Positions 1 through 64,000 of a DNA stretch of 64,000 bases are shown piece after piece. The translations under genes were made by a program, and so were the position numbers. The notes below the pieces were generated by a model. The model was not told the DNA's origin, did not search any database, and was given only the letters and a program-made list of their open reading frames with translations. Source of the stretch: an uncultured virus (IMG/VR IMGVR_UViG_3300044294_000547) (Duplodnaviria > Heunggongvirae > Uroviricota > Caudoviricetes); the IMG/VR virus record IMGVR_UViG_3300044294_000547; one strand, given 5' to 3'. Numbering within the stretch: the stretch's first letter is position 1; the number at the start of each line of letters is the position of its first letter.

Positions 1-3000
1 GTAGAACCTGCAACATCTTGCTCAGCTTCGCCACCTTGAATTAAATAACCATCAGCGTTAACAACTTTGGGGCTTTCAGTCGGATCAACTAAAGATGTGG
101 CAAGAGATTTTGCGTCTGGTACATCAAAGCCGTCACCGTTTACTGCATGGTGATCTGACCGCAGATACAATTCAGAGCCTAGCGACAAGAATGTACCTGA
201 TGGCAGCGACAATGAGGCGCCCCAACTGACAAGTTGTCCGTCTTCCCTTAAGGCGACGCAATAGTTGCTGCCGCAACTCACCGCGACAAATCTACCAGAA
301 GGCAGCGAAGAAAGATCATGCCCACCAGGGGGCTCAACTCCGATGAATACAAGATTGCCTGTGCCATCCACACATACGGCAAAAGTAGAACCCACGGAAA
401 TGTCTCTCCACGAAGATCCTCGTGATGTAAGATCCGATGTAAAAGCCTCAACCACTGCGTCCTGTAATTCGACGTCAGGAGAATAAACTTCCTCAATCCT
501 AACAAACCCCCTTAATATACCTGAATCTGAAATCATCAACATGATCAGCAAATAATTTAAACCATCATAACTGCTATGAGCGGCATTGGTCACCAAGGCA
601 AGACAGCCACTATCCAAAGCATCACTAAAGAATTGTTTCAAGTCATCCGAAGATCCATCGGTTTGCAATTTGCCTTCGGAATTAACATAAGCACAGCCAT
701 TGTCTGTTTCTGATATTTTAATATTCGCGGCACGCTTCTGATATAGTGGGTGGAGAGCAGAAAGACGAAGACTGCCGACACCGGGAGTCAATTTGGCTGT
801 TATTCCCATAAAATCATTTGTGCTTACCCTGACTATCTTGGCGCCCTGATCTCCGCCAAAAAACAAGAACGGACTGACCATATCGACTGGACAAACTAGC
901 GAACCGTCACCCCTATATGGCTCTATCCGCTTGGCACGCAAAAATATAGAATATTCAGTAGAGTCAGCAAACACTGCGCTTTGACTTATAGACCCAATTC
1001 CTCCGTGACCAATTTTGCCTCTGCGTACTTGATGCATCCATTGAAAATTGTAACTATCAGATTGATAAATCGAAGGAGAAAATTGGAAGTCAGAAGACGC
1101 ATTCGGCTGAAGAACTACTGCTCTCGATTGACCTCCCTGCCTTGCAAACGACAGACCAGAATACATAAAACCTGTTGGTGACGCCAACCAGTCATCAACT
1201 GCAGAAAAATTGAAAGCCATATTGATCCAGTCACCGGGATCTGAAGTCGCGCTCAAATAGTCTATGTTGCGAGCCTGTTCAAAAGAATTGGTCTGCTGAA
1301 CAAATCCGCTTGGCATGCTCATGTCAAAAGCACTTAATTGAGAACCATTCGCCATAGACAACTTATTATCCGATATGTCTATGGAACTTATTCTCACAGC
1401 AAATCTGCCTGCTGCCAAACCATTTCTGTAGCCAACGTCGTGATGGCGGAACCAAGATATCGAAGATATGAAAGACCCGAAACACAGGTCAAATTGTCTG
1501 CGACCATCAGAAACATCCACACGCCAATCGTGAGAGATTTGCGGGTCTCCGTTCGCCATGCAAAAAATCATGTTTCTGTGTGCTAACGGGACAAGATCTT
1601 CAGCTTTCTCTGGCCCTTCAAACCTGAGGGGATCAAGGTGTGCTCTAGATGTGCGTATGGCATGTTCGTGGTCTTTTATTAGCATGGATCCAACAGTCAA
1701 CCTAAACTGTTTGGAAACATCTATGATGTGGCTTGACTCATGAATTTCAAACGCATATGGAACGCCGCCATTCCCAGATGAAGATTCGCTAGACACACAA
1801 TATGCAACAACCTTTGCACGACCAGTATATGCTGTTCTCACCAACCCCTCATAATATCTATCACAAGACCCGCCAGCAGACATAACTTCATTACACAAGT
1901 CATCCCAAGTTTGCGTATTCCTTGCAAAGAATCTGACTGTCTCAAGCATTACGCCAACAGTGTAATGACAAACCACCCCGTCGACACCATCAGCGGCAGG
2001 TCTTGTAAATGTCGATAAAGATGGAGTTCTCCAATACGATCCAACCATATCAGAACACTGAAGATTGAAGGAACTTGAACCGCCACTTTCTAGGTATCCT
2101 AGTCCTGAAGTCTGAACAACCCCACTAGGGTTGTAGTGTATGTCGTTCAGTCGCAAACTAGAAATCAGCGGAATGAAGTCTGAAAATTCTCTTGCGCTCT
2201 TTCCTACTGACATGACGTTGTTATCAAAATTAAACAAACCATCATCTCGAACACTGAAGCCTCTCAAGAAATTCTTAAATTCATCGTCCACTGCATCTTC
2301 AGAAGAATTTCTCAAGAATGCGCCTGTGCTAGGCATCTTTGTGTACACAAGCGCGTATTGCCAGTATTCTGATTGAGCAATAGTAATTACAGCACTTCTT
2401 GCTGCATGCTTGACGAGTATTGAAGAATAAAATGTAGATGCATTATCTAAAGTCCTACTTGACAGAGATGCATGACGGCCCAAAACAGTACCGCGATCTG
2501 TTTCAACACCTAATATGTCTGTTGTAAATGATATAGAACATGTAGTTGGTCTATAATCTGGAGGTATTGCAACTAGATGGGCCGCTATGTAATCACCGAC
2601 CCTGAAACCCGAAAGTTTGTTAGTGTCATCAGCCAATTCCGTATTTACAAAGATTCTATCTTGCTCGCCCCTGAAGAACGGAGATGTCCCATAGAAATCA
2701 GTTCTGATTTGCACTCCATCGCTAGCAGAAAAAACATCGGATATGACTGGATTGATTATTATTGCAGAGCCAGGCAGTATGTGGGCATCAAATGAAAACG
2801 ATGGCTGTATATCAATGTCTGCATCAACCATGTAGCCTATCGACTTATGTGTTCCATCAAACTGCCTTCCTGAATCATCAGTGTAGTATGGAATAATTGC
2901 GCAACATTTTGATTGAAGCGGACTGTAATCTAGGCACACCGAGTCTGACCTTGGCATTGCCACGGATGCCCCTGCATCTGCAACCTTTATCCACCCCGTC

Positions 3001-5642
3001 CTAATTGATATTGGAGTCGAGGATGCGGCAACAATCAACCTCACCTGGAAAATGTCGTCAACAGGATGAAGCATTAAGGAGAAATCAAAACTCTTCTTAT
3101 CCGAAGAGAGTGTGAATTCGCCATTTGAAAAACTTGCACTACCTGCTCTGCTTGGGAATGTTATACCTGTAGGACTAAATATTTTGTCAGTGAAAGACAT
3201 CTCAGACTTCTGCCCTGCTATTGACAATATAACTCCATTGAAAGATATTCTGCCACTGTATTGCTGATTTGAAGTATTGGCAGATGGGTCTATATGGAGG
3301 ATAACAGTCTCGACTAGGTCTCCATTTGAGACTTGTTGAAATTGTGCTATATTCCCATCCGTGTCGAGCACATTGGAAATAAAAGAACTTGGGTTATCTC
3401 CATCAAACATAATATTAAATGGACAGGCTCCCAAAAACTCTCTTTTTATATATGCGGAAGAAGACGGTATCACATTACGCAAAAAGTTTGAAGAGTTGAA
3501 CGGCAACTCTAAAATTCCACTTGAAGACTCGAGCGACAGCACGGATGACACGCGTTTTTCTGGCGCAACAATAGGGCTTGTGTCTTCAGATGATGATCTA
3601 CAGAAATCGGCAACAAGCGCTTTAGATGAAAATATAGGAGAATCTGGACCTATGACGGCATACGCAACAAAAGTGCCATCTCCGACATCTCGCTCCCAAG
3701 CTATATGCATGTTCCCATATCTATCATCAAACACGCGTGGGCGCCTATTATCTCCATTATAAGTCAGTTGCAGCCAAGATCCGTTGGATGCCCGTTCCTT
3801 ATCTATTGGAAGCTCAGAGTACATAAACAATTGGTTAAAGCTATCGACTTGACTCTGACACAACACGCGACAAGATGACGATATGGCCGGATAAACACAG
3901 GATGCGGGTTGTCCAAGATTATCCTCACGAACATTCAAAGAAATTTCTGACACGGAGGCTGCTTCACTTTCCAAGCCAGACAAGAACGCAACATGAACGC
4001 ACGGGATGTCATCGGAAATGACTATGCCGCCCGGTCTGTTTATGCCAGGGCAAGCCTGAAGCCTCACTGAGTCTGAGCTAGATTTGACGTAAGAAAATAC
4101 AGTACCCCTGAAGGGACCACTCAAGAATGCGAGCGTACCCATGTCGCTGACGCCATGTTCAGATAAATCTTTTATCGTGGTACACCTGAAAGTTGCCGAT
4201 GCTCCACTGAATTGCTGAACAGTTATGGCGTTGCCACCCAAACTACTGAGAACCTGCCCAGCAAGAAGAGAGAACCTAGACTCAGAATATACATCTATTC
4301 TATCATTAATAATTTCTGCATAAATCCCTGAAGACTTCAAGACGATGTCTTCGTTTATCTGGTCAGCAAGTGATTGCAAGGCAGAAGGAGACCATATTGC
4401 ACTGAGAGATATCTCCTGACTTTCACGCAACCTTATAACTATAGCGGCGACTCCAGATGGATTTTGGTTTGGACGCACGGAATGCGTGAAGGCGGGAGGC
4501 TTAATAATCAGTCCACGTCCAATTGCCGCCGGCATCACCTTGGCTGCAGAAGATGAACTTGCCACAAAAACCTGTGTCACAGGCATAGACTGCCTCACCG
4601 AGACATCGCAATCGCTAGCCTGCGAAGATTCTTCTATGTATGGCTTGCAGTATGAAACCCAAGCACCATGATTGAAGATATTCAAACCCCTGTCATCCGA
4701 ATCATGTGCAGGAAAAAGAGATGAATAAGACTGAGACTTAGGATCGAAGAATTTTGCAGCAACCGACACATGGTCGATGAGATTACACCCACCAGATATG
4801 GATGCAAACTTGCTGCTGAAACCTTCACCGACACTTATATATTGCGAGTCTAAATGTGTAAGTTCTTGCTCGGTTTCAGACCCATAGGGGTCATACAGCC
4901 GACCAACAATAGCCAAATCAGAGCAAGGTGCCTCTTGAGATACAAACCTGAGACCTTGGTCTGGAGATGATGTTGGATCTAGAACCACACAACCAGGTCT
5001 TGCTGGATCATTTGTGGCGGCAAGTGTCCTCAGCACAGAAGGTACAAAGTGCACATCAGATCCACCGTAAAACCAGTTTTCTTCATTGTCAGATATGTTG
5101 ATCGGAACACGAACCAATGAATATGCCGACATCTGATCTTGTGAGAAAATTTGGTTGGCGGTGAACTTAAATACAGACCTGCCTTTCTTGTTGGTGCGAC
5201 CTGCATATTTCTTTTCTCCGATTCCTATTCTGAAAACTGACGAGGCAGGCCCGTCCACAACGATATTGCACTTGTCGCCATGAGCCACAAATTCTGGAGA
5301 AGCGCGCACATAAAAATTTTTGCTCTTACCCGTTTTGGGCCTATTAACAAGGGTTGCACATATAGCCTCGGATCCAAATCCATCTTCCACATGGCAAAAT
5401 ATTGCGAAATCATCGCTAGTCGGACGAACCTTTACAACTCCAACAATAGACGCTGACTCAGCAGTTGATTTATGTAGCCATGTCTTACCGCCATCGGTTG
5501 AGACTGGCAAAGAACCACCACGAGAGGCATCCTCTATAGAGAATTTGCAACCCACTGCGCCATCAAGATCTAAATTGAAATGAACCTCCCTGCCACCTTG
5601 GTAAGATTTCACATCAGTAATGTAGAGTTTTGGCTGTTCCAT
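1..5642 (-). CDS. Very large (>1880 aa) putative tail/virion protein with RCC1-like repeats, 3'-truncated by the window edge
   Basis: Absent from the ORF track, consistent with having no stop inside the window. ATG at 5642 (MEQPKLYITDVK) sits 2 nt after the upstream stop, and the frame was open where spot-checked (~960-1020 and 1-60). RCC1-like segments ISVGSTFAVCVDGTGNL and VSCGSNYCVALREDGQLVSWG lie at ~215-420. Confidence 0.8.
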   Translation of the reverse strand, partial: MEQPKLYITDVKSYQGGREVHFNLDLDGAVGCKFSIEDASRGGSLPVSTDGGKTWLHKSTAESASIVGVVKVRPTSDDFAIFCHVEDGFGSEAICATLVNRPKTGKSKNFYVRASPEFVAHGDKCNIVVDGPASSVFRIGIGEKKYAGRTNKKGRSVFKFTANQIFSQDQMSAYSLVRVPINISDNEENWFYGGSDVHFVPSVLRTLAATNDPARPGCVVLDPTSSPDQGLRFVSQEAPCSDLAIVGRLYDPYGSETEQELTHLDSQYISVGEGFSSKFASISGGCNLIDHVSVAAKFFDPKSQSYSSLFPAHDSDDRGLNIFNHGAWVSYCKPYIEESSQASDCDVSVRQSMPVTQVFVASSSSAAKVMPAAIGRGLIIKPPAFTHSVRPNQNPSGVAAIVIRLRESQEISLSAIWSPSALQSLADQINEDIVLKSSGIYAEIINDRIDVYSESRFSLLAGQVLSSLGGNAITVQQFSGASATFRCTTIKDLSEHGVSDMGTLAFLSGPFRGTVFSYVKSSSDSVRLQACPGINRPGGIVISDDIPCVHVAFLSGLESEAASVSEISLNVREDNLGQPASCVYPAISSSCRVLCQSQVDSFNQLFMYSELPIDKERASNGSWLQLTYNGDNRRPRVFDDRYGNMHIAWERDVGDGTFVAYAVIGPDSPIFSSKALVADFCRSSSEDTSPIVAPEKRVSSVLSLESSSGILELPFNSSNFLRNVIPSSSAYIKREFLGACPFNIMFDGDNPSSFISNVLDTDGNIAQFQQVSNGDLVETVILHIDPSANTSNQQYSGRISFNGVILSIAGQKSEMSFTDKIFSPTGITFPSRAGSASFSNGEFTLSSDKKSFDFSLMLHPVDDIFQVRLIVAASSTPISIRTGWIKVADAGASVAMPRSDSVCLDYSPLQSKCCAIIPYYTDDSGRQFDGTHKSIGYMVDADIDIQPSFSFDAHILPGSAIIINPVISDVFSASDGVQIRTDFYGTSPFFRGEQDRIFVNTELADDTNKLSGFRVGDYIAAHLVAIPPDYRPTTCSISFTTDILGVETDRGTVLGRHASLSSRTLDNASTFYSSILVKHAARSAVITIAQSEYWQYALVYTKMPSTGAFLRNSSEDAVDDEFKNFLRGFSVRDDGLFNFDNNVMSVGKSAREFSDFIPLISSLRLNDIHYNPSGVVQTSGLGYLESGGSSSFNLQCSDMVGSYWRTPSLSTFTRPAADGVDGVVCHYTVGVMLETVRFFARNTQTWDDLCNEVMSAGGSCDRYYEGLVRTAYTGRAKVVAYCVSSESSSGNGGVPYAFEIHESSHIIDVSKQFRLTVGSMLIKDHEHAIRTSRAHLDPLRFEGPEKAEDLVPLAHRNMIFCMANGDPQISHDWRVDVSDGRRQFDLCFGSFISSISWFRHHDVGYRNGLAAGRFAVRISSIDISDNKLSMANGSQLSAFDMSMPSGFVQQTNSFEQARNIDYLSATSDPGDWINMAFNFSAVDDWLASPTGFMYSGLSFARQGGQSRAVVLQPNASSDFQFSPSIYQSDSYNFQWMHQVRRGKIGHGGIGSISQSAVFADSTEYSIFLRAKRIEPYRGDGSLVCPVDMVSPFLFFGGDQGAKIVRVSTNDFMGITAKLTPGVGSLRLSALHPLYQKRAANIKISETDNGCAYVNSEGKLQTDGSSDDLKQFFSDALDSGCLALVTNAAHSSYDGLNYLLIMLMISDSGILRGFVRIEEVYSPDVELQDAVVEAFTSDLTSRGSSWRDISVGSTFAVCVDGTGNLVFIGVEPPGGHDLSSLPSGRFVAVSCGSNYCVALREDGQLVSWGASLSLPSGTFLSLGSELYLRSDHHAVNGDGFDVPDAKSLATSLVDPTESPKVVNADGYLIQGGEAEQDVAGS

Positions 5643-5644
5643 GG

Positions 5645-6703
5645 TCAGTTCAAAGCCTCCGACATTCGCTTTCTAACCGCAGCAAGCGAAAACATTTCTT
5701 CGGCCCTTTTTTTTGCATTTTTTGCCTTTTGGGATGCAATGTCATAGTATTTTTCAACAGCTTCAGCGACTGCCCTCCCCACCGACTCCGATGTAATAAC
5801 TGGCCAATATTTTGAAGAAAATTGCGGGTATCCATCCATAGAAGCCTGCTCCAAACCTGATGGTTCTATTACTAGACCGCAAGAATCGTCAAAAAAATCA
5901 GAAATTCCACCCGACCGTGTGCTCAACACGGGAACACCAGCCGCCATGGCCTGAGCAACGGGTAGACAAAATCCCTCACCCCTTGAAGCGCATAGAAAGG
6001 CGTGGCAAGACGAATACAGCCCTGCCATGCTTTTCTCCGTCAACTCACCCTCAACAATCATAAAACGGTTCCTAAGCGATTCAGGCACGATCCTGACCAC
6101 CTCCGCACGTGCGGCATGGGGTCTGTCTGTCTTTAAGACAAGACAAACCGGATGCCCGGCAGACATAGCGATAGAACATCCAAGAATTAGTGAAGACCAA
6201 TTTTTTCTAGCTTTCCAAGCACCCACTGACAATATGACAAAATCGCCTCCATCATAACCCTTGGGATAGGAACGAAAATATAGATCTCCGACCATGTGAT
6301 TTATCACAGAAGATGGTTTTTCTACCCCCGCTTTTTCAAATACTGACTTACAAAACTTGCTTGGATACCAAATGTTGGAACATTTTGAGTTTATAGTTTT
6401 TATCCAATCTGCAGGAGGATTTTCGCATTCAAATGTGCATATTCCCACCGTCATTTCCGAGCCCTGAGAGAGACCATTCCATCTTGGCGGTATAGAGTGC
6501 CATATGCTCACTTGGGCGACTCCTGAAAAGTCATGCTGCAATGCTTGGGTGTCTTCATGCGACATCCATGGCTGATTTATCATTGGATGCATACTTTTGA
6601 CCCTAACCTTATGCCCACAAGACCTGAGCACATGTAAATAGCCAAGGGCGGCATGCCCGAACCCCGTGTTGTTTATGAAACAGGCATATTCTACTTTAAG
6701 CAT
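5645..6703 (-). CDS. GT-B glycosyltransferase (GT4-like)
   Basis: N-terminal TGFGHAA, TFE, SVGAWKARKNW, and SRGEGFCLPVAQAMAAGVPVL signature (second Glu replaced by Gln). Confidence 0.9.
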   Translation of the reverse strand: MLKVEYACFINNTGFGHAALGYLHVLRSCGHKVRVKSMHPMINQPWMSHEDTQALQHDFSGVAQVSIWHSIPPRWNGLSQGSEMTVGICTFECENPPADWIKTINSKCSNIWYPSKFCKSVFEKAGVEKPSSVINHMVGDLYFRSYPKGYDGGDFVILSVGAWKARKNWSSLILGCSIAMSAGHPVCLVLKTDRPHAARAEVVRIVPESLRNRFMIVEGELTEKSMAGLYSSCHAFLCASRGEGFCLPVAQAMAAGVPVLSTRSGGISDFFDDSCGLVIEPSGLEQASMDGYPQFSSKYWPVITSESVGRAVAEAVEKYYDIASQKAKNAKKRAEEMFSLAAVRKRMSEALN

Positions 6704-6704
6704 T

Positions 6705-9700
6705 TCATGTGCTGATCATCGTCAGTCCAGGGAGGGTTTCTCGAGCGTCATGGATAATCCCAAGAGTTCCATTAGAAAGATTTTCCACAACCTGTCCAAA
6801 AGAATCCACCCTAACAATCCTACCAGCACTTGAACCTATAGCGCTTTCAGCCACAAGAAAAAGACCATCAGCAGTCACGGAAACATCAGAGGCGTACAGT
6901 CCATCAGGACATGTGTACTGAAATGCCCTAGTTCCATCAGACTCGTTCACCACGACTACCCTACCCCTGTAACTCGCGTGCTTGGCAAGTGCCTGACCGA
7001 CGAATGCATCAACCTCCCAAAAGTTTATCGGAGGTTCCGTTCCTGACTCAAAATCCACACCAGAAAGCAAAAGTCTGCCATCGTCAAATATAACAGCACT
7101 GCCAAGAGTAAAATCAGAAACAGCAAAACTTGTGGCTCCACCAAACGCAAAAACTCCAGCCCAATCTGACTTTCTCAATTTGACAACGGTAGGTACAGTA
7201 GGCTGCTGACCTTCTTCTTCATCATCTACCTCCTCTTCAATAACCGTAATTCTCAATTGTATATCAGAAGGAGAAAAATTAGTCTCAACAAGAGTGCCAT
7301 TGTCCTCCTGCTCAATACGAACCCGCAAATTTAGAAGATAGGTCGTTCCGACCATCGCTTGGGCGTTCGCACCTGAGGTTATGGTCAATATGGAACTAAA
7401 AGCACGATCTTGTTTTACTTTGACAGTCCCAGAAAAAGCCGGAGTGCCCTGGAGCACAGGGGGGATGTGTCCGGGTTTTTCTGGATCATTGATGAAAGAA
7501 ACTACGTATGGATTTCCATTAGGGTCTATTGATTGATCATCTGGGAATCGATATAAAACTCTAAATTCGAGACCATCACCTTCGGCAGCTATGTTGAGAA
7601 AATATTCGTCTGAGTCTGGACGCAAACCAGCACGTATCCTGTCAAAATTAATTGTACTGTTGCAAACTAACCAATAATCTCCAGCATCCTCAGCAGATAC
7701 AGGATGGTACACTGAATTTAGGTAGGTGAAATCACCCACAAACAACCTAAGACCATTGAGTGTGTAATTTGCGGCAAGCAGACTAGAATTAGTATACGAT
7801 GTTCTACCAACTACAGAAGGTTCCAATCTGCAGAAAATTTGCAAACCTGCGTCTCTTCCCTGGGTGGCAAGGAGCACTTTGTCGGTGGACAATTTTATCT
7901 GAAACACATTAGGTGGTCTACCATCAGTTATCACCTCATCAAGAGCATTTCCTTTAACCGAGGTTGATCCAATCACAAGTGTGAACTTACTCTTGTCTGC
8001 ATTTGCTGCAAAAATTACATCGTCAGAAAAAACCATTTGTAAAATTCTAGTGAAGGGATTCAGAACAGCACACAATGGAACAAACTGGCCTCCAGTTGGA
8101 AGAGGCTCTGCATTGCCGACGCCCCTAACGAATTTTGCGTCTCTAGATATCTGAAGAACTCTGTTATTGTATGTATCAGAAACTAAATAACTCTTATCTG
8201 AAACTCGTGATATTGAACTGACTTGGTCGAATCCAATAGTAGGCAATCCATTTGCAGACAAGACGCTAGATGGTCTTGAAGACTGAGAAGGAGATATGGG
8301 AAGATCAGCACCCATATATCCAAATTCTGAGAAAAGACTATCATCAAGTTGCTGTATAGAGTCGTTTGAAGCATAAAAAATCTTTTTAATTTCTAGCGGA
8401 GGCTTAATTCGCACGCTAGCAAGACCAGAATTGGAATCAACAATTTCTGCATTACTCAATGTGCATAAAGACCATTGATCTCTGCGAGAAAAAACAAATC
8501 CAGATTCATTCCCAGTAGTTTTGATCAATATAGAAAAATCTTTGAATAATGGGGCTTCAGATCGATCACTATTTGCCCTCAAAGACACCTCAATATCCAC
8601 TATCGTTGCAGAAACATTCAATAATTCTCCCGTTGGCGGAAGAGGCCCTTCGAAAAGCGCAGCATCCACATCTGCAAATGAATTCCCGTATCTGTATCGC
8701 AATTCAATAGCAGAAGTTGGGGGTATATTACTAGAATTCCATTCTATTGCCTGAATAATAAATGGGGAGTTTGCCACATATCTGTAGCGTGCAAAGCCTG
8801 CTGCTTTAAAAATAACCTCAGTAGCACTCGCAGTGGATGTTCGCACATCGTCTATGTTGAAAGAAAAATCAACCGATCCATCTTCTACCTCAAATACCAT
8901 GGAAGTTATTGATTCGCGCTCAAATGGCGTGAGATTGTATTCAATCAACTTGAAGTTATCCATAGCGGGGTCTGAATTGGTGGTGATCTCATTTGCAGTG
9001 AGAACTATTGCTTTTGCAGTAGTGGTAGCAGTGGTATCTGTCGTGCCTTGGTTGATCAGGTAAAAAGAAACTACAGGGTGAACATCTGCTATGCACCTGA
9101 TGTACATGAACAACTTGTTAAAATTACTCCAGTTGCTATTGCTTGATATTATTTTACGGAATATGACTTTGTTTTTCACCCCAGATCGCAATTTAACTGA
9201 CTTAACTCCATCGGTTTGCACAGAAACATCACCACTGATACCAACAGTGCTTCCGATATTATCAACCGCAAAAGAAAAACCAGGAACTCCAGAATCAGCG
9301 CCATTTTCAAAACTATCAGCAAACAAAACAGTCTCTTCATTTATTGTTGATGCAAGCGTGATCCCCGTATTTTCGCCAGATAGGACAAATATGTTTTGGT
9401 GGGCGTAGTGAGACTTCAATTCATCTTCAGTGTCAAATCTGATGATGCTTATGGTACCTGCGGTCTGCTTTTTGCCTGCTATACATCCGCTATTAGGTGA
9501 ATAAACTGCGGTTGTGGCTCCGAAATCCACAATACTGTCAGTGGATGTGCCAGGAACATAAGTTATCGTGTTGACATGGTAATCAGCATGATTGGGATGA
9601 GATTTTCTGAAAGCAATATTCTGATGGAGTTGATTGACAGCAGTGACCTCACCAAGCAACACTCTGTCTGAAGTTTGTAGAGACCTAGCCAGAGATTCAA

Positions 9701-10373
9701 GCCCAGCATGACTGAGTGTTCCTGCATTCTTTAATTCAGAATGTTTCATCCTTGGCATGCGCTCATATGCTATCTGACCAGACGCTATCTGCTCAGCATC
9801 TAAGTCACCCACCCTAGCCCCTGGAAGAAAATTCTTAACCTCTCTGAGGAGATCTATTCTTGAAGGTGAGCCGCGATGCTTATGCTTGGCTATTTCAGAA
9901 AGCACGAGAGATCGAAATGATATTTGCTGCTTGACGGAATTATCAATCTGATTGATGACGCCTGCCCCAGATGTGACCTTAGCAAGCCTGATGGCATTTG
10001 GCAGACTGTATATGGGAGACCAAAATATTGAACCATTGCTTGGACCAAAGCCTGGAACAACTCGGAGGAAAACATAAACAGTGTCATCTGAAGGCAATCC
10101 AGAAAGTTGGGCAGGGCTGTCTATGTATAAGGCTCTACCTTGGGCAAAAGCCACACCAGGAGACACATACACATTCGTACCACCCTGAGAACTGATTGCT
10201 GTGGTAACAGACATTCCTGAAACCACACCGTTCCCAAAAAGGGAGTACATGCCAAAGATTTGTCTATCAATCGTTAGGAATCTTTCCTGCTCCAAACGCA
10301 CGCTTACAGCCGCGTCTAGCCTGTCGCGGAAGTCAAAGTATCCCAAACCGTAATAGGGCGTCCGACCTGCCAC
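6705..10373 (-). CDS. Large tail/baseplate-associated protein with carbohydrate-binding-like and C-terminal beta-propeller-like regions
   Basis: 1222 aa, GTG start, in the tail-tip cluster. N-terminal GVVSGMSV..VSPGVAF virion-type motif, CBM-like NWSNFNKLFMYIR...FNIDDVR, NHL-like YLVSDTYNNRVLQI and FLVAES..GRIVRVD. Confidence 0.65.
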   Translation of the reverse strand: MAGRTPYYGLGYFDFRDRLDAAVSVRLEQERFLTIDRQIFGMYSLFGNGVVSGMSVTTAISSQGGTNVYVSPGVAFAQGRALYIDSPAQLSGLPSDDTVYVFLRVVPGFGPSNGSIFWSPIYSLPNAIRLAKVTSGAGVINQIDNSVKQQISFRSLVLSEIAKHKHRGSPSRIDLLREVKNFLPGARVGDLDAEQIASGQIAYERMPRMKHSELKNAGTLSHAGLESLARSLQTSDRVLLGEVTAVNQLHQNIAFRKSHPNHADYHVNTITYVPGTSTDSIVDFGATTAVYSPNSGCIAGKKQTAGTISIIRFDTEDELKSHYAHQNIFVLSGENTGITLASTINEETVLFADSFENGADSGVPGFSFAVDNIGSTVGISGDVSVQTDGVKSVKLRSGVKNKVIFRKIISSNSNWSNFNKLFMYIRCIADVHPVVSFYLINQGTTDTTATTTAKAIVLTANEITTNSDPAMDNFKLIEYNLTPFERESITSMVFEVEDGSVDFSFNIDDVRTSTASATEVIFKAAGFARYRYVANSPFIIQAIEWNSSNIPPTSAIELRYRYGNSFADVDAALFEGPLPPTGELLNVSATIVDIEVSLRANSDRSEAPLFKDFSILIKTTGNESGFVFSRRDQWSLCTLSNAEIVDSNSGLASVRIKPPLEIKKIFYASNDSIQQLDDSLFSEFGYMGADLPISPSQSSRPSSVLSANGLPTIGFDQVSSISRVSDKSYLVSDTYNNRVLQISRDAKFVRGVGNAEPLPTGGQFVPLCAVLNPFTRILQMVFSDDVIFAANADKSKFTLVIGSTSVKGNALDEVITDGRPPNVFQIKLSTDKVLLATQGRDAGLQIFCRLEPSVVGRTSYTNSSLLAANYTLNGLRLFVGDFTYLNSVYHPVSAEDAGDYWLVCNSTINFDRIRAGLRPDSDEYFLNIAAEGDGLEFRVLYRFPDDQSIDPNGNPYVVSFINDPEKPGHIPPVLQGTPAFSGTVKVKQDRAFSSILTITSGANAQAMVGTTYLLNLRVRIEQEDNGTLVETNFSPSDIQLRITVIEEEVDDEEEGQQPTVPTVVKLRKSDWAGVFAFGGATSFAVSDFTLGSAVIFDDGRLLLSGVDFESGTEPPINFWEVDAFVGQALAKHASYRGRVVVVNESDGTRAFQYTCPDGLYASDVSVTADGLFLVAESAIGSSAGRIVRVDSFGQVVENLSNGTLGIIHDARETLPGLTMIST

Positions 10374-10375
10374 TT

Positions 10376-10582
10376 TTACCTCGACACGGTGCCGTTTCTA
10401 ACTCCAATCCTTGCCTCGCCTGCCGAATTTATGGAAGACAGCGGAGTCAGGCTAGTTCCTAGCGTTCCTTCTAACTCTCTCTGAGCAGCATCATTTCCTT
10501 GAGTCTTCCCCAATTCTTCTAGAATTACAGCACGTATAGTCTGCATCATATACCTGCCTGCGTCATTAATTTTTTCATTCAT
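10376..10582 (-). CDS. Small hypothetical tail-region protein (68 aa)
   Basis: GAGGAG Shine-Dalgarno upstream of the ATG; fills the gap between two large tail genes. Confidence 0.7.
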   Translation of the reverse strand: MNEKINDAGRYMMQTIRAVILEELGKTQGNDAAQRELEGTLGTSLTPLSSINSAGEARIGVRNGTVSR

Positions 10583-10633
10583 GATTGTCTCCTCGATTGT
10601 TTCACTTTTTTTAGACTATAACCTACAAAGTTT

Positions 10634-13600
10634 TTAAGTTGTAGTACCACCAACTTGGTTACCTGTCGAATTACTAACAGATCCGTCAGTATTAACCGTC
10701 CAAAGGGCAGAGCCATTCAATTTGACTGTCTCTCCAGGTATGAAGTAGAGGCCGGTTACCGTTGTTTCCCACTTGTTATCAGCAGCAACAATATCATTTT
10801 TAATCTCACCAATTAATAATTTGGTTGGCCCAGCGGAACCGAACCCATTGAATTCGATTATCTGCATAGGACGCAGCCCAGTCCTTCCTGGAACAGTAAA
10901 TGTAATCTCTACTGGAGCATTAAACATCTTTGAATATCTTGATAACTGTCCTTCCAGGGTATCTTTGGAACCAAAAACAGCTTGAGCTTGGAAGAACATC
11001 TTTTTATAACCTATGAAGCTTGGACTAGCTGGATCAACTATAGAACTTTTATTTAGATGACCAGCAATCATCTTAGACATATTGGGAGTAGAAGATATCA
11101 AGCGTATTTCATTAACAACATCCTTGGTCATGCGCTTGAAAGAATAACTGCCCCCACTGACAACATTCCACCATTTATAATTAGATCCGGCAATCGGAGA
11201 ATTAGCATTTGCGGTCGATTCACCGCTTGCTCCAGAAATATCTGACGGAGTCTCTGCAGACGCTTGAGCAGGGGAACCCGAGCCCCCCGATGCTCCCAAT
11301 CTCAACCTTGAGTCACGAGGAGACCAACTAAAGTAGTCAACTGGCTTCAACTGTGGAAACCCCTGAGTTTGTTGAGTAGATCTGTCAATCTGCTGCATCT
11401 CAGCCTCATCAACAGGTATGTCAAAGTGAAATACGCCGTTGGCATCAAAAAACATTGTTTTTCCCATCATTTTTGCCCAAGTTTCTAATATACCTATATA
11501 GGCGTCTGACACCTTGGGTTTAAACATCGGAGAATTGAGAGTTGCATATTTACCTGGAAGGACATTATCGTTCCATATTATTTGCTCATCTCCAAACTGC
11601 ACAACCAAATAATCACTTTGTGGCTTGATGGATGCCAACTCTTTTATTAGCCTTCCTGGGTCTGTTAGAGATGCACTAGACCCAGCGCGTGAGCCACCAC
11701 TTGCGCTATCGTTACCGTTTTCAGATGAAGAATTACCTCCACCAAGTTTAAATCCCGCTTGGCATATTACATCAAGAACTGCGTTGTAATCTCGCATAGC
11801 ATCATAGTATGGAGCATTCAACCACCGCATGTGCTCAAGAACCATGAAGTAATCTCGCAAATTACAGGTCATTATAATCTTGGTTGCCTCAGTCTGAAAA
11901 CTTACATCATTACATATACCTGTAAACATGGCTCTTCTTGACTTTTTACCTGCACTAGATGCAAGAGTGGTGTACATTGATCCATCAAAATACCCCGCCC
12001 CTTCACGCCACGCATAAACAGTGATGTAGAAATAGCGATCTTGCAAAGAAGCCAAGTAATCACTCTTGTCTGCTTGGCTGCTGTTTGTGTCCTGTCCTCC
12101 AACGCTACTATCAACAGGATACTGCTCACCAGTGACAGAAACTGGCTTTATTGTTTCGAAGTTGCCCTGAGCCTCACCCTTTGTAAGATACAGCTTCATG
12201 GTTCCTTGGTGGTTAATGCGATATCGTTCATTTCGTGTCCAATTCTCTTGAAAATCGATAACATGATTTGTTATATCAACAGGCTCTGAAATCCACCTGT
12301 CTGATTCATCTTCTTTAATGAATACAGTAAAACTTGTACACAATGGTCTGAAACAGTTTTCTAAAATATATGGCTCGGAGCCACCTAACAATGCCAAAGA
12401 TCCAGCATTTAATGTTATTGACGGCGTGATGTTTATTGAACTTGGATTATTTGGGTTTGCAGAATCTTTATAGCTAGCTTTTATGACTGAAGGTCTATCA
12501 ACCTTAAAGCCTGCGTATGAAGATGCGTCAGAGGATGCTGCTCCATAGGTGTCTCCGGAAATGGTCTTGCGAACATCTAAAGAAAACTTGTCAGAAGAAA
12601 ACTTTTGGGAATTACCACCTATAATCTCTTCGATTTCTAAACAGGACTGAAACCAATAAGCGGGCTCCTCTCCAGAGAATCCCACAGCAGTACCATTCTC
12701 AATATCTTCAGCGTTCTTTGTGGCGTCTCGAGAACCCTTTGCCCTAAGCAGGATGCTCAAAGCCAGCTTGTCATATTGCGGATTTAACAATGCAACTGAC
12801 GATGACTGCGCGCTAGGCTTTTCACGTGGCGGGATGGCTATGTCAAGAACAGTTACGGGAAACTGGGTAGTCACGCTTACAGAAGGTACATACTGCAGTG
12901 GGCTAAAGTTGAATGCACCACGGTAATTTCCCATATGAACCCTAATCTTGCCAGACAACTTGATGGGAGAAAAATACTGATTGTTTCCAGACTTGTTTTC
13001 TGAATCTAGAGCTTGAAGCTGACTCTCTGTTAACATTTGCTTTCTTGCCATTTCTCGTATGCTTTCTGGCCATCTGTTTCTTTCTATTACTAGAGGCTCA
13101 CTGCCATCGATTGATATCTGTAAACGACCAAAATAATGCTGCACACTTATTTCGAATGCATCCATTTTGAGAATAGACGCACCGCTTTTTTTCATAGTTG
13201 CAAGCAATCGAGAATGATTTCTATCTCCACGTAAAACCGTAGTTTGCTGAGCGCTGTTTCCAGTCAGAGCAGAAACCCATTCAGGATCTCTAGTCACCTC
13301 ATATACAGAAACGTCTGATTCATTAGTTATGCATATAAAAAATCTGTTTTCTTCGCCACCGTCTACTTCAATAATAATGTACGGCTGTTCAGCAAGATAG
13401 TTTTTTTCTGCATCAGACGGTATAACGAAACCCGGAGTAGTATTCTCTCCATTTTCCACAGCAGTCCTGCAGACAGGACGAGCCACTCCGAAATTTTTCT
13501 CAACTCTAGCAGCATCAGATATTGTGTTGTCTGGAACAACACTAGGAGACGAAGATGCGCTATATACGATATTCCCATCTGTGTCATCAGAGTCTATATA

Positions 13601-14686
13601 AAGAGGATCAAGGTAGCAATAATCATCTCTCATTAAAAAAGCGGCTGTAGCCACCTTTCTGCCATCTTCAGGAGCTTGAGAATTTACCTTGTCCAAGTTG
13701 ACCTTCGGAAATTGCCCAGTCGTGTTGTGAAACCTGAAAGAAAAATCTAGACCAGCGAAAAGATCAGTGACCTTTTCATAACTCACATGCATGCCAGGGT
13801 TCAAATTTTTATATGAATTTTTTCTAGGCACTGTAGTTCCTATGGGCTCTCCAATTGTCTGCGCACGACCGCCATTAAAAAGTTGAGAATCTGATATCTC
13901 TTCGCCTAGTTTCTCAAATAAATTACCTACAAAACTTGTCGTAAGTTGGACATATGGCAATTCAGAACCAAATTGCTGATCTGCACTGACAGTAACCTCT
14001 TGACCGGGCATGCGTTTTTGACCCTTTTTTTTGGGCTCAGATATATTTCTCGTTCTGCTCACAGGCACCAAGTCTTCCAAGGGAGATTTTGCGTTTTCTC
14101 TTTGCTGACCAGATGAATTGACTAGTCCTTTTATCTTGTCCCTATCAATAAGATCAGTGAATAACCCAGGAACATGTCTAAACAATTGATGTATGAAAAA
14201 ACTCTCATTTTCTGATCTTACACTATCTGCTATTTCATCAATGCCCTCGACATCTATACCAAGAGATGTTTGATTCGAATTTGAAGTAAACTCTAGTGGG
14301 CTATTAGAAACCACTTCAGAAGTGGCTGTATCAAAAAGTGATGCACCCGATCGAGAAACAAACACCTTCTCAGCAAAACAAGTTGGCAAGCGACCATATT
14401 GAGCTCTTTTCAATGTAATGCCGACAGACGAACCCACATCTATAGCTTCAACATCATCTTTCTTGCTAGCGTTTAAGAACTGAAGGTTGTTTTTTGTAAA
14501 TAAAAATTCGTGTACTTGCCTGACGCGCTTTGAAAATGGACATCTGCCAGCCTCAAATAGCACCACCTGCATTTTGACAGTACCCAAGACCCCTATAGAG
14601 CCATGGCCACTACCATGCGCGCCATCAGCAAATGTAGCGCTTTTTAGAGTTGTGTCTTCGCCAAGATTACTGCGAAAGTTGGGCAT
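10634..14686 (-). CDS. Tail tip / baseplate hub-like protein
   Basis: ~1350 aa; likely start MPNFRS at 14686. Hub-like C-terminal motifs MFFDANGVFHFD, ITFTVPGRTGLRPMQIIEF, WETTVTG; second gene after the tape measure. Confidence 0.6.
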   Translation of the reverse strand: MPNFRSNLGEDTTLKSATFADGAHGSGHGSIGVLGTVKMQVVLFEAGRCPFSKRVRQVHEFLFTKNNLQFLNASKKDDVEAIDVGSSVGITLKRAQYGRLPTCFAEKVFVSRSGASLFDTATSEVVSNSPLEFTSNSNQTSLGIDVEGIDEIADSVRSENESFFIHQLFRHVPGLFTDLIDRDKIKGLVNSSGQQRENAKSPLEDLVPVSRTRNISEPKKKGQKRMPGQEVTVSADQQFGSELPYVQLTTSFVGNLFEKLGEEISDSQLFNGGRAQTIGEPIGTTVPRKNSYKNLNPGMHVSYEKVTDLFAGLDFSFRFHNTTGQFPKVNLDKVNSQAPEDGRKVATAAFLMRDDYCYLDPLYIDSDDTDGNIVYSASSSPSVVPDNTISDAARVEKNFGVARPVCRTAVENGENTTPGFVIPSDAEKNYLAEQPYIIIEVDGGEENRFFICITNESDVSVYEVTRDPEWVSALTGNSAQQTTVLRGDRNHSRLLATMKKSGASILKMDAFEISVQHYFGRLQISIDGSEPLVIERNRWPESIREMARKQMLTESQLQALDSENKSGNNQYFSPIKLSGKIRVHMGNYRGAFNFSPLQYVPSVSVTTQFPVTVLDIAIPPREKPSAQSSSVALLNPQYDKLALSILLRAKGSRDATKNAEDIENGTAVGFSGEEPAYWFQSCLEIEEIIGGNSQKFSSDKFSLDVRKTISGDTYGAASSDASSYAGFKVDRPSVIKASYKDSANPNNPSSINITPSITLNAGSLALLGGSEPYILENCFRPLCTSFTVFIKEDESDRWISEPVDITNHVIDFQENWTRNERYRINHQGTMKLYLTKGEAQGNFETIKPVSVTGEQYPVDSSVGGQDTNSSQADKSDYLASLQDRYFYITVYAWREGAGYFDGSMYTTLASSAGKKSRRAMFTGICNDVSFQTEATKIIMTCNLRDYFMVLEHMRWLNAPYYDAMRDYNAVLDVICQAGFKLGGGNSSSENGNDSASGGSRAGSSASLTDPGRLIKELASIKPQSDYLVVQFGDEQIIWNDNVLPGKYATLNSPMFKPKVSDAYIGILETWAKMMGKTMFFDANGVFHFDIPVDEAEMQQIDRSTQQTQGFPQLKPVDYFSWSPRDSRLRLGASGGSGSPAQASAETPSDISGASGESTANANSPIAGSNYKWWNVVSGGSYSFKRMTKDVVNEIRLISSTPNMSKMIAGHLNKSSIVDPASPSFIGYKKMFFQAQAVFGSKDTLEGQLSRYSKMFNAPVEITFTVPGRTGLRPMQIIEFNGFGSAGPTKLLIGEIKNDIVAADNKWETTVTGLYFIPGETVKLNGSALWTVNTDGSVSNSTGNQVGGTTT

Positions 14687-17600
14687 CGAGGATAAACCTA
14701 TCTCCAATTAGGAATCCAGCACGCACAGATTCTTTAGCAGAATAGTATAGTCTAAATATACCATTTTGAAGGGGAACGATTGTTGGCATAGATCCACCAA
14801 GGTCAACACCTAAATTCTGTTCAAGTTTACTTGGATCTCCCAAATATGTTTTGTCCAATCTTACAAACGACCTCTCCGTGAGAAGTTCTTCTGATATTTC
14901 AGATGGCAAAGGCCCTAAAATGTAAAATGGTCTCATGAATCTATGGTCTTCTGCGGAAAGCCAAGCAGTTGTGAATATTTTTGATGCCTCAGCAGACCTG
15001 TTCATTATGGAAACACAAGGAACACGTTGACCAAAAATACATCCTTCGATATTGTATGCTATCAAAACAAATTCTCCAAATTTGTCCACGCACATCGTCA
15101 GATTGTCTAAGGGGAGTGTATCTCCCAAACTCGCAGAAACATTCTCAAAATTGTAAATGCTATCTGCGTCAGAGATTTTATACTTTATTGGCCTGATTGG
15201 AAATGAATAGTCTCTGAAGGCCGGATTCCATGTTTTTCCACAATCAGAACTTACGAATGCATATGCAGAACCCTCATGTGTCATCATGCAGAAAAGACTT
15301 CCGTTGGGCATAACCTCAAACGCGTATGGTCCCATTGGATCAAAATCAAATCTACCCGATGTGCCAACACAAAGTTTGGGGTTTTCTACGAACGATGTGG
15401 ATATTCTTGGATAGAAAGTTTTTTTGGACAATTCGCTCGACGAAATGCCAGAAGAACTTGTGAATTTCCTGCTTGTCAAGATTCTAAAATTGGCTGCCTC
15501 TTCCTTGTATGCCGGGTTTTCTGCAAAATCAGCATAAACCACATGGCAAGGTGCTAGTCTAACTTTCATCATTCCAAGATTTATATTAACATTATTTTGA
15601 TTCTGAGAAAATCCATTAGTCTTGTATGGCTCTTCTGAAATTGAGTAAACATCTAAGCCGTCTGCATATCCAACCCTAAACTTTTCTTTAGGCATCGACT
15701 TCGGCAATCGGCATAAATCAGTACTCATATCAGAGTCATCTATTCTCTTACACAGTAGCATGCCGTCTTTTTTAAACATACAGTATGTGCAGGATAAATT
15801 ATGATCTGATTTTACTACAATGTCGCTGAATGATTCGCCACTAAAGCCCTGCATCACATGCGTCATTAGATTCCAACGCAAATCGCCATCACAAGACATA
15901 TAGCAACTCAATCCCATATCTTCATTCTGCGATGCGAAATACATACCATAACAGCCATATGAGTCTATGAATGGGGATGCACTCGTCATTTCGGGATACC
16001 AAATGTCGGCCTTAGACTTTTCTATCCATCTCACCTTTACATTTGCAGTAATTGATCCAGAAATGGGAGACGAAGAAGATATGATTAAATTCATAGATGA
16101 TCCGTAATGCGGACCACGTATTTTTACTGTACCTAAATCGTCAACCTTATACCAAAGCATCATCTTGCTGCCGCTTGGCGGATAGAAAGAAACCGAATCT
16201 GACAAAAATGAACCATCTATGCATGCAGAAATGAACATTTTCTTCAATTGTTCTTTAGATTGATTTTTTAAATAAATATCAATCCCGGCTATATAATAAT
16301 TTGGGTTGGACGGAATTGATGCTGATGCTCCATCGCCACTGACTGAAAATAATATATTATAATCATTTTCAACAAAATTTGGCAAATTACTCGGCTGCTC
16401 ACGGAATGCATCGGCTTCATTGACAACTGCCTTGAAGCCTGGATAAACGACTGGCACCATGTCAAAAGGAAAACCGAAAGCGGCTTTCGATCTTATTGGG
16501 TTGGCAAGGTCAGTGATTTTTTTATCTCGCCATATGACAGATTCATCATCAATACGCTCATTGATAAATGAACATGCCGAAGTAATCTTTTGAGTTTGTA
16601 TCGAGTTGATGGGCATAAGCGCAAAGTTCTGATCATCCCTAACGGTCAAAACACCGAAACTGTTATTATAATTCATCGCAGAACGCATGCCTTCAAATAA
16701 TGTTCCCGTTGTAAATACAAAAACCGCACCATTTGTCTCTTGTTGGCTGTTTAGATTCTCTATGGTTATCCTACTAGTCCTAGAAAGATTAATGTTTTTA
16801 ATACTTCCAGCAGATCTGAGAAAATTTATTGATGCATTACCAGTTGTTATATCAATAGCAGCACTTCCCTGATTCACGTTTGGCATTGTTAAGATTATCC
16901 GAGTGTCAAACTCTGCTAGCGACAAATCTGGAAAGTCCGCATCTCCATATGAAGGAATCGTCCCACCAACTCTTATCTGCGTGCTAGAGTATGGCTCAAA
17001 AAAATCAAGCCTAGGTATGCCAATGCCGCCCCTTATGCCATTTGATTCGTATTTTGATGACTTCTGTATTGCTAGCGCAAGATCTTTGTGGTACGGTATC
17101 TTGAGGTCGTCTGGAAGACAACTGTTGCATGCTTCAGATATGTCAAAATACATGTCTCCTAAATACATTTCATCAATCACAAATTCACTTATGTTTGCAA
17201 GATTTTTACTGTACCAATCAGTATTCAAAGAGCCTGGGGAAAAAAGTTTAAATGGCTCATCCCACGGAGACATAATATATATACCAGTCTTATCTCCAAA
17301 AAAAAAGCCTTTTGGAAAATTAAATTTTCTTAGTGTTGGTAGTCTTGTATATATCCGTGATATACGCGGCAATTCAACAGATATTGGAGATCCCACAATG
17401 TCAATGTTAAGGTCTGCTGAATCAGTTGAACCACCGGGGGGGTCAAGCGGATTTCCAAAGTTAGGACGACCTATGCCAATATTTATCGATTGTCTCACCC
17501 TGTCGCAAATCTCTTTAAATTTTTCATCTGATGAAATATAAGATTCATATGAACTTGATCCAATTTCAACACACTTAAGATAAGCAAGATAAGAAAAAGA

Positions 17601-19214
17601 CCTCAATTCAACTCCGGCGCTAGATAAACTAGGCAGCCTGCCATAATAATTGGAAGTAAAATCTCCTTGTAAAGATCTCCATGAGCACAATTCTCCAAAT
17701 GCTTCCGCTTCGCGAACAATTGTTTTACATGGAGAGAAATGATATACTCCACTTTTCGTAGAACCTATCAATAGAGCCCCAGGTAATTGCAGTATCATTG
17801 ATCTGTCCAAATTAATCCTTCTTGCAAGAACTTTTTCCGCAGCTTGATAGGTGATATATATTGAGTTATAGTACTTATCAGTTGATATGAATGTTCTAGT
17901 CGGTGTGTTTTCATCTCCGCCACCAGTTGAACTCATAGATGCTGTTATTGCAGGGAAGAAAACAACAAGATAACGCTTGGTTGGATCTACATCCTCATTT
18001 ACTGAAAAAACAGGTGTATGACCAGAATCAAAACTGGTTCCCGTCATTGAGATACCTGGAGTCTGCGCATTACCACCAGCCATGATATATTTTTTTAATT
18101 TTGCTCCGGATATATAAGCAAAATTTAGAGGTATCGCTTCTTCAACTACTGAAGAAGGAACTCCGTTTCTCGGGTCTTCAGCATTAACACCATCAACTAT
18201 GCCCTTGCCAAGGTATTGAATTGAAGCTCCAAAGTTTACCGGTTTCCATGTTACACACAGCACAGAAGCATAGCCATCTGGAACTTTGATTATGAGTGCC
18301 CTTCCTTGTCCTTGCGGGAAAATGGGCCAGTTGGCACTTCCATCAGCAAATTCTTCTTCTCCCCTGCGTATTGCGTTACCACGACTTATATCACTTTCTA
18401 GTGAAGCAAAATCAAAAATAGTATTTATGCCAACTTTTCTATTAACCTCAGTTTTGCCATCGTGTATAAAATATCCGTATTTATACGAAAGTAATTTCAT
18501 TGCCGTGTTTTGTTGAGAGCTTGCGGAATCTAAAGCAGAAAGAGCGGATAGCACATTTGACCCGATTGACTGAAGTGAATCTAACAAACTAAGACTCTGT
18601 AAAGTCAATTTTACGAACGACTGTATTTCTATACTTATCGAACTTGATGGAAGCATTCTGATACGGGCACCAACAAAATATGGGACATCATATGCAGGAC
18701 CAAATAGAGAATTAATCGTCAAATCATCAGACGGCCCACCATATTCTGGAATAATATAAAAAACTACAGTACTCCCTCTTTGCACTGCTTTGCTAGTTGA
18801 AAATTGTGAGCCTTCTTCTTCCTCTGTCGGTGCTTCACTCATAATTTTCACTGAAAGACCAACTCTGCGCAAAGTGCCCTGAAGAAGATCTAGAACTCCA
18901 TTTCTATTATAATACCATCCATATTCTAAATAAATTTTTATAACACGAGATTCAGTTCCGCCAGAGATCATGGCATCCGTGAGATCTTCTACACTCGTCT
19001 GCAATTTGATTTTAAAACCATCGAATGTACGCTCTGCTCCAGATGAAGATACCACTTTTTTAGATGCCTCTGAAGAAATTTCAATCGATGGCGAAAATGC
19101 AGGCATCTCTGAAGGTCTAAGCGGACGCGTGACCACCGTGGGGATGCTGCCCTTGGCCAAAACTTGAGAGTTGTCAAGAGCGAGTATGCCATTAGGCAAG
19201 CCGCCAGTACTCAT
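14667..19214 (-). CDS. Large minor tail protein with BNR/Asp-box motifs
   Basis: 1515 aa directly after the tape measure; Asp-box-like FVSSDCGKTWN and MSCDGDLRWN. Confidence 0.6.
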   Translation of the reverse strand: MSTGGLPNGILALDNSQVLAKGSIPTVVTRPLRPSEMPAFSPSIEISSEASKKVVSSSGAERTFDGFKIKLQTSVEDLTDAMISGGTESRVIKIYLEYGWYYNRNGVLDLLQGTLRRVGLSVKIMSEAPTEEEEGSQFSTSKAVQRGSTVVFYIIPEYGGPSDDLTINSLFGPAYDVPYFVGARIRMLPSSSISIEIQSFVKLTLQSLSLLDSLQSIGSNVLSALSALDSASSQQNTAMKLLSYKYGYFIHDGKTEVNRKVGINTIFDFASLESDISRGNAIRRGEEEFADGSANWPIFPQGQGRALIIKVPDGYASVLCVTWKPVNFGASIQYLGKGIVDGVNAEDPRNGVPSSVVEEAIPLNFAYISGAKLKKYIMAGGNAQTPGISMTGTSFDSGHTPVFSVNEDVDPTKRYLVVFFPAITASMSSTGGGDENTPTRTFISTDKYYNSIYITYQAAEKVLARRINLDRSMILQLPGALLIGSTKSGVYHFSPCKTIVREAEAFGELCSWRSLQGDFTSNYYGRLPSLSSAGVELRSFSYLAYLKCVEIGSSSYESYISSDEKFKEICDRVRQSINIGIGRPNFGNPLDPPGGSTDSADLNIDIVGSPISVELPRISRIYTRLPTLRKFNFPKGFFFGDKTGIYIMSPWDEPFKLFSPGSLNTDWYSKNLANISEFVIDEMYLGDMYFDISEACNSCLPDDLKIPYHKDLALAIQKSSKYESNGIRGGIGIPRLDFFEPYSSTQIRVGGTIPSYGDADFPDLSLAEFDTRIILTMPNVNQGSAAIDITTGNASINFLRSAGSIKNINLSRTSRITIENLNSQQETNGAVFVFTTGTLFEGMRSAMNYNNSFGVLTVRDDQNFALMPINSIQTQKITSACSFINERIDDESVIWRDKKITDLANPIRSKAAFGFPFDMVPVVYPGFKAVVNEADAFREQPSNLPNFVENDYNILFSVSGDGASASIPSNPNYYIAGIDIYLKNQSKEQLKKMFISACIDGSFLSDSVSFYPPSGSKMMLWYKVDDLGTVKIRGPHYGSSMNLIISSSSPISGSITANVKVRWIEKSKADIWYPEMTSASPFIDSYGCYGMYFASQNEDMGLSCYMSCDGDLRWNLMTHVMQGFSGESFSDIVVKSDHNLSCTYCMFKKDGMLLCKRIDDSDMSTDLCRLPKSMPKEKFRVGYADGLDVYSISEEPYKTNGFSQNQNNVNINLGMMKVRLAPCHVVYADFAENPAYKEEAANFRILTSRKFTSSSGISSSELSKKTFYPRISTSFVENPKLCVGTSGRFDFDPMGPYAFEVMPNGSLFCMMTHEGSAYAFVSSDCGKTWNPAFRDYSFPIRPIKYKISDADSIYNFENVSASLGDTLPLDNLTMCVDKFGEFVLIAYNIEGCIFGQRVPCVSIMNRSAEASKIFTTAWLSAEDHRFMRPFYILGPLPSEISEELLTERSFVRLDKTYLGDPSKLEQNLGVDLGGSMPTIVPLQNGIFRLYYSAKESVRAGFLIGDRFILDAQLSQ

Positions 19215-19239
19215 GCACCCACCGCAGCCTTCATGTCAA

Positions 19240-22200
19240 CTATGCCCTTGCCAAGGTCCTAATGGCCATGGCAAATCCGTCAATTATGGCTGGAACCACC
19301 TGGTCCTTAGCCATGGCGGCAACTTGGCTAGATATGCTGCCAAAAACACTATCATCAAGACGAAGTTGACCAGTCGATGCAGATGCACCAGCCGTAGACG
19401 ATGTCGCTGCAGCAGCAGGAGTTGCCGCAGGAGGCGTGCCCACCACAGACCCTGCAGCACCCCCCGCTGCAGCGGCTGCGATTGCAGTCTGATCCATTCT
19501 GTATTCTATGCTTGCAACACCGTCAGTAGACATTTCAGTGTCCCTGTCAAGCCAAATGTGATGTTCCCGCGCCTGTCTTCTGTCAATTGTCAAAATGGCT
19601 GGAACCAACTGTTTGAGATAATCAGTGATAGCTATCTGTTCCTTAGCTATGGCGGCAACTTGGCTAGATATGCTGTCAACAATCGAGTCAGAAACTATGC
19701 CTGCTGCTGTTGCAGCTTCTGCACTATTATCAAGACGAAGTTGACCAGTCGATGCAGATGCACCAGCCGTAGACGATGTCGCTGCAGCAGCAGGAGTTGC
19801 CGCAGAAGGCGTGCCCACCACAGACCCTGCAGCACCCCCCGCTGCTGCAGTCTGATCCATAGCGGCTCCCATTCTGTCTGCATTTAGGCTTGCAACATCG
19901 CCAGTTGCCCTGCCAGCTATCTGTTTGAGATAATCAGTGATTTCAGGCATTTGACTGCTAACCAACTCGTTGGTGTAACTAGCCATGTCCCTAGACCACT
20001 CGCCAGCCTGTATCCCACCAACTCCAAATGTGGACATCTCTGCCCCCCGTCCGTCGGCTGCGCCTGTTCGCAAACTGGTGGGCATGTCTTTTGCAGTCCT
20101 GAGAAGAGTCCCTAGGTTTTTCTCTTGGTCAACAACGATTTCCGCAAATACTCCAGCTCCTTCCATCATGGAGCTCAGGGCATCGAGATAGCCCTCCCTG
20201 ATCTGCTTTGTCATCTCAAGTTGCTGCTTGATCAGACCGAGACGCGTGGTGTCAGCTTCGTTAAGCTTCTTTTGAGCATCAGCAGCTGCTTCCTTGAATG
20301 CCATAATCTCCCTATTTGCAGCTTCTATTTCTCCCGATTTACCATCGGCTTGAGCCTTGACAAGCTTCTGCTCGGCCTCTGCGGCTTTGTTGAGAAAATC
20401 TTGCTGGGTTTTAGTGAGTGCTGCCATTTCATTTTCAGTAGTTGATATCTGCTCACCAATCGTCTGAACGGCAGCGGCGCGCATCTCAGCACTGGCCCCA
20501 ATTCCACTCGCCACACTGTCCATCAGGGATAGTTGAGCCTCAATCTGAGAAACTTCTGACTTCCTGTATTCGGATTCTTTATTAAACCTAGCAACGCTAG
20601 CATCCAAGATTGTTTTGTTATTGTCTCTAATAGTCTTGGTGACATCATTAGATGCGCTTATTGCCTTTTGACGCTGCTTCTCAAGCATTGTCAAAACCTG
20701 ATCAGCATTACCTTTTTTGACGGCCTCTACAACCGCTTCGGCGTCAAGTATTGCCTTTTTTAACTCTTGCTGTGCTGCTTCCTTTTTTTTCGGGTCTTGC
20801 TCAGCGTCAATCAGCTCTTGGGCTTGCTTGACCGTTTCTTTAAACCCGTACTGAAGTTCTTGTGCGGCATTCATTCGATCTTCAGGATTCTGGAGGGCAA
20901 TTTGCCCTCTCTGAATAAATCCTAGTCTGGTTGCTTCTATTTCAGCGATCGCCGCCTTTGCCTTCACCTGCCTTTCCATGCTTTCTTTCATTTGCGAGGA
21001 GTACTCAGAATCATTAGCGGACTGATCTCCTATGTATCCACCTATTCCACTAATTTTTCCGAGCATCTCTGCCTGTATGGTGTACGCTTCGTTGATAGCC
21101 GTCACAACATCGCCGTGCACCTTTGCTTGGTCCGTAAGTTGCTCCTGCGCAAGCCTCAGACGATCCAGGGTCTGAAGCCGTAATGAACCAGTAACCATGC
21201 TAGCCAATTCGGCTGTAACGCCAGCTTTCATCGCCTTGTTAATTGCATTCTCCATTTTTTGTTGAGCTAGTTTAGTATTTATTCTGCCCCTTTCCATTTT
21301 ATCGAGGGCATCAGTCACATCTTTTTGATCAAGCATGTATTCCAACATAGCCTTAGCATCTTCCCCGCCTTCCGATGCAGCCTTCATCATTTCAGACTTA
21401 GCCTGAGATAGATCCATACCCTTGGCAAACAATTGTTCAAAAGAAGCAATCGTATCAGCGCTCAATTCTTTCTTCAATGCGGATGCACCTTCGGTGTCGA
21501 CGTCCAAGTCTGAAACACCCTTATACCCTCCAGACGTCATCTTTTTCATCATTTCAGCAGTGGCCGCACCAGGGGCTAGGGTAAGACCCTTTACAAACTC
21601 TTGAACAGCAGGAATATTCCCTATCATAGAATACATGATCTTGCTCTCATTTGCAAGAACATTACTAGCCATTGTCGCAGTTTCCGCAAGACCAAGACGC
21701 TTCTTGGCCTGCTCGCTCAATCCTTCAGTGGTTCTCATTATGCTGGCAAGTTGATCTCTGTTGATCTCATTCATCGCATACATCATTTCGGCATTTGCTT
21801 TTGTGATTTGACCTTGCCTCATGAGCGAATCACTAAGTTTGTCAACATCGGCAGCACCAGCACGTTGAGCAGCCTTAAGCTTGTCAGCAGCATCAATCAT
21901 CAACAACTGATCTTCGTATGCTAAGCGCGTTTTCTGACTAAAATCCTCAAGCCTAGTCATATATGCCTTAATCGCCTCTGAAGTCATGCCAAAGCGATCA
22001 CCAGCAAACTGCACCACAGCAGCTATCTTTTCCTGCCCAGTGATTGCCACAGGCATATTCATGGCAAGATCCTGCTGTATCTTCAACAGGTCTTCGTATG
22101 GAAGAGAGAATTGACGAGAAAGATTGGCAGTACTCGCGGCAATTCCGTCGGCAGTTTTACCATACAGTGCAAGAGTGCGCTCAGCTCCCACAAGGCTAAC

Positions 22201-22341
22201 ATTTATCTTGTTGCCGAACTCCAATAAATTAGACATGGAAAGCCCGAGACCCCCCATGCTTTGAATGGCATTATTTGCTGCCACGCCCATGTTGGCTAAA
22301 GTGCCAGAAATTGCTTCGATTTTGCCTGCAATATCAGTCAA
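19240..22341 (-). CDS. Tape measure protein
   Basis: 1033 aa, Ala/Gln/Met/Glu-rich helical composition, located after the tail tube and chaperones; TTG start. Confidence 0.8.
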   Translation of the reverse strand: MTDIAGKIEAISGTLANMGVAANNAIQSMGGLGLSMSNLLEFGNKINVSLVGAERTLALYGKTADGIAASTANLSRQFSLPYEDLLKIQQDLAMNMPVAITGQEKIAAVVQFAGDRFGMTSEAIKAYMTRLEDFSQKTRLAYEDQLLMIDAADKLKAAQRAGAADVDKLSDSLMRQGQITKANAEMMYAMNEINRDQLASIMRTTEGLSEQAKKRLGLAETATMASNVLANESKIMYSMIGNIPAVQEFVKGLTLAPGAATAEMMKKMTSGGYKGVSDLDVDTEGASALKKELSADTIASFEQLFAKGMDLSQAKSEMMKAASEGGEDAKAMLEYMLDQKDVTDALDKMERGRINTKLAQQKMENAINKAMKAGVTAELASMVTGSLRLQTLDRLRLAQEQLTDQAKVHGDVVTAINEAYTIQAEMLGKISGIGGYIGDQSANDSEYSSQMKESMERQVKAKAAIAEIEATRLGFIQRGQIALQNPEDRMNAAQELQYGFKETVKQAQELIDAEQDPKKKEAAQQELKKAILDAEAVVEAVKKGNADQVLTMLEKQRQKAISASNDVTKTIRDNNKTILDASVARFNKESEYRKSEVSQIEAQLSLMDSVASGIGASAEMRAAAVQTIGEQISTTENEMAALTKTQQDFLNKAAEAEQKLVKAQADGKSGEIEAANREIMAFKEAAADAQKKLNEADTTRLGLIKQQLEMTKQIREGYLDALSSMMEGAGVFAEIVVDQEKNLGTLLRTAKDMPTSLRTGAADGRGAEMSTFGVGGIQAGEWSRDMASYTNELVSSQMPEITDYLKQIAGRATGDVASLNADRMGAAMDQTAAAGGAAGSVVGTPSAATPAAAATSSTAGASASTGQLRLDNSAEAATAAGIVSDSIVDSISSQVAAIAKEQIAITDYLKQLVPAILTIDRRQAREHHIWLDRDTEMSTDGVASIEYRMDQTAIAAAAAGGAAGSVVGTPPAATPAAAATSSTAGASASTGQLRLDDSVFGSISSQVAAMAKDQVVPAIIDGFAMAIRTLARA
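19286..19860. repeat. Imperfect internal duplication at the 3' end of the tape measure gene
   Basis: Near-identical blocks at ~19347-19497 and ~19722-19860, and at 19305-19339 and 19641-19675; they encode AGGAAGSVVGTP.AATPAAAATSSTAGASASTGQLRLD twice. Confidence 0.95.
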
Positions 22342-22411
22342 GACAGAGTCCGCCTCTCTGTCTATTTTCTAACACAATGCATACTCACCTCTCCGAGACG
22401 AGAGAGGTGAG
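22341..22411 (-). promoter_or_regulatory. Two RNA hairpins in the tape measure translation-initiation region
   Basis: CTCACCTCTC-N8-GAGAGGTGAG (22384-22411), and AGACAGAG-AGGCGGA-CTCTGTCT (22341-22363), which covers the SD-like GAGAGG and the first base of the TTG start. Confidence 0.6.
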
Positions 22412-22765
22412 GAATATGGCGGCGTCTTCGGAAAGGCTGCCTATCTTTTCCTCGTTGCAGGGTATTGCGTTACCCTCTGAGTCTGTGAACGACCAGCCTA
22501 TCATCATCTTTTTGAACCTAGCCGATCGGAATGTGATGGGATCAAAAACAAGCCTTGATCCATCGTTTCTCATAGAGGACTCCTGAATCTTCAGAGAAGC
22601 GGCGTATGAAATTGGTCGACACATGACGTGGTGCTGCTGAAAATTACCTTCGCCCAAGGCTGCCAATGCCTCTTCCTTGGTTTTGAAGAACACTGCTTTA
22701 CCTGCCTGGAAACCAACCCAGAAATCAATCTTGAACTCGTCCGATTTTGAGATGAATATCGACAT
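22385..22765 (-). CDS. Tail assembly chaperone (second paralogue)
   Basis: RPISY..KIQE, FDPITFRS, IGWSFTDSEGNAIPCNEEKIGSL pattern; directly upstream of the tape measure. Confidence 0.7.
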   Translation of the reverse strand: MSIFISKSDEFKIDFWVGFQAGKAVFFKTKEEALAALGEGNFQQHHVMCRPISYAASLKIQESSMRNDGSRLVFDPITFRSARFKKMMIGWSFTDSEGNAIPCNEEKIGSLSEDAAIFLTSLVSER

Positions 22766-22766
22766 G

Positions 22767-23404
22767 TTAGATCCTTGCTCCCATCATCATACTGAACACT
22801 TTTACTATATCGGCATTTTTTAATCTTGACCCCAACATTGCCATGTTGGAAAAGGCATAAAAATCTGAAACCCTCAGATTTCTTATGTCTTCTATTGTCC
22901 ATCCGTAGTGGTGGGCCATTATGTATTCTCTCAGGCGATCAGTCACGAGCGGGATGTCTTCGTCCCGCCACAGGTGACCGACCGCCTCTATGGTTTTCCC
23001 GGGTCGGGGTCCTCATCTGTAAACATTAATTTTTCGTATGCAGACACCAAGGAATCGAATACATCAGAATCCATCTTTGTAATGTCGCCATTGTCAAATG
23101 ACCCTGACTTTTCCCCTTCGTGCCAAGAGCCACAAACCAAGCCAGTCTGTGCCATGAGAGACCTGTAAGCCATAGGGTCAATAACATAGTCCCCCTGTAT
23201 TGGATCGAAGCGCCTGGCGCCCGAAACAACCTGAGCACGCTGACCCCAAGTTACGGTTTTCCATTTACAAGTCACATACATGTGCACAAGCGCTCCTGGA
23301 GCCTGTCCGTTCCAAGAGCCGACAAGCGACCACCGCCTGCCCTGCTTTTCACTGCGGACAAAACCAGTACATGTGGTGAATTCTGCGCCAAAGGGTCCAG
23401 TCAT
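22767..23404 (-). CDS. Tail assembly chaperone, frameshifted long form (gpGT-like)
   Basis: In-phase G GGA AAA at 22994-23000. The -1 frame reads TIEAVGHLWRDEDIPLVTDRLREYIMAHHYGWTIEDIRNLRVSDFY...GARI* and ends at 22767, filling the gap exactly. Confidence 0.85.
22988..23404 (-). CDS. Tail assembly chaperone, short form (gpG-like)
   Basis: 138 aa after the tail tube, ending DEDPDPGKP* at a slippery heptamer. Confidence 0.8.
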   Translation of the reverse strand: MTGPFGAEFTTCTGFVRSEKQGRRWSLVGSWNGQAPGALVHMYVTCKWKTVTWGQRAQVVSGARRFDPIQGDYVIDPMAYRSLMAQTGLVCGSWHEGEKSGSFDNGDITKMDSDVFDSLVSAYEKLMFTDEDPDPGKP

Positions 23405-23424
23405 GAACCTATTTTATCGGATGA

Positions 23425-24429
23425 TTATAGAGGGAATGGGTGTGGCTGATCTCCCATACTCCACGGTTCACCACCATAATCAGATATCGCAAGATACCTG
23501 CCGGCGTCGGTACCTAAAGAAACAAATGCCATGGGTGTCTCGATGATTCCGTTGGTGAGTTCTGTGCTGTCCAACTGGAAGACGCAGCCGAAGAACTTCA
23601 CAAGAGTTGTCGGGGTTGGTCCGATTTTGGCCTGCAACATAAGATTGACATGCGGGATATTTTCGCCCGGATCATCTTCCCGATTTTTTGCCTGATCGGC
23701 CAAGGTTGATGGGCGACCAAAAAATGTTATACTACCAGTTATCTTACGCTTCTTTGGCAGGATGTCGTATGGAGCCAACTGCCCCGCGATGACATACACC
23801 TCTTCCGACTGGTTGTCAATTGTTACATTGAATTGCTTAATTAATTTGAACTCATTTTGATTGACACCACCATTGTTCATGTTCTCCATGCCGATGGTTA
23901 CATCGTTGTAAGAGATAACACGGAGAGGAGATTCCGCATCTGCAGTTGTTAAGTTGGGAAGAGCATCCGCTGCTGTTGCTGCCCGACGACCCCTGCCTCG
24001 GAATTCAGCAGTGCAATCCAAGGTACCATTGGCAGATATATCCAGTGTTATTTTGTCAACGACCATGTCTTCGTATACAAATGTGAAACCAGAGTGGTAA
24101 TGAACCACCACATCAACAGTTTTCGCGAATTTGCCATCTGCCGTTCTCCTGCCTGCAGCAGTCCACAACTCCGCGAAGGTGTCGAGGTTTCCGCCATCCT
24201 GTGCCTTATCTAGGGTGAACTTTACTTGGCCTGATGCCTTAAAATTGCCCATCTTGTATCTGGTCATGTCAATGCTGCCGTCGATATCCTCAACTGGTTC
24301 AATTGACTGTTCACCCTTGATGTTGCAAGTCGTTACACGCAGGATACTCCCGTTGATGGCCACCACGCCAGGGAATCCAGCACGCACGGGAAAATTTTGG
24401 TTACTAATAGGTTCCTCAAATGATGGCAT
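23425..24429 (-). CDS. Major tail (tube) protein
   Basis: 334 aa, beta-rich, with two tube-like halves (ASGQVKFT..VDKITLDISANGTLDCTAEFRG; IKQFNVTIDNQ..RKITGSITF); precedes the chaperones. Confidence 0.8.
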   Translation of the reverse strand: MPSFEEPISNQNFPVRAGFPGVVAINGSILRVTTCNIKGEQSIEPVEDIDGSIDMTRYKMGNFKASGQVKFTLDKAQDGGNLDTFAELWTAAGRRTADGKFAKTVDVVVHYHSGFTFVYEDMVVDKITLDISANGTLDCTAEFRGRGRRAATAADALPNLTTADAESPLRVISYNDVTIGMENMNNGGVNQNEFKLIKQFNVTIDNQSEEVYVIAGQLAPYDILPKKRKITGSITFFGRPSTLADQAKNREDDPGENIPHVNLMLQAKIGPTPTTLVKFFGCVFQLDSTELTNGIIETPMAFVSLGTDAGRYLAISDYGGEPWSMGDQPHPFPL

Positions 24430-24470
24430 TATTTTACCTCATCTCGTCGATGATCGTGAGAACAGACTCA

Positions 24471-24839
24471 TCAGGATTCAATGTTGTCTGCACTGATGGT
24501 GAAGCCTAAATTTGAACTCAACTCCGCAAAAACTGGGTCAACTTGAATGTCGCCTGCCTGCAAGAAACTGTCAAGAGAAGCATTTGTCCTGCGCAACACA
24601 TGGTTGTTTAGGGCTGCCACGGCAGAATTCAGGGTCGTGGTTGCCTGTGTGTTCGCGGTCACTGCTTCATAACTGCTGAAAAAAGGTGACAAGAGGTCAA
24701 TTGAAGGCTGGACCGTGTCAAATAGCGCAATTTCGTACACAGCGCTATACACAGAATCCTTAGCCAGCAACAAGGTCGCCTTACACTCTGCAATATAATC
24801 CGAAAGATTCTTGTATTCTGCTGCTGAAATTACTGCCAT
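24471..24839 (-). CDS. Hypothetical virion-associated protein (122 aa)
   Basis: GGAGGAG SD; directly upstream of the tail tube gene. Confidence 0.7.
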   Translation of the reverse strand: MAVISAAEYKNLSDYIAECKATLLLAKDSVYSAVYEIALFDTVQPSIDLLSPFFSSYEAVTANTQATTTLNSAVAALNNHVLRRTNASLDSFLQAGDIQVDPVFAELSSNLGFTISADNIES

Positions 24840-24855
24840 TTGCTCCTCCGATGGT

Positions 24856-25941
24856 TCATAATGATGTTACACTTTCTACATCAAGTTTCCCTGCTTCCCT
24901 TCTTGAGATTAATGGCAGCAATTTGATAAAAATATCAAGATGGTTGGGAATAGCCGAAAGATCGCAAGGTCGCGAGGGTTCTGATAGGGACGATAAGGCC
25001 ACCAATGTCTCTGAAAGAGCCCCTGGAATCGGTATATGCAGCAACTTGCCTGGCGCAGACATGAACGGGACAGATGGAAGGAGATGGCTGCATCCAAGGG
25101 CCCGGAAGACTGGGCAGTCGGTCACCACCGAATCAACCCCAAATTTGGCGGCTTCAACCACAGAAACCGCAGAAGACGGGCATAGGACAGGGAAAATCGC
25201 CGCCCAAGCGCCAGCAAGCGTCTGCGCGTACAGGAGGTCGTCCACCCCGTACTCCACAGAAGAGGCCGCCCAAGCCTGCCTAGAGCCTGCTGGTAGTCTC
25301 CCACGACCAAGGTCAAAATCTCCAGGATCAGCCCCATTTGTTCCGATCACAAGCTCCCATCCACCGCTAGACAGACCAGACTTCTCCCATTCCGACAGAA
25401 GGTATGAAAAATTATTAGACTCAAAGTTTCTCATGGGTGCAAAAAAATACTTCCCCCTCTTGATCCCGTGCACATCCTGCGAAAGCATGGCGGTTGACGG
25501 TATAGAAACTTGAACATTTTTTGCACCAGATCTGGTAGCTTGGTTTGCTGCCATCCTGCTGCAGGCTATGACCGCATCAGCTAGAGGACATGAATCGTAG
25601 GGTCTGTCAACATGTCTTTCGCAGTCGTTCAATATGTGCAACCATCCAAAATCGCCAATCCCGACCACCCTACAGGCTGCGACATGGGCGGCATCTGCGT
25701 CATCCCCAAAAGATATCACCAGATCTGGTTTCGCTGATTCGCAAAATGCGCCAAAGTTGACCGCTGCCGCAACCCCTCTTGGCAACGGCAAGCACCTTGG
25801 GATGTCTAAATCAGCAGATAGATCAAAAAACACCCCAACATGTTCGGGAAAAGATTTTTGAACATGTCGCCATATGACATCGCCAATTCTTGAGTTGGCG
25901 GTCAACAGATGAGGGCTGCAACCTGTCACGGCAACAATCAT
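24856..25941 (-). CDS. Divergent GT-B glycosyltransferase (GT4-like)
   Basis: Start MIVAVTG via TGATG overlap; KPDLVISFGD, ADAVIACS, VVEAAKFGVDSVVTDCPVF. The EGFG motif is degenerate. Confidence 0.7.
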   Translation of the reverse strand: MIVAVTGCSPHLLTANSRIGDVIWRHVQKSFPEHVGVFFDLSADLDIPRCLPLPRGVAAAVNFGAFCESAKPDLVISFGDDADAAHVAACRVVGIGDFGWLHILNDCERHVDRPYDSCPLADAVIACSRMAANQATRSGAKNVQVSIPSTAMLSQDVHGIKRGKYFFAPMRNFESNNFSYLLSEWEKSGLSSGGWELVIGTNGADPGDFDLGRGRLPAGSRQAWAASSVEYGVDDLLYAQTLAGAWAAIFPVLCPSSAVSVVEAAKFGVDSVVTDCPVFRALGCSHLLPSVPFMSAPGKLLHIPIPGALSETLVALSSLSEPSRPCDLSAIPNHLDIFIKLLPLISRREAGKLDVESVTSL

Positions 25942-26846
25942 CACGGAGGCTGCCTCCAAGAATCGCCAAATCCGTATGGAGGGTGCATCTGGGCTTCGGT
26001 TGCACTCCAACTTATTTTAGCAGCCTTCAGCAATGTGTCCTTATGGACGAATCCATACTCAATATTTCTTGGCCAACATTTGTACAAAAATCTTTCAACA
26101 AGTATGGCCTTGGGGTCATTTACTACAAGATACTCGTTTTTTGCAGGCTCAGACAGCCTGATCACCTGACCGTCGACGATCTCAGCCACATGGCAATCTT
26201 CAGATATGAATACACTGTCCAACAAAATGAACTGACCTGCAGTAATGCCGTCTGTATCTGCAAGCCTCACAAAAACATCACCCTGCTCAATATCAGCTAT
26301 GATTGACACATATCCCTTATCGCCAGCAATAGCAACAGGATTTTTCTTTAGACCTGTTTCTATAATGTTGGTAAGATGTAAAAGATACTCATAGCCCTCC
26401 TCTTGGGCGGCATCCGCAACATAGCAGACGATGTCAACCTCGTATGTTTCGTTGCTTACCTCCAAACCAATCCATTCAGAGTTCTTGCTCTTGCCATTTA
26501 TCGTTATTGCAGGGTATTTTATGATAGTGTTTGGATCCCCAAGATATATACCCTGAATAAATTGCCCCTTCACAGCCTTGCGCAAATTGCAGCTCCCAAC
26601 ATTCCAATCAGAAAATCTGACACCATCTTGAAGAACTACATGCGTATCATCAGGAATCTCAACAACAATATGAGGATATTCAAATTCTTCACCATCGGTG
26701 ATCAGCACATCATCGCCAACCTTGAAGCGATGAGAAGTTCTCAGCGTCAAAACATTGTCACCAACAGCTATGGGCTCCGTTATGGGAGATTGAAAGTTAA
26801 CCCATCTGTGTATAATCTGTCGGAGACTAGTGAGAACCTTATACAT
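25941..26846 (-). CDS. Tail terminator/completion-like protein with inserted domains
   Basis: YPAITING...YEVDIVCYV..QEEGYEYLLHLTNIIE pattern; lies between the head-tail connector and the tail tube. Confidence 0.55.
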   Translation of the reverse strand: MYKVLTSLRQIIHRWVNFQSPITEPIAVGDNVLTLRTSHRFKVGDDVLITDGEEFEYPHIVVEIPDDTHVVLQDGVRFSDWNVGSCNLRKAVKGQFIQGIYLGDPNTIIKYPAITINGKSKNSEWIGLEVSNETYEVDIVCYVADAAQEEGYEYLLHLTNIIETGLKKNPVAIAGDKGYVSIIADIEQGDVFVRLADTDGITAGQFILLDSVFISEDCHVAEIVDGQVIRLSEPAKNEYLVVNDPKAILVERFLYKCWPRNIEYGFVHKDTLLKAAKISWSATEAQMHPPYGFGDSWRQPP

Positions 26847-27103
26847 CAAAGTGGGTATTTCATTATTTTTTCAACAACCCTATCAAGCATATCTTCCACA
26901 ATCGCATTTATCTTGTCCATCTTGGCAGCATCTTCGGGCGAAGCGCTTCTTACTGCAGCGTCTTGAGTTGCCTCTTCTCTAGAGGAAAATATTCTTGTGC
27001 TAGCATATATGCGAGATGGAGCACTAGAAGACTCGGCAGACCCATCTTTTATGGCATTGATCTGCGCTAGAGCCGAGCTGACAATATCTCTCATTTCTGC
27101 CAT
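26846..27103 (-). CDS. Hypothetical protein (~85 aa)
   Basis: Coupled on both sides within the neck gene cluster. Confidence 0.6.
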   Translation of the reverse strand: MAEMRDIVSSALAQINAIKDGSAESSSAPSRIYASTRIFSSREEATQDAAVRSASPEDAAKMDKINAIVEDMLDRVVEKIMKYPL

Positions 27104-27105
27104 GA

Positions 27106-27831
27106 TCACATCTCAGGAATGTCTCTAGTCGAATCCTGATCAGTATTGGGTAGTGCATATCTACTCAGAAGCGTGGGGTTGGCAAATCTGCTTGAGATTC
27201 TATTCTGACCATGAAGAACAGTTCTCCCATTCAATATATTGCTCAACATGATGCGTGCCTGATTTCTCAACCCTTTGCCATATTCGCTGTTTCCAGTCGC
27301 GCTCATGTAAGAGAAGTACCTGTCAAATAGACTGGCGACACAGAGACGTGCTGATGTCCCCGGGACAGGATCGGGGAATTTCACGCGCAGCAATCGTGAT
27401 TCTGCGGCTGAAAAATCCACCAAGAAAGGTTCATTGACGATGAGGTTTGTTCCGTTCGCAACATCAGCGACTGTTCTTCTCTCATTAATAAATCCATTTG
27501 TCAACACAATCACATCACCAGGAACGAATACATTTGCATTTGGACTCATGATGACAACATCTGTGTTGTAGGGATCAATGTCTACCACAAGTTCAAATTC
27601 CACATCACTTATCTCTCTCAGTGGAGTGCTGTACATGGAGCTCAAAATAGAGTTTATGTACTGGTCGGCGAGAACAATGTGCTGATCAAGAATCTCGTCG
27701 GTTATCACATTCCCCTTGAGCATGTTACCAAAGTTGACGAGATCGCCTTTCTGAGTGAGCGTTGGATCTGTTGCAGTCGTAAAAGACTGGGCAAAAACAC
27801 GCTTGCAAAGGTCTCGCGTTGCATATCCCAT
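27106..27831 (-). CDS. Head-tail connector/adaptor-like protein
   Basis: MGYAT start, ILDQHIVLADQYINSILSSMYSTPL, and P.PV...SARLCVASL, typical of phage adaptor proteins. Confidence 0.7.
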   Translation of the reverse strand: MGYATRDLCKRVFAQSFTTATDPTLTQKGDLVNFGNMLKGNVITDEILDQHIVLADQYINSILSSMYSTPLREISDVEFELVVDIDPYNTDVVIMSPNANVFVPGDVIVLTNGFINERRTVADVANGTNLIVNEPFLVDFSAAESRLLRVKFPDPVPGTSARLCVASLFDRYFSYMSATGNSEYGKGLRNQARIMLSNILNGRTVLHGQNRISSRFANPTLLSRYALPNTDQDSTRDIPEM

Positions 27832-29003
27832 CAGACCTGATCCCTAGTTATAATTCCCTTGACAAGTCTATTCTTCACAATCTGAGCAGATGTTAAAAGC
27901 CCAGAGCAAACCGCGTTTCGCGGGTCTGCAGCCTTGCGAACATCGCCAATTTTGAACGGCAAATTTATTGAAGACATGATTCTTTCCAATTTCTTATCGA
28001 AACCGTTTGGCATAGAAGTGCCTCCGGCGATCACCACATCAAGAGGCTTATCAAACTGACTCTTAACTTCTGTAAACTTCTTAGCAAACAAACCCACGAC
28101 ATGACGGAGCATAGCATCGTAATATGCGTCAAGGGCAAAAGCTGTGTCATTGTCTTCGTCTATATTTTTAAAATCAAGAACTCGCTCTTTGAAGTCAATC
28201 ACCTGAGACATAGGTACTGCAGTCTGCTCTGAAACCTGTTTATCTACCCAATCTCCGCTCCTGCTGACAGACATACCAAGAACCTGCATGCCCTTGTATG
28301 CCAAAACGCAGTTTGCCCTACCAGCACCAAATGACATTCCTATTCCACTGAACGGCACTTCTGTACCGTCATCAAGAACAACAGACGGCCTCTCGCTGAG
28401 GATGACAGCAAGACCTTCTTCTATGACCTTTACATTCCAGCCAAGGCGGGTAAACATGGCCTTGAGGCGAGCTGCATGGAAAGTACTGTCCTGCCCACCG
28501 TCAGCGCACGGACTCGACACGCATGTGCAAACAACGGAATTTTCGTCAGGGGCCTTACCAAGAGAAGATTCTATAATGCCAGAAAGAACCAAACTCTTCT
28601 TTGGTTCATCTCTATTGAGCACTCCATCTTGAAGAGGACGACGAATCTCCACCGAACCAGGAAATAACTTGGCAACCTGCATGGAGTCATCTCCAACGAC
28701 AAAATACTGCATTCCGTCGTTTACATATCTCCAGCCATTTCTAGTCAAGATCTCTTCCAATTCTGATGAATATGGGATTTCTACAAATGCGTTCCTGACC
28801 GCAGAGACGCTTATCTTGTCATCAATGAGCTCTGCTGTCTGAAAAAACATAGTTCCCACATCAACTCCCACTGCTCGGGCGTGTGACTCTTGCGCCTGTA
28901 CCGATTCAGCCTTGTTGGCAGTTTGCACAGGGGTATTCGGATTCACTGACGACCGAAGCTTTAGGGAGGCAAAATTCTGCATGGCTTTTTCCTTGGCACT
29001 CAT
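27831..29003 (-). CDS. Actin-like ATPase (ParM/MreB/MamK superfamily)
   Basis: Five actin-fold motifs: VGVDVGT (phosphate 1), IEEGLAV (connect 1), GMSFGAG (phosphate 2), VIAGGTS (adenosine), DPRNAVCSG (connect 2). Confidence 0.9.
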   Translation of the reverse strand: MSAKEKAMQNFASLKLRSSVNPNTPVQTANKAESVQAQESHARAVGVDVGTMFFQTAELIDDKISVSAVRNAFVEIPYSSELEEILTRNGWRYVNDGMQYFVVGDDSMQVAKLFPGSVEIRRPLQDGVLNRDEPKKSLVLSGIIESSLGKAPDENSVVCTCVSSPCADGGQDSTFHAARLKAMFTRLGWNVKVIEEGLAVILSERPSVVLDDGTEVPFSGIGMSFGAGRANCVLAYKGMQVLGMSVSRSGDWVDKQVSEQTAVPMSQVIDFKERVLDFKNIDEDNDTAFALDAYYDAMLRHVVGLFAKKFTEVKSQFDKPLDVVIAGGTSMPNGFDKKLERIMSSINLPFKIGDVRKAADPRNAVCSGLLTSAQIVKNRLVKGIITRDQV

Positions 29004-29530
29004 CAGAGAAGACCCTCCAATTCATCTAATTTTTTCTTCATATCGGACGCGTCCTTAGATTTGCCTTTTTGAGGTTCCATATTGGTGGAAAGATTAGACG
29101 CCATTCGTGAAACAACTTTTTCATGTATAGCTATAAGGTTTTCGGCTTGCGGCTCAGATATTGATTCTACAACATCAATCTTTTCAACCCGAGATGAAAC
29201 ATGAACAACTTGAGGGGCAGGCATGGAAGATAACATATTTTTTAGCTCTGCTAATGATTCTGCTATGGCAGATATGGCCTTGCCGTCATTTTCTTCTCTG
29301 ACTATTTTTCTCAATACGTCCATGTCTATGGTATTCTGGCGCCCACGGCTAGAATCTTTTGCCACCACTCTCAGATACCCGGCGACCACGGCTTTCTTGA
29401 CTGAAGGACTTGCCTCGACAATTCTCCTGTCAGCAACAATGTCAAGATCTATAGACTGACTTGGAGACAAAATGACCTTTAGGTCTCCAAGCGACAAATG
29501 CTGCCTAGTTGTATTTACTACCAAAAACAT
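29003..29530 (-). CDS. Hypothetical protein coupled to the actin gene (putative adaptor)
   Basis: Start MFLVVN via TGATG overlap; N-terminal recurrent module, coiled-coil-like middle, C-terminal amphipathic KKKLDELEGLL. Confidence 0.7.
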   Translation of the reverse strand: MFLVVNTTRQHLSLGDLKVILSPSQSIDLDIVADRRIVEASPSVKKAVVAGYLRVVAKDSSRGRQNTIDMDVLRKIVREENDGKAISAIAESLAELKNMLSSMPAPQVVHVSSRVEKIDVVESISEPQAENLIAIHEKVVSRMASNLSTNMEPQKGKSKDASDMKKKLDELEGLL

Positions 29531-29745
29531 CAGCCCTGCAATCTGGTTCGCGGTAAAGGTTTGAAATTTTTTGATGGATCTACAATCATCGTCGAACTCT
29601 TTTTGCACGATGGACAAACCATGTGAATCGTGCCCTGTGAGAAGTTGATCTCCACGTTGCCACGAGCCGCCGTACTAGAGAAACACGCAGGACACACCAC
29701 CCTGAACTCCTCAGACTCATGGACCACCTCCTCTGGTTTAGGCAA
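29530..29745 (-). CDS. Small zinc-ribbon protein
   Basis: CPAC and CPSC pairs; overlaps its neighbours at both ends. Confidence 0.7.
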   Translation of the reverse strand: MPKPEEVVHESEEFRVVCPACFSSTAARGNVEINFSQGTIHMVCPSCKKSSTMIVDPSKNFKPLPRTRLQG

Positions 29746-31996
29746 GGAACAAACTCCTTGCCAATTTTAACATGCAACCCCTTACATCTTCGTGATTGCA
29801 TTCTGCCTCTTTGACTAAGAACTCTTCATCTATAAATGCCATTCGGTCTCGAGCTCGATTTGCACTGCCTAGACCAGATAGCCGCCAAGCCTTGCTGTCT
29901 GGCTCTTCCCCAATGAAATTTATCAGTGCGACAGTTTCTGCATCACTAATGAAATGCGGTCTTAAGCTAAAAGCCAAGCTAGCAATCACTCTTGCAGCAT
30001 CTCGGCTATCATTGTTTCTGCTAGTCGCCTTATTGAATGCTTCCACAAGAGCATTATCTAACTTATTCTGCTCTTGAGGATCAGCATTTGTCAACGATTC
30101 TCGCCATGCCTCAATACTGAATGCATTAACAACCTGCTGCAGTTTTTCGTATATCAAATTATAGGCATTCGGCCCACTTTTTGGAATGCGCTCAACGGTT
30201 CTGTTCGTGTTGTCTTTCAACAACTGCGCCATACACTCAGCCATTTCTTTACTGCTGATGGCATCTTTGATCTGCTGCACCTTCTCCTCAAAAGGAAGAC
30301 TAGAAATTCTTGGAGCCAATTCGTGCACCAGTAATTGTTTGCAACGACGCTTAGCCTGTTCTTTTTTGGAAGGAGTTTTCGGTCGACTCTGCTGAAGACT
30401 GTGAAGGTCAGATTTGTCGTAATTATCAGGTGCGAATTTCATCCAATCTCTCGGAGGATCAGCCCTATTTACCCTAACAATGGCATTCAAAACCTTAATG
30501 CCCCCATTAACATCACCACTTTGTGTGGTGATTACAATTTGACCGTGATTGTGGTTGACATACGCTGTCTTCTTTTTGTCAAACAGCGACTTTAGCATGG
30601 TCAGTGCAGGAATTGAATAGCCACGATTAGCAACATTCATAAGCGTATCAAACCTTCCGATGAGCCTGTCACGTGCTATCTTTGCATCTCCGAGAGACTC
30701 CTTAAAAATATTTTTCATAGGATTTACGGCCGCCTGCCTATCCTTCATCTGTTCAGCACCAATCGTATCAACGGAAAGTCTATCAAGTATGCCCTTCAAA
30801 GAGCTAATATGGGTGTCAAGTTTGATGGCGAGTTGATTTTTAAATTCTTCAAGAATTTTGATAGCTTTATCGTTGTATTCAGAAAGAGGCTGACGCTCAA
30901 GATTTTGAATTTCACTCTGAATGTAGACATCAAGATCTCTATCTCCGCCTTGCCTGTCCGCGATCATGTCAAGACCTCGCTGCTCATTTGCGTCTACTCC
31001 CATTGCAAGAGTAGAGTCGTACTCATCCCGCTCGAATCGATTGACTCCAATTTCACTCCGACGCTTGTCAATCACATATGCGAACATATGTGCAACCACA
31101 TCTTCGTCGCCACCCTGCAGGAGATTTACAAGCCTGCATAGAAGCGTGATGCCAACAACATCAAAACTAGTTGATATTCCTTGCATCTGATCAATAGTTT
31201 TATTAGATATTGCATGAACATTTTTCTTTTTAGAACGATTTAATTCATCTTGGACACGCCGAGGCATCTTTTCACGATGCCCATCAAAAAAACTATATAC
31301 AAAGTTTCCCTTAGATCTATGAAAATCAGAAACATCTATGACTGCTCTCCCTCTTTCAATATCATTTAAATATTCAAGATATTGAGGATCTGATCTTCTT
31401 TTAAACCAGTCAGTTCCCAAGCCATTCCTAACACATACTGCACGAGCAGCGCTTTGATGGTTGGCAAGAGCTTGCCTGCCGAATTCTGGCAAATCGCCTT
31501 TAGATACCACATCATTCAGATGTGCGATGATGCTTTGCAGGTCATCTTGTCCTTCAGGAAATGTTGAACATGGAGACTCGTCGTGATTTACATTCGGCAC
31601 CTCTCTCATGTGCCTTAAGGGCGCGGCTCCGCCCCGAATAGGTTGGGAACCACGATCACCCTGTATGGACACCTCGGGGGTCTGCAACAACTCTTTTAAA
31701 CATGTAAGATTGTCAGTTAAAACATCTCGTGCCGCTTCGAGAACATGTTCCTGATTCTCGAGACCATGAATTCTTTCAAAAGCATCCTCAATCAGGCTAT
31801 TCAACTCCTGACTCCGAACATCAACATGCTTAGTATGATCATCGGAAGCCCGCTGCATGGCGTCGACCACTTCAGTCAGGTATTTGTACAATTTATCGTT
31901 GCGATTCTTGATCAAATTAAGCTTCTGGGTCACCGATTCGCAAGCACCAAATGCGGTTTTTTGCAATTTCTGTGAAAACATGATATACTTTTCCAT
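29738..31996 (-). CDS. Large helical hypothetical protein (~750 aa)
   Basis: Long ORF; start at 31996 or 31981; N-terminal coiled coil preceded by LQKTA, C-terminal LVKEA. Confidence 0.75.
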   Translation of the reverse strand: MEKYIMFSQKLQKTAFGACESVTQKLNLIKNRNDKLYKYLTEVVDAMQRASDDHTKHVDVRSQELNSLIEDAFERIHGLENQEHVLEAARDVLTDNLTCLKELLQTPEVSIQGDRGSQPIRGGAAPLRHMREVPNVNHDESPCSTFPEGQDDLQSIIAHLNDVVSKGDLPEFGRQALANHQSAARAVCVRNGLGTDWFKRRSDPQYLEYLNDIERGRAVIDVSDFHRSKGNFVYSFFDGHREKMPRRVQDELNRSKKKNVHAISNKTIDQMQGISTSFDVVGITLLCRLVNLLQGGDEDVVAHMFAYVIDKRRSEIGVNRFERDEYDSTLAMGVDANEQRGLDMIADRQGGDRDLDVYIQSEIQNLERQPLSEYNDKAIKILEEFKNQLAIKLDTHISSLKGILDRLSVDTIGAEQMKDRQAAVNPMKNIFKESLGDAKIARDRLIGRFDTLMNVANRGYSIPALTMLKSLFDKKKTAYVNHNHGQIVITTQSGDVNGGIKVLNAIVRVNRADPPRDWMKFAPDNYDKSDLHSLQQSRPKTPSKKEQAKRRCKQLLVHELAPRISSLPFEEKVQQIKDAISSKEMAECMAQLLKDNTNRTVERIPKSGPNAYNLIYEKLQQVVNAFSIEAWRESLTNADPQEQNKLDNALVEAFNKATSRNNDSRDAARVIASLAFSLRPHFISDAETVALINFIGEEPDSKAWRLSGLGSANRARDRMAFIDEEFLVKEAECNHEDVRGCMLKLARSLFLA

Positions 31997-32031
31997 AAAT
32001 AGTATTTCTGACTTGTTGCGACCTATCCTTG

Positions 32032-32077
32032 TGCGGAGGTGTGGGGCAGAAAACGAACCCCGCCCCACACCGCCGCA
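32032..32077 (-). terminator. Strong GC-rich hairpin downstream of phoH
   Basis: TGCGG.GGTGTGGGGC...GCCCCACACC.CCGCA stem starting ~6 nt after the phoH stop; no U-tract follows on the minus strand. Confidence 0.55.
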
Positions 32078-32083
32078 GTGATG

Positions 32084-32773
32084 TCAGTTTTTTTCCTTGT
32101 ATTTGAGGTCTATCTTAGAAACAAGACCATGTCGCTGGCAAGATTCTGGGGGGAATTGGAAACGACTAATCCCATCCACGCTCTTGAGCCTTCTAAGAGC
32201 ATCTGTCAAGCCATTCCTAGACGACCTGCAATCTAGATCGCACTGGAATTCGTCACCTGCGACAACTGCTTTAGATGATTTACCAAGCCTAGTGAGGAAA
32301 AGGTGCATCTGCTCAGGAGTGCTGTTTTGCGCCTCGTCCATGATCATGAAAGTGTTTTCAAAAGTGACGCCACGCATGAAGGCAAGAGGGAGTATTTGAA
32401 TTTCATCAGATGCCATCATTCTGCTAGCCGTGCTCTTCCCAAGAATTTTCTCCATAATCATCCTGATTGGAGCAACAAAAGGATCGAACTTTTGCTCAAG
32501 AGATCCAGGAAGGTATCCTAGTCTTTCGCCAGCGCTCACGTAAGGACGTGTAAGAATAATTTTGCTTATTCGTTTTTCACTCAACATCCGCAAAGCCATG
32601 CCAGTGGCAATTGTTGTTTTTCCTGTACCCGCCATTCCATATAACATGGTCACTGCGCTGTCCTCAATTATTTTCACAGCTTGCCTCTGATGTTCATCAA
32701 GTGGCTTGAATGCTATATGGGACCCAGGACGACTGCTCTCAATCAACTGCTTGCGCTTGGACTTGTTGCTCAT
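32084..32773 (-). CDS. phoH: PhoH-family ATPase
   Basis: GMAGTGKT, IILTRP, LGYLPGSLEQK, LAFMRGVTF, DEAQN, LTRLG, GD..QCD, RHGLV. Confidence 0.95.
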   Translation of the reverse strand: MSNKSKRKQLIESSRPGSHIAFKPLDEHQRQAVKIIEDSAVTMLYGMAGTGKTTIATGMALRMLSEKRISKIILTRPYVSAGERLGYLPGSLEQKFDPFVAPIRMIMEKILGKSTASRMMASDEIQILPLAFMRGVTFENTFMIMDEAQNSTPEQMHLFLTRLGKSSKAVVAGDEFQCDLDCRSSRNGLTDALRRLKSVDGISRFQFPPESCQRHGLVSKIDLKYKEKN

Positions 32774-33195
32774 GTCGCTTTTCCTCCCAATGTTAAGATG
32801 ACAAAATCAGACGAACGAGAATCACGGCGGCACACAACACCATCCGTGAGCATCGCAACATATAAAGAGTCCACATCCTCCATACGCGATACGATTTCGT
32901 CCCAAACGGGCGAAGGGAGGCGGATACGCCTCCCTTCAAGCAACTGTAGTCTTATTTTTATTGGATTGAAGTTTGTCAAAGACTCAACCTGCACCAAAAA
33001 GTTGTCAAATTCATTAGCCAATTCCAACTGCCAAAAACCAGATTCGTCTCTTGATCGTCTCAACTGGTTTATCTGCTCGTCTCCCATACACTCTCGTAGA
33101 TAGGCCAACTGATCTGCATTAAGCAGACGAGTCAATCTGCAAAATTCTGGATATGATTCAAAAATAGGTTCGTCTTTAGCTTTTTTTCTTTTCAT
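32770..33195 (-). CDS. Hypothetical protein
   Basis: Start MKRKKAK via ATGA overlap; coupled to phoH. Confidence 0.65.
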   Translation of the reverse strand: MKRKKAKDEPIFESYPEFCRLTRLLNADQLAYLRECMGDEQINQLRRSRDESGFWQLELANEFDNFLVQVESLTNFNPIKIRLQLLEGRRIRLPSPVWDEIVSRMEDVDSLYVAMLTDGVVCRRDSRSSDFVILTLGGKAT

Positions 33196-33488
33196 GCTTG
33201 GATGTTTATGGGAGCGTTGAGCATGATATGGCACATGTTCAACACATGGGTGGTATCCGCGTCTGCTTCACCAGCAGCGAACTTAACCAACAACCCGTTT
33301 TCAAGAGCAATACCCCTCCCTGAAAGCAAAGTGTTTCTGAAATTTTTGGGCATCCTATTCACTGCAGGATCATCACCATTGATGATATAATTCTTCATCT
33401 CTTCAGTAGCAAGGGCGTAGAAGAAACAATCACCATCCCCTGCAACCTTGTCAAGCAACTCTCGCAAAACTTTCTTGTTTACGATCAT
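33192..33488 (-). CDS. Hypothetical protein
   Basis: Start MIVNKK via ATGA overlap with the neck gene. Confidence 0.65.
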   Translation of the reverse strand: MIVNKKVLRELLDKVAGDGDCFFYALATEEMKNYIINGDDPAVNRMPKNFRNTLLSGRGIALENGLLVKFAAGEADADTTHVLNMCHIMLNAPINIQA

Positions 33489-34483
33489 ACACCACCACCT
33501 GTAAATATGTATCTGAACCATCTGCTCCTGCCGCCAGGTAGAGCGTATTCAGGAGTGACAATATTTCTAGTCTTGGGATATGGACCAAGTTTCTTGCCAT
33601 CCAAGAAGCCTTTAACGCTCTCTTCATAATTCTTTTTCAAAGTGTCTAGGCTGCTCGAAAGATTTGAAGCACGCTCAGCACTACCAAAAACAAGTTGCGG
33701 CTCCTGAAAAGTTAAAGACAGCATAATTTCTCTCATTGCATCTGCTGCAGCGCCGTAAAGAACAGCCGGGACAATCTCGCATGGCACTGAAGCAAGACTG
33801 TAATTGCTTCTAGGCGGGTAAAAATTAAACCTGCCAAGAGCATTCGCCAAAAATCTGTACAGTTGATCATCGGAAAACCATCTGAAATTGTAGTCGGCAT
33901 TCACAATGTCATATGATGTAAATGGCGTGTTAAAAGTAACTGTACCACGAAAATAATTCGTAGAAAAGCCATCGTCTACGATGTTGTTGTTCCTATAGAT
34001 TCTGACGCCTGCTGACTGATTCCACCTCGGAAAAGAAAACGCAAAAGTGGCGTTGTCTTTTGACGGACGACCCTGCTCAAAATACACAGGTATGTTCATG
34101 GTTGGTCTTATGTGATATTCAAGAGCAACTATAAGATCCCTAATCTGCCCAAAATAAACACTTTCTGGATCGGGCCTCTCATTTATGACAACCTCTTGAG
34201 TAATCGTGTTTATTCCAACACCATCATCATATGACCAGGTTAAATCCCATCGACCCACTTCTGCATCAGATGCAACCGACCATATGTATGCATAATAACC
34301 ATCAGATATGGTGATTGCAACATCTCCATCGACATCAACCTCTCCAGACGGACTGGTCAGAGTGACAGACACATCGGTGGCTGCGACAGGCTGAGAATTG
34401 AGAGATGTCAATCTCAGAAACAAACTGTTTGAAGTGCCTTGGGTAAATGTTCCTTGAGACTCTGTCGATTGACTTAGTGCCAT
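33485..34483 (-). CDS. Putative neck/head-completion protein with Ig-like N-terminal domain
   Basis: Ig-like DVSVTLTSPSG..GYYAYIW..GRWDLTW, then WFSDDQLYRFLANAL..FN.YPP resembling head-tail adaptors. Confidence 0.6.
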   Translation of the reverse strand: MALSQSTESQGTFTQGTSNSLFLRLTSLNSQPVAATDVSVTLTSPSGEVDVDGDVAITISDGYYAYIWSVASDAEVGRWDLTWSYDDGVGINTITQEVVINERPDPESVYFGQIRDLIVALEYHIRPTMNIPVYFEQGRPSKDNATFAFSFPRWNQSAGVRIYRNNNIVDDGFSTNYFRGTVTFNTPFTSYDIVNADYNFRWFSDDQLYRFLANALGRFNFYPPRSNYSLASVPCEIVPAVLYGAAADAMREIMLSLTFQEPQLVFGSAERASNLSSSLDTLKKNYEESVKGFLDGKKLGPYPKTRNIVTPEYALPGGRSRWFRYIFTGGGV

Positions 34484-35256
34484 CAGAATTTCCTCAAGTC
34501 TTGCGAGGTTCTGCCTGTTGATGTTACTTCAATACGGCCAGGAATACCTGCCCGAGAAACCTGAACACCCGGCATCGGAGAGCCAAACCCAACAACTGCT
34601 CCAGAGGGAGCTTCAAAACACAAGGCATACATTCCGGATTTTACTGCCACCGCCATAGCATCATTCAATTCATTAAACCTCAAAGATCCGTATGGAGGAT
34701 TGTAGGAAACCCGCTTGAGTTCTTGAGTAGTTCTGAGAGCCGCATCTACCATACGCAATGACACCCTGCTAACCTGTGCAGTTGATGCTCCTGCAGAAAC
34801 CTTTGCGTATACAACTTTTTCATTGAAAGGATAGAACACAGATGCAGATCCGACCCTAGCTCCAGACATGAAAAAGTTGTCAAGCCTACTGCTCTCTTCA
34901 GATAGAAAGGCTCGCAAAGCAACCTGCGAAGGATCATCACCGCGAAGAGCCACGCCAAGAATTGGATCCCACAACAACTCTTCGTGAGACAAAAGCAGAT
35001 CATCAACTGCTGGCGAAACTCCCATCCTTTCATAGATGCAAACATTTACCCTGTCATTTTTAATTCCGTCAGCCTTTATTGAAGCACCGTACATCGGGAA
35101 ACGAAGCAATTCTAAAGAGATAACTGCAGAAGCATGCGTTATGGTAGATGAAAAAATACCTGAAGATGGATTGAGCTTTAGACCATCTTCTGATGTGCAG
35201 ATACAGTAAAAAACAGATTGTCTTGGTGCAATAAATCTCACCGGAAATGATGGCAT
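34483..35256 (-). CDS. Hypothetical protein (257 aa)
   Basis: ORF coupled to both neighbours; no motif recognised. Confidence 0.7.
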   Translation of the reverse strand: MPSFPVRFIAPRQSVFYCICTSEDGLKLNPSSGIFSSTITHASAVISLELLRFPMYGASIKADGIKNDRVNVCIYERMGVSPAVDDLLLSHEELLWDPILGVALRGDDPSQVALRAFLSEESSRLDNFFMSGARVGSASVFYPFNEKVVYAKVSAGASTAQVSRVSLRMVDAALRTTQELKRVSYNPPYGSLRFNELNDAMAVAVKSGMYALCFEAPSGAVVGFGSPMPGVQVSRAGIPGRIEVTSTGRTSQDLRKF

Positions 35257-35259
35257 GAC

Positions 35260-36021
35260 TTATATTTCCATCATTTTATTGACTATGCCTCTTGAATCCA
35301 TATCGGAACTAGCAGCAATAATATTTGCAGCAACACCAGCAACAAAAGCATTGGCAAAACTAGAGCCTATAGAATCCATAAATCTGTCTCCAACGGTCAT
35401 GGTATCATATGTCCAATTAGGCATGGTTATCTTGATCCCGTCAGCAGATGGGGATTTAACTTCGCCTACTGCGACTGAAATAACTCCAGAAGCCGAAGAC
35501 GGGAAGGCATAAGAACGCGTATCAGAAACCGCAGAAAATATCAATATTTCTTTTGCAAGCAATTTTTTAATCACTTCTGAAGCGAGATGCTCTTCTTCAG
35601 AAGATGTTAGGCTGCAAACCACAATATCGCACCTTGAAGCCATGCACCACAAAAGTCCTCCGACAAGAGCAGATATATCTCCCGACCTGTCAGACTTTGC
35701 ACACTTGGCGTGAAAGAAAGTGGCTTCATGACAAAGACCAGGAATACCTGAGGCATGAGATGAAGATAAAATGCCCGATACAGAAGTGCCGTGACCATCT
35801 CGGTCATATGGCTCTTCGCCATTAACCATACTAACCTGCCTACTCTGATTGTTTAACTTGATATCTCTATGTGTGGGAGCACCCGTGTCTACTATTCCGA
35901 TTTTGAGACCTGAACAGTCAGTTCTTTCCACCCTAAATCCTCCATGTGCTGGCAGCACAACCTGTCTGACTCTAGGTGATATCCTAAGTCTTCCATCTGG
36001 AGGGGAATCACCCAACACCAT
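35260..36021 (-). CDS. Subtilisin-like (S8) serine peptidase
   Basis: GIVDTG (Asp), DGHGTSVSGIL (His), GSSFANAFVAGVAA (Ser); GAGGAG SD before the ATG at 36021. Confidence 0.85.
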   Translation of the reverse strand: MVLGDSPPDGRLRISPRVRQVVLPAHGGFRVERTDCSGLKIGIVDTGAPTHRDIKLNNQSRQVSMVNGEEPYDRDGHGTSVSGILSSSHASGIPGLCHEATFFHAKCAKSDRSGDISALVGGLLWCMASRCDIVVCSLTSSEEEHLASEVIKKLLAKEILIFSAVSDTRSYAFPSSASGVISVAVGEVKSPSADGIKITMPNWTYDTMTVGDRFMDSIGSSFANAFVAGVAANIIAASSDMDSRGIVNKMMEI

Positions 36022-36733
36022 CGGACACAATCTCCTCTTCAACCATTTCTACAAAACTAAAAACAGGGCTACAAGATCTTGAAGACCTGAGCAGAAGGGC
36101 TCTTCCACCACCCGAAGCACAGCCCCATGCACACACAGGATCATCTGTAACCAAAGCAGAGACGGTTCTGCTCTCTTCAATTCTCTTCACTAAACTCTTG
36201 CGAACAGGCACATGCCAAAGTCTGCCTGTCTCAAAAAATTTTGACTTTACAGCCATGCGAAGGGAGTCATTGGAGATTGAAACACCCTGCCTGTCATGCA
36301 TTTTTGTAGAAAACTTGGTGTGGAAACTTGGCAGGACAACATCATCAATATGAAATGCCTTAGACAAAGAATACAGAATAGGTTGCCCCTCAAGATATGC
36401 AGAAAGTATATGAGAAAACCTTGCCTCTGTTGCCACTATAGATGCACCATCAAGAACCAAGCCATAGGCGCCAAGACTTAACGCATGACGACAGTCAACC
36501 ACGGAGTCAGAAACGCACACAATCTCATCAAACTGATCCCTAGAAATAGTGTGCAGATGAGCAAAATATGGCTTACCGGGAAGAATTTTTTGAAGTCCGT
36601 CCTCCCATCCAGCTGAGGATGAAATTGTGAATTCACACTGTCCACCATAGATGCGCTTCATGATTTGAAGCAATGAAGAAGTTACAAGTATCCCCCATTC
36701 AGATGGAGATGGAATCAGGCATATTTTTTTCAT
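36008..36733 (-). CDS. Possible divergent GT9-like (heptosyltransferase-type) glycosyltransferase
   Basis: N-terminal KKICLI...GILVTSSLLQIMKRIY, FDEIVCV, and C-terminal IEESRTVSALVTDD weakly match the GT9 layout. Confidence 0.35.
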   Translation of the reverse strand: MKKICLIPSPSEWGILVTSSLLQIMKRIYGGQCEFTISSSAGWEDGLQKILPGKPYFAHLHTISRDQFDEIVCVSDSVVDCRHALSLGAYGLVLDGASIVATEARFSHILSAYLEGQPILYSLSKAFHIDDVVLPSFHTKFSTKMHDRQGVSISNDSLRMAVKSKFFETGRLWHVPVRKSLVKRIEESRTVSALVTDDPVCAWGCASGGGRALLLRSSRSCSPVFSFVEMVEEEIVSDGVG

Positions 36734-36734
36734 G

Positions 36735-37322
36735 TCATAGCCTTATTTCGGCTGCGTTTCTGATCCCGCTAGGTAAAATATCATCATCTGTTCCTGTGTC
36801 AACATCATCTTTCCTTCGTATGGAGCCTCGAGATTTCCTACTTGCTTTTTGAGCCTCTTTCTTGAGTTTTAATTGCTCACTGTGCGCCTGACGCATAACT
36901 GACAATTCTTGCCCAGACAACCTAACGAGATGACCCGAAGATATCAGAGACAGAATCTGAGCAGGAATATCACCATATTCTTTTTTGATGAATGATGCAG
37001 ATTTTCCGTCTATTTTGCCATCAAACTTTAAAGGAGGCTGCAACTTGCTCAATATCAAACATCCATCTTTGGCAGGAGCTATAAAGTCTTTTTCTTGCGA
37101 CACCTGAGTATCAAGAGAGACAACTCTAGAAATAGCAGGATTAGACTGCGGGACAGATACGGTTCCAAGAACTAACTCTTTGAGAGTAATCAGGCCGCCA
37201 TCAACTACGGCAGGCACGTTCATCAACTCTGGATGAACCATTACCCTATCGATTGGGAGAGAATAGACTTTTTCTCCCATAAACACAACCCTGCCAAAAT
37301 CTCTGTCGTAAAATGCTTTCAT
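36735..37322 (-). CDS. Hypothetical protein
   Basis: Start MKAFYD via ATGA overlap; basic then acidic C-terminus. Confidence 0.7.
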   Translation of the reverse strand: MKAFYDRDFGRVVFMGEKVYSLPIDRVMVHPELMNVPAVVDGGLITLKELVLGTVSVPQSNPAISRVVSLDTQVSQEKDFIAPAKDGCLILSKLQPPLKFDGKIDGKSASFIKKEYGDIPAQILSLISSGHLVRLSGQELSVMRQAHSEQLKLKKEAQKASRKSRGSIRRKDDVDTGTDDDILPSGIRNAAEIRL

Positions 37323-38665
37323 AATTTTGTTACCAAGCCTTTGAATTGCGAAACAACGGCGTCCGCAGAGCACATGTCAGCCAATTTTGACGCTGCTCTT
37401 GAAGCCATCAAGTTTCTCTTTTTAGGGGATGTAGACCAACATATTCTCATGGACGCACCAAGTCTTTGAATAAATTCTACACTCACCGTATCCGCCATGA
37501 CGGTGCCATCCCATAAAATTGTACCAGTTGTACCATTTTTAATAGTTGTCCTGTCAACATCGACCAAAAATGCTGAAGAATCATCAAGGAAATCAAGTTG
37601 ACCACCAAACCTTGGAGCAACTGAAGGTATCCCGCACATGGCTGCTTCTGCATACGGAAGACAAAATCCTTCTCCCCTTGCAGCTAGAACGCATGCATCT
37701 ACAGACCTGTACAACTTGGCAAGATCTGCTTCAGTAATGTTTTTAGACATTCTGACCACGAGTGGAGGATGCTTTTTGCCACAACTTGACACCAAATCAG
37801 AAACCACATCTGCGAATTTTTTTTGAGCTTCTTCTCCGCGCTTGTCTCTATGCGCCACGATGAGACATACATCATCTGATGGATCAAATTCCTTAAGAAA
37901 TGACTCAATTACATTGGTGCCAACCTTTCTAGAGCTAATTCCAAATATAGTTAAAAACTTGAAACTTGGCAATGGAGATGAGAATTGATATTCTGCTCCT
38001 TTTGCACAAAAAATGTCATTATTAATGTGTGGACTCAAAACTCCCGCGTCAATATCATACTTCCCAAAAGTGTCACAGCAGAATCTACTTACACACCAAA
38101 CCATTTCATATTTCTTTGCAGAAGCTGCAACAGCAACAGGCAGAGTTTCTGACTCGATAGTAGTGTAGAGCACCCTCATGCCAGATGGACCTGGAGAGCC
38201 AAATGTGGGTACCACACTATTTATATCAAGCATGCCTTGGCATCTTGGCCTTATGGGCAGTCCGCATCTTGCATCTTCGTACAAAAGCTGTGGTTTCCCA
38301 AGGTCTACTGGGTCAACACTTACTGAAATGTTTTTTGTAGTAAGTGCTTTGACCAAACCTCTATTGACCTTTCCATATCCTGAATAGTCTAAAAACTGGC
38401 CTCTGATTACGACATCATCAAGCATGGCATCACCAGATGGCTTCTTTGCTTTCGCTGACATTTTTGCCAATGCTGCCTGTATCCCATCGGCTTGGTCATG
38501 ATCCAACACAACCACATAACCCTTTGCAACAGCCGAACGAAGAGATGGCGCTGATCTAACACGATCTGATGATATCTCAAATTTATCACCACTATCACCA
38601 GCAGGGATGCGATCATCCCATTCGGGAACATATACAGGTATGCCAAGGACATTTCTTACTATCAT
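37319..38665 (-). CDS. GT-B glycosyltransferase (GT4-like) with an extra N-terminal domain
   Basis: DYSGYGKVNR, YTTIESETLP, RKVG, ARGEGFCLPYAEAAMCGIP, GGQLDFL; ~80-aa N-terminal extension. Confidence 0.9.
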   Translation of the reverse strand: MIVRNVLGIPVYVPEWDDRIPAGDSGDKFEISSDRVRSAPSLRSAVAKGYVVVLDHDQADGIQAALAKMSAKAKKPSGDAMLDDVVIRGQFLDYSGYGKVNRGLVKALTTKNISVSVDPVDLGKPQLLYEDARCGLPIRPRCQGMLDINSVVPTFGSPGPSGMRVLYTTIESETLPVAVAASAKKYEMVWCVSRFCCDTFGKYDIDAGVLSPHINNDIFCAKGAEYQFSSPLPSFKFLTIFGISSRKVGTNVIESFLKEFDPSDDVCLIVAHRDKRGEEAQKKFADVVSDLVSSCGKKHPPLVVRMSKNITEADLAKLYRSVDACVLAARGEGFCLPYAEAAMCGIPSVAPRFGGQLDFLDDSSAFLVDVDRTTIKNGTTGTILWDGTVMADTVSVEFIQRLGASMRICWSTSPKKRNLMASRAASKLADMCSADAVVSQFKGLVTKL

Positions 38666-38670
38666 GGTAT

Positions 38671-38688
38671 ATTTATCGGAAAATAAAT
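38671..38688. promoter_or_regulatory. Candidate divergent promoter element
   Basis: ATTTAT-CGGAAA-ATAAAT inverted repeat in a 24-bp gap between divergent ATGs; the 9-mer TTTATCGGA recurs at 23413-23421. Confidence 0.4.
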
Positions 38689-38689
38689 T

Positions 38690-39286
38690 ATGCCTATTGA
38701 TCAATCAGGATATTCAGACGAGAATATAATATTTGGCGGATTTGGAAATGTAAAATTAAGTGTCGGATTTTCAAAAACATGTAGACTTGAGCCAATATGC
38801 ACTGATGCTATAGCTGACGGATATTCTTACATATCTTTGGGGGGGTTCAGAATAGGAACATCAACCTACGGGCAGGGAAGAGCATTGTGGGTGTACCGTC
38901 CTGCAAATATGACTCTAGATGATGTATATGTAACAATATGGAAAGGTGTAGAATTTGAGGTTGCAGCAGACACTAATCATAAATCTTTCTGCTCATACAA
39001 TATCGTCTACAACTCAGAGATCCCAAATTCTAACAATATGATCAGACTAGGAGGAGGCAGTATATCTCTTGATGTATCGGGAAAAATTTTGTGTGTAGAT
39101 AAAGGATTTCCAGAAGATGAAAAAGAAGCCATCATAGGCTCTAGGCTAATAACACTCGGAAGATTTGACAACATGTGGGCGATATCGCTCTATTCTGTTT
39201 TTCCGCAAAGTTCATCTTCTAGCAGCGGTCATGACTCGGATCCGCCTGACGCTAATCCGGAAGATCCTCCTTTTAAGGAGGGTTGA
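38690..39286 (+). CDS. Hypothetical protein, the only credible plus-strand gene
   Basis: 198-aa ORF in a region with no minus-strand gene. Confidence 0.7.
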   Translation: MPIDQSGYSDENIIFGGFGNVKLSVGFSKTCRLEPICTDAIADGYSYISLGGFRIGTSTYGQGRALWVYRPANMTLDDVYVTIWKGVEFEVAADTNHKSFCSYNIVYNSEIPNSNNMIRLGGGSISLDVSGKILCVDKGFPEDEKEAIIGSRLITLGRFDNMWAISLYSVFPQSSSSSSGHDSDPPDANPEDPPFKEG

Positions 39287-39374
39287 TGGGGAAACAGGAA
39301 TTATTTATATTTTACTTGATTAACTTGCCATATTCAACAACAAAAAAATAAACAACTTTCATATCAAAAATCGT

Positions 39375-39410
39375 GAAAAATAACTACCCACCCCTTTCGG
39401 GGTGGGTAGT
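39375..39410 (-). terminator. Rho-independent terminator after the major capsid gene
   Basis: ACTACCCACCCC-GAAA-GGGGTGGGTAGT 12-bp perfect stem followed by TATTTTT. Confidence 0.9.
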
Positions 39411-39436
39411 CGTGCTTCAAGATTCACCCAAACTTA

Positions 39437-40306
39437 TCAGGTGGTGGTGGGATCCACGGTGATGACGGACACGGCATAGTCGTTCATGACCACGATGCCG
39501 ACCTCCTCATAGATCACCCAGCCAAGACGCAGCTTCTTTGGATCATCGGCGGGAAGGACAGTGATGTCCTGGCGGATGGGGAATGCGCCAACGGTGTCTG
39601 GGCTAGCAGTGACGATAATCTTGGTGTCATCGAGCTGGCTTGACACATGGATGTCAGCCGTCCACAGGTGACCGTAAAGACCAGTGGTGAGGATCTCACG
39701 GGTGGTGGCCTCATCATAGAAGTCCTTTCCAAAGCTGCGGACTGCTGAGTAAGACTCAGGATGCATGACCACCTTTGAGGCCACCAGATCGTGGGTCTCA
39801 ATATACTTGTAGGCAGTGTTCAAAGACGCAGTCTCCAAAGTGCCCACATTGGTGATCTCCTGAGCTGCTGGAGCAGCAGCAATCAGAGCGTTGAAGATGT
39901 TGCGATCCTCTTCCTTCTGGATTGCCTCCTTTGCCTTGATCTGTGCACGGTCAACGATGTAGAAGCGACGTGCTTTGATCTCGGACAGACGGATGGTGGG
40001 GTGTGCTGCAATCTCGAAGGTGGGGACAAGAACTTCCTCTCCCTCGGTGATCTGATCAGGCACTGCACCCTGACGGGCAACGATTGTGGCCACGGAGGCA
40101 ACATCGCGCTCGTAGCGGGGAAGAGCGCCTTGGGGGAGCTCGTCCACCATCAGGAGCTTGCGACCGACGGCCTGGTACTCCAGGGAACGCCGAATCGGCT
40201 CCACCATCGCTTGAGCAAGGGCAACACGCCCCTCCTCGGTCGACAAGGCCTGTGCAATCACGGCCTCTTTCTCGTCGTAAGTCAAACCATCTTTGTTGAT
40301 GCTCAT
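39437..40306 (-). CDS. Major capsid protein (HK97 fold)
   Basis: Start MSINKDG with AAAGGA SD; LAQAMVEPIRRSLEYQAVGRKLLMVDELPQG, VPTFEIAAHPTI, AIQKEEDRNIF, GWVIYEEVG; strong codon bias; follows the protease and decoration genes. Confidence 0.9.
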   Translation of the reverse strand: MSINKDGLTYDEKEAVIAQALSTEEGRVALAQAMVEPIRRSLEYQAVGRKLLMVDELPQGALPRYERDVASVATIVARQGAVPDQITEGEEVLVPTFEIAAHPTIRLSEIKARRFYIVDRAQIKAKEAIQKEEDRNIFNALIAAAPAAQEITNVGTLETASLNTAYKYIETHDLVASKVVMHPESYSAVRSFGKDFYDEATTREILTTGLYGHLWTADIHVSSQLDDTKIIVTASPDTVGAFPIRQDITVLPADDPKKLRLGWVIYEEVGIVVMNDYAVSVITVDPTTT

Positions 40307-40321
40307 TGTGTTTTTCCTTTC

Positions 40322-40362
40322 TCCGACACCCCCTGATTCACGCATCAGGGTGGTAGGTCGGA
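40322..40362 (-). promoter_or_regulatory. Stem-loop just upstream of the capsid RBS
   Basis: TCCGAC..ACC.CCCTGAT-loop-ATCAGGG-GGT-GTCGGA ending immediately before AAAGGA. Confidence 0.6.
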
Positions 40363-40369
40363 AGATTCA

Positions 40370-40954
40370 TTAGGCGGATTGAATGTTCAGGGCAATTCGA
40401 ATGAAATTGCCCAGCGAGGTAGCTCCGTCAATATCGGTGCCAGGAACGCCACTTGGATAGGAGTTCTGTGCAGCGATGAGATAGCCAACCTTGTTACCGT
40501 TGTTTGTGGCAATTTTGGTGAATTTGCCAGCATTCGTGCTGCTCTGAACAATATAGAGCGCACTTCCTGCATCATTGTCAGTATGTGCGTCAAAATCGGC
40601 GGTTACATACTGGTCAGTCAAGAACTCACCCACGCCCATGTAGACGGTGATCTTGCCAGAAGCAAGGGTCTCGTCGAACATGTCGCTCGCGCGATTGGTG
40701 GTGGTGCGGGTGCTGCCAGAGCCATTGACAACAACAGACGCAGAGTATGCGCTGCCGCTGGAACTGGAGAGTTTGCTGTCGCCGGCCAAACCGATGGTGA
40801 AACCATCGTTGGTGTCGGGCAGCTTGACATAGGGCCTCAAGTCAGTTGCGGTGTCGGCTGCAAGTGCCACACCCATGCCCTCTGTGATGTTGCCGCTGCC
40901 ACTAGCGACGGCAAACTGGGTTGCGATTGTGTGATGAACTGGAATCAGTGCCAT
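40370..40954 (-). CDS. Capsid decoration/cement protein
   Basis: Start MALIPV with AAAGGA SD; TLASGKITVYMGVGEFLTDQY motif; between scaffold and capsid genes with similar codon bias. Confidence 0.75.
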   Translation of the reverse strand: MALIPVHHTIATQFAVASGSGNITEGMGVALAADTATDLRPYVKLPDTNDGFTIGLAGDSKLSSSSGSAYSASVVVNGSGSTRTTTNRASDMFDETLASGKITVYMGVGEFLTDQYVTADFDAHTDNDAGSALYIVQSSTNAGKFTKIATNNGNKVGYLIAAQNSYPSGVPGTDIDGATSLGNFIRIALNIQSA

Positions 40955-41006
40955 GTTGGGTTCCTTTACCCTTTTTTGGTGAAAAATACTCTCAAACCGT
41001 CGGTCT

Positions 41007-44000
41007 TCACTTGAAGACCCGACGCAGTACGTTGCTCTCAGTCTGATCCGCCAACTCCACCTGCTGCTGCAGGCGGAACATGGACGCGATCTTGGACTTG
41101 AGATCTCCATACGCATTACGCTCACTCTTCTGCTCGGGGATCACAAAAGCCGTTTCTGACCCTGCCGAAGCCGTCTTCAGGCCCTTGGCGACGACACCCT
41201 CTGCGAACATTGCCTTCTCAAGGTCCATGAGCTGAGCCACCTTGTAGCCCATCAACTCCTTGGCTTTTGCAGGAAGATTGTCTGCAGAGATCATCCCCGC
41301 AGCCACCATCTTGCCAGCAACCTTGAGAGCCAACTCGCTGGAATCTTCACCAGCCTTCTTTTTTGCATAGCCGCCAACTGGACCGGATTTGCCGGAGCCA
41401 ACTTGGCCGCCTGTCATGAGATTCTGCTTCTCTGCACCGTTCTGACCGCCAACCGGAATGGAAGGCAGGCTCAGACCTGCAGACTCGTTGCCCTCTGGAA
41501 CTTCAAGTTCTTCCATGCCCTCAAGACCCTCAGAGGTGCCCACGTCGCCAAGATCTGCCTGGTTCTGCACCAGTTCAGTCTTGAGACCAAGTTCAGATGC
41601 GAGTTTGGCCAAGGAGTCGGAGAATGCTGCCTTCCGATTATCAAGTTTGCTAGAGGCAGACTTTCCTGATCCCTGAACGCCGCCTGTGGCCATGTTGCCC
41701 TTCTCACCCTTGATCTTGTCACCCTTGAAGCTAGGGCCGTCAACGGGAACCTTGGGCATGTCTGCATCGAAGCCGTCGCCGTGCTCGCTGCTGAGCGGCT
41801 TGCCGCCATTCTCAACGACCTTTAGCGACTTCAGACCAGCCTTGCCAGTCATGACGGTGCCAAGTTCTGGCTGCTTCTGTGCATGACCTATCTCCACAGC
41901 CTTCTCTCCCGCCTCCTTGGTAAGGGCAGATGCAAGGCGGGATATGTCAAGTTCCAACTTGCCTACGCCAACGACCCTGCCACGACGTAGAGCCATAGCC
42001 TCCTTCTCAATCTCATAGGATTTGTCTGACTTCGAACTAGCCTCATTTGGAGCAGTCTTTTTCATGACTGCCTCTTTCTCTTCTTTTTCTCCATCAGAAT
42101 AATCACGGCCTTCGGCTCCAACCATGTGTGAAACCTCGGCAGGCTCTTCTGCATCCATGTCTTCAGTGTCTTCGGTGTCTTCAGTGTCTTCAGTGTCTTC
42201 AGTGTCTTCGGTGTCTTCAGTGTCTTCAGTGTCTTCAGTGTCTTCAGTGTCTTCAGTGTCTTCAGTGTCTTCAGTGTCTTCAGTGTCTTCAGTGTCTTCA
42301 GACCCATCCATGTCAAAATCATCAGACATCTCTGGCTCCATATCGACTTCCGTGTCCATGTCGACATCGTCTTCACCATGAGCCTTAGCTAGAGCCTTCT
42401 GTATCTGCTCTTCAATCTGCTCAAGAACATCTGGGGTCACGTCGAGGCTGATGGAAACTGTCTTTTGATTGTCATTCTCAAAACCATCCTCGCCATCGAA
42501 TGGATCTGATTCTTCCATTTCGTCATCTCCGTGTGATTCTGTTTCGCCATCTTCTTCTGTCAGATCTTCAGCGAGGTATTCCTCATCCTCAGCATAGGCA
42601 GCCTTGATCATCTCACAGGCGCTAGAAGCCTGCTTAATACCCATGCCTTCGCGAACGAGATCCTCAACACATTCGCACATGGGATCGGGCTGCGCCCAAG
42701 ATGAAGCAACTTTGTCAGCCACAGTCGTGCTGTATATGTTTGCACTAGCGAGCTTGCTGCACACGCAATCAGGCAGTGTGTTTCCACGACAGGGGCCGCT
42801 GAGCGCCACAGAATCAGCGCCGTATCTCCTAGCGAGTTTTTCCATGCACTCATTCATTGGGAACTCACCATGCATGGTGAATGCCTTCTTGAATGATCCG
42901 ATGGCGGTGTCTTCTTTAGAGGCTATCTTGACATGTTTTACAGCACCCATGCTCAATGCCTTGTTCAGAACTTCAGCCTTCTTTACAACAGACATGCTGT
43001 CGAATTTTGCACGATCAATTCCCACAGAAGTGAGAGCGTAATTGATCGATGCACGCTTGCGGGCGCAACTGCTGCATGATGCCTTCTTGAACTCTGGCAC
43101 CCACTCCCACTGGGCATACGCGTCCTTGGGAGAAGTGGCTGATGCAGCAAGACGAACCTTGTACATCTGCCCAGAGTCCAAACACATCCATGTTTCATTG
43201 TCGAGCTTAACTGTATTTCTATTTCCAGTGATTGGACTCACAGATCCTAGAGGACCTTTGCTAGCGATCTTCCTGAGTGTTTCTGGAGTGAGGCGCGTGG
43301 ATGCAGCAACAGGTGGTAGTCCGGGCGCACCTGCAGGAGGCATGCCGGGCGGCATTTCGGCGCCAATCCCGCCAAGACCCTTGTCTGGCTCTGCAGGGTT
43401 GTCGCCGCTAACATCATCTTGGTCAACATCTCCGTCAGTAATTTTGTCAAGAAGAGATGCGTCTGGAATAACCTTGATTGTGAATCCACTGCCACAACCT
43501 GGACCCTTGCACTGGCTCTTACCGCCAGAAACATCAACATCTTGGTTGCCGCACACGACGCAAACCGCAGCAGGCGGCTTGGCTTTGCCGGGTTGGTCAT
43601 ACCCAGCATCAAGACCGAGAGGATCCTGAGGAGCTGGAGCAGGAGCTGCTGGCATACCAGCGGGAGCTGCTGGTGCTGGAGGGGCGCCTGTCAGCGCCTC
43701 TGCGCCAGGAATCCCTGGAGGCATAGCGCCAGGAACTGCTGCGCTAGCACCCATGCCTGCCGGGTTGAGAGCGCTAGGCATGGCACCTCCAACCTGAGCC
43801 TTCTTCTCAAGCCGCTCAATCTCTTCAAGCAATTTCGCACGGCGAGATATCCTTTCCTCGCGGGAATCAAATGAATCAACAGAAGTAGTTGCGACATTCG
43901 TCTTCAATGACTTATTTTTCATGTTCTCCTCATCGGATGTAAACTTGTGGTATGCATCCTCCTCTTCGGGTGTCAGCATGCTTGCCTCTTTGACCACTGC

Positions 44001-46721
44001 CTCAACGATCCCATTAGCTTCATCAAAATCTATTGACATCGGAACAATATCAACACCAGGGAAACGGTCGGATATCATCCCTTGGGCAAACTTGGTGACC
44101 TCTGCTATGAAGTTGATGCGGTCTGCAGGATCTGAAGAAATGTCCTCGCCAACGGTGCAGCAGACCTTATACATACCATCTTCAGGACGGAATGCCTGAC
44201 GCACAGCGTCCTCAAACGAAGCTTCTTTGGCCATAACTTCAGTAGCATCAGAAGCCATCTTTATGGCCTGCTCAACAGCCAAATCGTTGCTAGCGCAGTG
44301 AACAAATGCCCGAATCGCATCTTCGGCGGAAACATTTTTTGCATTATCTGCGATGGAGGCCAAAACGAGGTCGATTGGCTCAGCCATGAGACCTGCGGAA
44401 GCTCCCTTGGTCATCTCGGAGTTTCTTTCGGCAACTTCACGACGCTGAGACACAGTCCAAGGGGCTGCATTTATGGAAACCATGAATGCAGCCTTGGCAG
44501 ATCTTGATGGCTTGCCCGATATGTACTGCGCGACCTTTGAGATGTCAAAAGGATCCAAACCGTATATCGCTATGCCATCGGCAAGCGCACGAGTTGCGAT
44601 CTTAACAAGATCAACTGCGCTTGCCTTCTTAGACATCGATCCGAGTTGAGCCTCTGTGGTTGCGGTTGGCTCGATCCACTTATGATCTTTGCGGAGCATA
44701 TCGAGCTGGGCAGACTGCACATGGTCTGTCCACTCTGCTGGTATCTTGGCAAAAATCTCGCGGGCTGCATCCTCCCACTGACCCTCTGTGATGGTTTCTG
44801 GGAAAGAATTCCAGCGGGCCATGAATCCGTTGGATCCGCTAGCAAGCTGCATCTCTGTGGTGCCATCAGGCGATCCAGACCTCACCTGCGGTGATGCACT
44901 AGAGACATCTGCGAACGCAGGCTTTGATGCGCCAAGACGACTATCTGACTCGATGATCTCAGTGTATTCCGCACCAGTGCGTGCGCCTATGCCTTTGCCA
45001 TCAACAAATTGCCCTTCAGTGGTGGTCGGGGGAGAGTTGTCGGTGCGATTTGAAGCTGTTTTAACGGTGCGGTTGTTGGTATTCAATTCAGGCTCCTTAC
45101 TAGAGTTAATGTTTTCTTGTGTTTCGAGGGATGCGAGAATGATGCGAGCTGCGCCTTCGGGATCTTCGGCAATTGCTCTCCTCAAGTTATGAGGAAATGC
45201 ATCTGCAGATGATGCTCTGACGACACGCCCGTCAACCACTTCTGTTACGAATGATTCGCCGTCAGAGTCGGCGGATATCACAACAGAGCAGTTGGCTGAT
45301 GCAATTTTTGCAATGATTTGATTCTGTGCCAAAAGATCCTCCGAAGGAAAGTGCTCGCCATCCTCCACGCGGATGGCAAGTCCTTTGCCTCTATTATTAT
45401 TTTTTTTCCAAACTTCCTCCCCAAAAGCTGCTCTTGGAATAAAAGTTGGTTTAGTAACCCTACCTATGTCATCACCCACATCTTGGAGAGACGGAGTTCC
45501 CAAAGAAATCGGCCTTGTGGGGGATTGCTGAGGCACAGACATGGGGGCGACTGCAGTGGGCGCCATTGAAGATGGCGTGGTTTGTGATATTTTTCCACCA
45601 TCGACGGGTGATGCGGGGGCAGATGTGCCTTTAGCCATTTGTTCAGAAGATGGAGATGGCAGTTGTGCATAGCCCATTTCTATAAGTTCGTCTGTGGTTT
45701 TTTGCACATTAGACATGACCTTTACAAGATCGCTGACATACTCCATAGAAACTGCCTGTTTTTGTGCCATCATGGACCTAGCAACACGTTCAAGCAGATT
45801 CATTGCCTCATTCAATTCCCCAATCTCTTGTCGACCAGCCACCTTTTCCATTCCACAAACCCCGTCCTTGCAGAATGTTTCCTCTGCCACCTTGCTGAAA
45901 CCCTCATTTACGGCTCTAACTTTCTCAACAAGGCTAGCAATCTTTTTGCGAACACCTTCTGGATTCAATATTTCATGAACTAGACAATCGTGACATGCTG
46001 GGTTGACCACAAAACTGTCTTCTATAAATTTGACTCCGAAATTATGTTCAAAAATCTGTTGATCTTTGTGGATGTGAACTTTCTTTTCATCCTTTTTGCA
46101 TCCGCAAACTGGACAGGGTTCTTCACTAGCGTTAGGAGATTCATGATACTTGCAGAGATGTTCGCCATTGAATCGCTTCTTCTTACGTTCTTTGATGTGT
46201 GAGCAAAATTCTTTTGCTGTCGCGGCTCTGTGATGGCATATACTGCAGCATGAATACTGCACCTGACAACCCATCGATGTGCCATTCACATATCCCTGTT
46301 CTATTCCTCTAGCAAGCCTAGGAAAAGCAACGCGATCAACCATATTGATGGTATATATGCCGCCTGCGGCATCGTCGTACCATGCATGGACAACCTTGCC
46401 CCTTGCCTTCTCAATATCGTCATTTTGGTGGTTGACAAAAACTGGAACCCCGATGAATGTTTTGGCAGCATGTTTCAGTTCAGTCTCGCTAAACCAGTCA
46501 CCATTGTCATTAACCTCATCCTTCTTTATAGCAAATACTTTGACAAATAGATGATCAGGGTGCTCCTTAACGGCTGCAGTTATGTCGAATCCATTCAGAT
46601 CAACACCAACCTTAGCCGCCTGCTTCTGCAATACATTAGTGTTGAATTCCTCCCAATCCTCAGGTACATTAAGAGCAGTAACCTGCCTGACTCCGGAAAT
46701 GGCAAACTTGTTGGGAATCAT
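41007..46721 (-). CDS. Prohead maturation protease / scaffold polyprotein
   Basis: N-terminal NDNGDWF, GVPVFVNH (His), GTSMGC (Ser), SFVVNPA; then Cys clusters, Pro/Gly linkers and an acidic repeat; between portal and capsid genes. Confidence 0.85.
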   Translation of the reverse strand: MIPNKFAISGVRQVTALNVPEDWEEFNTNVLQKQAAKVGVDLNGFDITAAVKEHPDHLFVKVFAIKKDEVNDNGDWFSETELKHAAKTFIGVPVFVNHQNDDIEKARGKVVHAWYDDAAGGIYTINMVDRVAFPRLARGIEQGYVNGTSMGCQVQYSCCSICHHRAATAKEFCSHIKERKKKRFNGEHLCKYHESPNASEEPCPVCGCKKDEKKVHIHKDQQIFEHNFGVKFIEDSFVVNPACHDCLVHEILNPEGVRKKIASLVEKVRAVNEGFSKVAEETFCKDGVCGMEKVAGRQEIGELNEAMNLLERVARSMMAQKQAVSMEYVSDLVKVMSNVQKTTDELIEMGYAQLPSPSSEQMAKGTSAPASPVDGGKISQTTPSSMAPTAVAPMSVPQQSPTRPISLGTPSLQDVGDDIGRVTKPTFIPRAAFGEEVWKKNNNRGKGLAIRVEDGEHFPSEDLLAQNQIIAKIASANCSVVISADSDGESFVTEVVDGRVVRASSADAFPHNLRRAIAEDPEGAARIILASLETQENINSSKEPELNTNNRTVKTASNRTDNSPPTTTEGQFVDGKGIGARTGAEYTEIIESDSRLGASKPAFADVSSASPQVRSGSPDGTTEMQLASGSNGFMARWNSFPETITEGQWEDAAREIFAKIPAEWTDHVQSAQLDMLRKDHKWIEPTATTEAQLGSMSKKASAVDLVKIATRALADGIAIYGLDPFDISKVAQYISGKPSRSAKAAFMVSINAAPWTVSQRREVAERNSEMTKGASAGLMAEPIDLVLASIADNAKNVSAEDAIRAFVHCASNDLAVEQAIKMASDATEVMAKEASFEDAVRQAFRPEDGMYKVCCTVGEDISSDPADRINFIAEVTKFAQGMISDRFPGVDIVPMSIDFDEANGIVEAVVKEASMLTPEEEDAYHKFTSDEENMKNKSLKTNVATTSVDSFDSREERISRRAKLLEEIERLEKKAQVGGAMPSALNPAGMGASAAVPGAMPPGIPGAEALTGAPPAPAAPAGMPAAPAPAPQDPLGLDAGYDQPGKAKPPAAVCVVCGNQDVDVSGGKSQCKGPGCGSGFTIKVIPDASLLDKITDGDVDQDDVSGDNPAEPDKGLGGIGAEMPPGMPPAGAPGLPPVAASTRLTPETLRKIASKGPLGSVSPITGNRNTVKLDNETWMCLDSGQMYKVRLAASATSPKDAYAQWEWVPEFKKASCSSCARKRASINYALTSVGIDRAKFDSMSVVKKAEVLNKALSMGAVKHVKIASKEDTAIGSFKKAFTMHGEFPMNECMEKLARRYGADSVALSGPCRGNTLPDCVCSKLASANIYSTTVADKVASSWAQPDPMCECVEDLVREGMGIKQASSACEMIKAAYAEDEEYLAEDLTEEDGETESHGDDEMEESDPFDGEDGFENDNQKTVSISLDVTPDVLEQIEEQIQKALAKAHGEDDVDMDTEVDMEPEMSDDFDMDGSEDTEDTEDTEDTEDTEDTEDTEDTEDTEDTEDTEDTEDTEDTEDTEDMDAEEPAEVSHMVGAEGRDYSDGEKEEKEAVMKKTAPNEASSKSDKSYEIEKEAMALRRGRVVGVGKLELDISRLASALTKEAGEKAVEIGHAQKQPELGTVMTGKAGLKSLKVVENGGKPLSSEHGDGFDADMPKVPVDGPSFKGDKIKGEKGNMATGGVQGSGKSASSKLDNRKAAFSDSLAKLASELGLKTELVQNQADLGDVGTSEGLEGMEELEVPEGNESAGLSLPSIPVGGQNGAEKQNLMTGGQVGSGKSGPVGGYAKKKAGEDSSELALKVAGKMVAAGMISADNLPAKAKELMGYKVAQLMDLEKAMFAEGVVAKGLKTASAGSETAFVIPEQKSERNAYGDLKSKIASMFRLQQQVELADQTESNVLRRVFK
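42158..42300. repeat. 9-bp tandem repeat (~16 copies) encoding (EDT)n
   Basis: (GTGTCTTCA)n with two TTCG variants, in frame in the scaffold. Confidence 0.97.
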
Positions 46722-47131
46722 GCCTTCAATGTTCTCGGAATTTTCACATCGAACAAATGGTTCAATGTGTAGTTGAATTGATTCTTAGGATATGGTATTC
46801 TGTATTTTTCTGAAAGAAAAGACAGAGCAGAATATATATTGCTAAAATATTTGCCATACGGACTGTATACTTTCGACTCAAATTTTTGCCAATCGAATGG
46901 CAATTTTTTGATGCCTGCGAAAAATGACTTCTTGAGATCTCTAGTTCTTGCTGGCGAGCAGACAACATAATAATCTGAGTTGGTGGTATAGTCGTGTCCC
47001 TCCCACCTATGGTACGCCCCAGGACCAATATCCCTCTCGTATCTCTTCTTGAGAGGCTCCGTGCGCTGCGTGTATGCCTCTTCCCAAGTGATGTTGCGGT
47101 CACGTATCCTGCGTGCTGAAATCTTCAGCAT
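46718..47131 (-). CDS. Hypothetical basic protein
   Basis: Likely start MLKISAR; ATGA-coupled to the protease gene. Confidence 0.7.
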   Translation of the reverse strand: MLKISARRIRDRNITWEEAYTQRTEPLKKRYERDIGPGAYHRWEGHDYTTNSDYYVVCSPARTRDLKKSFFAGIKKLPFDWQKFESKVYSPYGKYFSNIYSALSFLSEKYRIPYPKNQFNYTLNHLFDVKIPRTLKA

Positions 47132-49310
47132 GGGATTCACCTGCTGGCAAGAAAATTTCTGCCACATCTGTGGAAATGACACGGGGCTCTCCATTATATA
47201 AAGATGCAGCAGTTTTGCTCAAAATCCTCCGCTCTTCTATCGCTTCTCTTATATTTGACATGACAACTTGAGAAACTTCATCCGCTCGACTGTTGAGAGC
47301 GTTCTCTTTTATCCTTATAACCCTCCACCCGAGTTGCGCGAGCTTAATGTCCCTTGCTCGGTCACGCTCGATGGCTTCTGGGTCTGAATGCCACATTTCT
47401 CCATCTGCTTCCAAATCGACCCCTATTTGGGGATATGCAAAATCTAGAAGGAAAGGTTGTCTCTGACCGGGCATGTACTGCTTAAATTGTGCAAAAAGTG
47501 GATAAGGAACCGCAAGTTGGTTGAGAATAGATGCCAATTTCTGCTCAGGCTTTGTCAAAAATATCTGCGTGGGTTGTGAATGCTTAGGCATATCTTTTGT
47601 CTTGTAACCCTTGCCCTTTTTGAATATCTTTCCAGGCAAAACAGATGCGACTGACGCCATAGGCGGAACTCCAAAGTCGCCACCAGGAGCAGGGGCTGCG
47701 GGCGGAACGCCACCAGGAGGAGAAATCCCCAAATCCATTGGCGGTGCTCCTGACCCAATGGGCGCAGGAGCGGATGGCATGCCTCCGCCCATGCCTCCCA
47801 ACCCTCCAAGATCTCCAATTCCTCCCCCGCCAATGCCACCAGAGCCGCCACCTGAAGTGGCACCAAGAACTTGGCCTCCAGCACCAGCCATAACCTGTTC
47901 TTCCCTCATGCGTGAAATCTCAACGTCGAAGTCTATGTCAAACATATCAAGTAACTTTTGTCTGCTGATAACCGTCTTGTCATACAACTGCAGGATCTTG
48001 TTCAAATATTCAGAGTTGTCACGTAGGCGAAGATCGTTCCACTTTATTTTTGGATACAACCACACGGTTTCATTCAACTGCTTCGACTTTGCCGTATCAA
48101 CAAAACCCTGCATTTGAGCAACAGGCAAGAATATGTTTCTCTCGGCCCAATGCGCCAATTCCATTCGCCAAGTTTCAAGTCTTCTGATGAGAGTCTCCAC
48201 GCCGACAGCAGCACCAGAATAAGCCTGCATCTCTCCGTTGAGCAAGGTTTGATTGAGCATCAAACCGTCAAGCATCTCCTTGCCAATATATTCCATCTGA
48301 TTGCTTATGTCATGGATTTTCCCAGTTGCACCCTCCCAAGTCATCTCGAATGCGTTGTGAGTAACAATGGTCAAATTTGGATCATTTGCGACTGCAGCTA
48401 GTTGAGCCTGCACATCTGCAATATCCGTCTCATTTGCAGGGCGCTCGGCAGTTCCCACCTTAACTATTCTTATTGGCAATATATGGCGCTCTGCCACGAT
48501 CCAGTTCGCTGTCATCAACTTGGTTTTGTATGCAATCGTCATGAAGAGTCGACGCAGCAATGACTCTCCATAAGTTCCATAAGGACTCCCCTTGTGTCGC
48601 AAATGACTCACGCAGCGCGGACTGAGAGGTATGGCCTGCCCAGCAGCAACAAGATCACGAATCTGCGGAGATATCTTGTCATAGACATCCTTCGGCTTCT
48701 TCTGCTGAACCACTCTACGCAAATCATCATCTGGCAGCATGGCAATTGTTGGGTGGTCAGCAAGTTGCGTGTTTTGAACCTCAACGAAATCTGGATTGAG
48801 AATCATCAGTCTTTTGAATGTTCCACCAGGATGATTGCACACCCTTCCATCGGGAAGTGTTGCTTTGCCTCCACACACTGGGCAGTCTATTTCCAAAAAC
48901 ACAAAAACATCACCAAGTAAAAAATATTCGTGTGATATCTTTCTGAACCAGTAATCAAGGTTGAGTTTTTCGATCATGTGCTCAAAATAGTTTAAGACCT
49001 TTCGATCTCTGCATTCTAATTTGAATCCATTCATAGGAAATGTTGCATAAAAATCTATGCCACCAGCAGCCTTAGGCTCGTTTTCATAATAAAAACGTGC
49101 CCACTGGTAAACTTCTTTACGCCTGCTTGCAATCTGCCAACTCTGTGGCGTATGCAGGGGAGAGAAAAACATCGGTTGGGTGAATATGGTGGATACATTC
49201 CCGCCCACATACTGAGCCGCTTTGGTCAGCGGCAACGGAACTATTGTTCCGTTTGCATACATCTTGTTGTCCGCAACGAATTCACTACTTGTTTTTTTCT
49301 TGTTTGCCAT
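47100..49310 (-). CDS. Portal protein with C-terminal Vsr/DUF559-like endonuclease domain
   Basis: Portal-like WARFYYENEP, EYFLLGDVF, LNPDFVEV, YGESLLRR, PKIKWNDL; then a Gly/Pro linker and TKPEQKL..LDFAYP..LEADGEMWH..RDRARDIKLAQLGWRVIRI. Confidence 0.85.
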   Translation of the reverse strand: MANKKKTSSEFVADNKMYANGTIVPLPLTKAAQYVGGNVSTIFTQPMFFSPLHTPQSWQIASRRKEVYQWARFYYENEPKAAGGIDFYATFPMNGFKLECRDRKVLNYFEHMIEKLNLDYWFRKISHEYFLLGDVFVFLEIDCPVCGGKATLPDGRVCNHPGGTFKRLMILNPDFVEVQNTQLADHPTIAMLPDDDLRRVVQQKKPKDVYDKISPQIRDLVAAGQAIPLSPRCVSHLRHKGSPYGTYGESLLRRLFMTIAYKTKLMTANWIVAERHILPIRIVKVGTAERPANETDIADVQAQLAAVANDPNLTIVTHNAFEMTWEGATGKIHDISNQMEYIGKEMLDGLMLNQTLLNGEMQAYSGAAVGVETLIRRLETWRMELAHWAERNIFLPVAQMQGFVDTAKSKQLNETVWLYPKIKWNDLRLRDNSEYLNKILQLYDKTVISRQKLLDMFDIDFDVEISRMREEQVMAGAGGQVLGATSGGGSGGIGGGGIGDLGGLGGMGGGMPSAPAPIGSGAPPMDLGISPPGGVPPAAPAPGGDFGVPPMASVASVLPGKIFKKGKGYKTKDMPKHSQPTQIFLTKPEQKLASILNQLAVPYPLFAQFKQYMPGQRQPFLLDFAYPQIGVDLEADGEMWHSDPEAIERDRARDIKLAQLGWRVIRIKENALNSRADEVSQVVMSNIREAIEERRILSKTAASLYNGEPRVISTDVAEIFLPAGESHAEDFSTQDT

Positions 49311-49337
49311 GAGATAATACCCTGTAGTGGTTTTTCG

Positions 49338-49526
49338 TCATGATGCCTGCACAGCAACAATCTTGGCTATAGATGCACCACAGTTAATACAATTGGACGC
49401 TGTTGGGTTGTTGCAACCATTACAAACCGGACAATTTTTCTTCCAGCCTGCCATTGGCTTTTTTTTCTTGCCATCACTAAAAGGGGTCGAAAAGGGGTCA
49501 AATGCGGCGGTTTTAGATGCTGTCAA
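49338..49526 (-). CDS. Zinc-ribbon ORF, probably a -1 frameshift extension of the upstream gene
   Basis: CPVC..CINC; weak TTG start directly after the A9-GGG tract. Confidence 0.6.
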   Translation of the reverse strand: MTASKTAAFDPFSTPFSDGKKKKPMAGWKKNCPVCNGCNNPTASNCINCGASIAKIVAVQAS

Positions 49527-50494
49527 CCCTTTTTTTTTGATGCAGAAAAATTAAATGGGGCGAAAGTAACGCGACCATCGTTGCCCTTCAAATCTCCGCG
49601 TGCTGCAGACATCCTGGCTTCAAAAGAACGAAACTCAGGAATAAATGGACGTGAACTGCCATCAGCTGGCACACGCAGATCATTACCGACTGGTATAACC
49701 TTATTTACCTCAAAACGATCCTCGATGTAACCGCCGCCCGAAAGACCATGATCTCCATCGAAAGGACGATAATACTTGTCCATCACATTGCCACGCCACA
49801 ATGTTTCAAAATCTATGTCGTAAATACCACCGAAGAAAAACTGATTGCTTTTGTTACGCTCGAGAGCAGAGAGATTGCTCTCCACATCTCTTATGATCGG
49901 ACTTGGTCGAACCTGTGTTGGACCAAAAATAACAGTTTTGTCCATATCACCATGTGAGGCCTGCTTGGTCAAGTTGAAAACATTTTCCTTGGAAGCAGTC
50001 TTGACTGTTTTAATACTCTTCGCAACCCGCTCCGCAAGGATAGCAATCTGCTCATCTGAAGCTTCCACTACCCTGTCAACGGCAGTTGCTGCTTTTTCAA
50101 TTGCATCCACTGGAACCACAGATGGAGAAATCATATCAGAATATATTAGGAATGCCCTGTCAACAACATCAGCAGAACTTTCTGAATTTTCATCCTGCTG
50201 ATAAAAATCTTTAAGAGCCTCTTCAAACATGGAGGCGTTAGGTGATGCGCCGAGACGAGGGGCGAAAAAACCATTCCACACCTCATTGTAACCAGATCCA
50301 GGCTCGTTTTCCCTTCTGAAACTATTCAGGAAATCAAACATTTCCGTGTGATTTGAGAATGACGGCAACTCCACTTGTTCCAAGCCCGCAGTCTGTGGGG
50401 CAACCGGATTCGTGGCAAGTGGGTATTCAGGTATGAGCGGCTGCTCTACCTCCGTCGTTCTTGTCTGCGCAAATTTGGAAAGATTGAATTTCAA
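49523..50494 (-). CDS. Putative internal head protein
   Basis: Repeated FNLSKFAQ/FNLTKQAS/VKTAS motifs; ends in an A9 tract (SKKKG*). Confidence 0.75.
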   Translation of the reverse strand: MKFNLSKFAQTRTTEVEQPLIPEYPLATNPVAPQTAGLEQVELPSFSNHTEMFDFLNSFRRENEPGSGYNEVWNGFFAPRLGASPNASMFEEALKDFYQQDENSESSADVVDRAFLIYSDMISPSVVPVDAIEKAATAVDRVVEASDEQIAILAERVAKSIKTVKTASKENVFNLTKQASHGDMDKTVIFGPTQVRPSPIIRDVESNLSALERNKSNQFFFGGIYDIDFETLWRGNVMDKYYRPFDGDHGLSGGGYIEDRFEVNKVIPVGNDLRVPADGSSRPFIPEFRSFEARMSAARGDLKGNDGRVTFAPFNFSASKKKG

Positions 50495-51132
50495 TTGGAT
50501 TTCTTGCCTTTTAGCGCTTCAAACATTCTTGTTACGGCACCAGCATCAGAAGACGAATATCTTCTTGACGCATGCCTCGATGCCAAAGAGTCAAACATGG
50601 AAGCAGCCATATCTTTGCTGTTGACTGGAGACTGTGGCTGGGCTTCTTGACGTTCGGCGACAGGCAGAGCAACCACGGGAGCATCTTTGATGTGGGAGAA
50701 TGCCTCCTTGTCAAAGATGCTGACAGAGTCTTTGCGAATGAGACCTCTGCCGCCAGATTTGCTAGAAAGAGATGAGACATGAGCGGCCATCCGCTCCGCA
50801 GAGGTAGGCAAGGGCTCTTCCTCTTTGAAAGCATGCTCCTCAACGCTATCCGCAGCAACCCGTGGAGCAGGTGGATCCTTGAACCCAAAAAGTGTGTCTG
50901 ATGCAGCTTTTACTCTAAGACTCCCAATATGACCACCTGCATCAATGGTGTGTGAACCTAAAAGTTTATTGCGAATTAATCCGCCCCTAGAAACCTCTGC
51001 CTCATGAGTGCCAGCCACCTTGCGGGCAAAACCTTCAAGCCAAGAGGGCCTGTAAGGCTCGTCGGCCAATTTTTCAACCTTGTCTCCAAAAAGCTCAGAC
51101 CGACCTTCATTTTGATTCTTGAAAATTCTCAT
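50491..51132 (-). CDS. Hypothetical head-region protein
   Basis: Coupled ORF with K-x-A motifs. Confidence 0.7.
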   Translation of the reverse strand: MRIFKNQNEGRSELFGDKVEKLADEPYRPSWLEGFARKVAGTHEAEVSRGGLIRNKLLGSHTIDAGGHIGSLRVKAASDTLFGFKDPPAPRVAADSVEEHAFKEEEPLPTSAERMAAHVSSLSSKSGGRGLIRKDSVSIFDKEAFSHIKDAPVVALPVAERQEAQPQSPVNSKDMAASMFDSLASRHASRRYSSSDAGAVTRMFEALKGKKSN

Positions 51133-51737
51133 ATTCGGAAACCTGCTTTCTTCAGAGCATCTGCTATGGCAGATTTTCTCATCACGAAGGCATCATGATG
51201 TGCCGAAGCAGCCTTTGTTGGGGCATCTCCTGCAAGATCTGCAAACGAATCATTTTCAGTCGAAGGCTTGATGGCTTCGGGCTTTTTGCTGCGGAAATTA
51301 ACTAAATAGTTCCGCCCCTCATGGCTCATTTCTCCATCCAATCCAAACATTGCACAGATCTGACGGCCAATTTCTGAAGCCCTAGACTCTGTGATGCGAG
51401 ACTTTTCAGTCGCCGAAGGTATCATGAAAGACCCACTCAACTGACCTGATCCAATCGAAGATCTCTGCTGAAATATTTTTCTAGAGATCTTCGGGTCTGT
51501 CAAATGCCTTGGCTGAACACCAAGATCTTCTAAGACTGAAAAAACATGCTCCCTCAAAGACATATCCATTCCCCCGTTCGATGCAGGCGCCTGATCCTGT
51601 GACGGGGCGGATAGAGGAGCTGAACTGCCCGTATCCATATAGACAGACCCTATGTCAGGCTGGGGTATCTGTTCATCTGCCAACTTGAAAAGTTGGCTCT
51701 GCATATGCCTGCGTCGACCTACCGGCAGGAAAGACAT
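51129..51737 (-). CDS. Hypothetical head-region protein
   Basis: Coupled ORF with LFKLAD and TKAAS. Confidence 0.7.
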   Translation of the reverse strand: MSFLPVGRRRHMQSQLFKLADEQIPQPDIGSVYMDTGSSAPLSAPSQDQAPASNGGMDMSLREHVFSVLEDLGVQPRHLTDPKISRKIFQQRSSIGSGQLSGSFMIPSATEKSRITESRASEIGRQICAMFGLDGEMSHEGRNYLVNFRSKKPEAIKPSTENDSFADLAGDAPTKAASAHHDAFVMRKSAIADALKKAGFRI

Positions 51738-51740
51738 CAC

Positions 51741-52424
51741 TCAGTTCTCCGTGTCAAGAACAGCGTCTATAAATTCCTTGGGCCAAACATTGGACCAATA
51801 TGAACGGAACTTGCCCTTCTGCTTTTCAGTGAGATTGGCTATCTTTACAAACTTCGGAGACCTAGACGCAGCCTTCGCTGACCAACCGGCCTCCTCGGTC
51901 ATACCGCTAACTTCTTCAGCATCGTCGGCAGCATAAGATGTGCCGCATGCCTCGCATGAGCCTGACTCCTTTGAGTCATAGCCACACCCAGTGGCAGAAA
52001 CAGCACCCATAGCCTCTGCGATTGCCTCGTCAGTAGAGTCGTCTTCAATTTCCACATCGGTATCGCAATCCTCCGCCAAAACGAGCAAGACTTCATCGTC
52101 ATTAACCTTGATCACATCGGCAACCTTGACGGTGTGATACGATTCTGCTTCCTTCTTCTTCTTCTTCTTATATTTGGCGAGTTGCGGAGAAACCGCGCCC
52201 TTCACAGTCTCCTTGCCAACAGATTTTTTTTCCTCATTACCCTCACGCTCCTCGATCTTCTCCCTGATGAAGGCGGGCAATTCTTTCTTAGCCTCTTTCT
52301 TAAATACTTGGTGCGCATCGACTGCAGATGCCTGCTTTTTCATCCCTCCTGCGACATCCTGTATGATGTCATTAAAACTGCGGGACGGACCACTAACTGA
52401 AATTTTGTTGCTGAAGAACTTCAT
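51741..52424 (-). CDS. Hypothetical charged head-region protein
   Basis: AAGGAG SD; many K-x-A motifs; C-terminal FVKIANL..YWSNVWPKEFIDAVL. Confidence 0.75.
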   Translation of the reverse strand: MKFFSNKISVSGPSRSFNDIIQDVAGGMKKQASAVDAHQVFKKEAKKELPAFIREKIEEREGNEEKKSVGKETVKGAVSPQLAKYKKKKKKEAESYHTVKVADVIKVNDDEVLLVLAEDCDTDVEIEDDSTDEAIAEAMGAVSATGCGYDSKESGSCEACGTSYAADDAEEVSGMTEEAGWSAKAASRSPKFVKIANLTEKQKGKFRSYWSNVWPKEFIDAVLDTEN

Positions 52425-52461
52425 AATTGCTCCTTTGTTGCTCTTTTCTCTCGAACCTTGA

Positions 52462-53052
52462 TCACATCCCGTCAGGGAGTGATGTTTTAGTGATTTCCCA
52501 TGCCTCGTCTCTCAAGCAGGAAGCTGCCACACGCAGCCTGCCTGCAGTCGAAGGATCTTTCGACTGTATATAAGAGGCTACTCTGCCCATTTCGTTTGAA
52601 CATCGAACCATTCTGTCAGGAATAGCCATTGAATGCTCTGCTACAGCTTCAGGAATGGCAATCCCCTTCGGAGTACCAGATGCCACCTTCGTCTCAATTA
52701 TGGTCTGAAGGTTAAAATCTCCACCCATAGGTTCCTTTTCCCATGATTCACCCGAAGACGCATACTTATTCCAAGTCTTAACATCACCAGAAATAGCAGA
52801 CACGTATTCGCTATGACACTCACTCCATGCCTCCTGAGGGCGCATGCCTTGGGCACGCTTGTGTCTAAAACATCCCTGCCAGCATCTGCTGTTGCGTACA
52901 GCAACCCCCTGTATGCCCATATACTGAGCAGTCTTGACCATACATAGATCAGATGCAACCTTGTCAAGCACGACCGCCTGCGGTTTACTGCCCTTGGCGT
53001 CAAGTCCGTTGGCGATGAGAACGATGTCCTTGATGATATCTGATATTTCCAT
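52462..53052 (-). CDS. Hypothetical head-region protein
   Basis: LDKVAS, MVKTAQ, CWQGC..C motif. Confidence 0.75.
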   Translation of the reverse strand: MEISDIIKDIVLIANGLDAKGSKPQAVVLDKVASDLCMVKTAQYMGIQGVAVRNSRCWQGCFRHKRAQGMRPQEAWSECHSEYVSAISGDVKTWNKYASSGESWEKEPMGGDFNLQTIIETKVASGTPKGIAIPEAVAEHSMAIPDRMVRCSNEMGRVASYIQSKDPSTAGRLRVAASCLRDEAWEITKTSLPDGM

Positions 53053-53056
53053 GACT

Positions 53057-53899
53057 TTAGGTAACTACAAATTTACGAGTAAATGTCCTGCTTGGGAAAG
53101 AAAATCTAACGATTCTATTCAACAAATAATTTCTCGGCTCGCCAACGGTAGTGTCCCACGAAACAACCACCTGCCTGCGACTGGCTTGAGAAAAATGCAT
53201 ATCATGTGGTTCAATCTCTCTTGAAATCATTTTGCCACCCTCTGTCAAGTATTCCACAAGCATTGACTGTCTGTTTACTACAGACCACCTGACTGCATCG
53301 CCAACTCCTGAAAAATTGGGAATTGGAATAGACGTAGAAATCGCAGAATCTGCTCCAGATCTAGCTGGATCTGTGGTTATTTCGACCCTATCTACGGGAA
53401 CCTTGTCTGCCTGAGGCGGCGGGATTGAGGCAGCGATCTCCCCTTCAAAAGGCTGGAAAACCTTTTCTGGATCTACGATTTCGGGCTTCAAAGATGTTAG
53501 GGGCATTTTTTGGGCAATCTTATAACTTCTACTAAATATGCAACAGGGCGGATTTTCCTCTCTGCTGAGATAACACTCATCTCCAACCCTAAAACCATTT
53601 TTGGAAAGCCAGCCATCAGGCAGTTCAACAGCCAAGTTGCATGGCTCAGAGGCCGCAACAGATGTCAAGTCGTGGGGCTTTATCCTGCCAACCGTCACAA
53701 TTTTACCTGAAGGATTTACAAAGACCACGTCCAATGGCAAAAATGTATTCATGCCCCAAAAACTATGTCGATCTGGTCGGTCAAACACAAAAGCCATACC
53801 ATGACCGTCTTCCAATTCATGTCTGAACATCAAACCCCTCTCTCTCAGGTGTGGTTTGTCTGCCAACTCAACCACAACTCTAGAAAACGGGCTATGCAT
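53057..53899 (-). CDS. DUF192-WYL domain fusion protein
   Basis: DUF192: VELAD..RERGLMFR..GMAFVF..FWGMNTFLPLDVVFV..AVELPDG. WYL-like: LVEYLTEGGKMISREIEPH..SWD..EPRNYLLNRI. Start MHSP at 53899. Confidence 0.8.
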   Translation of the reverse strand: MHSPFSRVVVELADKPHLRERGLMFRHELEDGHGMAFVFDRPDRHSFWGMNTFLPLDVVFVNPSGKIVTVGRIKPHDLTSVAASEPCNLAVELPDGWLSKNGFRVGDECYLSREENPPCCIFSRSYKIAQKMPLTSLKPEIVDPEKVFQPFEGEIAASIPPPQADKVPVDRVEITTDPARSGADSAISTSIPIPNFSGVGDAVRWSVVNRQSMLVEYLTEGGKMISREIEPHDMHFSQASRRQVVVSWDTTVGEPRNYLLNRIVRFSFPSRTFTRKFVVT

Positions 53900-54110
53900 A
53901 TTCGGAGACAAAGAAGCCCCCACGAACAAGTCGATCAGCGAAGTCCTCGCACTCATTTTCATCATCAAATTCGAGACGATATCCAGATCCATGACGAAAA
54001 ACATCGGCTCCGGCACCGCGAGCCTGCCTAACCGCTTTATCCAAGTTCCAAGCACGCTCAAAAGATCCTGAGAGTCTAGATGGTCTGTCTTTCAGTATTA
54101 AAATTCTCAT
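53892..54110 (-). CDS. Small hypothetical protein (72 aa)
   Basis: ATGA overlap upstream and 8-nt overlap downstream. Confidence 0.6.
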   Translation of the reverse strand: MRILILKDRPSRLSGSFERAWNLDKAVRQARGAGADVFRHGSGYRLEFDDENECEDFADRLVRGGFFVSEYA

Positions 54111-54454
54111 CGACGTGATATTCCTGTTTTAGCTGTGTTCTTGATGGCAAAAACACAATCGTCATCGTTAAGAATAACCGCTTCTAGGAGCCGCTTGCCA
54201 CTTGCGGTAATCTTTATCATTTCACCTTGCCATTCTGCAAATCCCAAACTCTCTAGATTGATCAACTCGTCAGTTCTCAAGCCAAAAGGTCTTTTGAATG
54301 TGAGAGGCTCCAATCCAGCTTCGCCAGACTTGAAAAGTGAATATAAGACCTTTGCTGCCTTGCCTTTAGGATCACCGAATCCAGATATTGCAGACCCCGA
54401 TCTCTCACGCATAATGAAATCAAGGATAGAACTGTTTGCTACTTTTGGATTCAT
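54107..54454 (-). CDS. Possible winged-helix protein
   Basis: LINLESLGFAEWQGEMIKITASGKRLLE resembles a recognition helix plus wing; ATGA-coupled start. Confidence 0.55.
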   Translation of the reverse strand: MNPKVANSSILDFIMRERSGSAISGFGDPKGKAAKVLYSLFKSGEAGLEPLTFKRPFGLRTDELINLESLGFAEWQGEMIKITASGKRLLEAVILNDDDCVFAIKNTAKTGISRR

Positions 54455-55206
54455 CCCAAATGCCTCCACAGGTATTCCCTGTACTTGTACGGACTTTCAT
54501 TTTTCGCGTTATCTATAAGATATGGCTCTGTTGCCAACTCTCTCCAATAAAACCCAGGTCTGAAACGAGGTTCATTGTATGCTTCAGTCCAAGAGCGATA
54601 TCTGTATTGACTCTTGCGAGCGGTCGAATCACCCTCAATGCTCTCCTCTATATCCCTCCATGGAATCACGCGATCACCCATAGGAAGATCTAGACGACCG
54701 TATGGACCATCCATAACAGAAGCAGTTTTTTGGGGGGATGAAGCACCGAACAACCCGTGCTTATATGAAAGGCGTGCAATCATGTACTCATGAAGAGATA
54801 TTTTGGAAAGCAGCGCAGATATTTCTGAACAAGTAGGAGTTGGCAGTTTTGCCACATCGAATGAAGCCATAAAGTTTATTATAATTTCATGCTTCATCTG
54901 ATCATTTAGCCGATCCTTGGCTGACATGGTGCACAACCCTTCAAGAGCACACACAGCCATTCTTGAACCAACTACAGAGCATGAACCCGCAGAGGGAATA
55001 GATTCAAGAATGCTGCAAAGTGCTGTCCACAGGTCTTCAAGCACAAGAGCCAATTCATCGGCCCTTTTGGAGAGTGCTGATGGGTAATCTGAAGCAAGAA
55101 CCTGAATCTGAATCTGTGGATCAAAAACAACATCAACGCCAATCTCAACGCCGAGTCGTGCGAGTTCGATCTTAGCCTGATCAGGACTTATCTTTGGAGT
55201 TGCCAT
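54451..55206 (-). CDS. Hypothetical head-region protein
   Basis: AGGAG SD; QKTAS followed by an aromatic-rich C-terminus. Confidence 0.75.
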   Translation of the reverse strand: MATPKISPDQAKIELARLGVEIGVDVVFDPQIQIQVLASDYPSALSKRADELALVLEDLWTALCSILESIPSAGSCSVVGSRMAVCALEGLCTMSAKDRLNDQMKHEIIINFMASFDVAKLPTPTCSEISALLSKISLHEYMIARLSYKHGLFGASSPQKTASVMDGPYGRLDLPMGDRVIPWRDIEESIEGDSTARKSQYRYRSWTEAYNEPRFRPGFYWRELATEPYLIDNAKNESPYKYREYLWRHLG

Positions 55207-55342
55207 CGCACTTTGCTCCTACCAAAGAACTAGAATAATCCTTGTCGTAGATAAGGGTGAAATAACGGCACAAATTCTTGTGGTTTTTTATTCGCAGATT
55301 CTTCAGCACACGAGTTAATTTGTCCGTTGCGATTCTGACCAT
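55181..55342 (-). CDS. Small unlisted ORF (53 aa)
   Basis: ATG directly after the upstream TGA: MVRIATDKLTRVLKNLRIKNHKNLCRYFTLIYDKDYSSSLVGAKCDGNSKDKS. Confidence 0.5.
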   Translation of the reverse strand: MVRIATDKLTRVLKNLRIKNHKNLCRYFTLIYDKDYSSSLVGAKCDGNSKDKS

Positions 55343-55864
55343 TCAACCTATCTCCGTGTTCATCATCCCAAAAATGGAATCATCAACAATTGCTGCTTTA
55401 GATTTTTTAGTTCGGAACGATTTACGTGTAACCTTCTTTTCGGATTGTGGTTGTTTGTCTTTATTTACACACTCATGCTCGCTAGCAGCATCGGAAGAAA
55501 CCGAAGCCAAGGGAGAGGAGCATGACAGATATCCGACACTCACTAGTTTCATAGCAGTCTCCATATTTGGATCAGACTTTTTCAGTATGAAACGCTGGTT
55601 GGGGGCCAATGTTCTCTTCAAAAAAGCGACCATGATACCACCCCCCTTAACATTCAAAAACTCTATTTCATCCTCGGATGTCTTGCTAGACACCCCCTCA
55701 TCCGCAGAATCAAATGATATGTAGCCTTTCTTCTTAGCCCACAACACATCCTCGTGAGATGCCAATTCGTCTGGCAAATCAACAACAACACCAGGCTTGA
55801 ACTTCTTTTTTATCGAAGATAAAATCAATTCACCCTTTAGTGTTTTAGAAACTATTACTTTCAT
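55343..55864 (-). CDS. Protein with two copies of a ~50-aa recurrent module
   Basis: AGGAGGAG SD; repeats end in AKKKGYISF and LVSVGYLSC. Confidence 0.75.
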   Translation of the reverse strand: MKVIVSKTLKGELILSSIKKKFKPGVVVDLPDELASHEDVLWAKKKGYISFDSADEGVSSKTSEDEIEFLNVKGGGIMVAFLKRTLAPNQRFILKKSDPNMETAMKLVSVGYLSCSSPLASVSSDAASEHECVNKDKQPQSEKKVTRKSFRTKKSKAAIVDDSIFGMMNTEIG

Positions 55865-56307
55865 ATCTTTCTCCTCCTGTGTAACATTTTTTCCATGCTG
55901 CCCGAATTAGGAGCAGCCTCAAATATGGCTCTTCCACGAGAAATTGGAGACGACGGGTCTGCCCATGTTCCATCAGCAGTTCCCTCTCCATATTCAGTCT
56001 CGCCTTCAAGTCTTTCTCGACCCGAGAACGGACTCTCTGGATCACCATAGTCAAAATTGTGATGATATTCTTCCTTATGCTCGCTAGGGCCCTGTTCCCA
56101 AAGCATGAAGTCAGCAGCCATGTCAGGTGGGTCTTCGGCAACACCCTGAGACATGGGCGTTGTAATTTTATTACCCTCTCCGCTGTTGGGGCCCCGATAC
56201 AATTTGTATGGATCAACCCTATCAAAGGGGTGAAGAAATGTATTTGGCACAGTTGTACCAAGGTTGGCAACCTTGACACGCCAACTGTAGCTCTCAAGGT
56301 TAAGCAT
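55861..56307 (-). CDS. Hypothetical acidic head-region protein
   Basis: Coupled ORF; N-terminal VKVAN. Confidence 0.7.
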   Translation of the reverse strand: MLNLESYSWRVKVANLGTTVPNTFLHPFDRVDPYKLYRGPNSGEGNKITTPMSQGVAEDPPDMAADFMLWEQGPSEHKEEYHHNFDYGDPESPFSGRERLEGETEYGEGTADGTWADPSSPISRGRAIFEAAPNSGSMEKMLHRRRKI

Positions 56308-56310
56308 CAG

Positions 56311-57003
56311 TCACCCAATATCCATATAGGAAGACAATATGTTTTTCTTACGACTGTTCAACTTCAATATTTCAGATGCTTCATCCTTGTGCAACTGCCT
56401 TTCCTCTGAAGCAGCAGCAAGCCTGATTTCAAAAAGTCTTCTGTCAATCGAAAGTAGATTTGACTGAGCTTCCTTTATAACGACATCTTTACCTATATTC
56501 TTGAGATTTGATGGCGCATCTTCAATAGGAAGATAGCCAGTGTTACTTATACGCCCTGCTCTGTTAGCAACAAGCGAATCTTCTATATCCACAGGATCAA
56601 CATCAGGACTACCAGTATTGAAGTGCAGCGAAAACAGATCTCTCTCGCCCTTCTTTGCCTCTGCGTATGCATTCCTGAATTTCTGGTCGAAAGCTTCACT
56701 TGTCATGTTTATATCAGAAACAGGAGAAGAATCGCGAGATTTACGGGAAACAAGATCGCTATCCTCGCCTGAAGAATACTCATCGAGGCGTGCCTCAACA
56801 ACCCTTGTGGCATATTTTTCATCCCGCTCTGCCAACATCTGAGCAACCGACTTGTCAGCTTCGTCGCCATGAGATTCATCTATTGCCCGAGGAAGACTCG
56901 TGTCATTTATGAACGATGTCTCGTTGTCTTTCCTGTTCTGCTCCAAAAGTTGTTCTCTTGATGCAGATTTAATCAAACCCATACGTCTCAAAAAGTTAAA
57001 CAT
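56311..57003 (-). CDS. Hypothetical head-region protein
   Basis: Start MFNFLRR with GAGGAG SD; IKSAS, IKEAQ. Confidence 0.75.
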   Translation of the reverse strand: MFNFLRRMGLIKSASREQLLEQNRKDNETSFINDTSLPRAIDESHGDEADKSVAQMLAERDEKYATRVVEARLDEYSSGEDSDLVSRKSRDSSPVSDINMTSEAFDQKFRNAYAEAKKGERDLFSLHFNTGSPDVDPVDIEDSLVANRAGRISNTGYLPIEDAPSNLKNIGKDVVIKEAQSNLLSIDRRLFEIRLAAASEERQLHKDEASEILKLNSRKKNILSSYMDIG

Positions 57004-57005
57004 TT

Positions 57006-58889
57006 TCAGCTCCTCATGTCCTTTGCCACCCTTTGACCTAAACCAACACCATACGGAACACCCTGCATAGATCTCCACACGGTTTGATCCGCACCCATAG
57101 TTACTGACAATCTAGCCAGTCTACCTTGCGGCAAACGAGATTGATCCTGATCGGACGTGACAAAACAGGCTCCGGCAAGGGCGTCGACAAGATCATCTGT
57201 TCTGACCATTCCGTCCCTCTTTGCAAAAACTCTATATCCTGTAGGCATGTATTTTCTTTGCAAATATAACATTTCATTCTTCAAAAGATCGTGGTGTGGT
57301 ATCAATAATTTCCCGCTAGAAGCCAAATCATAAAGATAATCATAAATAATTACTTTGTAGCGTTTAGTAAAGCGCGTCAATTTGGCAGGGATTCCCTTCG
57401 CTTGCAAACTTTTTATACTCGCTGCTGAGTTCCATTGGTCAAATGACACCTGGGAAAAATAAAATCTTCTGCTCAATTTAATTATATATGACTCTATCTC
57501 TTCATTTACTATGGGTTTGTCTTTAGAAGGTTGCCAAAACTTTATGTGGTCAATAACTATCTTAAAATCCATCTTACCAGTATCTTTCTTTATAAATTGT
57601 TCTCTATGACAGACCACAAGGGCATAATTATGACTTGAAGTGGCTGGATCAAGATGACAAAAATACATTTGACCAGGCTCTCCATACTCTTTTAGTTGCA
57701 GAGATGGCTTAAAACAGGCCTCGACTATATCCCTTGAAAAAAAAGACTGCCCAGCTGTACCTGCAAATTCGGCGCCAAATTCCATGCCAAACTCTTCTTC
57801 CTGCATTTGGGAAAACATAGTTCGCAGCCCATCTCGACTCTGATTTATATTGACGACCCATGTTGGTAACCGCAAAGACATTCTCTGTGGAACATTTGGC
57901 GAAGTTTTGAACAATTCGTAAAAAACACCCTCTTTTCCACGAGGGCTAGAGATGCATACGATCTTGCCGTCGTAAATAAATTTTTCTTGCTCTATTCCCT
58001 CTTTATCGATGTACTTCTCTCTACGAACATATGTCGCAGTGGCAGGTGCCAAAGTTCTATATATCGCCTCTCCACCGCTTGATCCAGGTGTCTGCTTGTA
58101 AAGACCAATCTCATCGAGCATGAGGCAGTAGCAACCTATACCTGCAAGAGAATCAGAATTTGAGTGACCTGACCTGATGACCACAGAGCCAGGAGAAATC
58201 GGAAGATCCCTTGATCTCATCTCTTCGTTTCTTTTTCTGTCTGCAGGAGTCATAAGGTATATGGTGTCCTGAAGAATCCCATCTTGACTGATCTTGTCAG
58301 AAAAATACACGCTCTTAAAAACTTTATCCCTAATTTCTTGAAAAAGTATTTCTGCCTGCTTGGAAGAGTTCGCGATAGTGATGATGGTAAATGGAGCACC
58401 AGTGCTTAACCCGTACAGCGCGTGAGGATCTCCGTTTGGGGACTCAATTAACCTGAGAGCCTCATAAAGCGCCAAAATAGATATGACAAAATCCTTTCCA
58501 GAACGACGCCCCCACACAAGCACCAATTCCTGAAAAAGATTTCCGCTTTCATATTTTTTTAGAAGATCACCCTGTTCAAAGTCAGGGTCATCAAGACCAT
58601 GCTGTTTGCACAACTCAATCTCTTCATCAGTCAATTTTAGGTCTTCGTTGCCCTTCGTGCCCCTATAGAAAGCTTTAAGTGCAATTTTCTGGAATGGAAA
58701 CAACTCAATCGGAGTTGGCTCATAATGGCTCATGCCCAAATATTCACGACTCTCAATAAATTCAACTATTGAAGGTATTTTCCCCGATGAAGATATTTGA
58801 CCGCCTGTCTCGTTTTCAAGAGATTGACGAAAAGCCGTCAACTCAGCGATAAGTGGATTGTTTTTGGAAGGACGACCGCGCTTAGCCAT
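57006..58889 (-). CDS. terL: Terminase large subunit
   Basis: Walker A WGRRSGKD, Walker B MLDEIG, ISSPRGKEGVFYELF, nuclease motifs HLDPA, FDQWNS, DDLVDALAG. Confidence 0.95.
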   Translation of the reverse strand: MAKRGRPSKNNPLIAELTAFRQSLENETGGQISSSGKIPSIVEFIESREYLGMSHYEPTPIELFPFQKIALKAFYRGTKGNEDLKLTDEEIELCKQHGLDDPDFEQGDLLKKYESGNLFQELVLVWGRRSGKDFVISILALYEALRLIESPNGDPHALYGLSTGAPFTIITIANSSKQAEILFQEIRDKVFKSVYFSDKISQDGILQDTIYLMTPADRKRNEEMRSRDLPISPGSVVIRSGHSNSDSLAGIGCYCLMLDEIGLYKQTPGSSGGEAIYRTLAPATATYVRREKYIDKEGIEQEKFIYDGKIVCISSPRGKEGVFYELFKTSPNVPQRMSLRLPTWVVNINQSRDGLRTMFSQMQEEEFGMEFGAEFAGTAGQSFFSRDIVEACFKPSLQLKEYGEPGQMYFCHLDPATSSHNYALVVCHREQFIKKDTGKMDFKIVIDHIKFWQPSKDKPIVNEEIESYIIKLSRRFYFSQVSFDQWNSAASIKSLQAKGIPAKLTRFTKRYKVIIYDYLYDLASSGKLLIPHHDLLKNEMLYLQRKYMPTGYRVFAKRDGMVRTDDLVDALAGACFVTSDQDQSRLPQGRLARLSVTMGADQTVWRSMQGVPYGVGLGQRVAKDMRS

Positions 58890-59232
58890 TAAATTTCCTC
58901 AACCTGTAACCAATAGATGAAATACAATCCTTAAAATCAACCTCTTGTCCGATGTTTTTTATTGAGGCTGCTGCATTGGTCTCCAAAAGAATTCCTGTTT
59001 CCCCATCAACCCTCCAAAAAAAGAATCTGTCTAAACGCTCAGGATCCATCATATAAACATATTTCATCAAATTTTCTGGTATAGATGAACAGGCTACACA
59101 TGTCGGTTCTGCATTTGAAACTGCAACACAAGACCAACAAAATATGTCATTTCTATCAAGCATTTTGGTAGAGATAGCGGCCTTCACAATCTCTGCCTGC
59201 TTTAGAGGCATCACCACATGGAAGACATCCAT
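58882..59232 (-). CDS. Hypothetical protein (116 aa)
   Basis: Likely start MDVFHVV after GAGAGGTGG; overlaps the terL start. Confidence 0.6.
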   Translation of the reverse strand: MDVFHVVMPLKQAEIVKAAISTKMLDRNDIFCWSCVAVSNAEPTCVACSSIPENLMKYVYMMDPERLDRFFFWRVDGETGILLETNAAASIKNIGQEVDFKDCISSIGYRLRKFNG

Positions 59233-59407
59233 GAGACCACCACCTCTCCCAAAAACATCTACCCAAAAACGCCAGAAATACCTCCACAAAAACAATATGT
59301 ACTTGATGCTCCTTGGGTAGACTTTGAGATTATGGCTATCTTGGAGACTGCTCATGCGGCACATCTTTCTCAGCATACAAGCGCCAATAGAACACAACTC
59401 CGATACA

Positions 59408-59551
59408 CTATCGGTCGCAACTATTATCGCCAATATGCAATCGACCTCGTAGAGAGATATTGAAGTTGGCGTATGCGTCTCGGTCATTGTTGTGGTTGCA
59501 ACTTTGACATACGAAGCGCCTGTCGCGTGACTGAGTATATTCACAGGCAAT
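59408..59551 (-). pseudogene. tnpB: TnpB (IS200/IS605-type) C-terminal remnant
   Basis: Frame without a start codon reads IACEYTQSRDRRFVCQSCNHNNDRDAYANFNISLRG, matching the TnpB pattern F.C..C....DRD.NA..NI..RG. Confidence 0.65.
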
Positions 59552-59838
59552 TTAAACTTTGTTCATGTTCTACTGAGGTGGCTGCCTGTGTCAAATATTC
59601 CGAATCAGCACTTGAAGATTGAATGTGAAGTTTTGTCAACATGATGCGAATATGTGCGGAATTTCTAGCGATTGCTTTTTTTTGAGTTCAGTTGCATTGG
59701 CGCATTTTCTTCTATGAGAAAAGAACCGTTAGTTAGAGTTTTAATTGTATTGACGCTGTGCTGCAAAGCACTCAAGTCTTTTTCAGTTTGTTCCGCAGAA
59801 ACTTCATCTGATACAGGAAAAATTCTAGGATTTGGCAT
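59541..59838 (-). pseudogene. Small fibre-adjacent gene interrupted at an A8 tract
   Basis: 57-aa ORF stops at 59665. Removing one A from the tract (59676-59683) gives a continuous ~98-aa frame ...SKKAIARNSAHIRIMLTK.... Confidence 0.55.
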
Positions 59839-59855
59839 TTAGTTTACTTTCGTGT

Positions 59856-60284
59856 TTAGTTCGCAAACATTTCAAATGTATCAAACTGAACACCACCAAG
59901 TGATACGATAACTGTATCAGGATCACTGTCCGAGGCAAAAGTGATCCATTGCCCATTGGAAACTGTTATTTCAAAACCATCGGGTGGAATTGTATCCATG
60001 GAAGGTAGAATAAATGTTGGTTCTGATGGGCCCACACCTAGTATCCCGAAATCTTGTGTGCCCGCAGGTTGAGAGTTTGTTACTTTGTAGTACAGTTGCG
60101 ATCTAGAATTGTCGTAGTAGACCGTGAAAGTTACTGGCTGATTTATGCCCTTAATCTGCCTGGAAGAACCGTTGTACTGAGTACCAAATCCCGTATCGGT
60201 AGTTCCAACATCTGCCCATTGAACAGCATTGGGAGTCACATCCCTAACATTGGCGTGGCCTCGTAAACCCACAATGTGTCTCAT
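59856..60284 (-). CDS. Small beta-rich fibre-associated protein
   Basis: ATGA-coupled to the fibre gene; Thr/Gly/Asp-rich. Confidence 0.7.
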   Translation of the reverse strand: MRHIVGLRGHANVRDVTPNAVQWADVGTTDTGFGTQYNGSSRQIKGINQPVTFTVYYDNSRSQLYYKVTNSQPAGTQDFGILGVGPSEPTFILPSMDTIPPDGFEITVSNGQWITFASDSDPDTVIVSLGGVQFDTFEMFAN

Positions 60285-61948
60285 GTTCCTAGTGCTCCTG
60301 CAAGATTAAATGTGTTGGCAACATAGGCAACAAGAGAGGCGGATGCGTGTTGGCCTGCGGTTTTGGTGTAAGATCCAAACGAGTTAATTGTGGTTCCTGA
60401 TGCAGAGAAAGTTACTTGACCTGCTCCCAATTGAATTACGGTAACACTGTAACCGGCACCAAGTCCACTAGGAACAGTAACCGTGATTGAACTCGCGTTG
60501 TTCATTGTGATTACTTTACCGTTATCTGATGCAGCAAGTGTGTATGTTGTGCCTGTTTGAGCATTTATTCCACTAGAAGAAAGTGCGTAAGCAGAGGCAT
60601 TTACTCCACCTGGCGCGGTCACAGTTCCGTAAATAGTGGCAGATGTTTGTGAGGTGGCACCAATCACGGCGGTGTTGCTGCCTAGACCCACAGCCTCAGA
60701 ACCAATCACAATTTCAGAACTTGGAGCATCACCGCTTGCCCGCGAGTTATAACCAATGTAGATGTTATTTGTGCCGCCAGAGGTATGATTGGTGTTGCTG
60801 CTTGTTTTATAACGAGCAGCACCACCACCGATTGCGGTGACGCCCGTTCCGCTTGTAGCGTTTCTTAAAGCAGAATTACCAATCGCGGAGTTGTCTGAGC
60901 CATTTATAGAAAAGAGTGCTTCTGCGCCCACCGCAGTGTTTTGTTGGCCTGTGGTGAGCGTGTAGAGGGCATTAATGCCGATTGCTGCGTTGTACGATCC
61001 AGATGTGTTGCTTAGCATTGAGTTGTAGCCGATGCTCACATTGCCAATGGAAGTCACAGAGGCACTTCCAAACAACGCTTGATATCCGATGGCAGTATTC
61101 GTTCGTGCCGTGGTGGCTCGATACATGGCGCTCGTACCAACGGCTAGATTGCCGTAGGCAGTAGTGGTGCCGTCGCCGTTGAGATTCAACAATGCTTGGG
61201 AACCAATCGCCACATTGTCAACGCCTGCGGTGTTAGCAGCCAAACTTGAAGAGCCGACACCAACATTGCGAGCACCCGTCGTATTGGCGTTGACGGCAGA
61301 AGAACCGATGGCAACATTCGTGCTGACATCTCCTGCACCGCGACCGACTCGCAATCCGTTTACGAAACAATCCTTTGCCACGCCAATACCGCCCGAGACA
61401 ACAAGTGCGCCCGTGGTACTGTTACTGCTCGCCGTTGTCGCCGCAGCCGTAAGCACGCCCGCGAAGTTGCCCGTGCCGCCCACGAACAGCGCACCCGACA
61501 CACCGATGCCACCTGTCACAAGAAGCGCACCCGTTGTGGTGCTCGTGCTCGCCGTGCCGCTTGTCGCTCGCAGTTGACCACCTGCGGCAACAGTGCTAGA
61601 GCCCGTGATGGCACCGTCTGCGTCGATATTGCCTGTTGAGGTAACGCTCGAAAACTCTGCGAAAGTAGCGAAGATATCTCCAATGACCGTTAATGTATTA
61701 TTTGCCGTAACTGCACCGTCAAATATTTTTTCTCCAACAATAGTTTGCGTTGTTGCTATGGTGACTAGATTTTCCGTCAGGTCAGTTGTTGCTGACAGCT
61801 TTTTGACTGTACCGCTAGTGTTTTTGATGAAGAGCGCCTCGTCTGCAACGTTGATTGCAATTTCTCCAAGTTCTAGTGTGGCATCTGGCTGCGAAGAAGC
61901 ATAAGTGGAGTACAGGTGCTGAATTATACTTTCTCTAGTTACTGGCAT
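60281..61948 (-). CDS. Tail fibre-like protein with adhesin-head-type (N.AIG..AL) repeats
   Basis: LELGEIAINVAD N-terminus, TGALxVxGGIGV repeats, ~14-aa NTAIGYQAL repeats, C-terminal NAQTGTTYTLAASDNGK domain. Confidence 0.8.
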   Translation of the reverse strand: MPVTRESIIQHLYSTYASSQPDATLELGEIAINVADEALFIKNTSGTVKKLSATTDLTENLVTIATTQTIVGEKIFDGAVTANNTLTVIGDIFATFAEFSSVTSTGNIDADGAITGSSTVAAGGQLRATSGTASTSTTTGALLVTGGIGVSGALFVGGTGNFAGVLTAAATTASSNSTTGALVVSGGIGVAKDCFVNGLRVGRGAGDVSTNVAIGSSAVNANTTGARNVGVGSSSLAANTAGVDNVAIGSQALLNLNGDGTTTAYGNLAVGTSAMYRATTARTNTAIGYQALFGSASVTSIGNVSIGYNSMLSNTSGSYNAAIGINALYTLTTGQQNTAVGAEALFSINGSDNSAIGNSALRNATSGTGVTAIGGGAARYKTSSNTNHTSGGTNNIYIGYNSRASGDAPSSEIVIGSEAVGLGSNTAVIGATSQTSATIYGTVTAPGGVNASAYALSSSGINAQTGTTYTLAASDNGKVITMNNASSITVTVPSGLGAGYSVTVIQLGAGQVTFSASGTTINSFGSYTKTAGQHASASLVAYVANTFNLAGALGT

Positions 61949-61987
61949 GCATAACCCTCAATTGTACCACAAAATTATACGATCAGA

Positions 61988-64000
61988 TCAGGTGAAGATT
62001 CCACCCCTGATGTTGGCAATAAGTGTTCCAACCGTGTATCCGGTTGCGCTAGTGTTGACGGTGGTGCTAGGTTCCGATTGAGAATCCACAAAAAGCCTGA
62101 ACTTGCCGTCCGAAGCGTCTCGGAAAAGACCGCAATATAGGTCTAGCGAGCCACTTGTGTCATAGAGACCGTAGAAACCGATATCAACACTGTCAGCGGT
62201 ACTGTTGCCATTAGCGAGTTTTATGAGTGGGTCCTCAACCGACAAGATCGAGGTATTAACTGTGACGGCGGTTCCGTTGACAGTTAGATCACCAGTCACG
62301 GTCAAGTTGTTTCCAACTGTAGCATTGTAGCCAAATGCAACAGTGCCGCCTGCAGCAGATCCTATGTTCACATTTGTGGTTGACCCAGATGCTCCGTTTG
62401 CACCCATATTTATTGTATTGGTGAATCCATTTCCGGTAGCACCGTTGGAAATTCCAGTGGTCGCGCTAGATGCCCCATTATACCCAAAACCAAGTGTGGT
62501 GGCTGCACCGAAGGCATTCACCGTTGTTGCAGTAGTATTAAAGACATTCTGGGTCGTTGCGTTCCCAACAAGTGTACCACCGCGAAGGTTGATTGTTGCT
62601 GTTGTGGAATCACCCATGGTGATGGCGGTGGCTGCGCCACCGATGTTCAGAGTTGTTGCTGTACCGTTAAGCAGATTGAATGTTGCGGCTGATGTTGTGA
62701 GGCCTCCGCCATTGACGGCGAGGTCACCAGTGATCGTGAGGGTGTCCGTCGTCTTGTTATAGGTTAGACCAGAGTCTCCACCTAGGGCGGAACCTCCGTC
62801 ATTGAACATCACTTGGGTGTCGGAACCAGCTACAAGAGCAACTGTGCCAGTGGCATCGGGCAGGGTGATCGTGCGGTCGGCGGTTGGGTCGGCAACAGTG
62901 AGGGTGGTCTCAAAACCATTAGATGTTACGCCCTCCCATATGATGTTCACGGGGGTTACAACAGGAGTTAGATCATCTGTTTGTTTTGTACCCAAATATA
63001 TGTCACCACCCAAAAAATCTGTAGTTGATCCATTTCCAGAATTTACTTTTATAAGTGGAACGCTTCCTTCAAAAAAAACGGAACTAGTAGTGCTCAACGC
63101 GAGTGTACCCGTGGGCGCAATCGTAATATAATTAGAACCACTGTTTGTCGTTACATACGCGTTTGTATTGCCAAGCTTGAGGGTTGAATTTCTTATATGT
63201 GCTACTCCTGTGCTAGTGGAACCAATTGTAACGGCTGTGGCTGCGCCAAAGGCATTTACAGTTGTTGCAGTGTTATTAAAGACATGCTGTGTCGTTAAAT
63301 TGCCAACAAGGGTGCCGCCACGGATGACGGTGGTGGCTATTGTTGAATCACCCATGGTGATGGCGGTGGCTGCGCCACCGAGATTCAGGGTGGCAACCGT
63401 ACTGTCCAGCAGATTGAATGTTGCGGCTGATGTTGTGAGGCCTCCGCCGTTGACGGCGAGGTCGCCTGCAATGGTGAGGGTGTCTCCGTTGACGGCGAGG
63501 TCGCCTGCAATGGTGAGGGTGTCTGTCAACGAGTTGTAGGTCAGGCCATTACTGTCCACCCTCACTGCGGTGGCGCCAGAGGTGGCATTGGTGAATGCTA
63601 TGTATGCAGTTGTGGTGGCATCATCATTTGTGACGCTCACGTTCGTGGCGGTGCCTGTGCTTGACCAGCTGAGGACACCGTTGCCGTCCGTGGTCAGAAC
63701 CTCTGCCGCATCACCATCATTTACCGGCAGGGTGAATGTGTATGCTGCATTCGAAGTGGTGGCAGTAGGCGCCTGGAGGATCACCGTTCCACCACCGTTG
63801 CCACGAGCTGTGAATACTATTTCACTCGTTGTCCCGAGGGTCAAGTCCCCGGTAAGCGATCCGCCGGAAAGCGGCAGATAATTTCCAGCAAGGCTTTTTA
63901 CGGCATACTGGGTTGCCAACTTATTGTTTTCACTGCTGACACTCGACCAGTTGATGGCTGCTTGGTCTTCGATGATCGCACCAACCCAGTTGGAAGTGTT
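61988..64000 (-). CDS. Long tail fibre-like protein, 5'-truncated by the window edge
   Basis: Frame stays open upstream of 63919 to the edge (NTSNWVGAIIEDQAAINW...); Thr/Gly/Ala-rich; DPTADRTITLPDATG and GDLTVNGT..VEDPLIKL motifs. Confidence 0.85.
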   Translation of the reverse strand, partial: NTSNWVGAIIEDQAAINWSSVSSENNKLATQYAVKSLAGNYLPLSGGSLTGDLTLGTTSEIVFTARGNGGGTVILQAPTATTSNAAYTFTLPVNDGDAAEVLTTDGNGVLSWSSTGTATNVSVTNDDATTTAYIAFTNATSGATAVRVDSNGLTYNSLTDTLTIAGDLAVNGDTLTIAGDLAVNGGGLTTSAATFNLLDSTVATLNLGGAATAITMGDSTIATTVIRGGTLVGNLTTQHVFNNTATTVNAFGAATAVTIGSTSTGVAHIRNSTLKLGNTNAYVTTNSGSNYITIAPTGTLALSTTSSVFFEGSVPLIKVNSGNGSTTDFLGGDIYLGTKQTDDLTPVVTPVNIIWEGVTSNGFETTLTVADPTADRTITLPDATGTVALVAGSDTQVMFNDGGSALGGDSGLTYNKTTDTLTITGDLAVNGGGLTTSAATFNLLNGTATTLNIGGAATAITMGDSTTATINLRGGTLVGNATTQNVFNTTATTVNAFGAATTLGFGYNGASSATTGISNGATGNGFTNTINMGANGASGSTTNVNIGSAAGGTVAFGYNATVGNNLTVTGDLTVNGTAVTVNTSILSVEDPLIKLANGNSTADSVDIGFYGLYDTSGSLDLYCGLFRDASDGKFRLFVDSQSEPSTTVNTSATGYTVGTLIANIRGGIFT
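63447..63524. repeat. Perfect 39-bp tandem duplication
   Basis: CCGTTGACGGCGAGGTCGCCTGCAATGGTGAGGGTGTCT x2, encoding DTLTIAGDLAVNG twice. Confidence 0.97.

Follow-up and report, generated by a model that had tools for sequence, protein, structure and literature searches.

A small domain shared by the partner of a volactin-type actin, a glycosyltransferase and a tandem-module protein in a very large phage

What do the partner of an actin-like protein, a glycosyltransferase and a small basic protein of one phage have in common, and where might a segment shared by all three direct them? The question arises in a window of 64,000 nucleotides from an uncultured virus (the whole stretch of DNA analysed), in which an earlier note, made by eye, had picked out five segments as copies of one portable module in four otherwise unrelated proteins, including the actin partner and the glycosyltransferase. 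All five segments are present in the sequence (Table 1). We show here that one small domain of approximately 52–57 residues has four homologous copies among them, A, B, C1 and C2, carried by three proteins (once each by A and B, twice by C), whereas the fifth segment, D, is not supported. The domain is indeed portable, since it begins at residue 1 in all three carriers, which are unrelated architectures (an actin partner, a GT4 glycosyltransferase and a tandem-module protein). Related phage records contain exactly these four copies too.

Table 1. Positions in the window of the genes, module copies and other features discussed
Feature	Position	Strand	Description
Volactin-family actin-like gene	27831..29003	-	390 aa; PF25216, 195.9 bits vs cut-off 35
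Gene A (actin partner)	29003..29530	-	175 aa; module, helical linker, conserved C-terminal tail
C-terminal tail of A	29006..29035	-	ends ...LDELEGLL; conserved in distant partners
Module copy A	29360..29530	-	residues 1-57 of actin partner
Segment D	36912..37079	-	candidate "weaker copy"; not supported as module
Gene B (GT4 glycosyltransferase)	37319..38665	-	448 aa; PF13692, PF00534, phrog_2170
Module copy B	38504..38665	-	residues 1-54 of glycosyltransferase
Major head protein	39437-40345		phrog_2522, 2.4e-66
Gene C	55343..55864	-	173 aa; two modules, K/R-rich disordered tail, conserved C-terminus (...F..MNTE.)
Module copy C2	55517..55672	-	residues 65-116 of protein C
Module copy C1	55706..55864	-	residues 1-53 of protein C
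TerL (large terminase)	57006-58889		phrog_2, 1.5e-25

The relationship emerges at the level of family profiles. Single-sequence likeness between the segments is at chance level inside the window: phmmer against the 49 window proteins gives mutual matches for A and B only (E 0.035–0.1), and in a leave-one-out test with HMMs, none of the omitted copies is significantly recovered from the 1810 ORFs of the genome. First-round family profiles join A with B (P 3.8e-5 across 19 columns) and C1 with C2 (P 1.2e-4 across 48 columns), and the merged A+B profile aligns with the merged C1+C2 profile at P 1e-6 (probability 91%), with 48 columns in register. The score of this merged comparison, 32.4, was matched by none of 150 column shuffles (maximum 13.4), and the reversed-profile control gave 11.4. 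Furthermore, each merged profile ranks the other first when compared with 24 of the 25 window family profiles, A+B selecting C at 4.3e-4 (runner-up 0.15) and C1+C2 selecting A at 5e-4 and B at 0.022 (runner-up 0.061). The family profiles were then enriched via exhaustive HMMER search and compared by hhalign, together with a family of Planctomycetota partners (Pl) described below. The resulting P values are 1e-14 for A–Pl, 3.2e-9 for Pl–B (across 50 columns), 2.1e-7 for C1–C2, 2.2e-6 for Pl–C1, 4.5e-6 for A–B, 1.9e-5 for A–C2, 1.7e-4 for A–C1, 4.4e-4 for Pl–C2 and 7.4e-4 for B–C1, the weakest pair among the four copies being B–C2 at 0.025. Since the Pl family was found with a profile already holding A, B and C, the comparisons after enrichment depend in part on the first round; the tie between Pl and A is independently backed by gene order and by the tail.

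Segment D shows no significant similarity of this kind. All five of its enriched profile pairs are non-significant (P 0.048–0.29), the merged four-family profile aligns with the D family at P 0.078 across 14 columns, and a search of the 1810 ORFs with the four-family HMM misses the segment at E<20. A comparison of full-length C with the D family (P 0.019, probability 2.4%) lends no support to a shared tail or module, and the protein that holds the segment (36735-37373) is not a carrier by any sequence or profile test run. Because D is never significant, the module is present in three proteins (four copies) and not in four; the significant profile similarity on which the earlier note had staked its claim links A, B, C1 and C2 and stops short of D. 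A second glycosyltransferase (5645-6703), whose family was the one left out of the reciprocal-choice test, appeared to match B because its alignment had been filled with B homologues; this is an artefact, and the gene's own start lacks the module.

Within families, the module is conserved as strongly as the remainder of the protein or more so, with an identity of 0.87 against 0.61 elsewhere in the A family. Between A, B and C, mutual identity is only about 20–30%, and the residues conserved across families are few, namely N6, a Pro, A46, G50 and Y51 (alignment A7), with a near-invariant Gly-Tyr preceding the last strand. These residues look structural, and thus no common binding surface is visible. 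Net charge is near neutral (family means −0.4 to +2.4). In AF2 predictions of C, C1 and C2 form two confident domains with the same strand and helix order, C1 at pLDDT 85–88 (strands 2–5, 13–15, 20–22, 27–29 and 49–51; helices 32–35 and 38–46) and C2 at pLDDT 90–92 (strands 66–71, 77–79, 84–86, 91–95 and 113–115; helix 101–109). The fold of the module in these models is four short strands, a helix and a final strand. AF2 of the A module gave pLDDT 31–45 with strands absent and is uninformative, so the shared fold is modelled for C only, and the structural comparison that the earlier note had called for bears it out between C1 and C2.

Searches for known relatives of this fold returned nothing distinctive. 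Foldseek finds no match in PDB or BFVD at E<=0.001. A VIA-align structure search places 274 of 48161 chains at Z>=2 and none at Z>=5 (best Z 4.4), and none of its top rows stands out (Z 3.2–4.4, rmsd 1.8–5.3, 40–53 residues aligned). The best ESM Atlas score for C, 0.77, lies under the tool's noise level, and a sequence search of PDB chains with the module profile yields one chance match only (E 0.39). When 16 module sequences were scanned against Pfam-A at E<=10, none reached a gathering score and no DNA-binding family matched; the sole match, in two of the 16, is to PF22708 (S1/CSD-like; E 0.012, 15 bits against a cut-off of 27). As judged by its sequence, this small, beta-rich module appears to be a previously undescribed domain.

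Gene A is the actin partner that the earlier note had taken it for, as conserved gene order and the actin tree both indicate. Its stop overlaps the start of the actin gene by one base, and the TTG at 29617 is not its true start, which is the ATG at 29530; 10 of 11 homologues start at MFLVVN, the remaining one (P0005) having an N-terminal extension. Of 12 loci examined, one (L021) ends within the partner gene and is not assessable, and in each of the other 11 the actin gene comes immediately after the partner gene. The partners share a layout consisting of the module, a variable, partly helical linker of approximately 60–280 residues and a short, acidic-hydrophobic conserved tail. Within the tail, L187, E188 and L190 are invariant in an alignment (A5) whose rows are 25–33% identical overall, and a longer type of partner has a similar tail, ...ADLLxDI. 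A complex prediction for actin residues 40–390 with A residues 1–175 scored 0.27 and 0.00 (mark 0.32), which speaks neither for nor against binding.

The same pairing occurs in cells. Sixteen of 201 sampled Planctomycetota genomes carry the module, in one copy each, and five genomes searched whole have 0 or 1 module apiece. Just downstream on the same strand, 14 of these 16 genomes have a PF25216 match; in the two exceptions, the module lies at a contig end in one and has no PF25216 match at E<=1e-20 in the other. The neighbouring actins match PF25216 at 234–251 bits. In the actin tree, a 100/100 branch splits the partnered actins (nine cellular, four phage) from 11 unpartnered ones, and the actin of this phage falls with the partnered Planctomycetota actins. 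Three MAG loci have a housekeeping context (TPR proteins, ArgRS, ABC transporters and an RNase D-like exonuclease) from which phage genes are absent. These data show that the module has its home at the N-terminus of a partner conserved throughout a distinct subfamily of volactins, in Planctomycetota chromosomes and in a clade of very large phages, which is new here.

The profile search proposed in the earlier note was carried out exhaustively with HMMER against 1.84 billion representatives and returned 24 proteins at E<=0.001. Five are already known representatives of A, B or C, and 13 are new proteins in which the profile is covered whole or nearly so (positions 1–8 to 49–52), with the match starting at residue 1–2 in ten, 8–9 in two and 15 in one; the other six are repeat proteins matched over partial stretches only, which we take as spurious. 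A word-indexed search with the module profile, directed at longer proteins, gave 31 matches, all of the A, B or C family. Neither a profile scan of viral contigs (A6) nor a tblastn search of 50,697 phage records with A and C gave a match. Only among phages is the module also carried by a GT4 glycosyltransferase and, as a tandem pair, by a small basic protein. Neither the domain nor the partner is described in the accessible portions of the open literature on volactin, phage actin-like adaptors and Planctomycetota filaments, subscription journals being outside its scope.

In the phage, genes A, B and C are all part of the head-morphogenesis block and fall between the genes for the terminase and for the head-tail adaptor. 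Gene B is the first gene downstream of that for the major head protein, on the minus strand. Its body matches PF13692 (31.8 bits against 27) and PF00534 (29.6 against 26.4), and its database homologues (447 aa) start MIV(R/K)N and carry the same Pfam families. Gene C lies two genes downstream of the large terminase gene.

We favour an explanation, to which we give an even chance, in which the shared partner module is one end of a two-ended tether and its carriers are recruited to the partner–actin site; the tether and the recruitment are what we infer. In adaptors such as ParR (on ParM) and arcadin-2 (on crenactin), a C-terminal peptide contacts the actin-like protein, and by analogy the C-terminal tail of the partner would be its actin-binding end, with the N-terminal module as the docking or assembly end. 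If the module is the docking end, the other carriers would be brought to the site of the partner's module, most likely through contact with the partner–actin assembly, either module to module or module to filament. The shared module suggests that B and C have the same destination as the filament's partner, and the glycosyltransferase and the tandem-module protein would thus be placed at actin-organised sites late in infection. A bolder version, which we hold as tentative and on balance doubtful, is that the phage has turned the N-terminal domain of the tether, shared with the two-gene actin system of Planctomycetota, into an address label and, by grafting it onto the glycosyltransferase and the tandem protein, assembles a filament-organised work site for late virion production.

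The two ends could also be reversed, the module itself binding the actin filament or monomer, such that A, the glycosyltransferase and the tandem protein decorate the filament while the partner's tail binds something else. Across cells and phages alike, no protein other than the actin is known to accompany the module, and within the partner, conservation is highest in the module. Adaptors such as ParR and arcadin-2 use a short C-terminal peptide, however, and the partners have such a conserved tail; furthermore, A, B and C are less alike than would be expected if all used a single site on a conserved actin. We regard this arrangement as unlikely. It is quite improbable, in our view, that the module is a nucleic-acid binder, as the N-terminal domain of ParR or AlpA is, with the partner tying phage or cell DNA to the filament, the glycosyltransferase acting on DNA and C serving as a packaging accessory. 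That proposal draws on the analogy with ParMRC and with prophage AlpAC, in which AlpA binds alpS sites (PMC4446434, PMC5539076, in the text available), on the K/R-rich tail of C and its location near the terminase, and on weak fold rows to the ribosomal L9 N-domain together with the sub-threshold S1/CSD-like Pfam match. It is at odds with the near-neutral charge of the module and with a modelled fold that is not ribbon-helix-helix. It is also at odds with the 450 bases around the start of A in this one phage (29450-29900), which contain no iteron-like or centromere-like array and only two-copy matches of 8–18 nt.

The capsid surface, which the earlier note had offered as an example of one common target, is unsupported by any test. 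The module would dock its carriers there or on another virion surface, the adaptor coupling capsids to the filament and the glycosyltransferase modifying the capsid, and the position of all three genes in the head block, with B directly after the major head protein gene, fits such a role. The weak match to the capsid-binding C-terminal domain of lambda gpFI (2lsm, Z 3.6, rmsd 3.0, 47 residues aligned) points the same way, but it is tied with many unrelated rows and lies inside the tool's stated noise, and no cross-family residue pattern points to a single binding site. A capsid target also becomes less likely because the same module heads volactin partners among housekeeping genes on Planctomycetota chromosomes, where there is no capsid. 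We think that a capsid-specific site is less likely than contact with the partner–actin assembly, and consider it improbable. Finally, a chance pattern of hydrophobic strands in place of any shared module would account for the chance-level single-sequence searches and leave-one-out HMMs in the genome and for the failure of AF2 to fold the A module. It is scarcely credible for A, B, C1 and C2, given a chain of profile matches from 1e-14 to 2e-6 that joins all four copies, the shuffles and reciprocal choices, and the 13 new proteins matched over the whole profile or nearly so at or near their N-termini; for D it stands.

Bacterial, archaeal and viral actin-like filaments are understood mainly through their adaptors. 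For volactin no adaptor is known, and the available text of one report calls its binding factors unknown (PMC10869688). A conserved partner with a defined layout would provide a handle on a whole subfamily of Planctomycetota actins. If the bolder version above is true, the module would be the first domain of its kind, a shared targeting domain, to be described in any prokaryotic or viral actin system, and the actin–partner gene pair would be an undescribed cytoskeletal module in Planctomycetota. The presence of partner and actin in the structural block of a very large phage also suggests that filaments help to organise virion production, which, as far as the text available from PMC8314001 goes, has so far been shown for the tubulin PhuZ of nucleus-forming phages. 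Because the adaptor, an enzyme and a third protein have one domain in common, simple co-localisation and pull-down can put the idea to the test.

Compared with known systems, A most resembles ParR of ParMRC and AlpA of AlpAC from the Corynebacterium prophage CGP3, which are likewise small proteins encoded beside an actin-like ATPase. Its N-terminal domain, linker and conserved C-terminal end form the layout expected of a filament adaptor, and its gene is adjacent to, and by the overlap of stop and start predicted to be co-transcribed with, the ATPase gene. That phages use such actin–adaptor pairs is known from AlpAC (PMC4446434, PMC5539076, in the text available). The differences lie in the N-terminal domain and its setting. 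The module of A is beta-rich (four strands, a helix and a strand, as modelled in C), whereas ParR is ribbon-helix-helix; its charge does not indicate DNA binding; and centromere-like repeats of the ParR/AlpA type were not found beside gene A in the interval given above. Unlike ParR and AlpA, the phage pair belongs to the late structural block of genes in a very large phage, where an enzyme and a tandem-module protein likewise carry the partner's N-terminal domain. Compared with volactin of Haloferax volcanii (PF25216), the phage and Planctomycetota actins score well above the family cut-off, and those with partners cluster separately from the volactins that are commoner in Planctomycetota. In size and in a rough arrangement of strands plus one helix, the module is like the GINS B-domain, the L9 and YqbF N-domains and the lambda gpFI C-domain, although none of these rows rises above the others or reaches Z 5, and none has a sequence match to the module. 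Capsid targeting sequences and head-protein propeptides of T4 and phiKZ-like phages are short peptides that are removed by the prohead protease. The module resembles them as an N-terminal address on unrelated proteins of a head gene block and differs from them in being a folded, strongly conserved domain that is also present in cellular proteins.

Five segments had been put forward as copies of one module, and all five were located in the sequence where the earlier note placed them. As single sequences, their likeness is not above chance: only the pair from A (the actin partner) and B (the glycosyltransferase) is reciprocal, at E 0.035-0.1 among 49 proteins, and leave-one-out HMMs over the record's 1810 ORFs recovered no copy significantly. 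Family profiles were built from homologues, using 11 proteins for A, nine plus the query for the tandem-module protein C, and syntenic loci carrying A, B and D, the last being the proposed weaker copy. In hhalign comparisons of these initial profiles, the A and B modules were linked at P 3.8e-5 over 19 C-terminal columns only, and the two copies in C (C1 and C2) at P 1.2e-4 across 48 columns; other cross pairs gave P 0.009-0.11, and pairs with D 0.028-0.18. Merged A+B against merged C1+C2 gave P 1e-6 (hhalign probability 91%, 48 columns in register), with a score of 32.4 that none of 150 column shuffles attained (maximum 13.4), the reversed profile scoring 11.4. Furthermore, among 24 family profiles of window genes, C ranked first for the merged A+B profile (4.3e-4; next 0.15); for the merged C1+C2 profile, A (5e-4) ranked ahead of B (0.022), with the next at 0.061. 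An apparent match to a second glycosyltransferase was an artefact and was dropped.

Since the Planctomycetota partner family (Pl) was found with a profile already holding A, B and C, the P values for the enriched families are less independent: A-Pl 1e-14 (53 columns), Pl-B 3.2e-9 (50), Pl-C1 2.2e-6 (47), C1-C2 2.1e-7 (48), A-B 4.5e-6, A-C2 1.9e-5, A-C1 1.7e-4, Pl-C2 4.4e-4, B-C1 7.4e-4 and B-C2 0.025. The kinship of Pl to A has a separate basis in gene order, the tail and the actin tree. D gained no support against any other enriched family (P 0.048-0.29). Homology of A, B, C1 and C2 is thus highly probable, and the recurrence proposed in the earlier note holds for these four copies in three proteins; its fifth segment is not shown to belong with them. 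Proteins D and C end alike, with a basic RKS-containing stretch and, after it, a conserved C-terminal motif (...NA..IRL in D, ...F..MNTE. in C), and their whole-protein profiles compare at P 0.019 only.

In structural terms, AlphaFold2 models protein C as two confident domains (residues 1-53 and 65-116, pLDDT 85-92), and C1 and C2 share one element order: four short strands, then a helix, which is split in C1, and a final strand. The A module was predicted at pLDDT 31-45 with no strands, so the shared fold proposed for the module is modelled in C only. The module has no match in Pfam or PDB sequences, and Foldseek returned none from PDB and BFVD at E<=0.001. The best VIA-align match was to GINS B-domains (Z 4.4), followed by the L9 N-domain, YqbF and the lambda gpFI C-domain at Z 3.2-4.0, ranges that the tool rates as common; neither program thus gave a clear fold relative.

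A word-indexed search of longer proteins with the module profile returned 31, all of the A, B or C family. Exhaustive HMMER over 1.84 billion representatives gave 24 proteins at E<=0.001, of which five were A, B or C representatives already known. Six were repeat proteins (Rib-domain, DUF4116 and four others), taken as spurious because only 12-22 profile positions matched, several times over. The remaining 13 are new and cover the whole or nearly the whole profile, the match starting at residue 1-2 in ten, 8-9 in two and 15 in one. P0036, P0039 and P0046 are C-like, each with two matched stretches, a basic tail and its own conserved end; P0041, P0043, P0049 and P0051 are A-like and end ...(D/G)ELE(G/D)LL or a close variant. 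Five are of a longer kind (183-384 aa) starting MW(I/V/M)V(K/R/Q)N, and in four of these the linker is coiled-coil or Ala/Pro-rich and the C-terminus reads ...LL(x)(D/E)(I/L); P0054 (91 aa) stands on its own. In all three confirmed carriers the module starts at residue 1, with gene starts set by homologues: 10 of 11 A homologues start MFLVVN (P0005 has an N-terminal extension), glycosyltransferase homologues of 447 aa start MIV(R/K)N, and protein C starts MKVIV.

Against species genomes, a longer-kind query retrieved 11 loci, each from a MAG whose title names Planctomycetota, Planctomycetia or Brocadiia, although a query itself of the longer kind does not show the pair to be confined to that phylum. 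An A-like gene is also present on L016, a distant viral contig of 28% G+C that retains PhoH upstream and head-tail adaptor and tube genes downstream. Of the 12 loci, 11 have a volactin-type actin gene directly after the module gene, the twelfth ending within the partner gene, and these actins match that of the window at E 2e-56 to 7e-135. In three MAG loci the pair is flanked by housekeeping genes (for arginyl-tRNA synthetase, ABC transporters, TPR proteins and an RNase D-like exonuclease); there it is chromosomal and does not belong to a prophage. Whole-genome searches of five such MAGs found 0 or 1 module each. Among 201 sampled genomes of the phylum, 16 carry the module, one copy apiece, and 78 carry PF25216 actins, some with 2-3 copies. 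In 14 of the 16, the module is followed just downstream by a PF25216 match on its own strand; of the other two modules, one sits where its contig ends, and the other is in a genome lacking any match at E<=1e-20. The sample's PF25216 actins divide into a main group, high-scoring and without the partner, and a lower-scoring group that has it; several matching open frames reach 600-1158 aa, a length suggestive of fused forms. In an unrooted tree with long branches and selected rows (9 of 14 partnered cellular actins, 11 chosen unpartnered and 4 phage actins), a 100/100 branch separates the partnered and phage actins from the unpartnered ones.

The window spans positions 54421-118420 in a virus record of 164 kb; the phage is probably several hundred kilobases long, since CheckV rates this record 39% complete and related records of 100-130 kb are rated 22-29%. 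Nearly all window genes lie on the minus strand, and their order along transcription was assigned with Pfam and PHROGs.

Selected genes of the window
Feature	Coordinates	Strand	Basis and remarks
Large terminase	57006-58889	-	Pfam/PHROGs
Tandem-module protein (C)	55343-55864	-	
DUF192/WYL protein	53057-54061	-	
Portal	47100-49310	-	Pfam/PHROGs; C-terminal DUF559 / MTES_1575 endonuclease-like domain, residues 619-694
1904-aa protein, protease-like N-terminus	41007-46721	-	Pfam/PHROGs
Major head protein	39437-40345	-	Pfam/PHROGs
GT4 glycosyltransferase (B)	37319-38665	-	Pfam/PHROGs
Protein D	36735-37373	-	
S8 protease	35260-36042	-	Pfam/PHROGs
PhoH	32084-32773	-	Pfam/PHROGs
CPxC ORF	29530-29745	-	
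175-aa protein (A)	29003-29530	-	
Volactin-family actin	27831-29003	-	PF25216, 195.9 bits
Head-tail adaptor	27106-27831	-	Pfam/PHROGs
Glycosyltransferase-like gene	24856-26010	-	weak match, under its cut-off
Tail tube protein	23425-24429	-	Pfam/PHROGs
Glycosyltransferase-like gene	5645-6703	-	

The gene for the 1904-aa protein sits between those for the portal and the major head protein; its residues 37-185 match head-maturation-protease PHROGs (phrog_2774, 1e-29; phrog_18299, 3e-14), the remainder being without a match. The head gene block also encodes a 334-aa protein with DUF192 (4e-25) and a C-terminal WYL domain (1e-4). Three glycosyltransferase-like genes lie amid the structural genes, the first by coordinate beside large tail-side genes, the second beside the gene for the tail tube and the third beside that for the head protein; they may serve virion glycosylation, and only the third bears the module. 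The small CPxC ORF, zinc-ribbon-like with two CPxC pairs, overlaps the start of gene A with its end (TGATG), so that zinc ribbon, partner and actin would be one coupled run; such an ORF lies upstream of A in all six phage loci inspected (the window, L001, L006, L007, L008 and L016) and in none of three Planctomycetota loci (L019, L026, L027).

As to what the module does, it is always at or near the N-terminus, and within families it is conserved at 0.87 versus 0.61 for the rest of A, at 0.69 and 0.66 versus 0.31-0.44 for the linkers of C, and at 0.73 versus 0.71 in B. In cells it occurs once, on the actin partner, and in the phage clade four times, on three proteins. The earlier note's interpretation is supported in part: the domain is portable and linked to the actin partner. 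The capsid surface, which that note gave as an example of a target, is unsupported; because the module also works in phage-free cells, docking on the partner-actin assembly is more likely. The copies on the glycosyltransferase and protein C may bring both to the partner's site, through contact that could be module-module or module-filament, or the target could be one that host and phage have in common. A single binding site common to all modules would fit poorly with conservation across families of only N6, a Pro, A46, G50 and Y51. A DNA-binding domain is not suggested, neither the module's charge nor repeats near gene A giving any hint of it.

The finding is of wider interest than a phage-only motif, since it brings to light a conserved and hitherto undescribed family of partners for a volactin-type actin subfamily in cells and phages. 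From the layout of the partner, with its conserved head, variable linker and short conserved acidic-hydrophobic tail, we infer a tether from filament to something else, in which the module would serve for docking or assembly and the C-terminal tail would be the putative actin end, by analogy with ParR-ParM and arcadin-2-crenactin.
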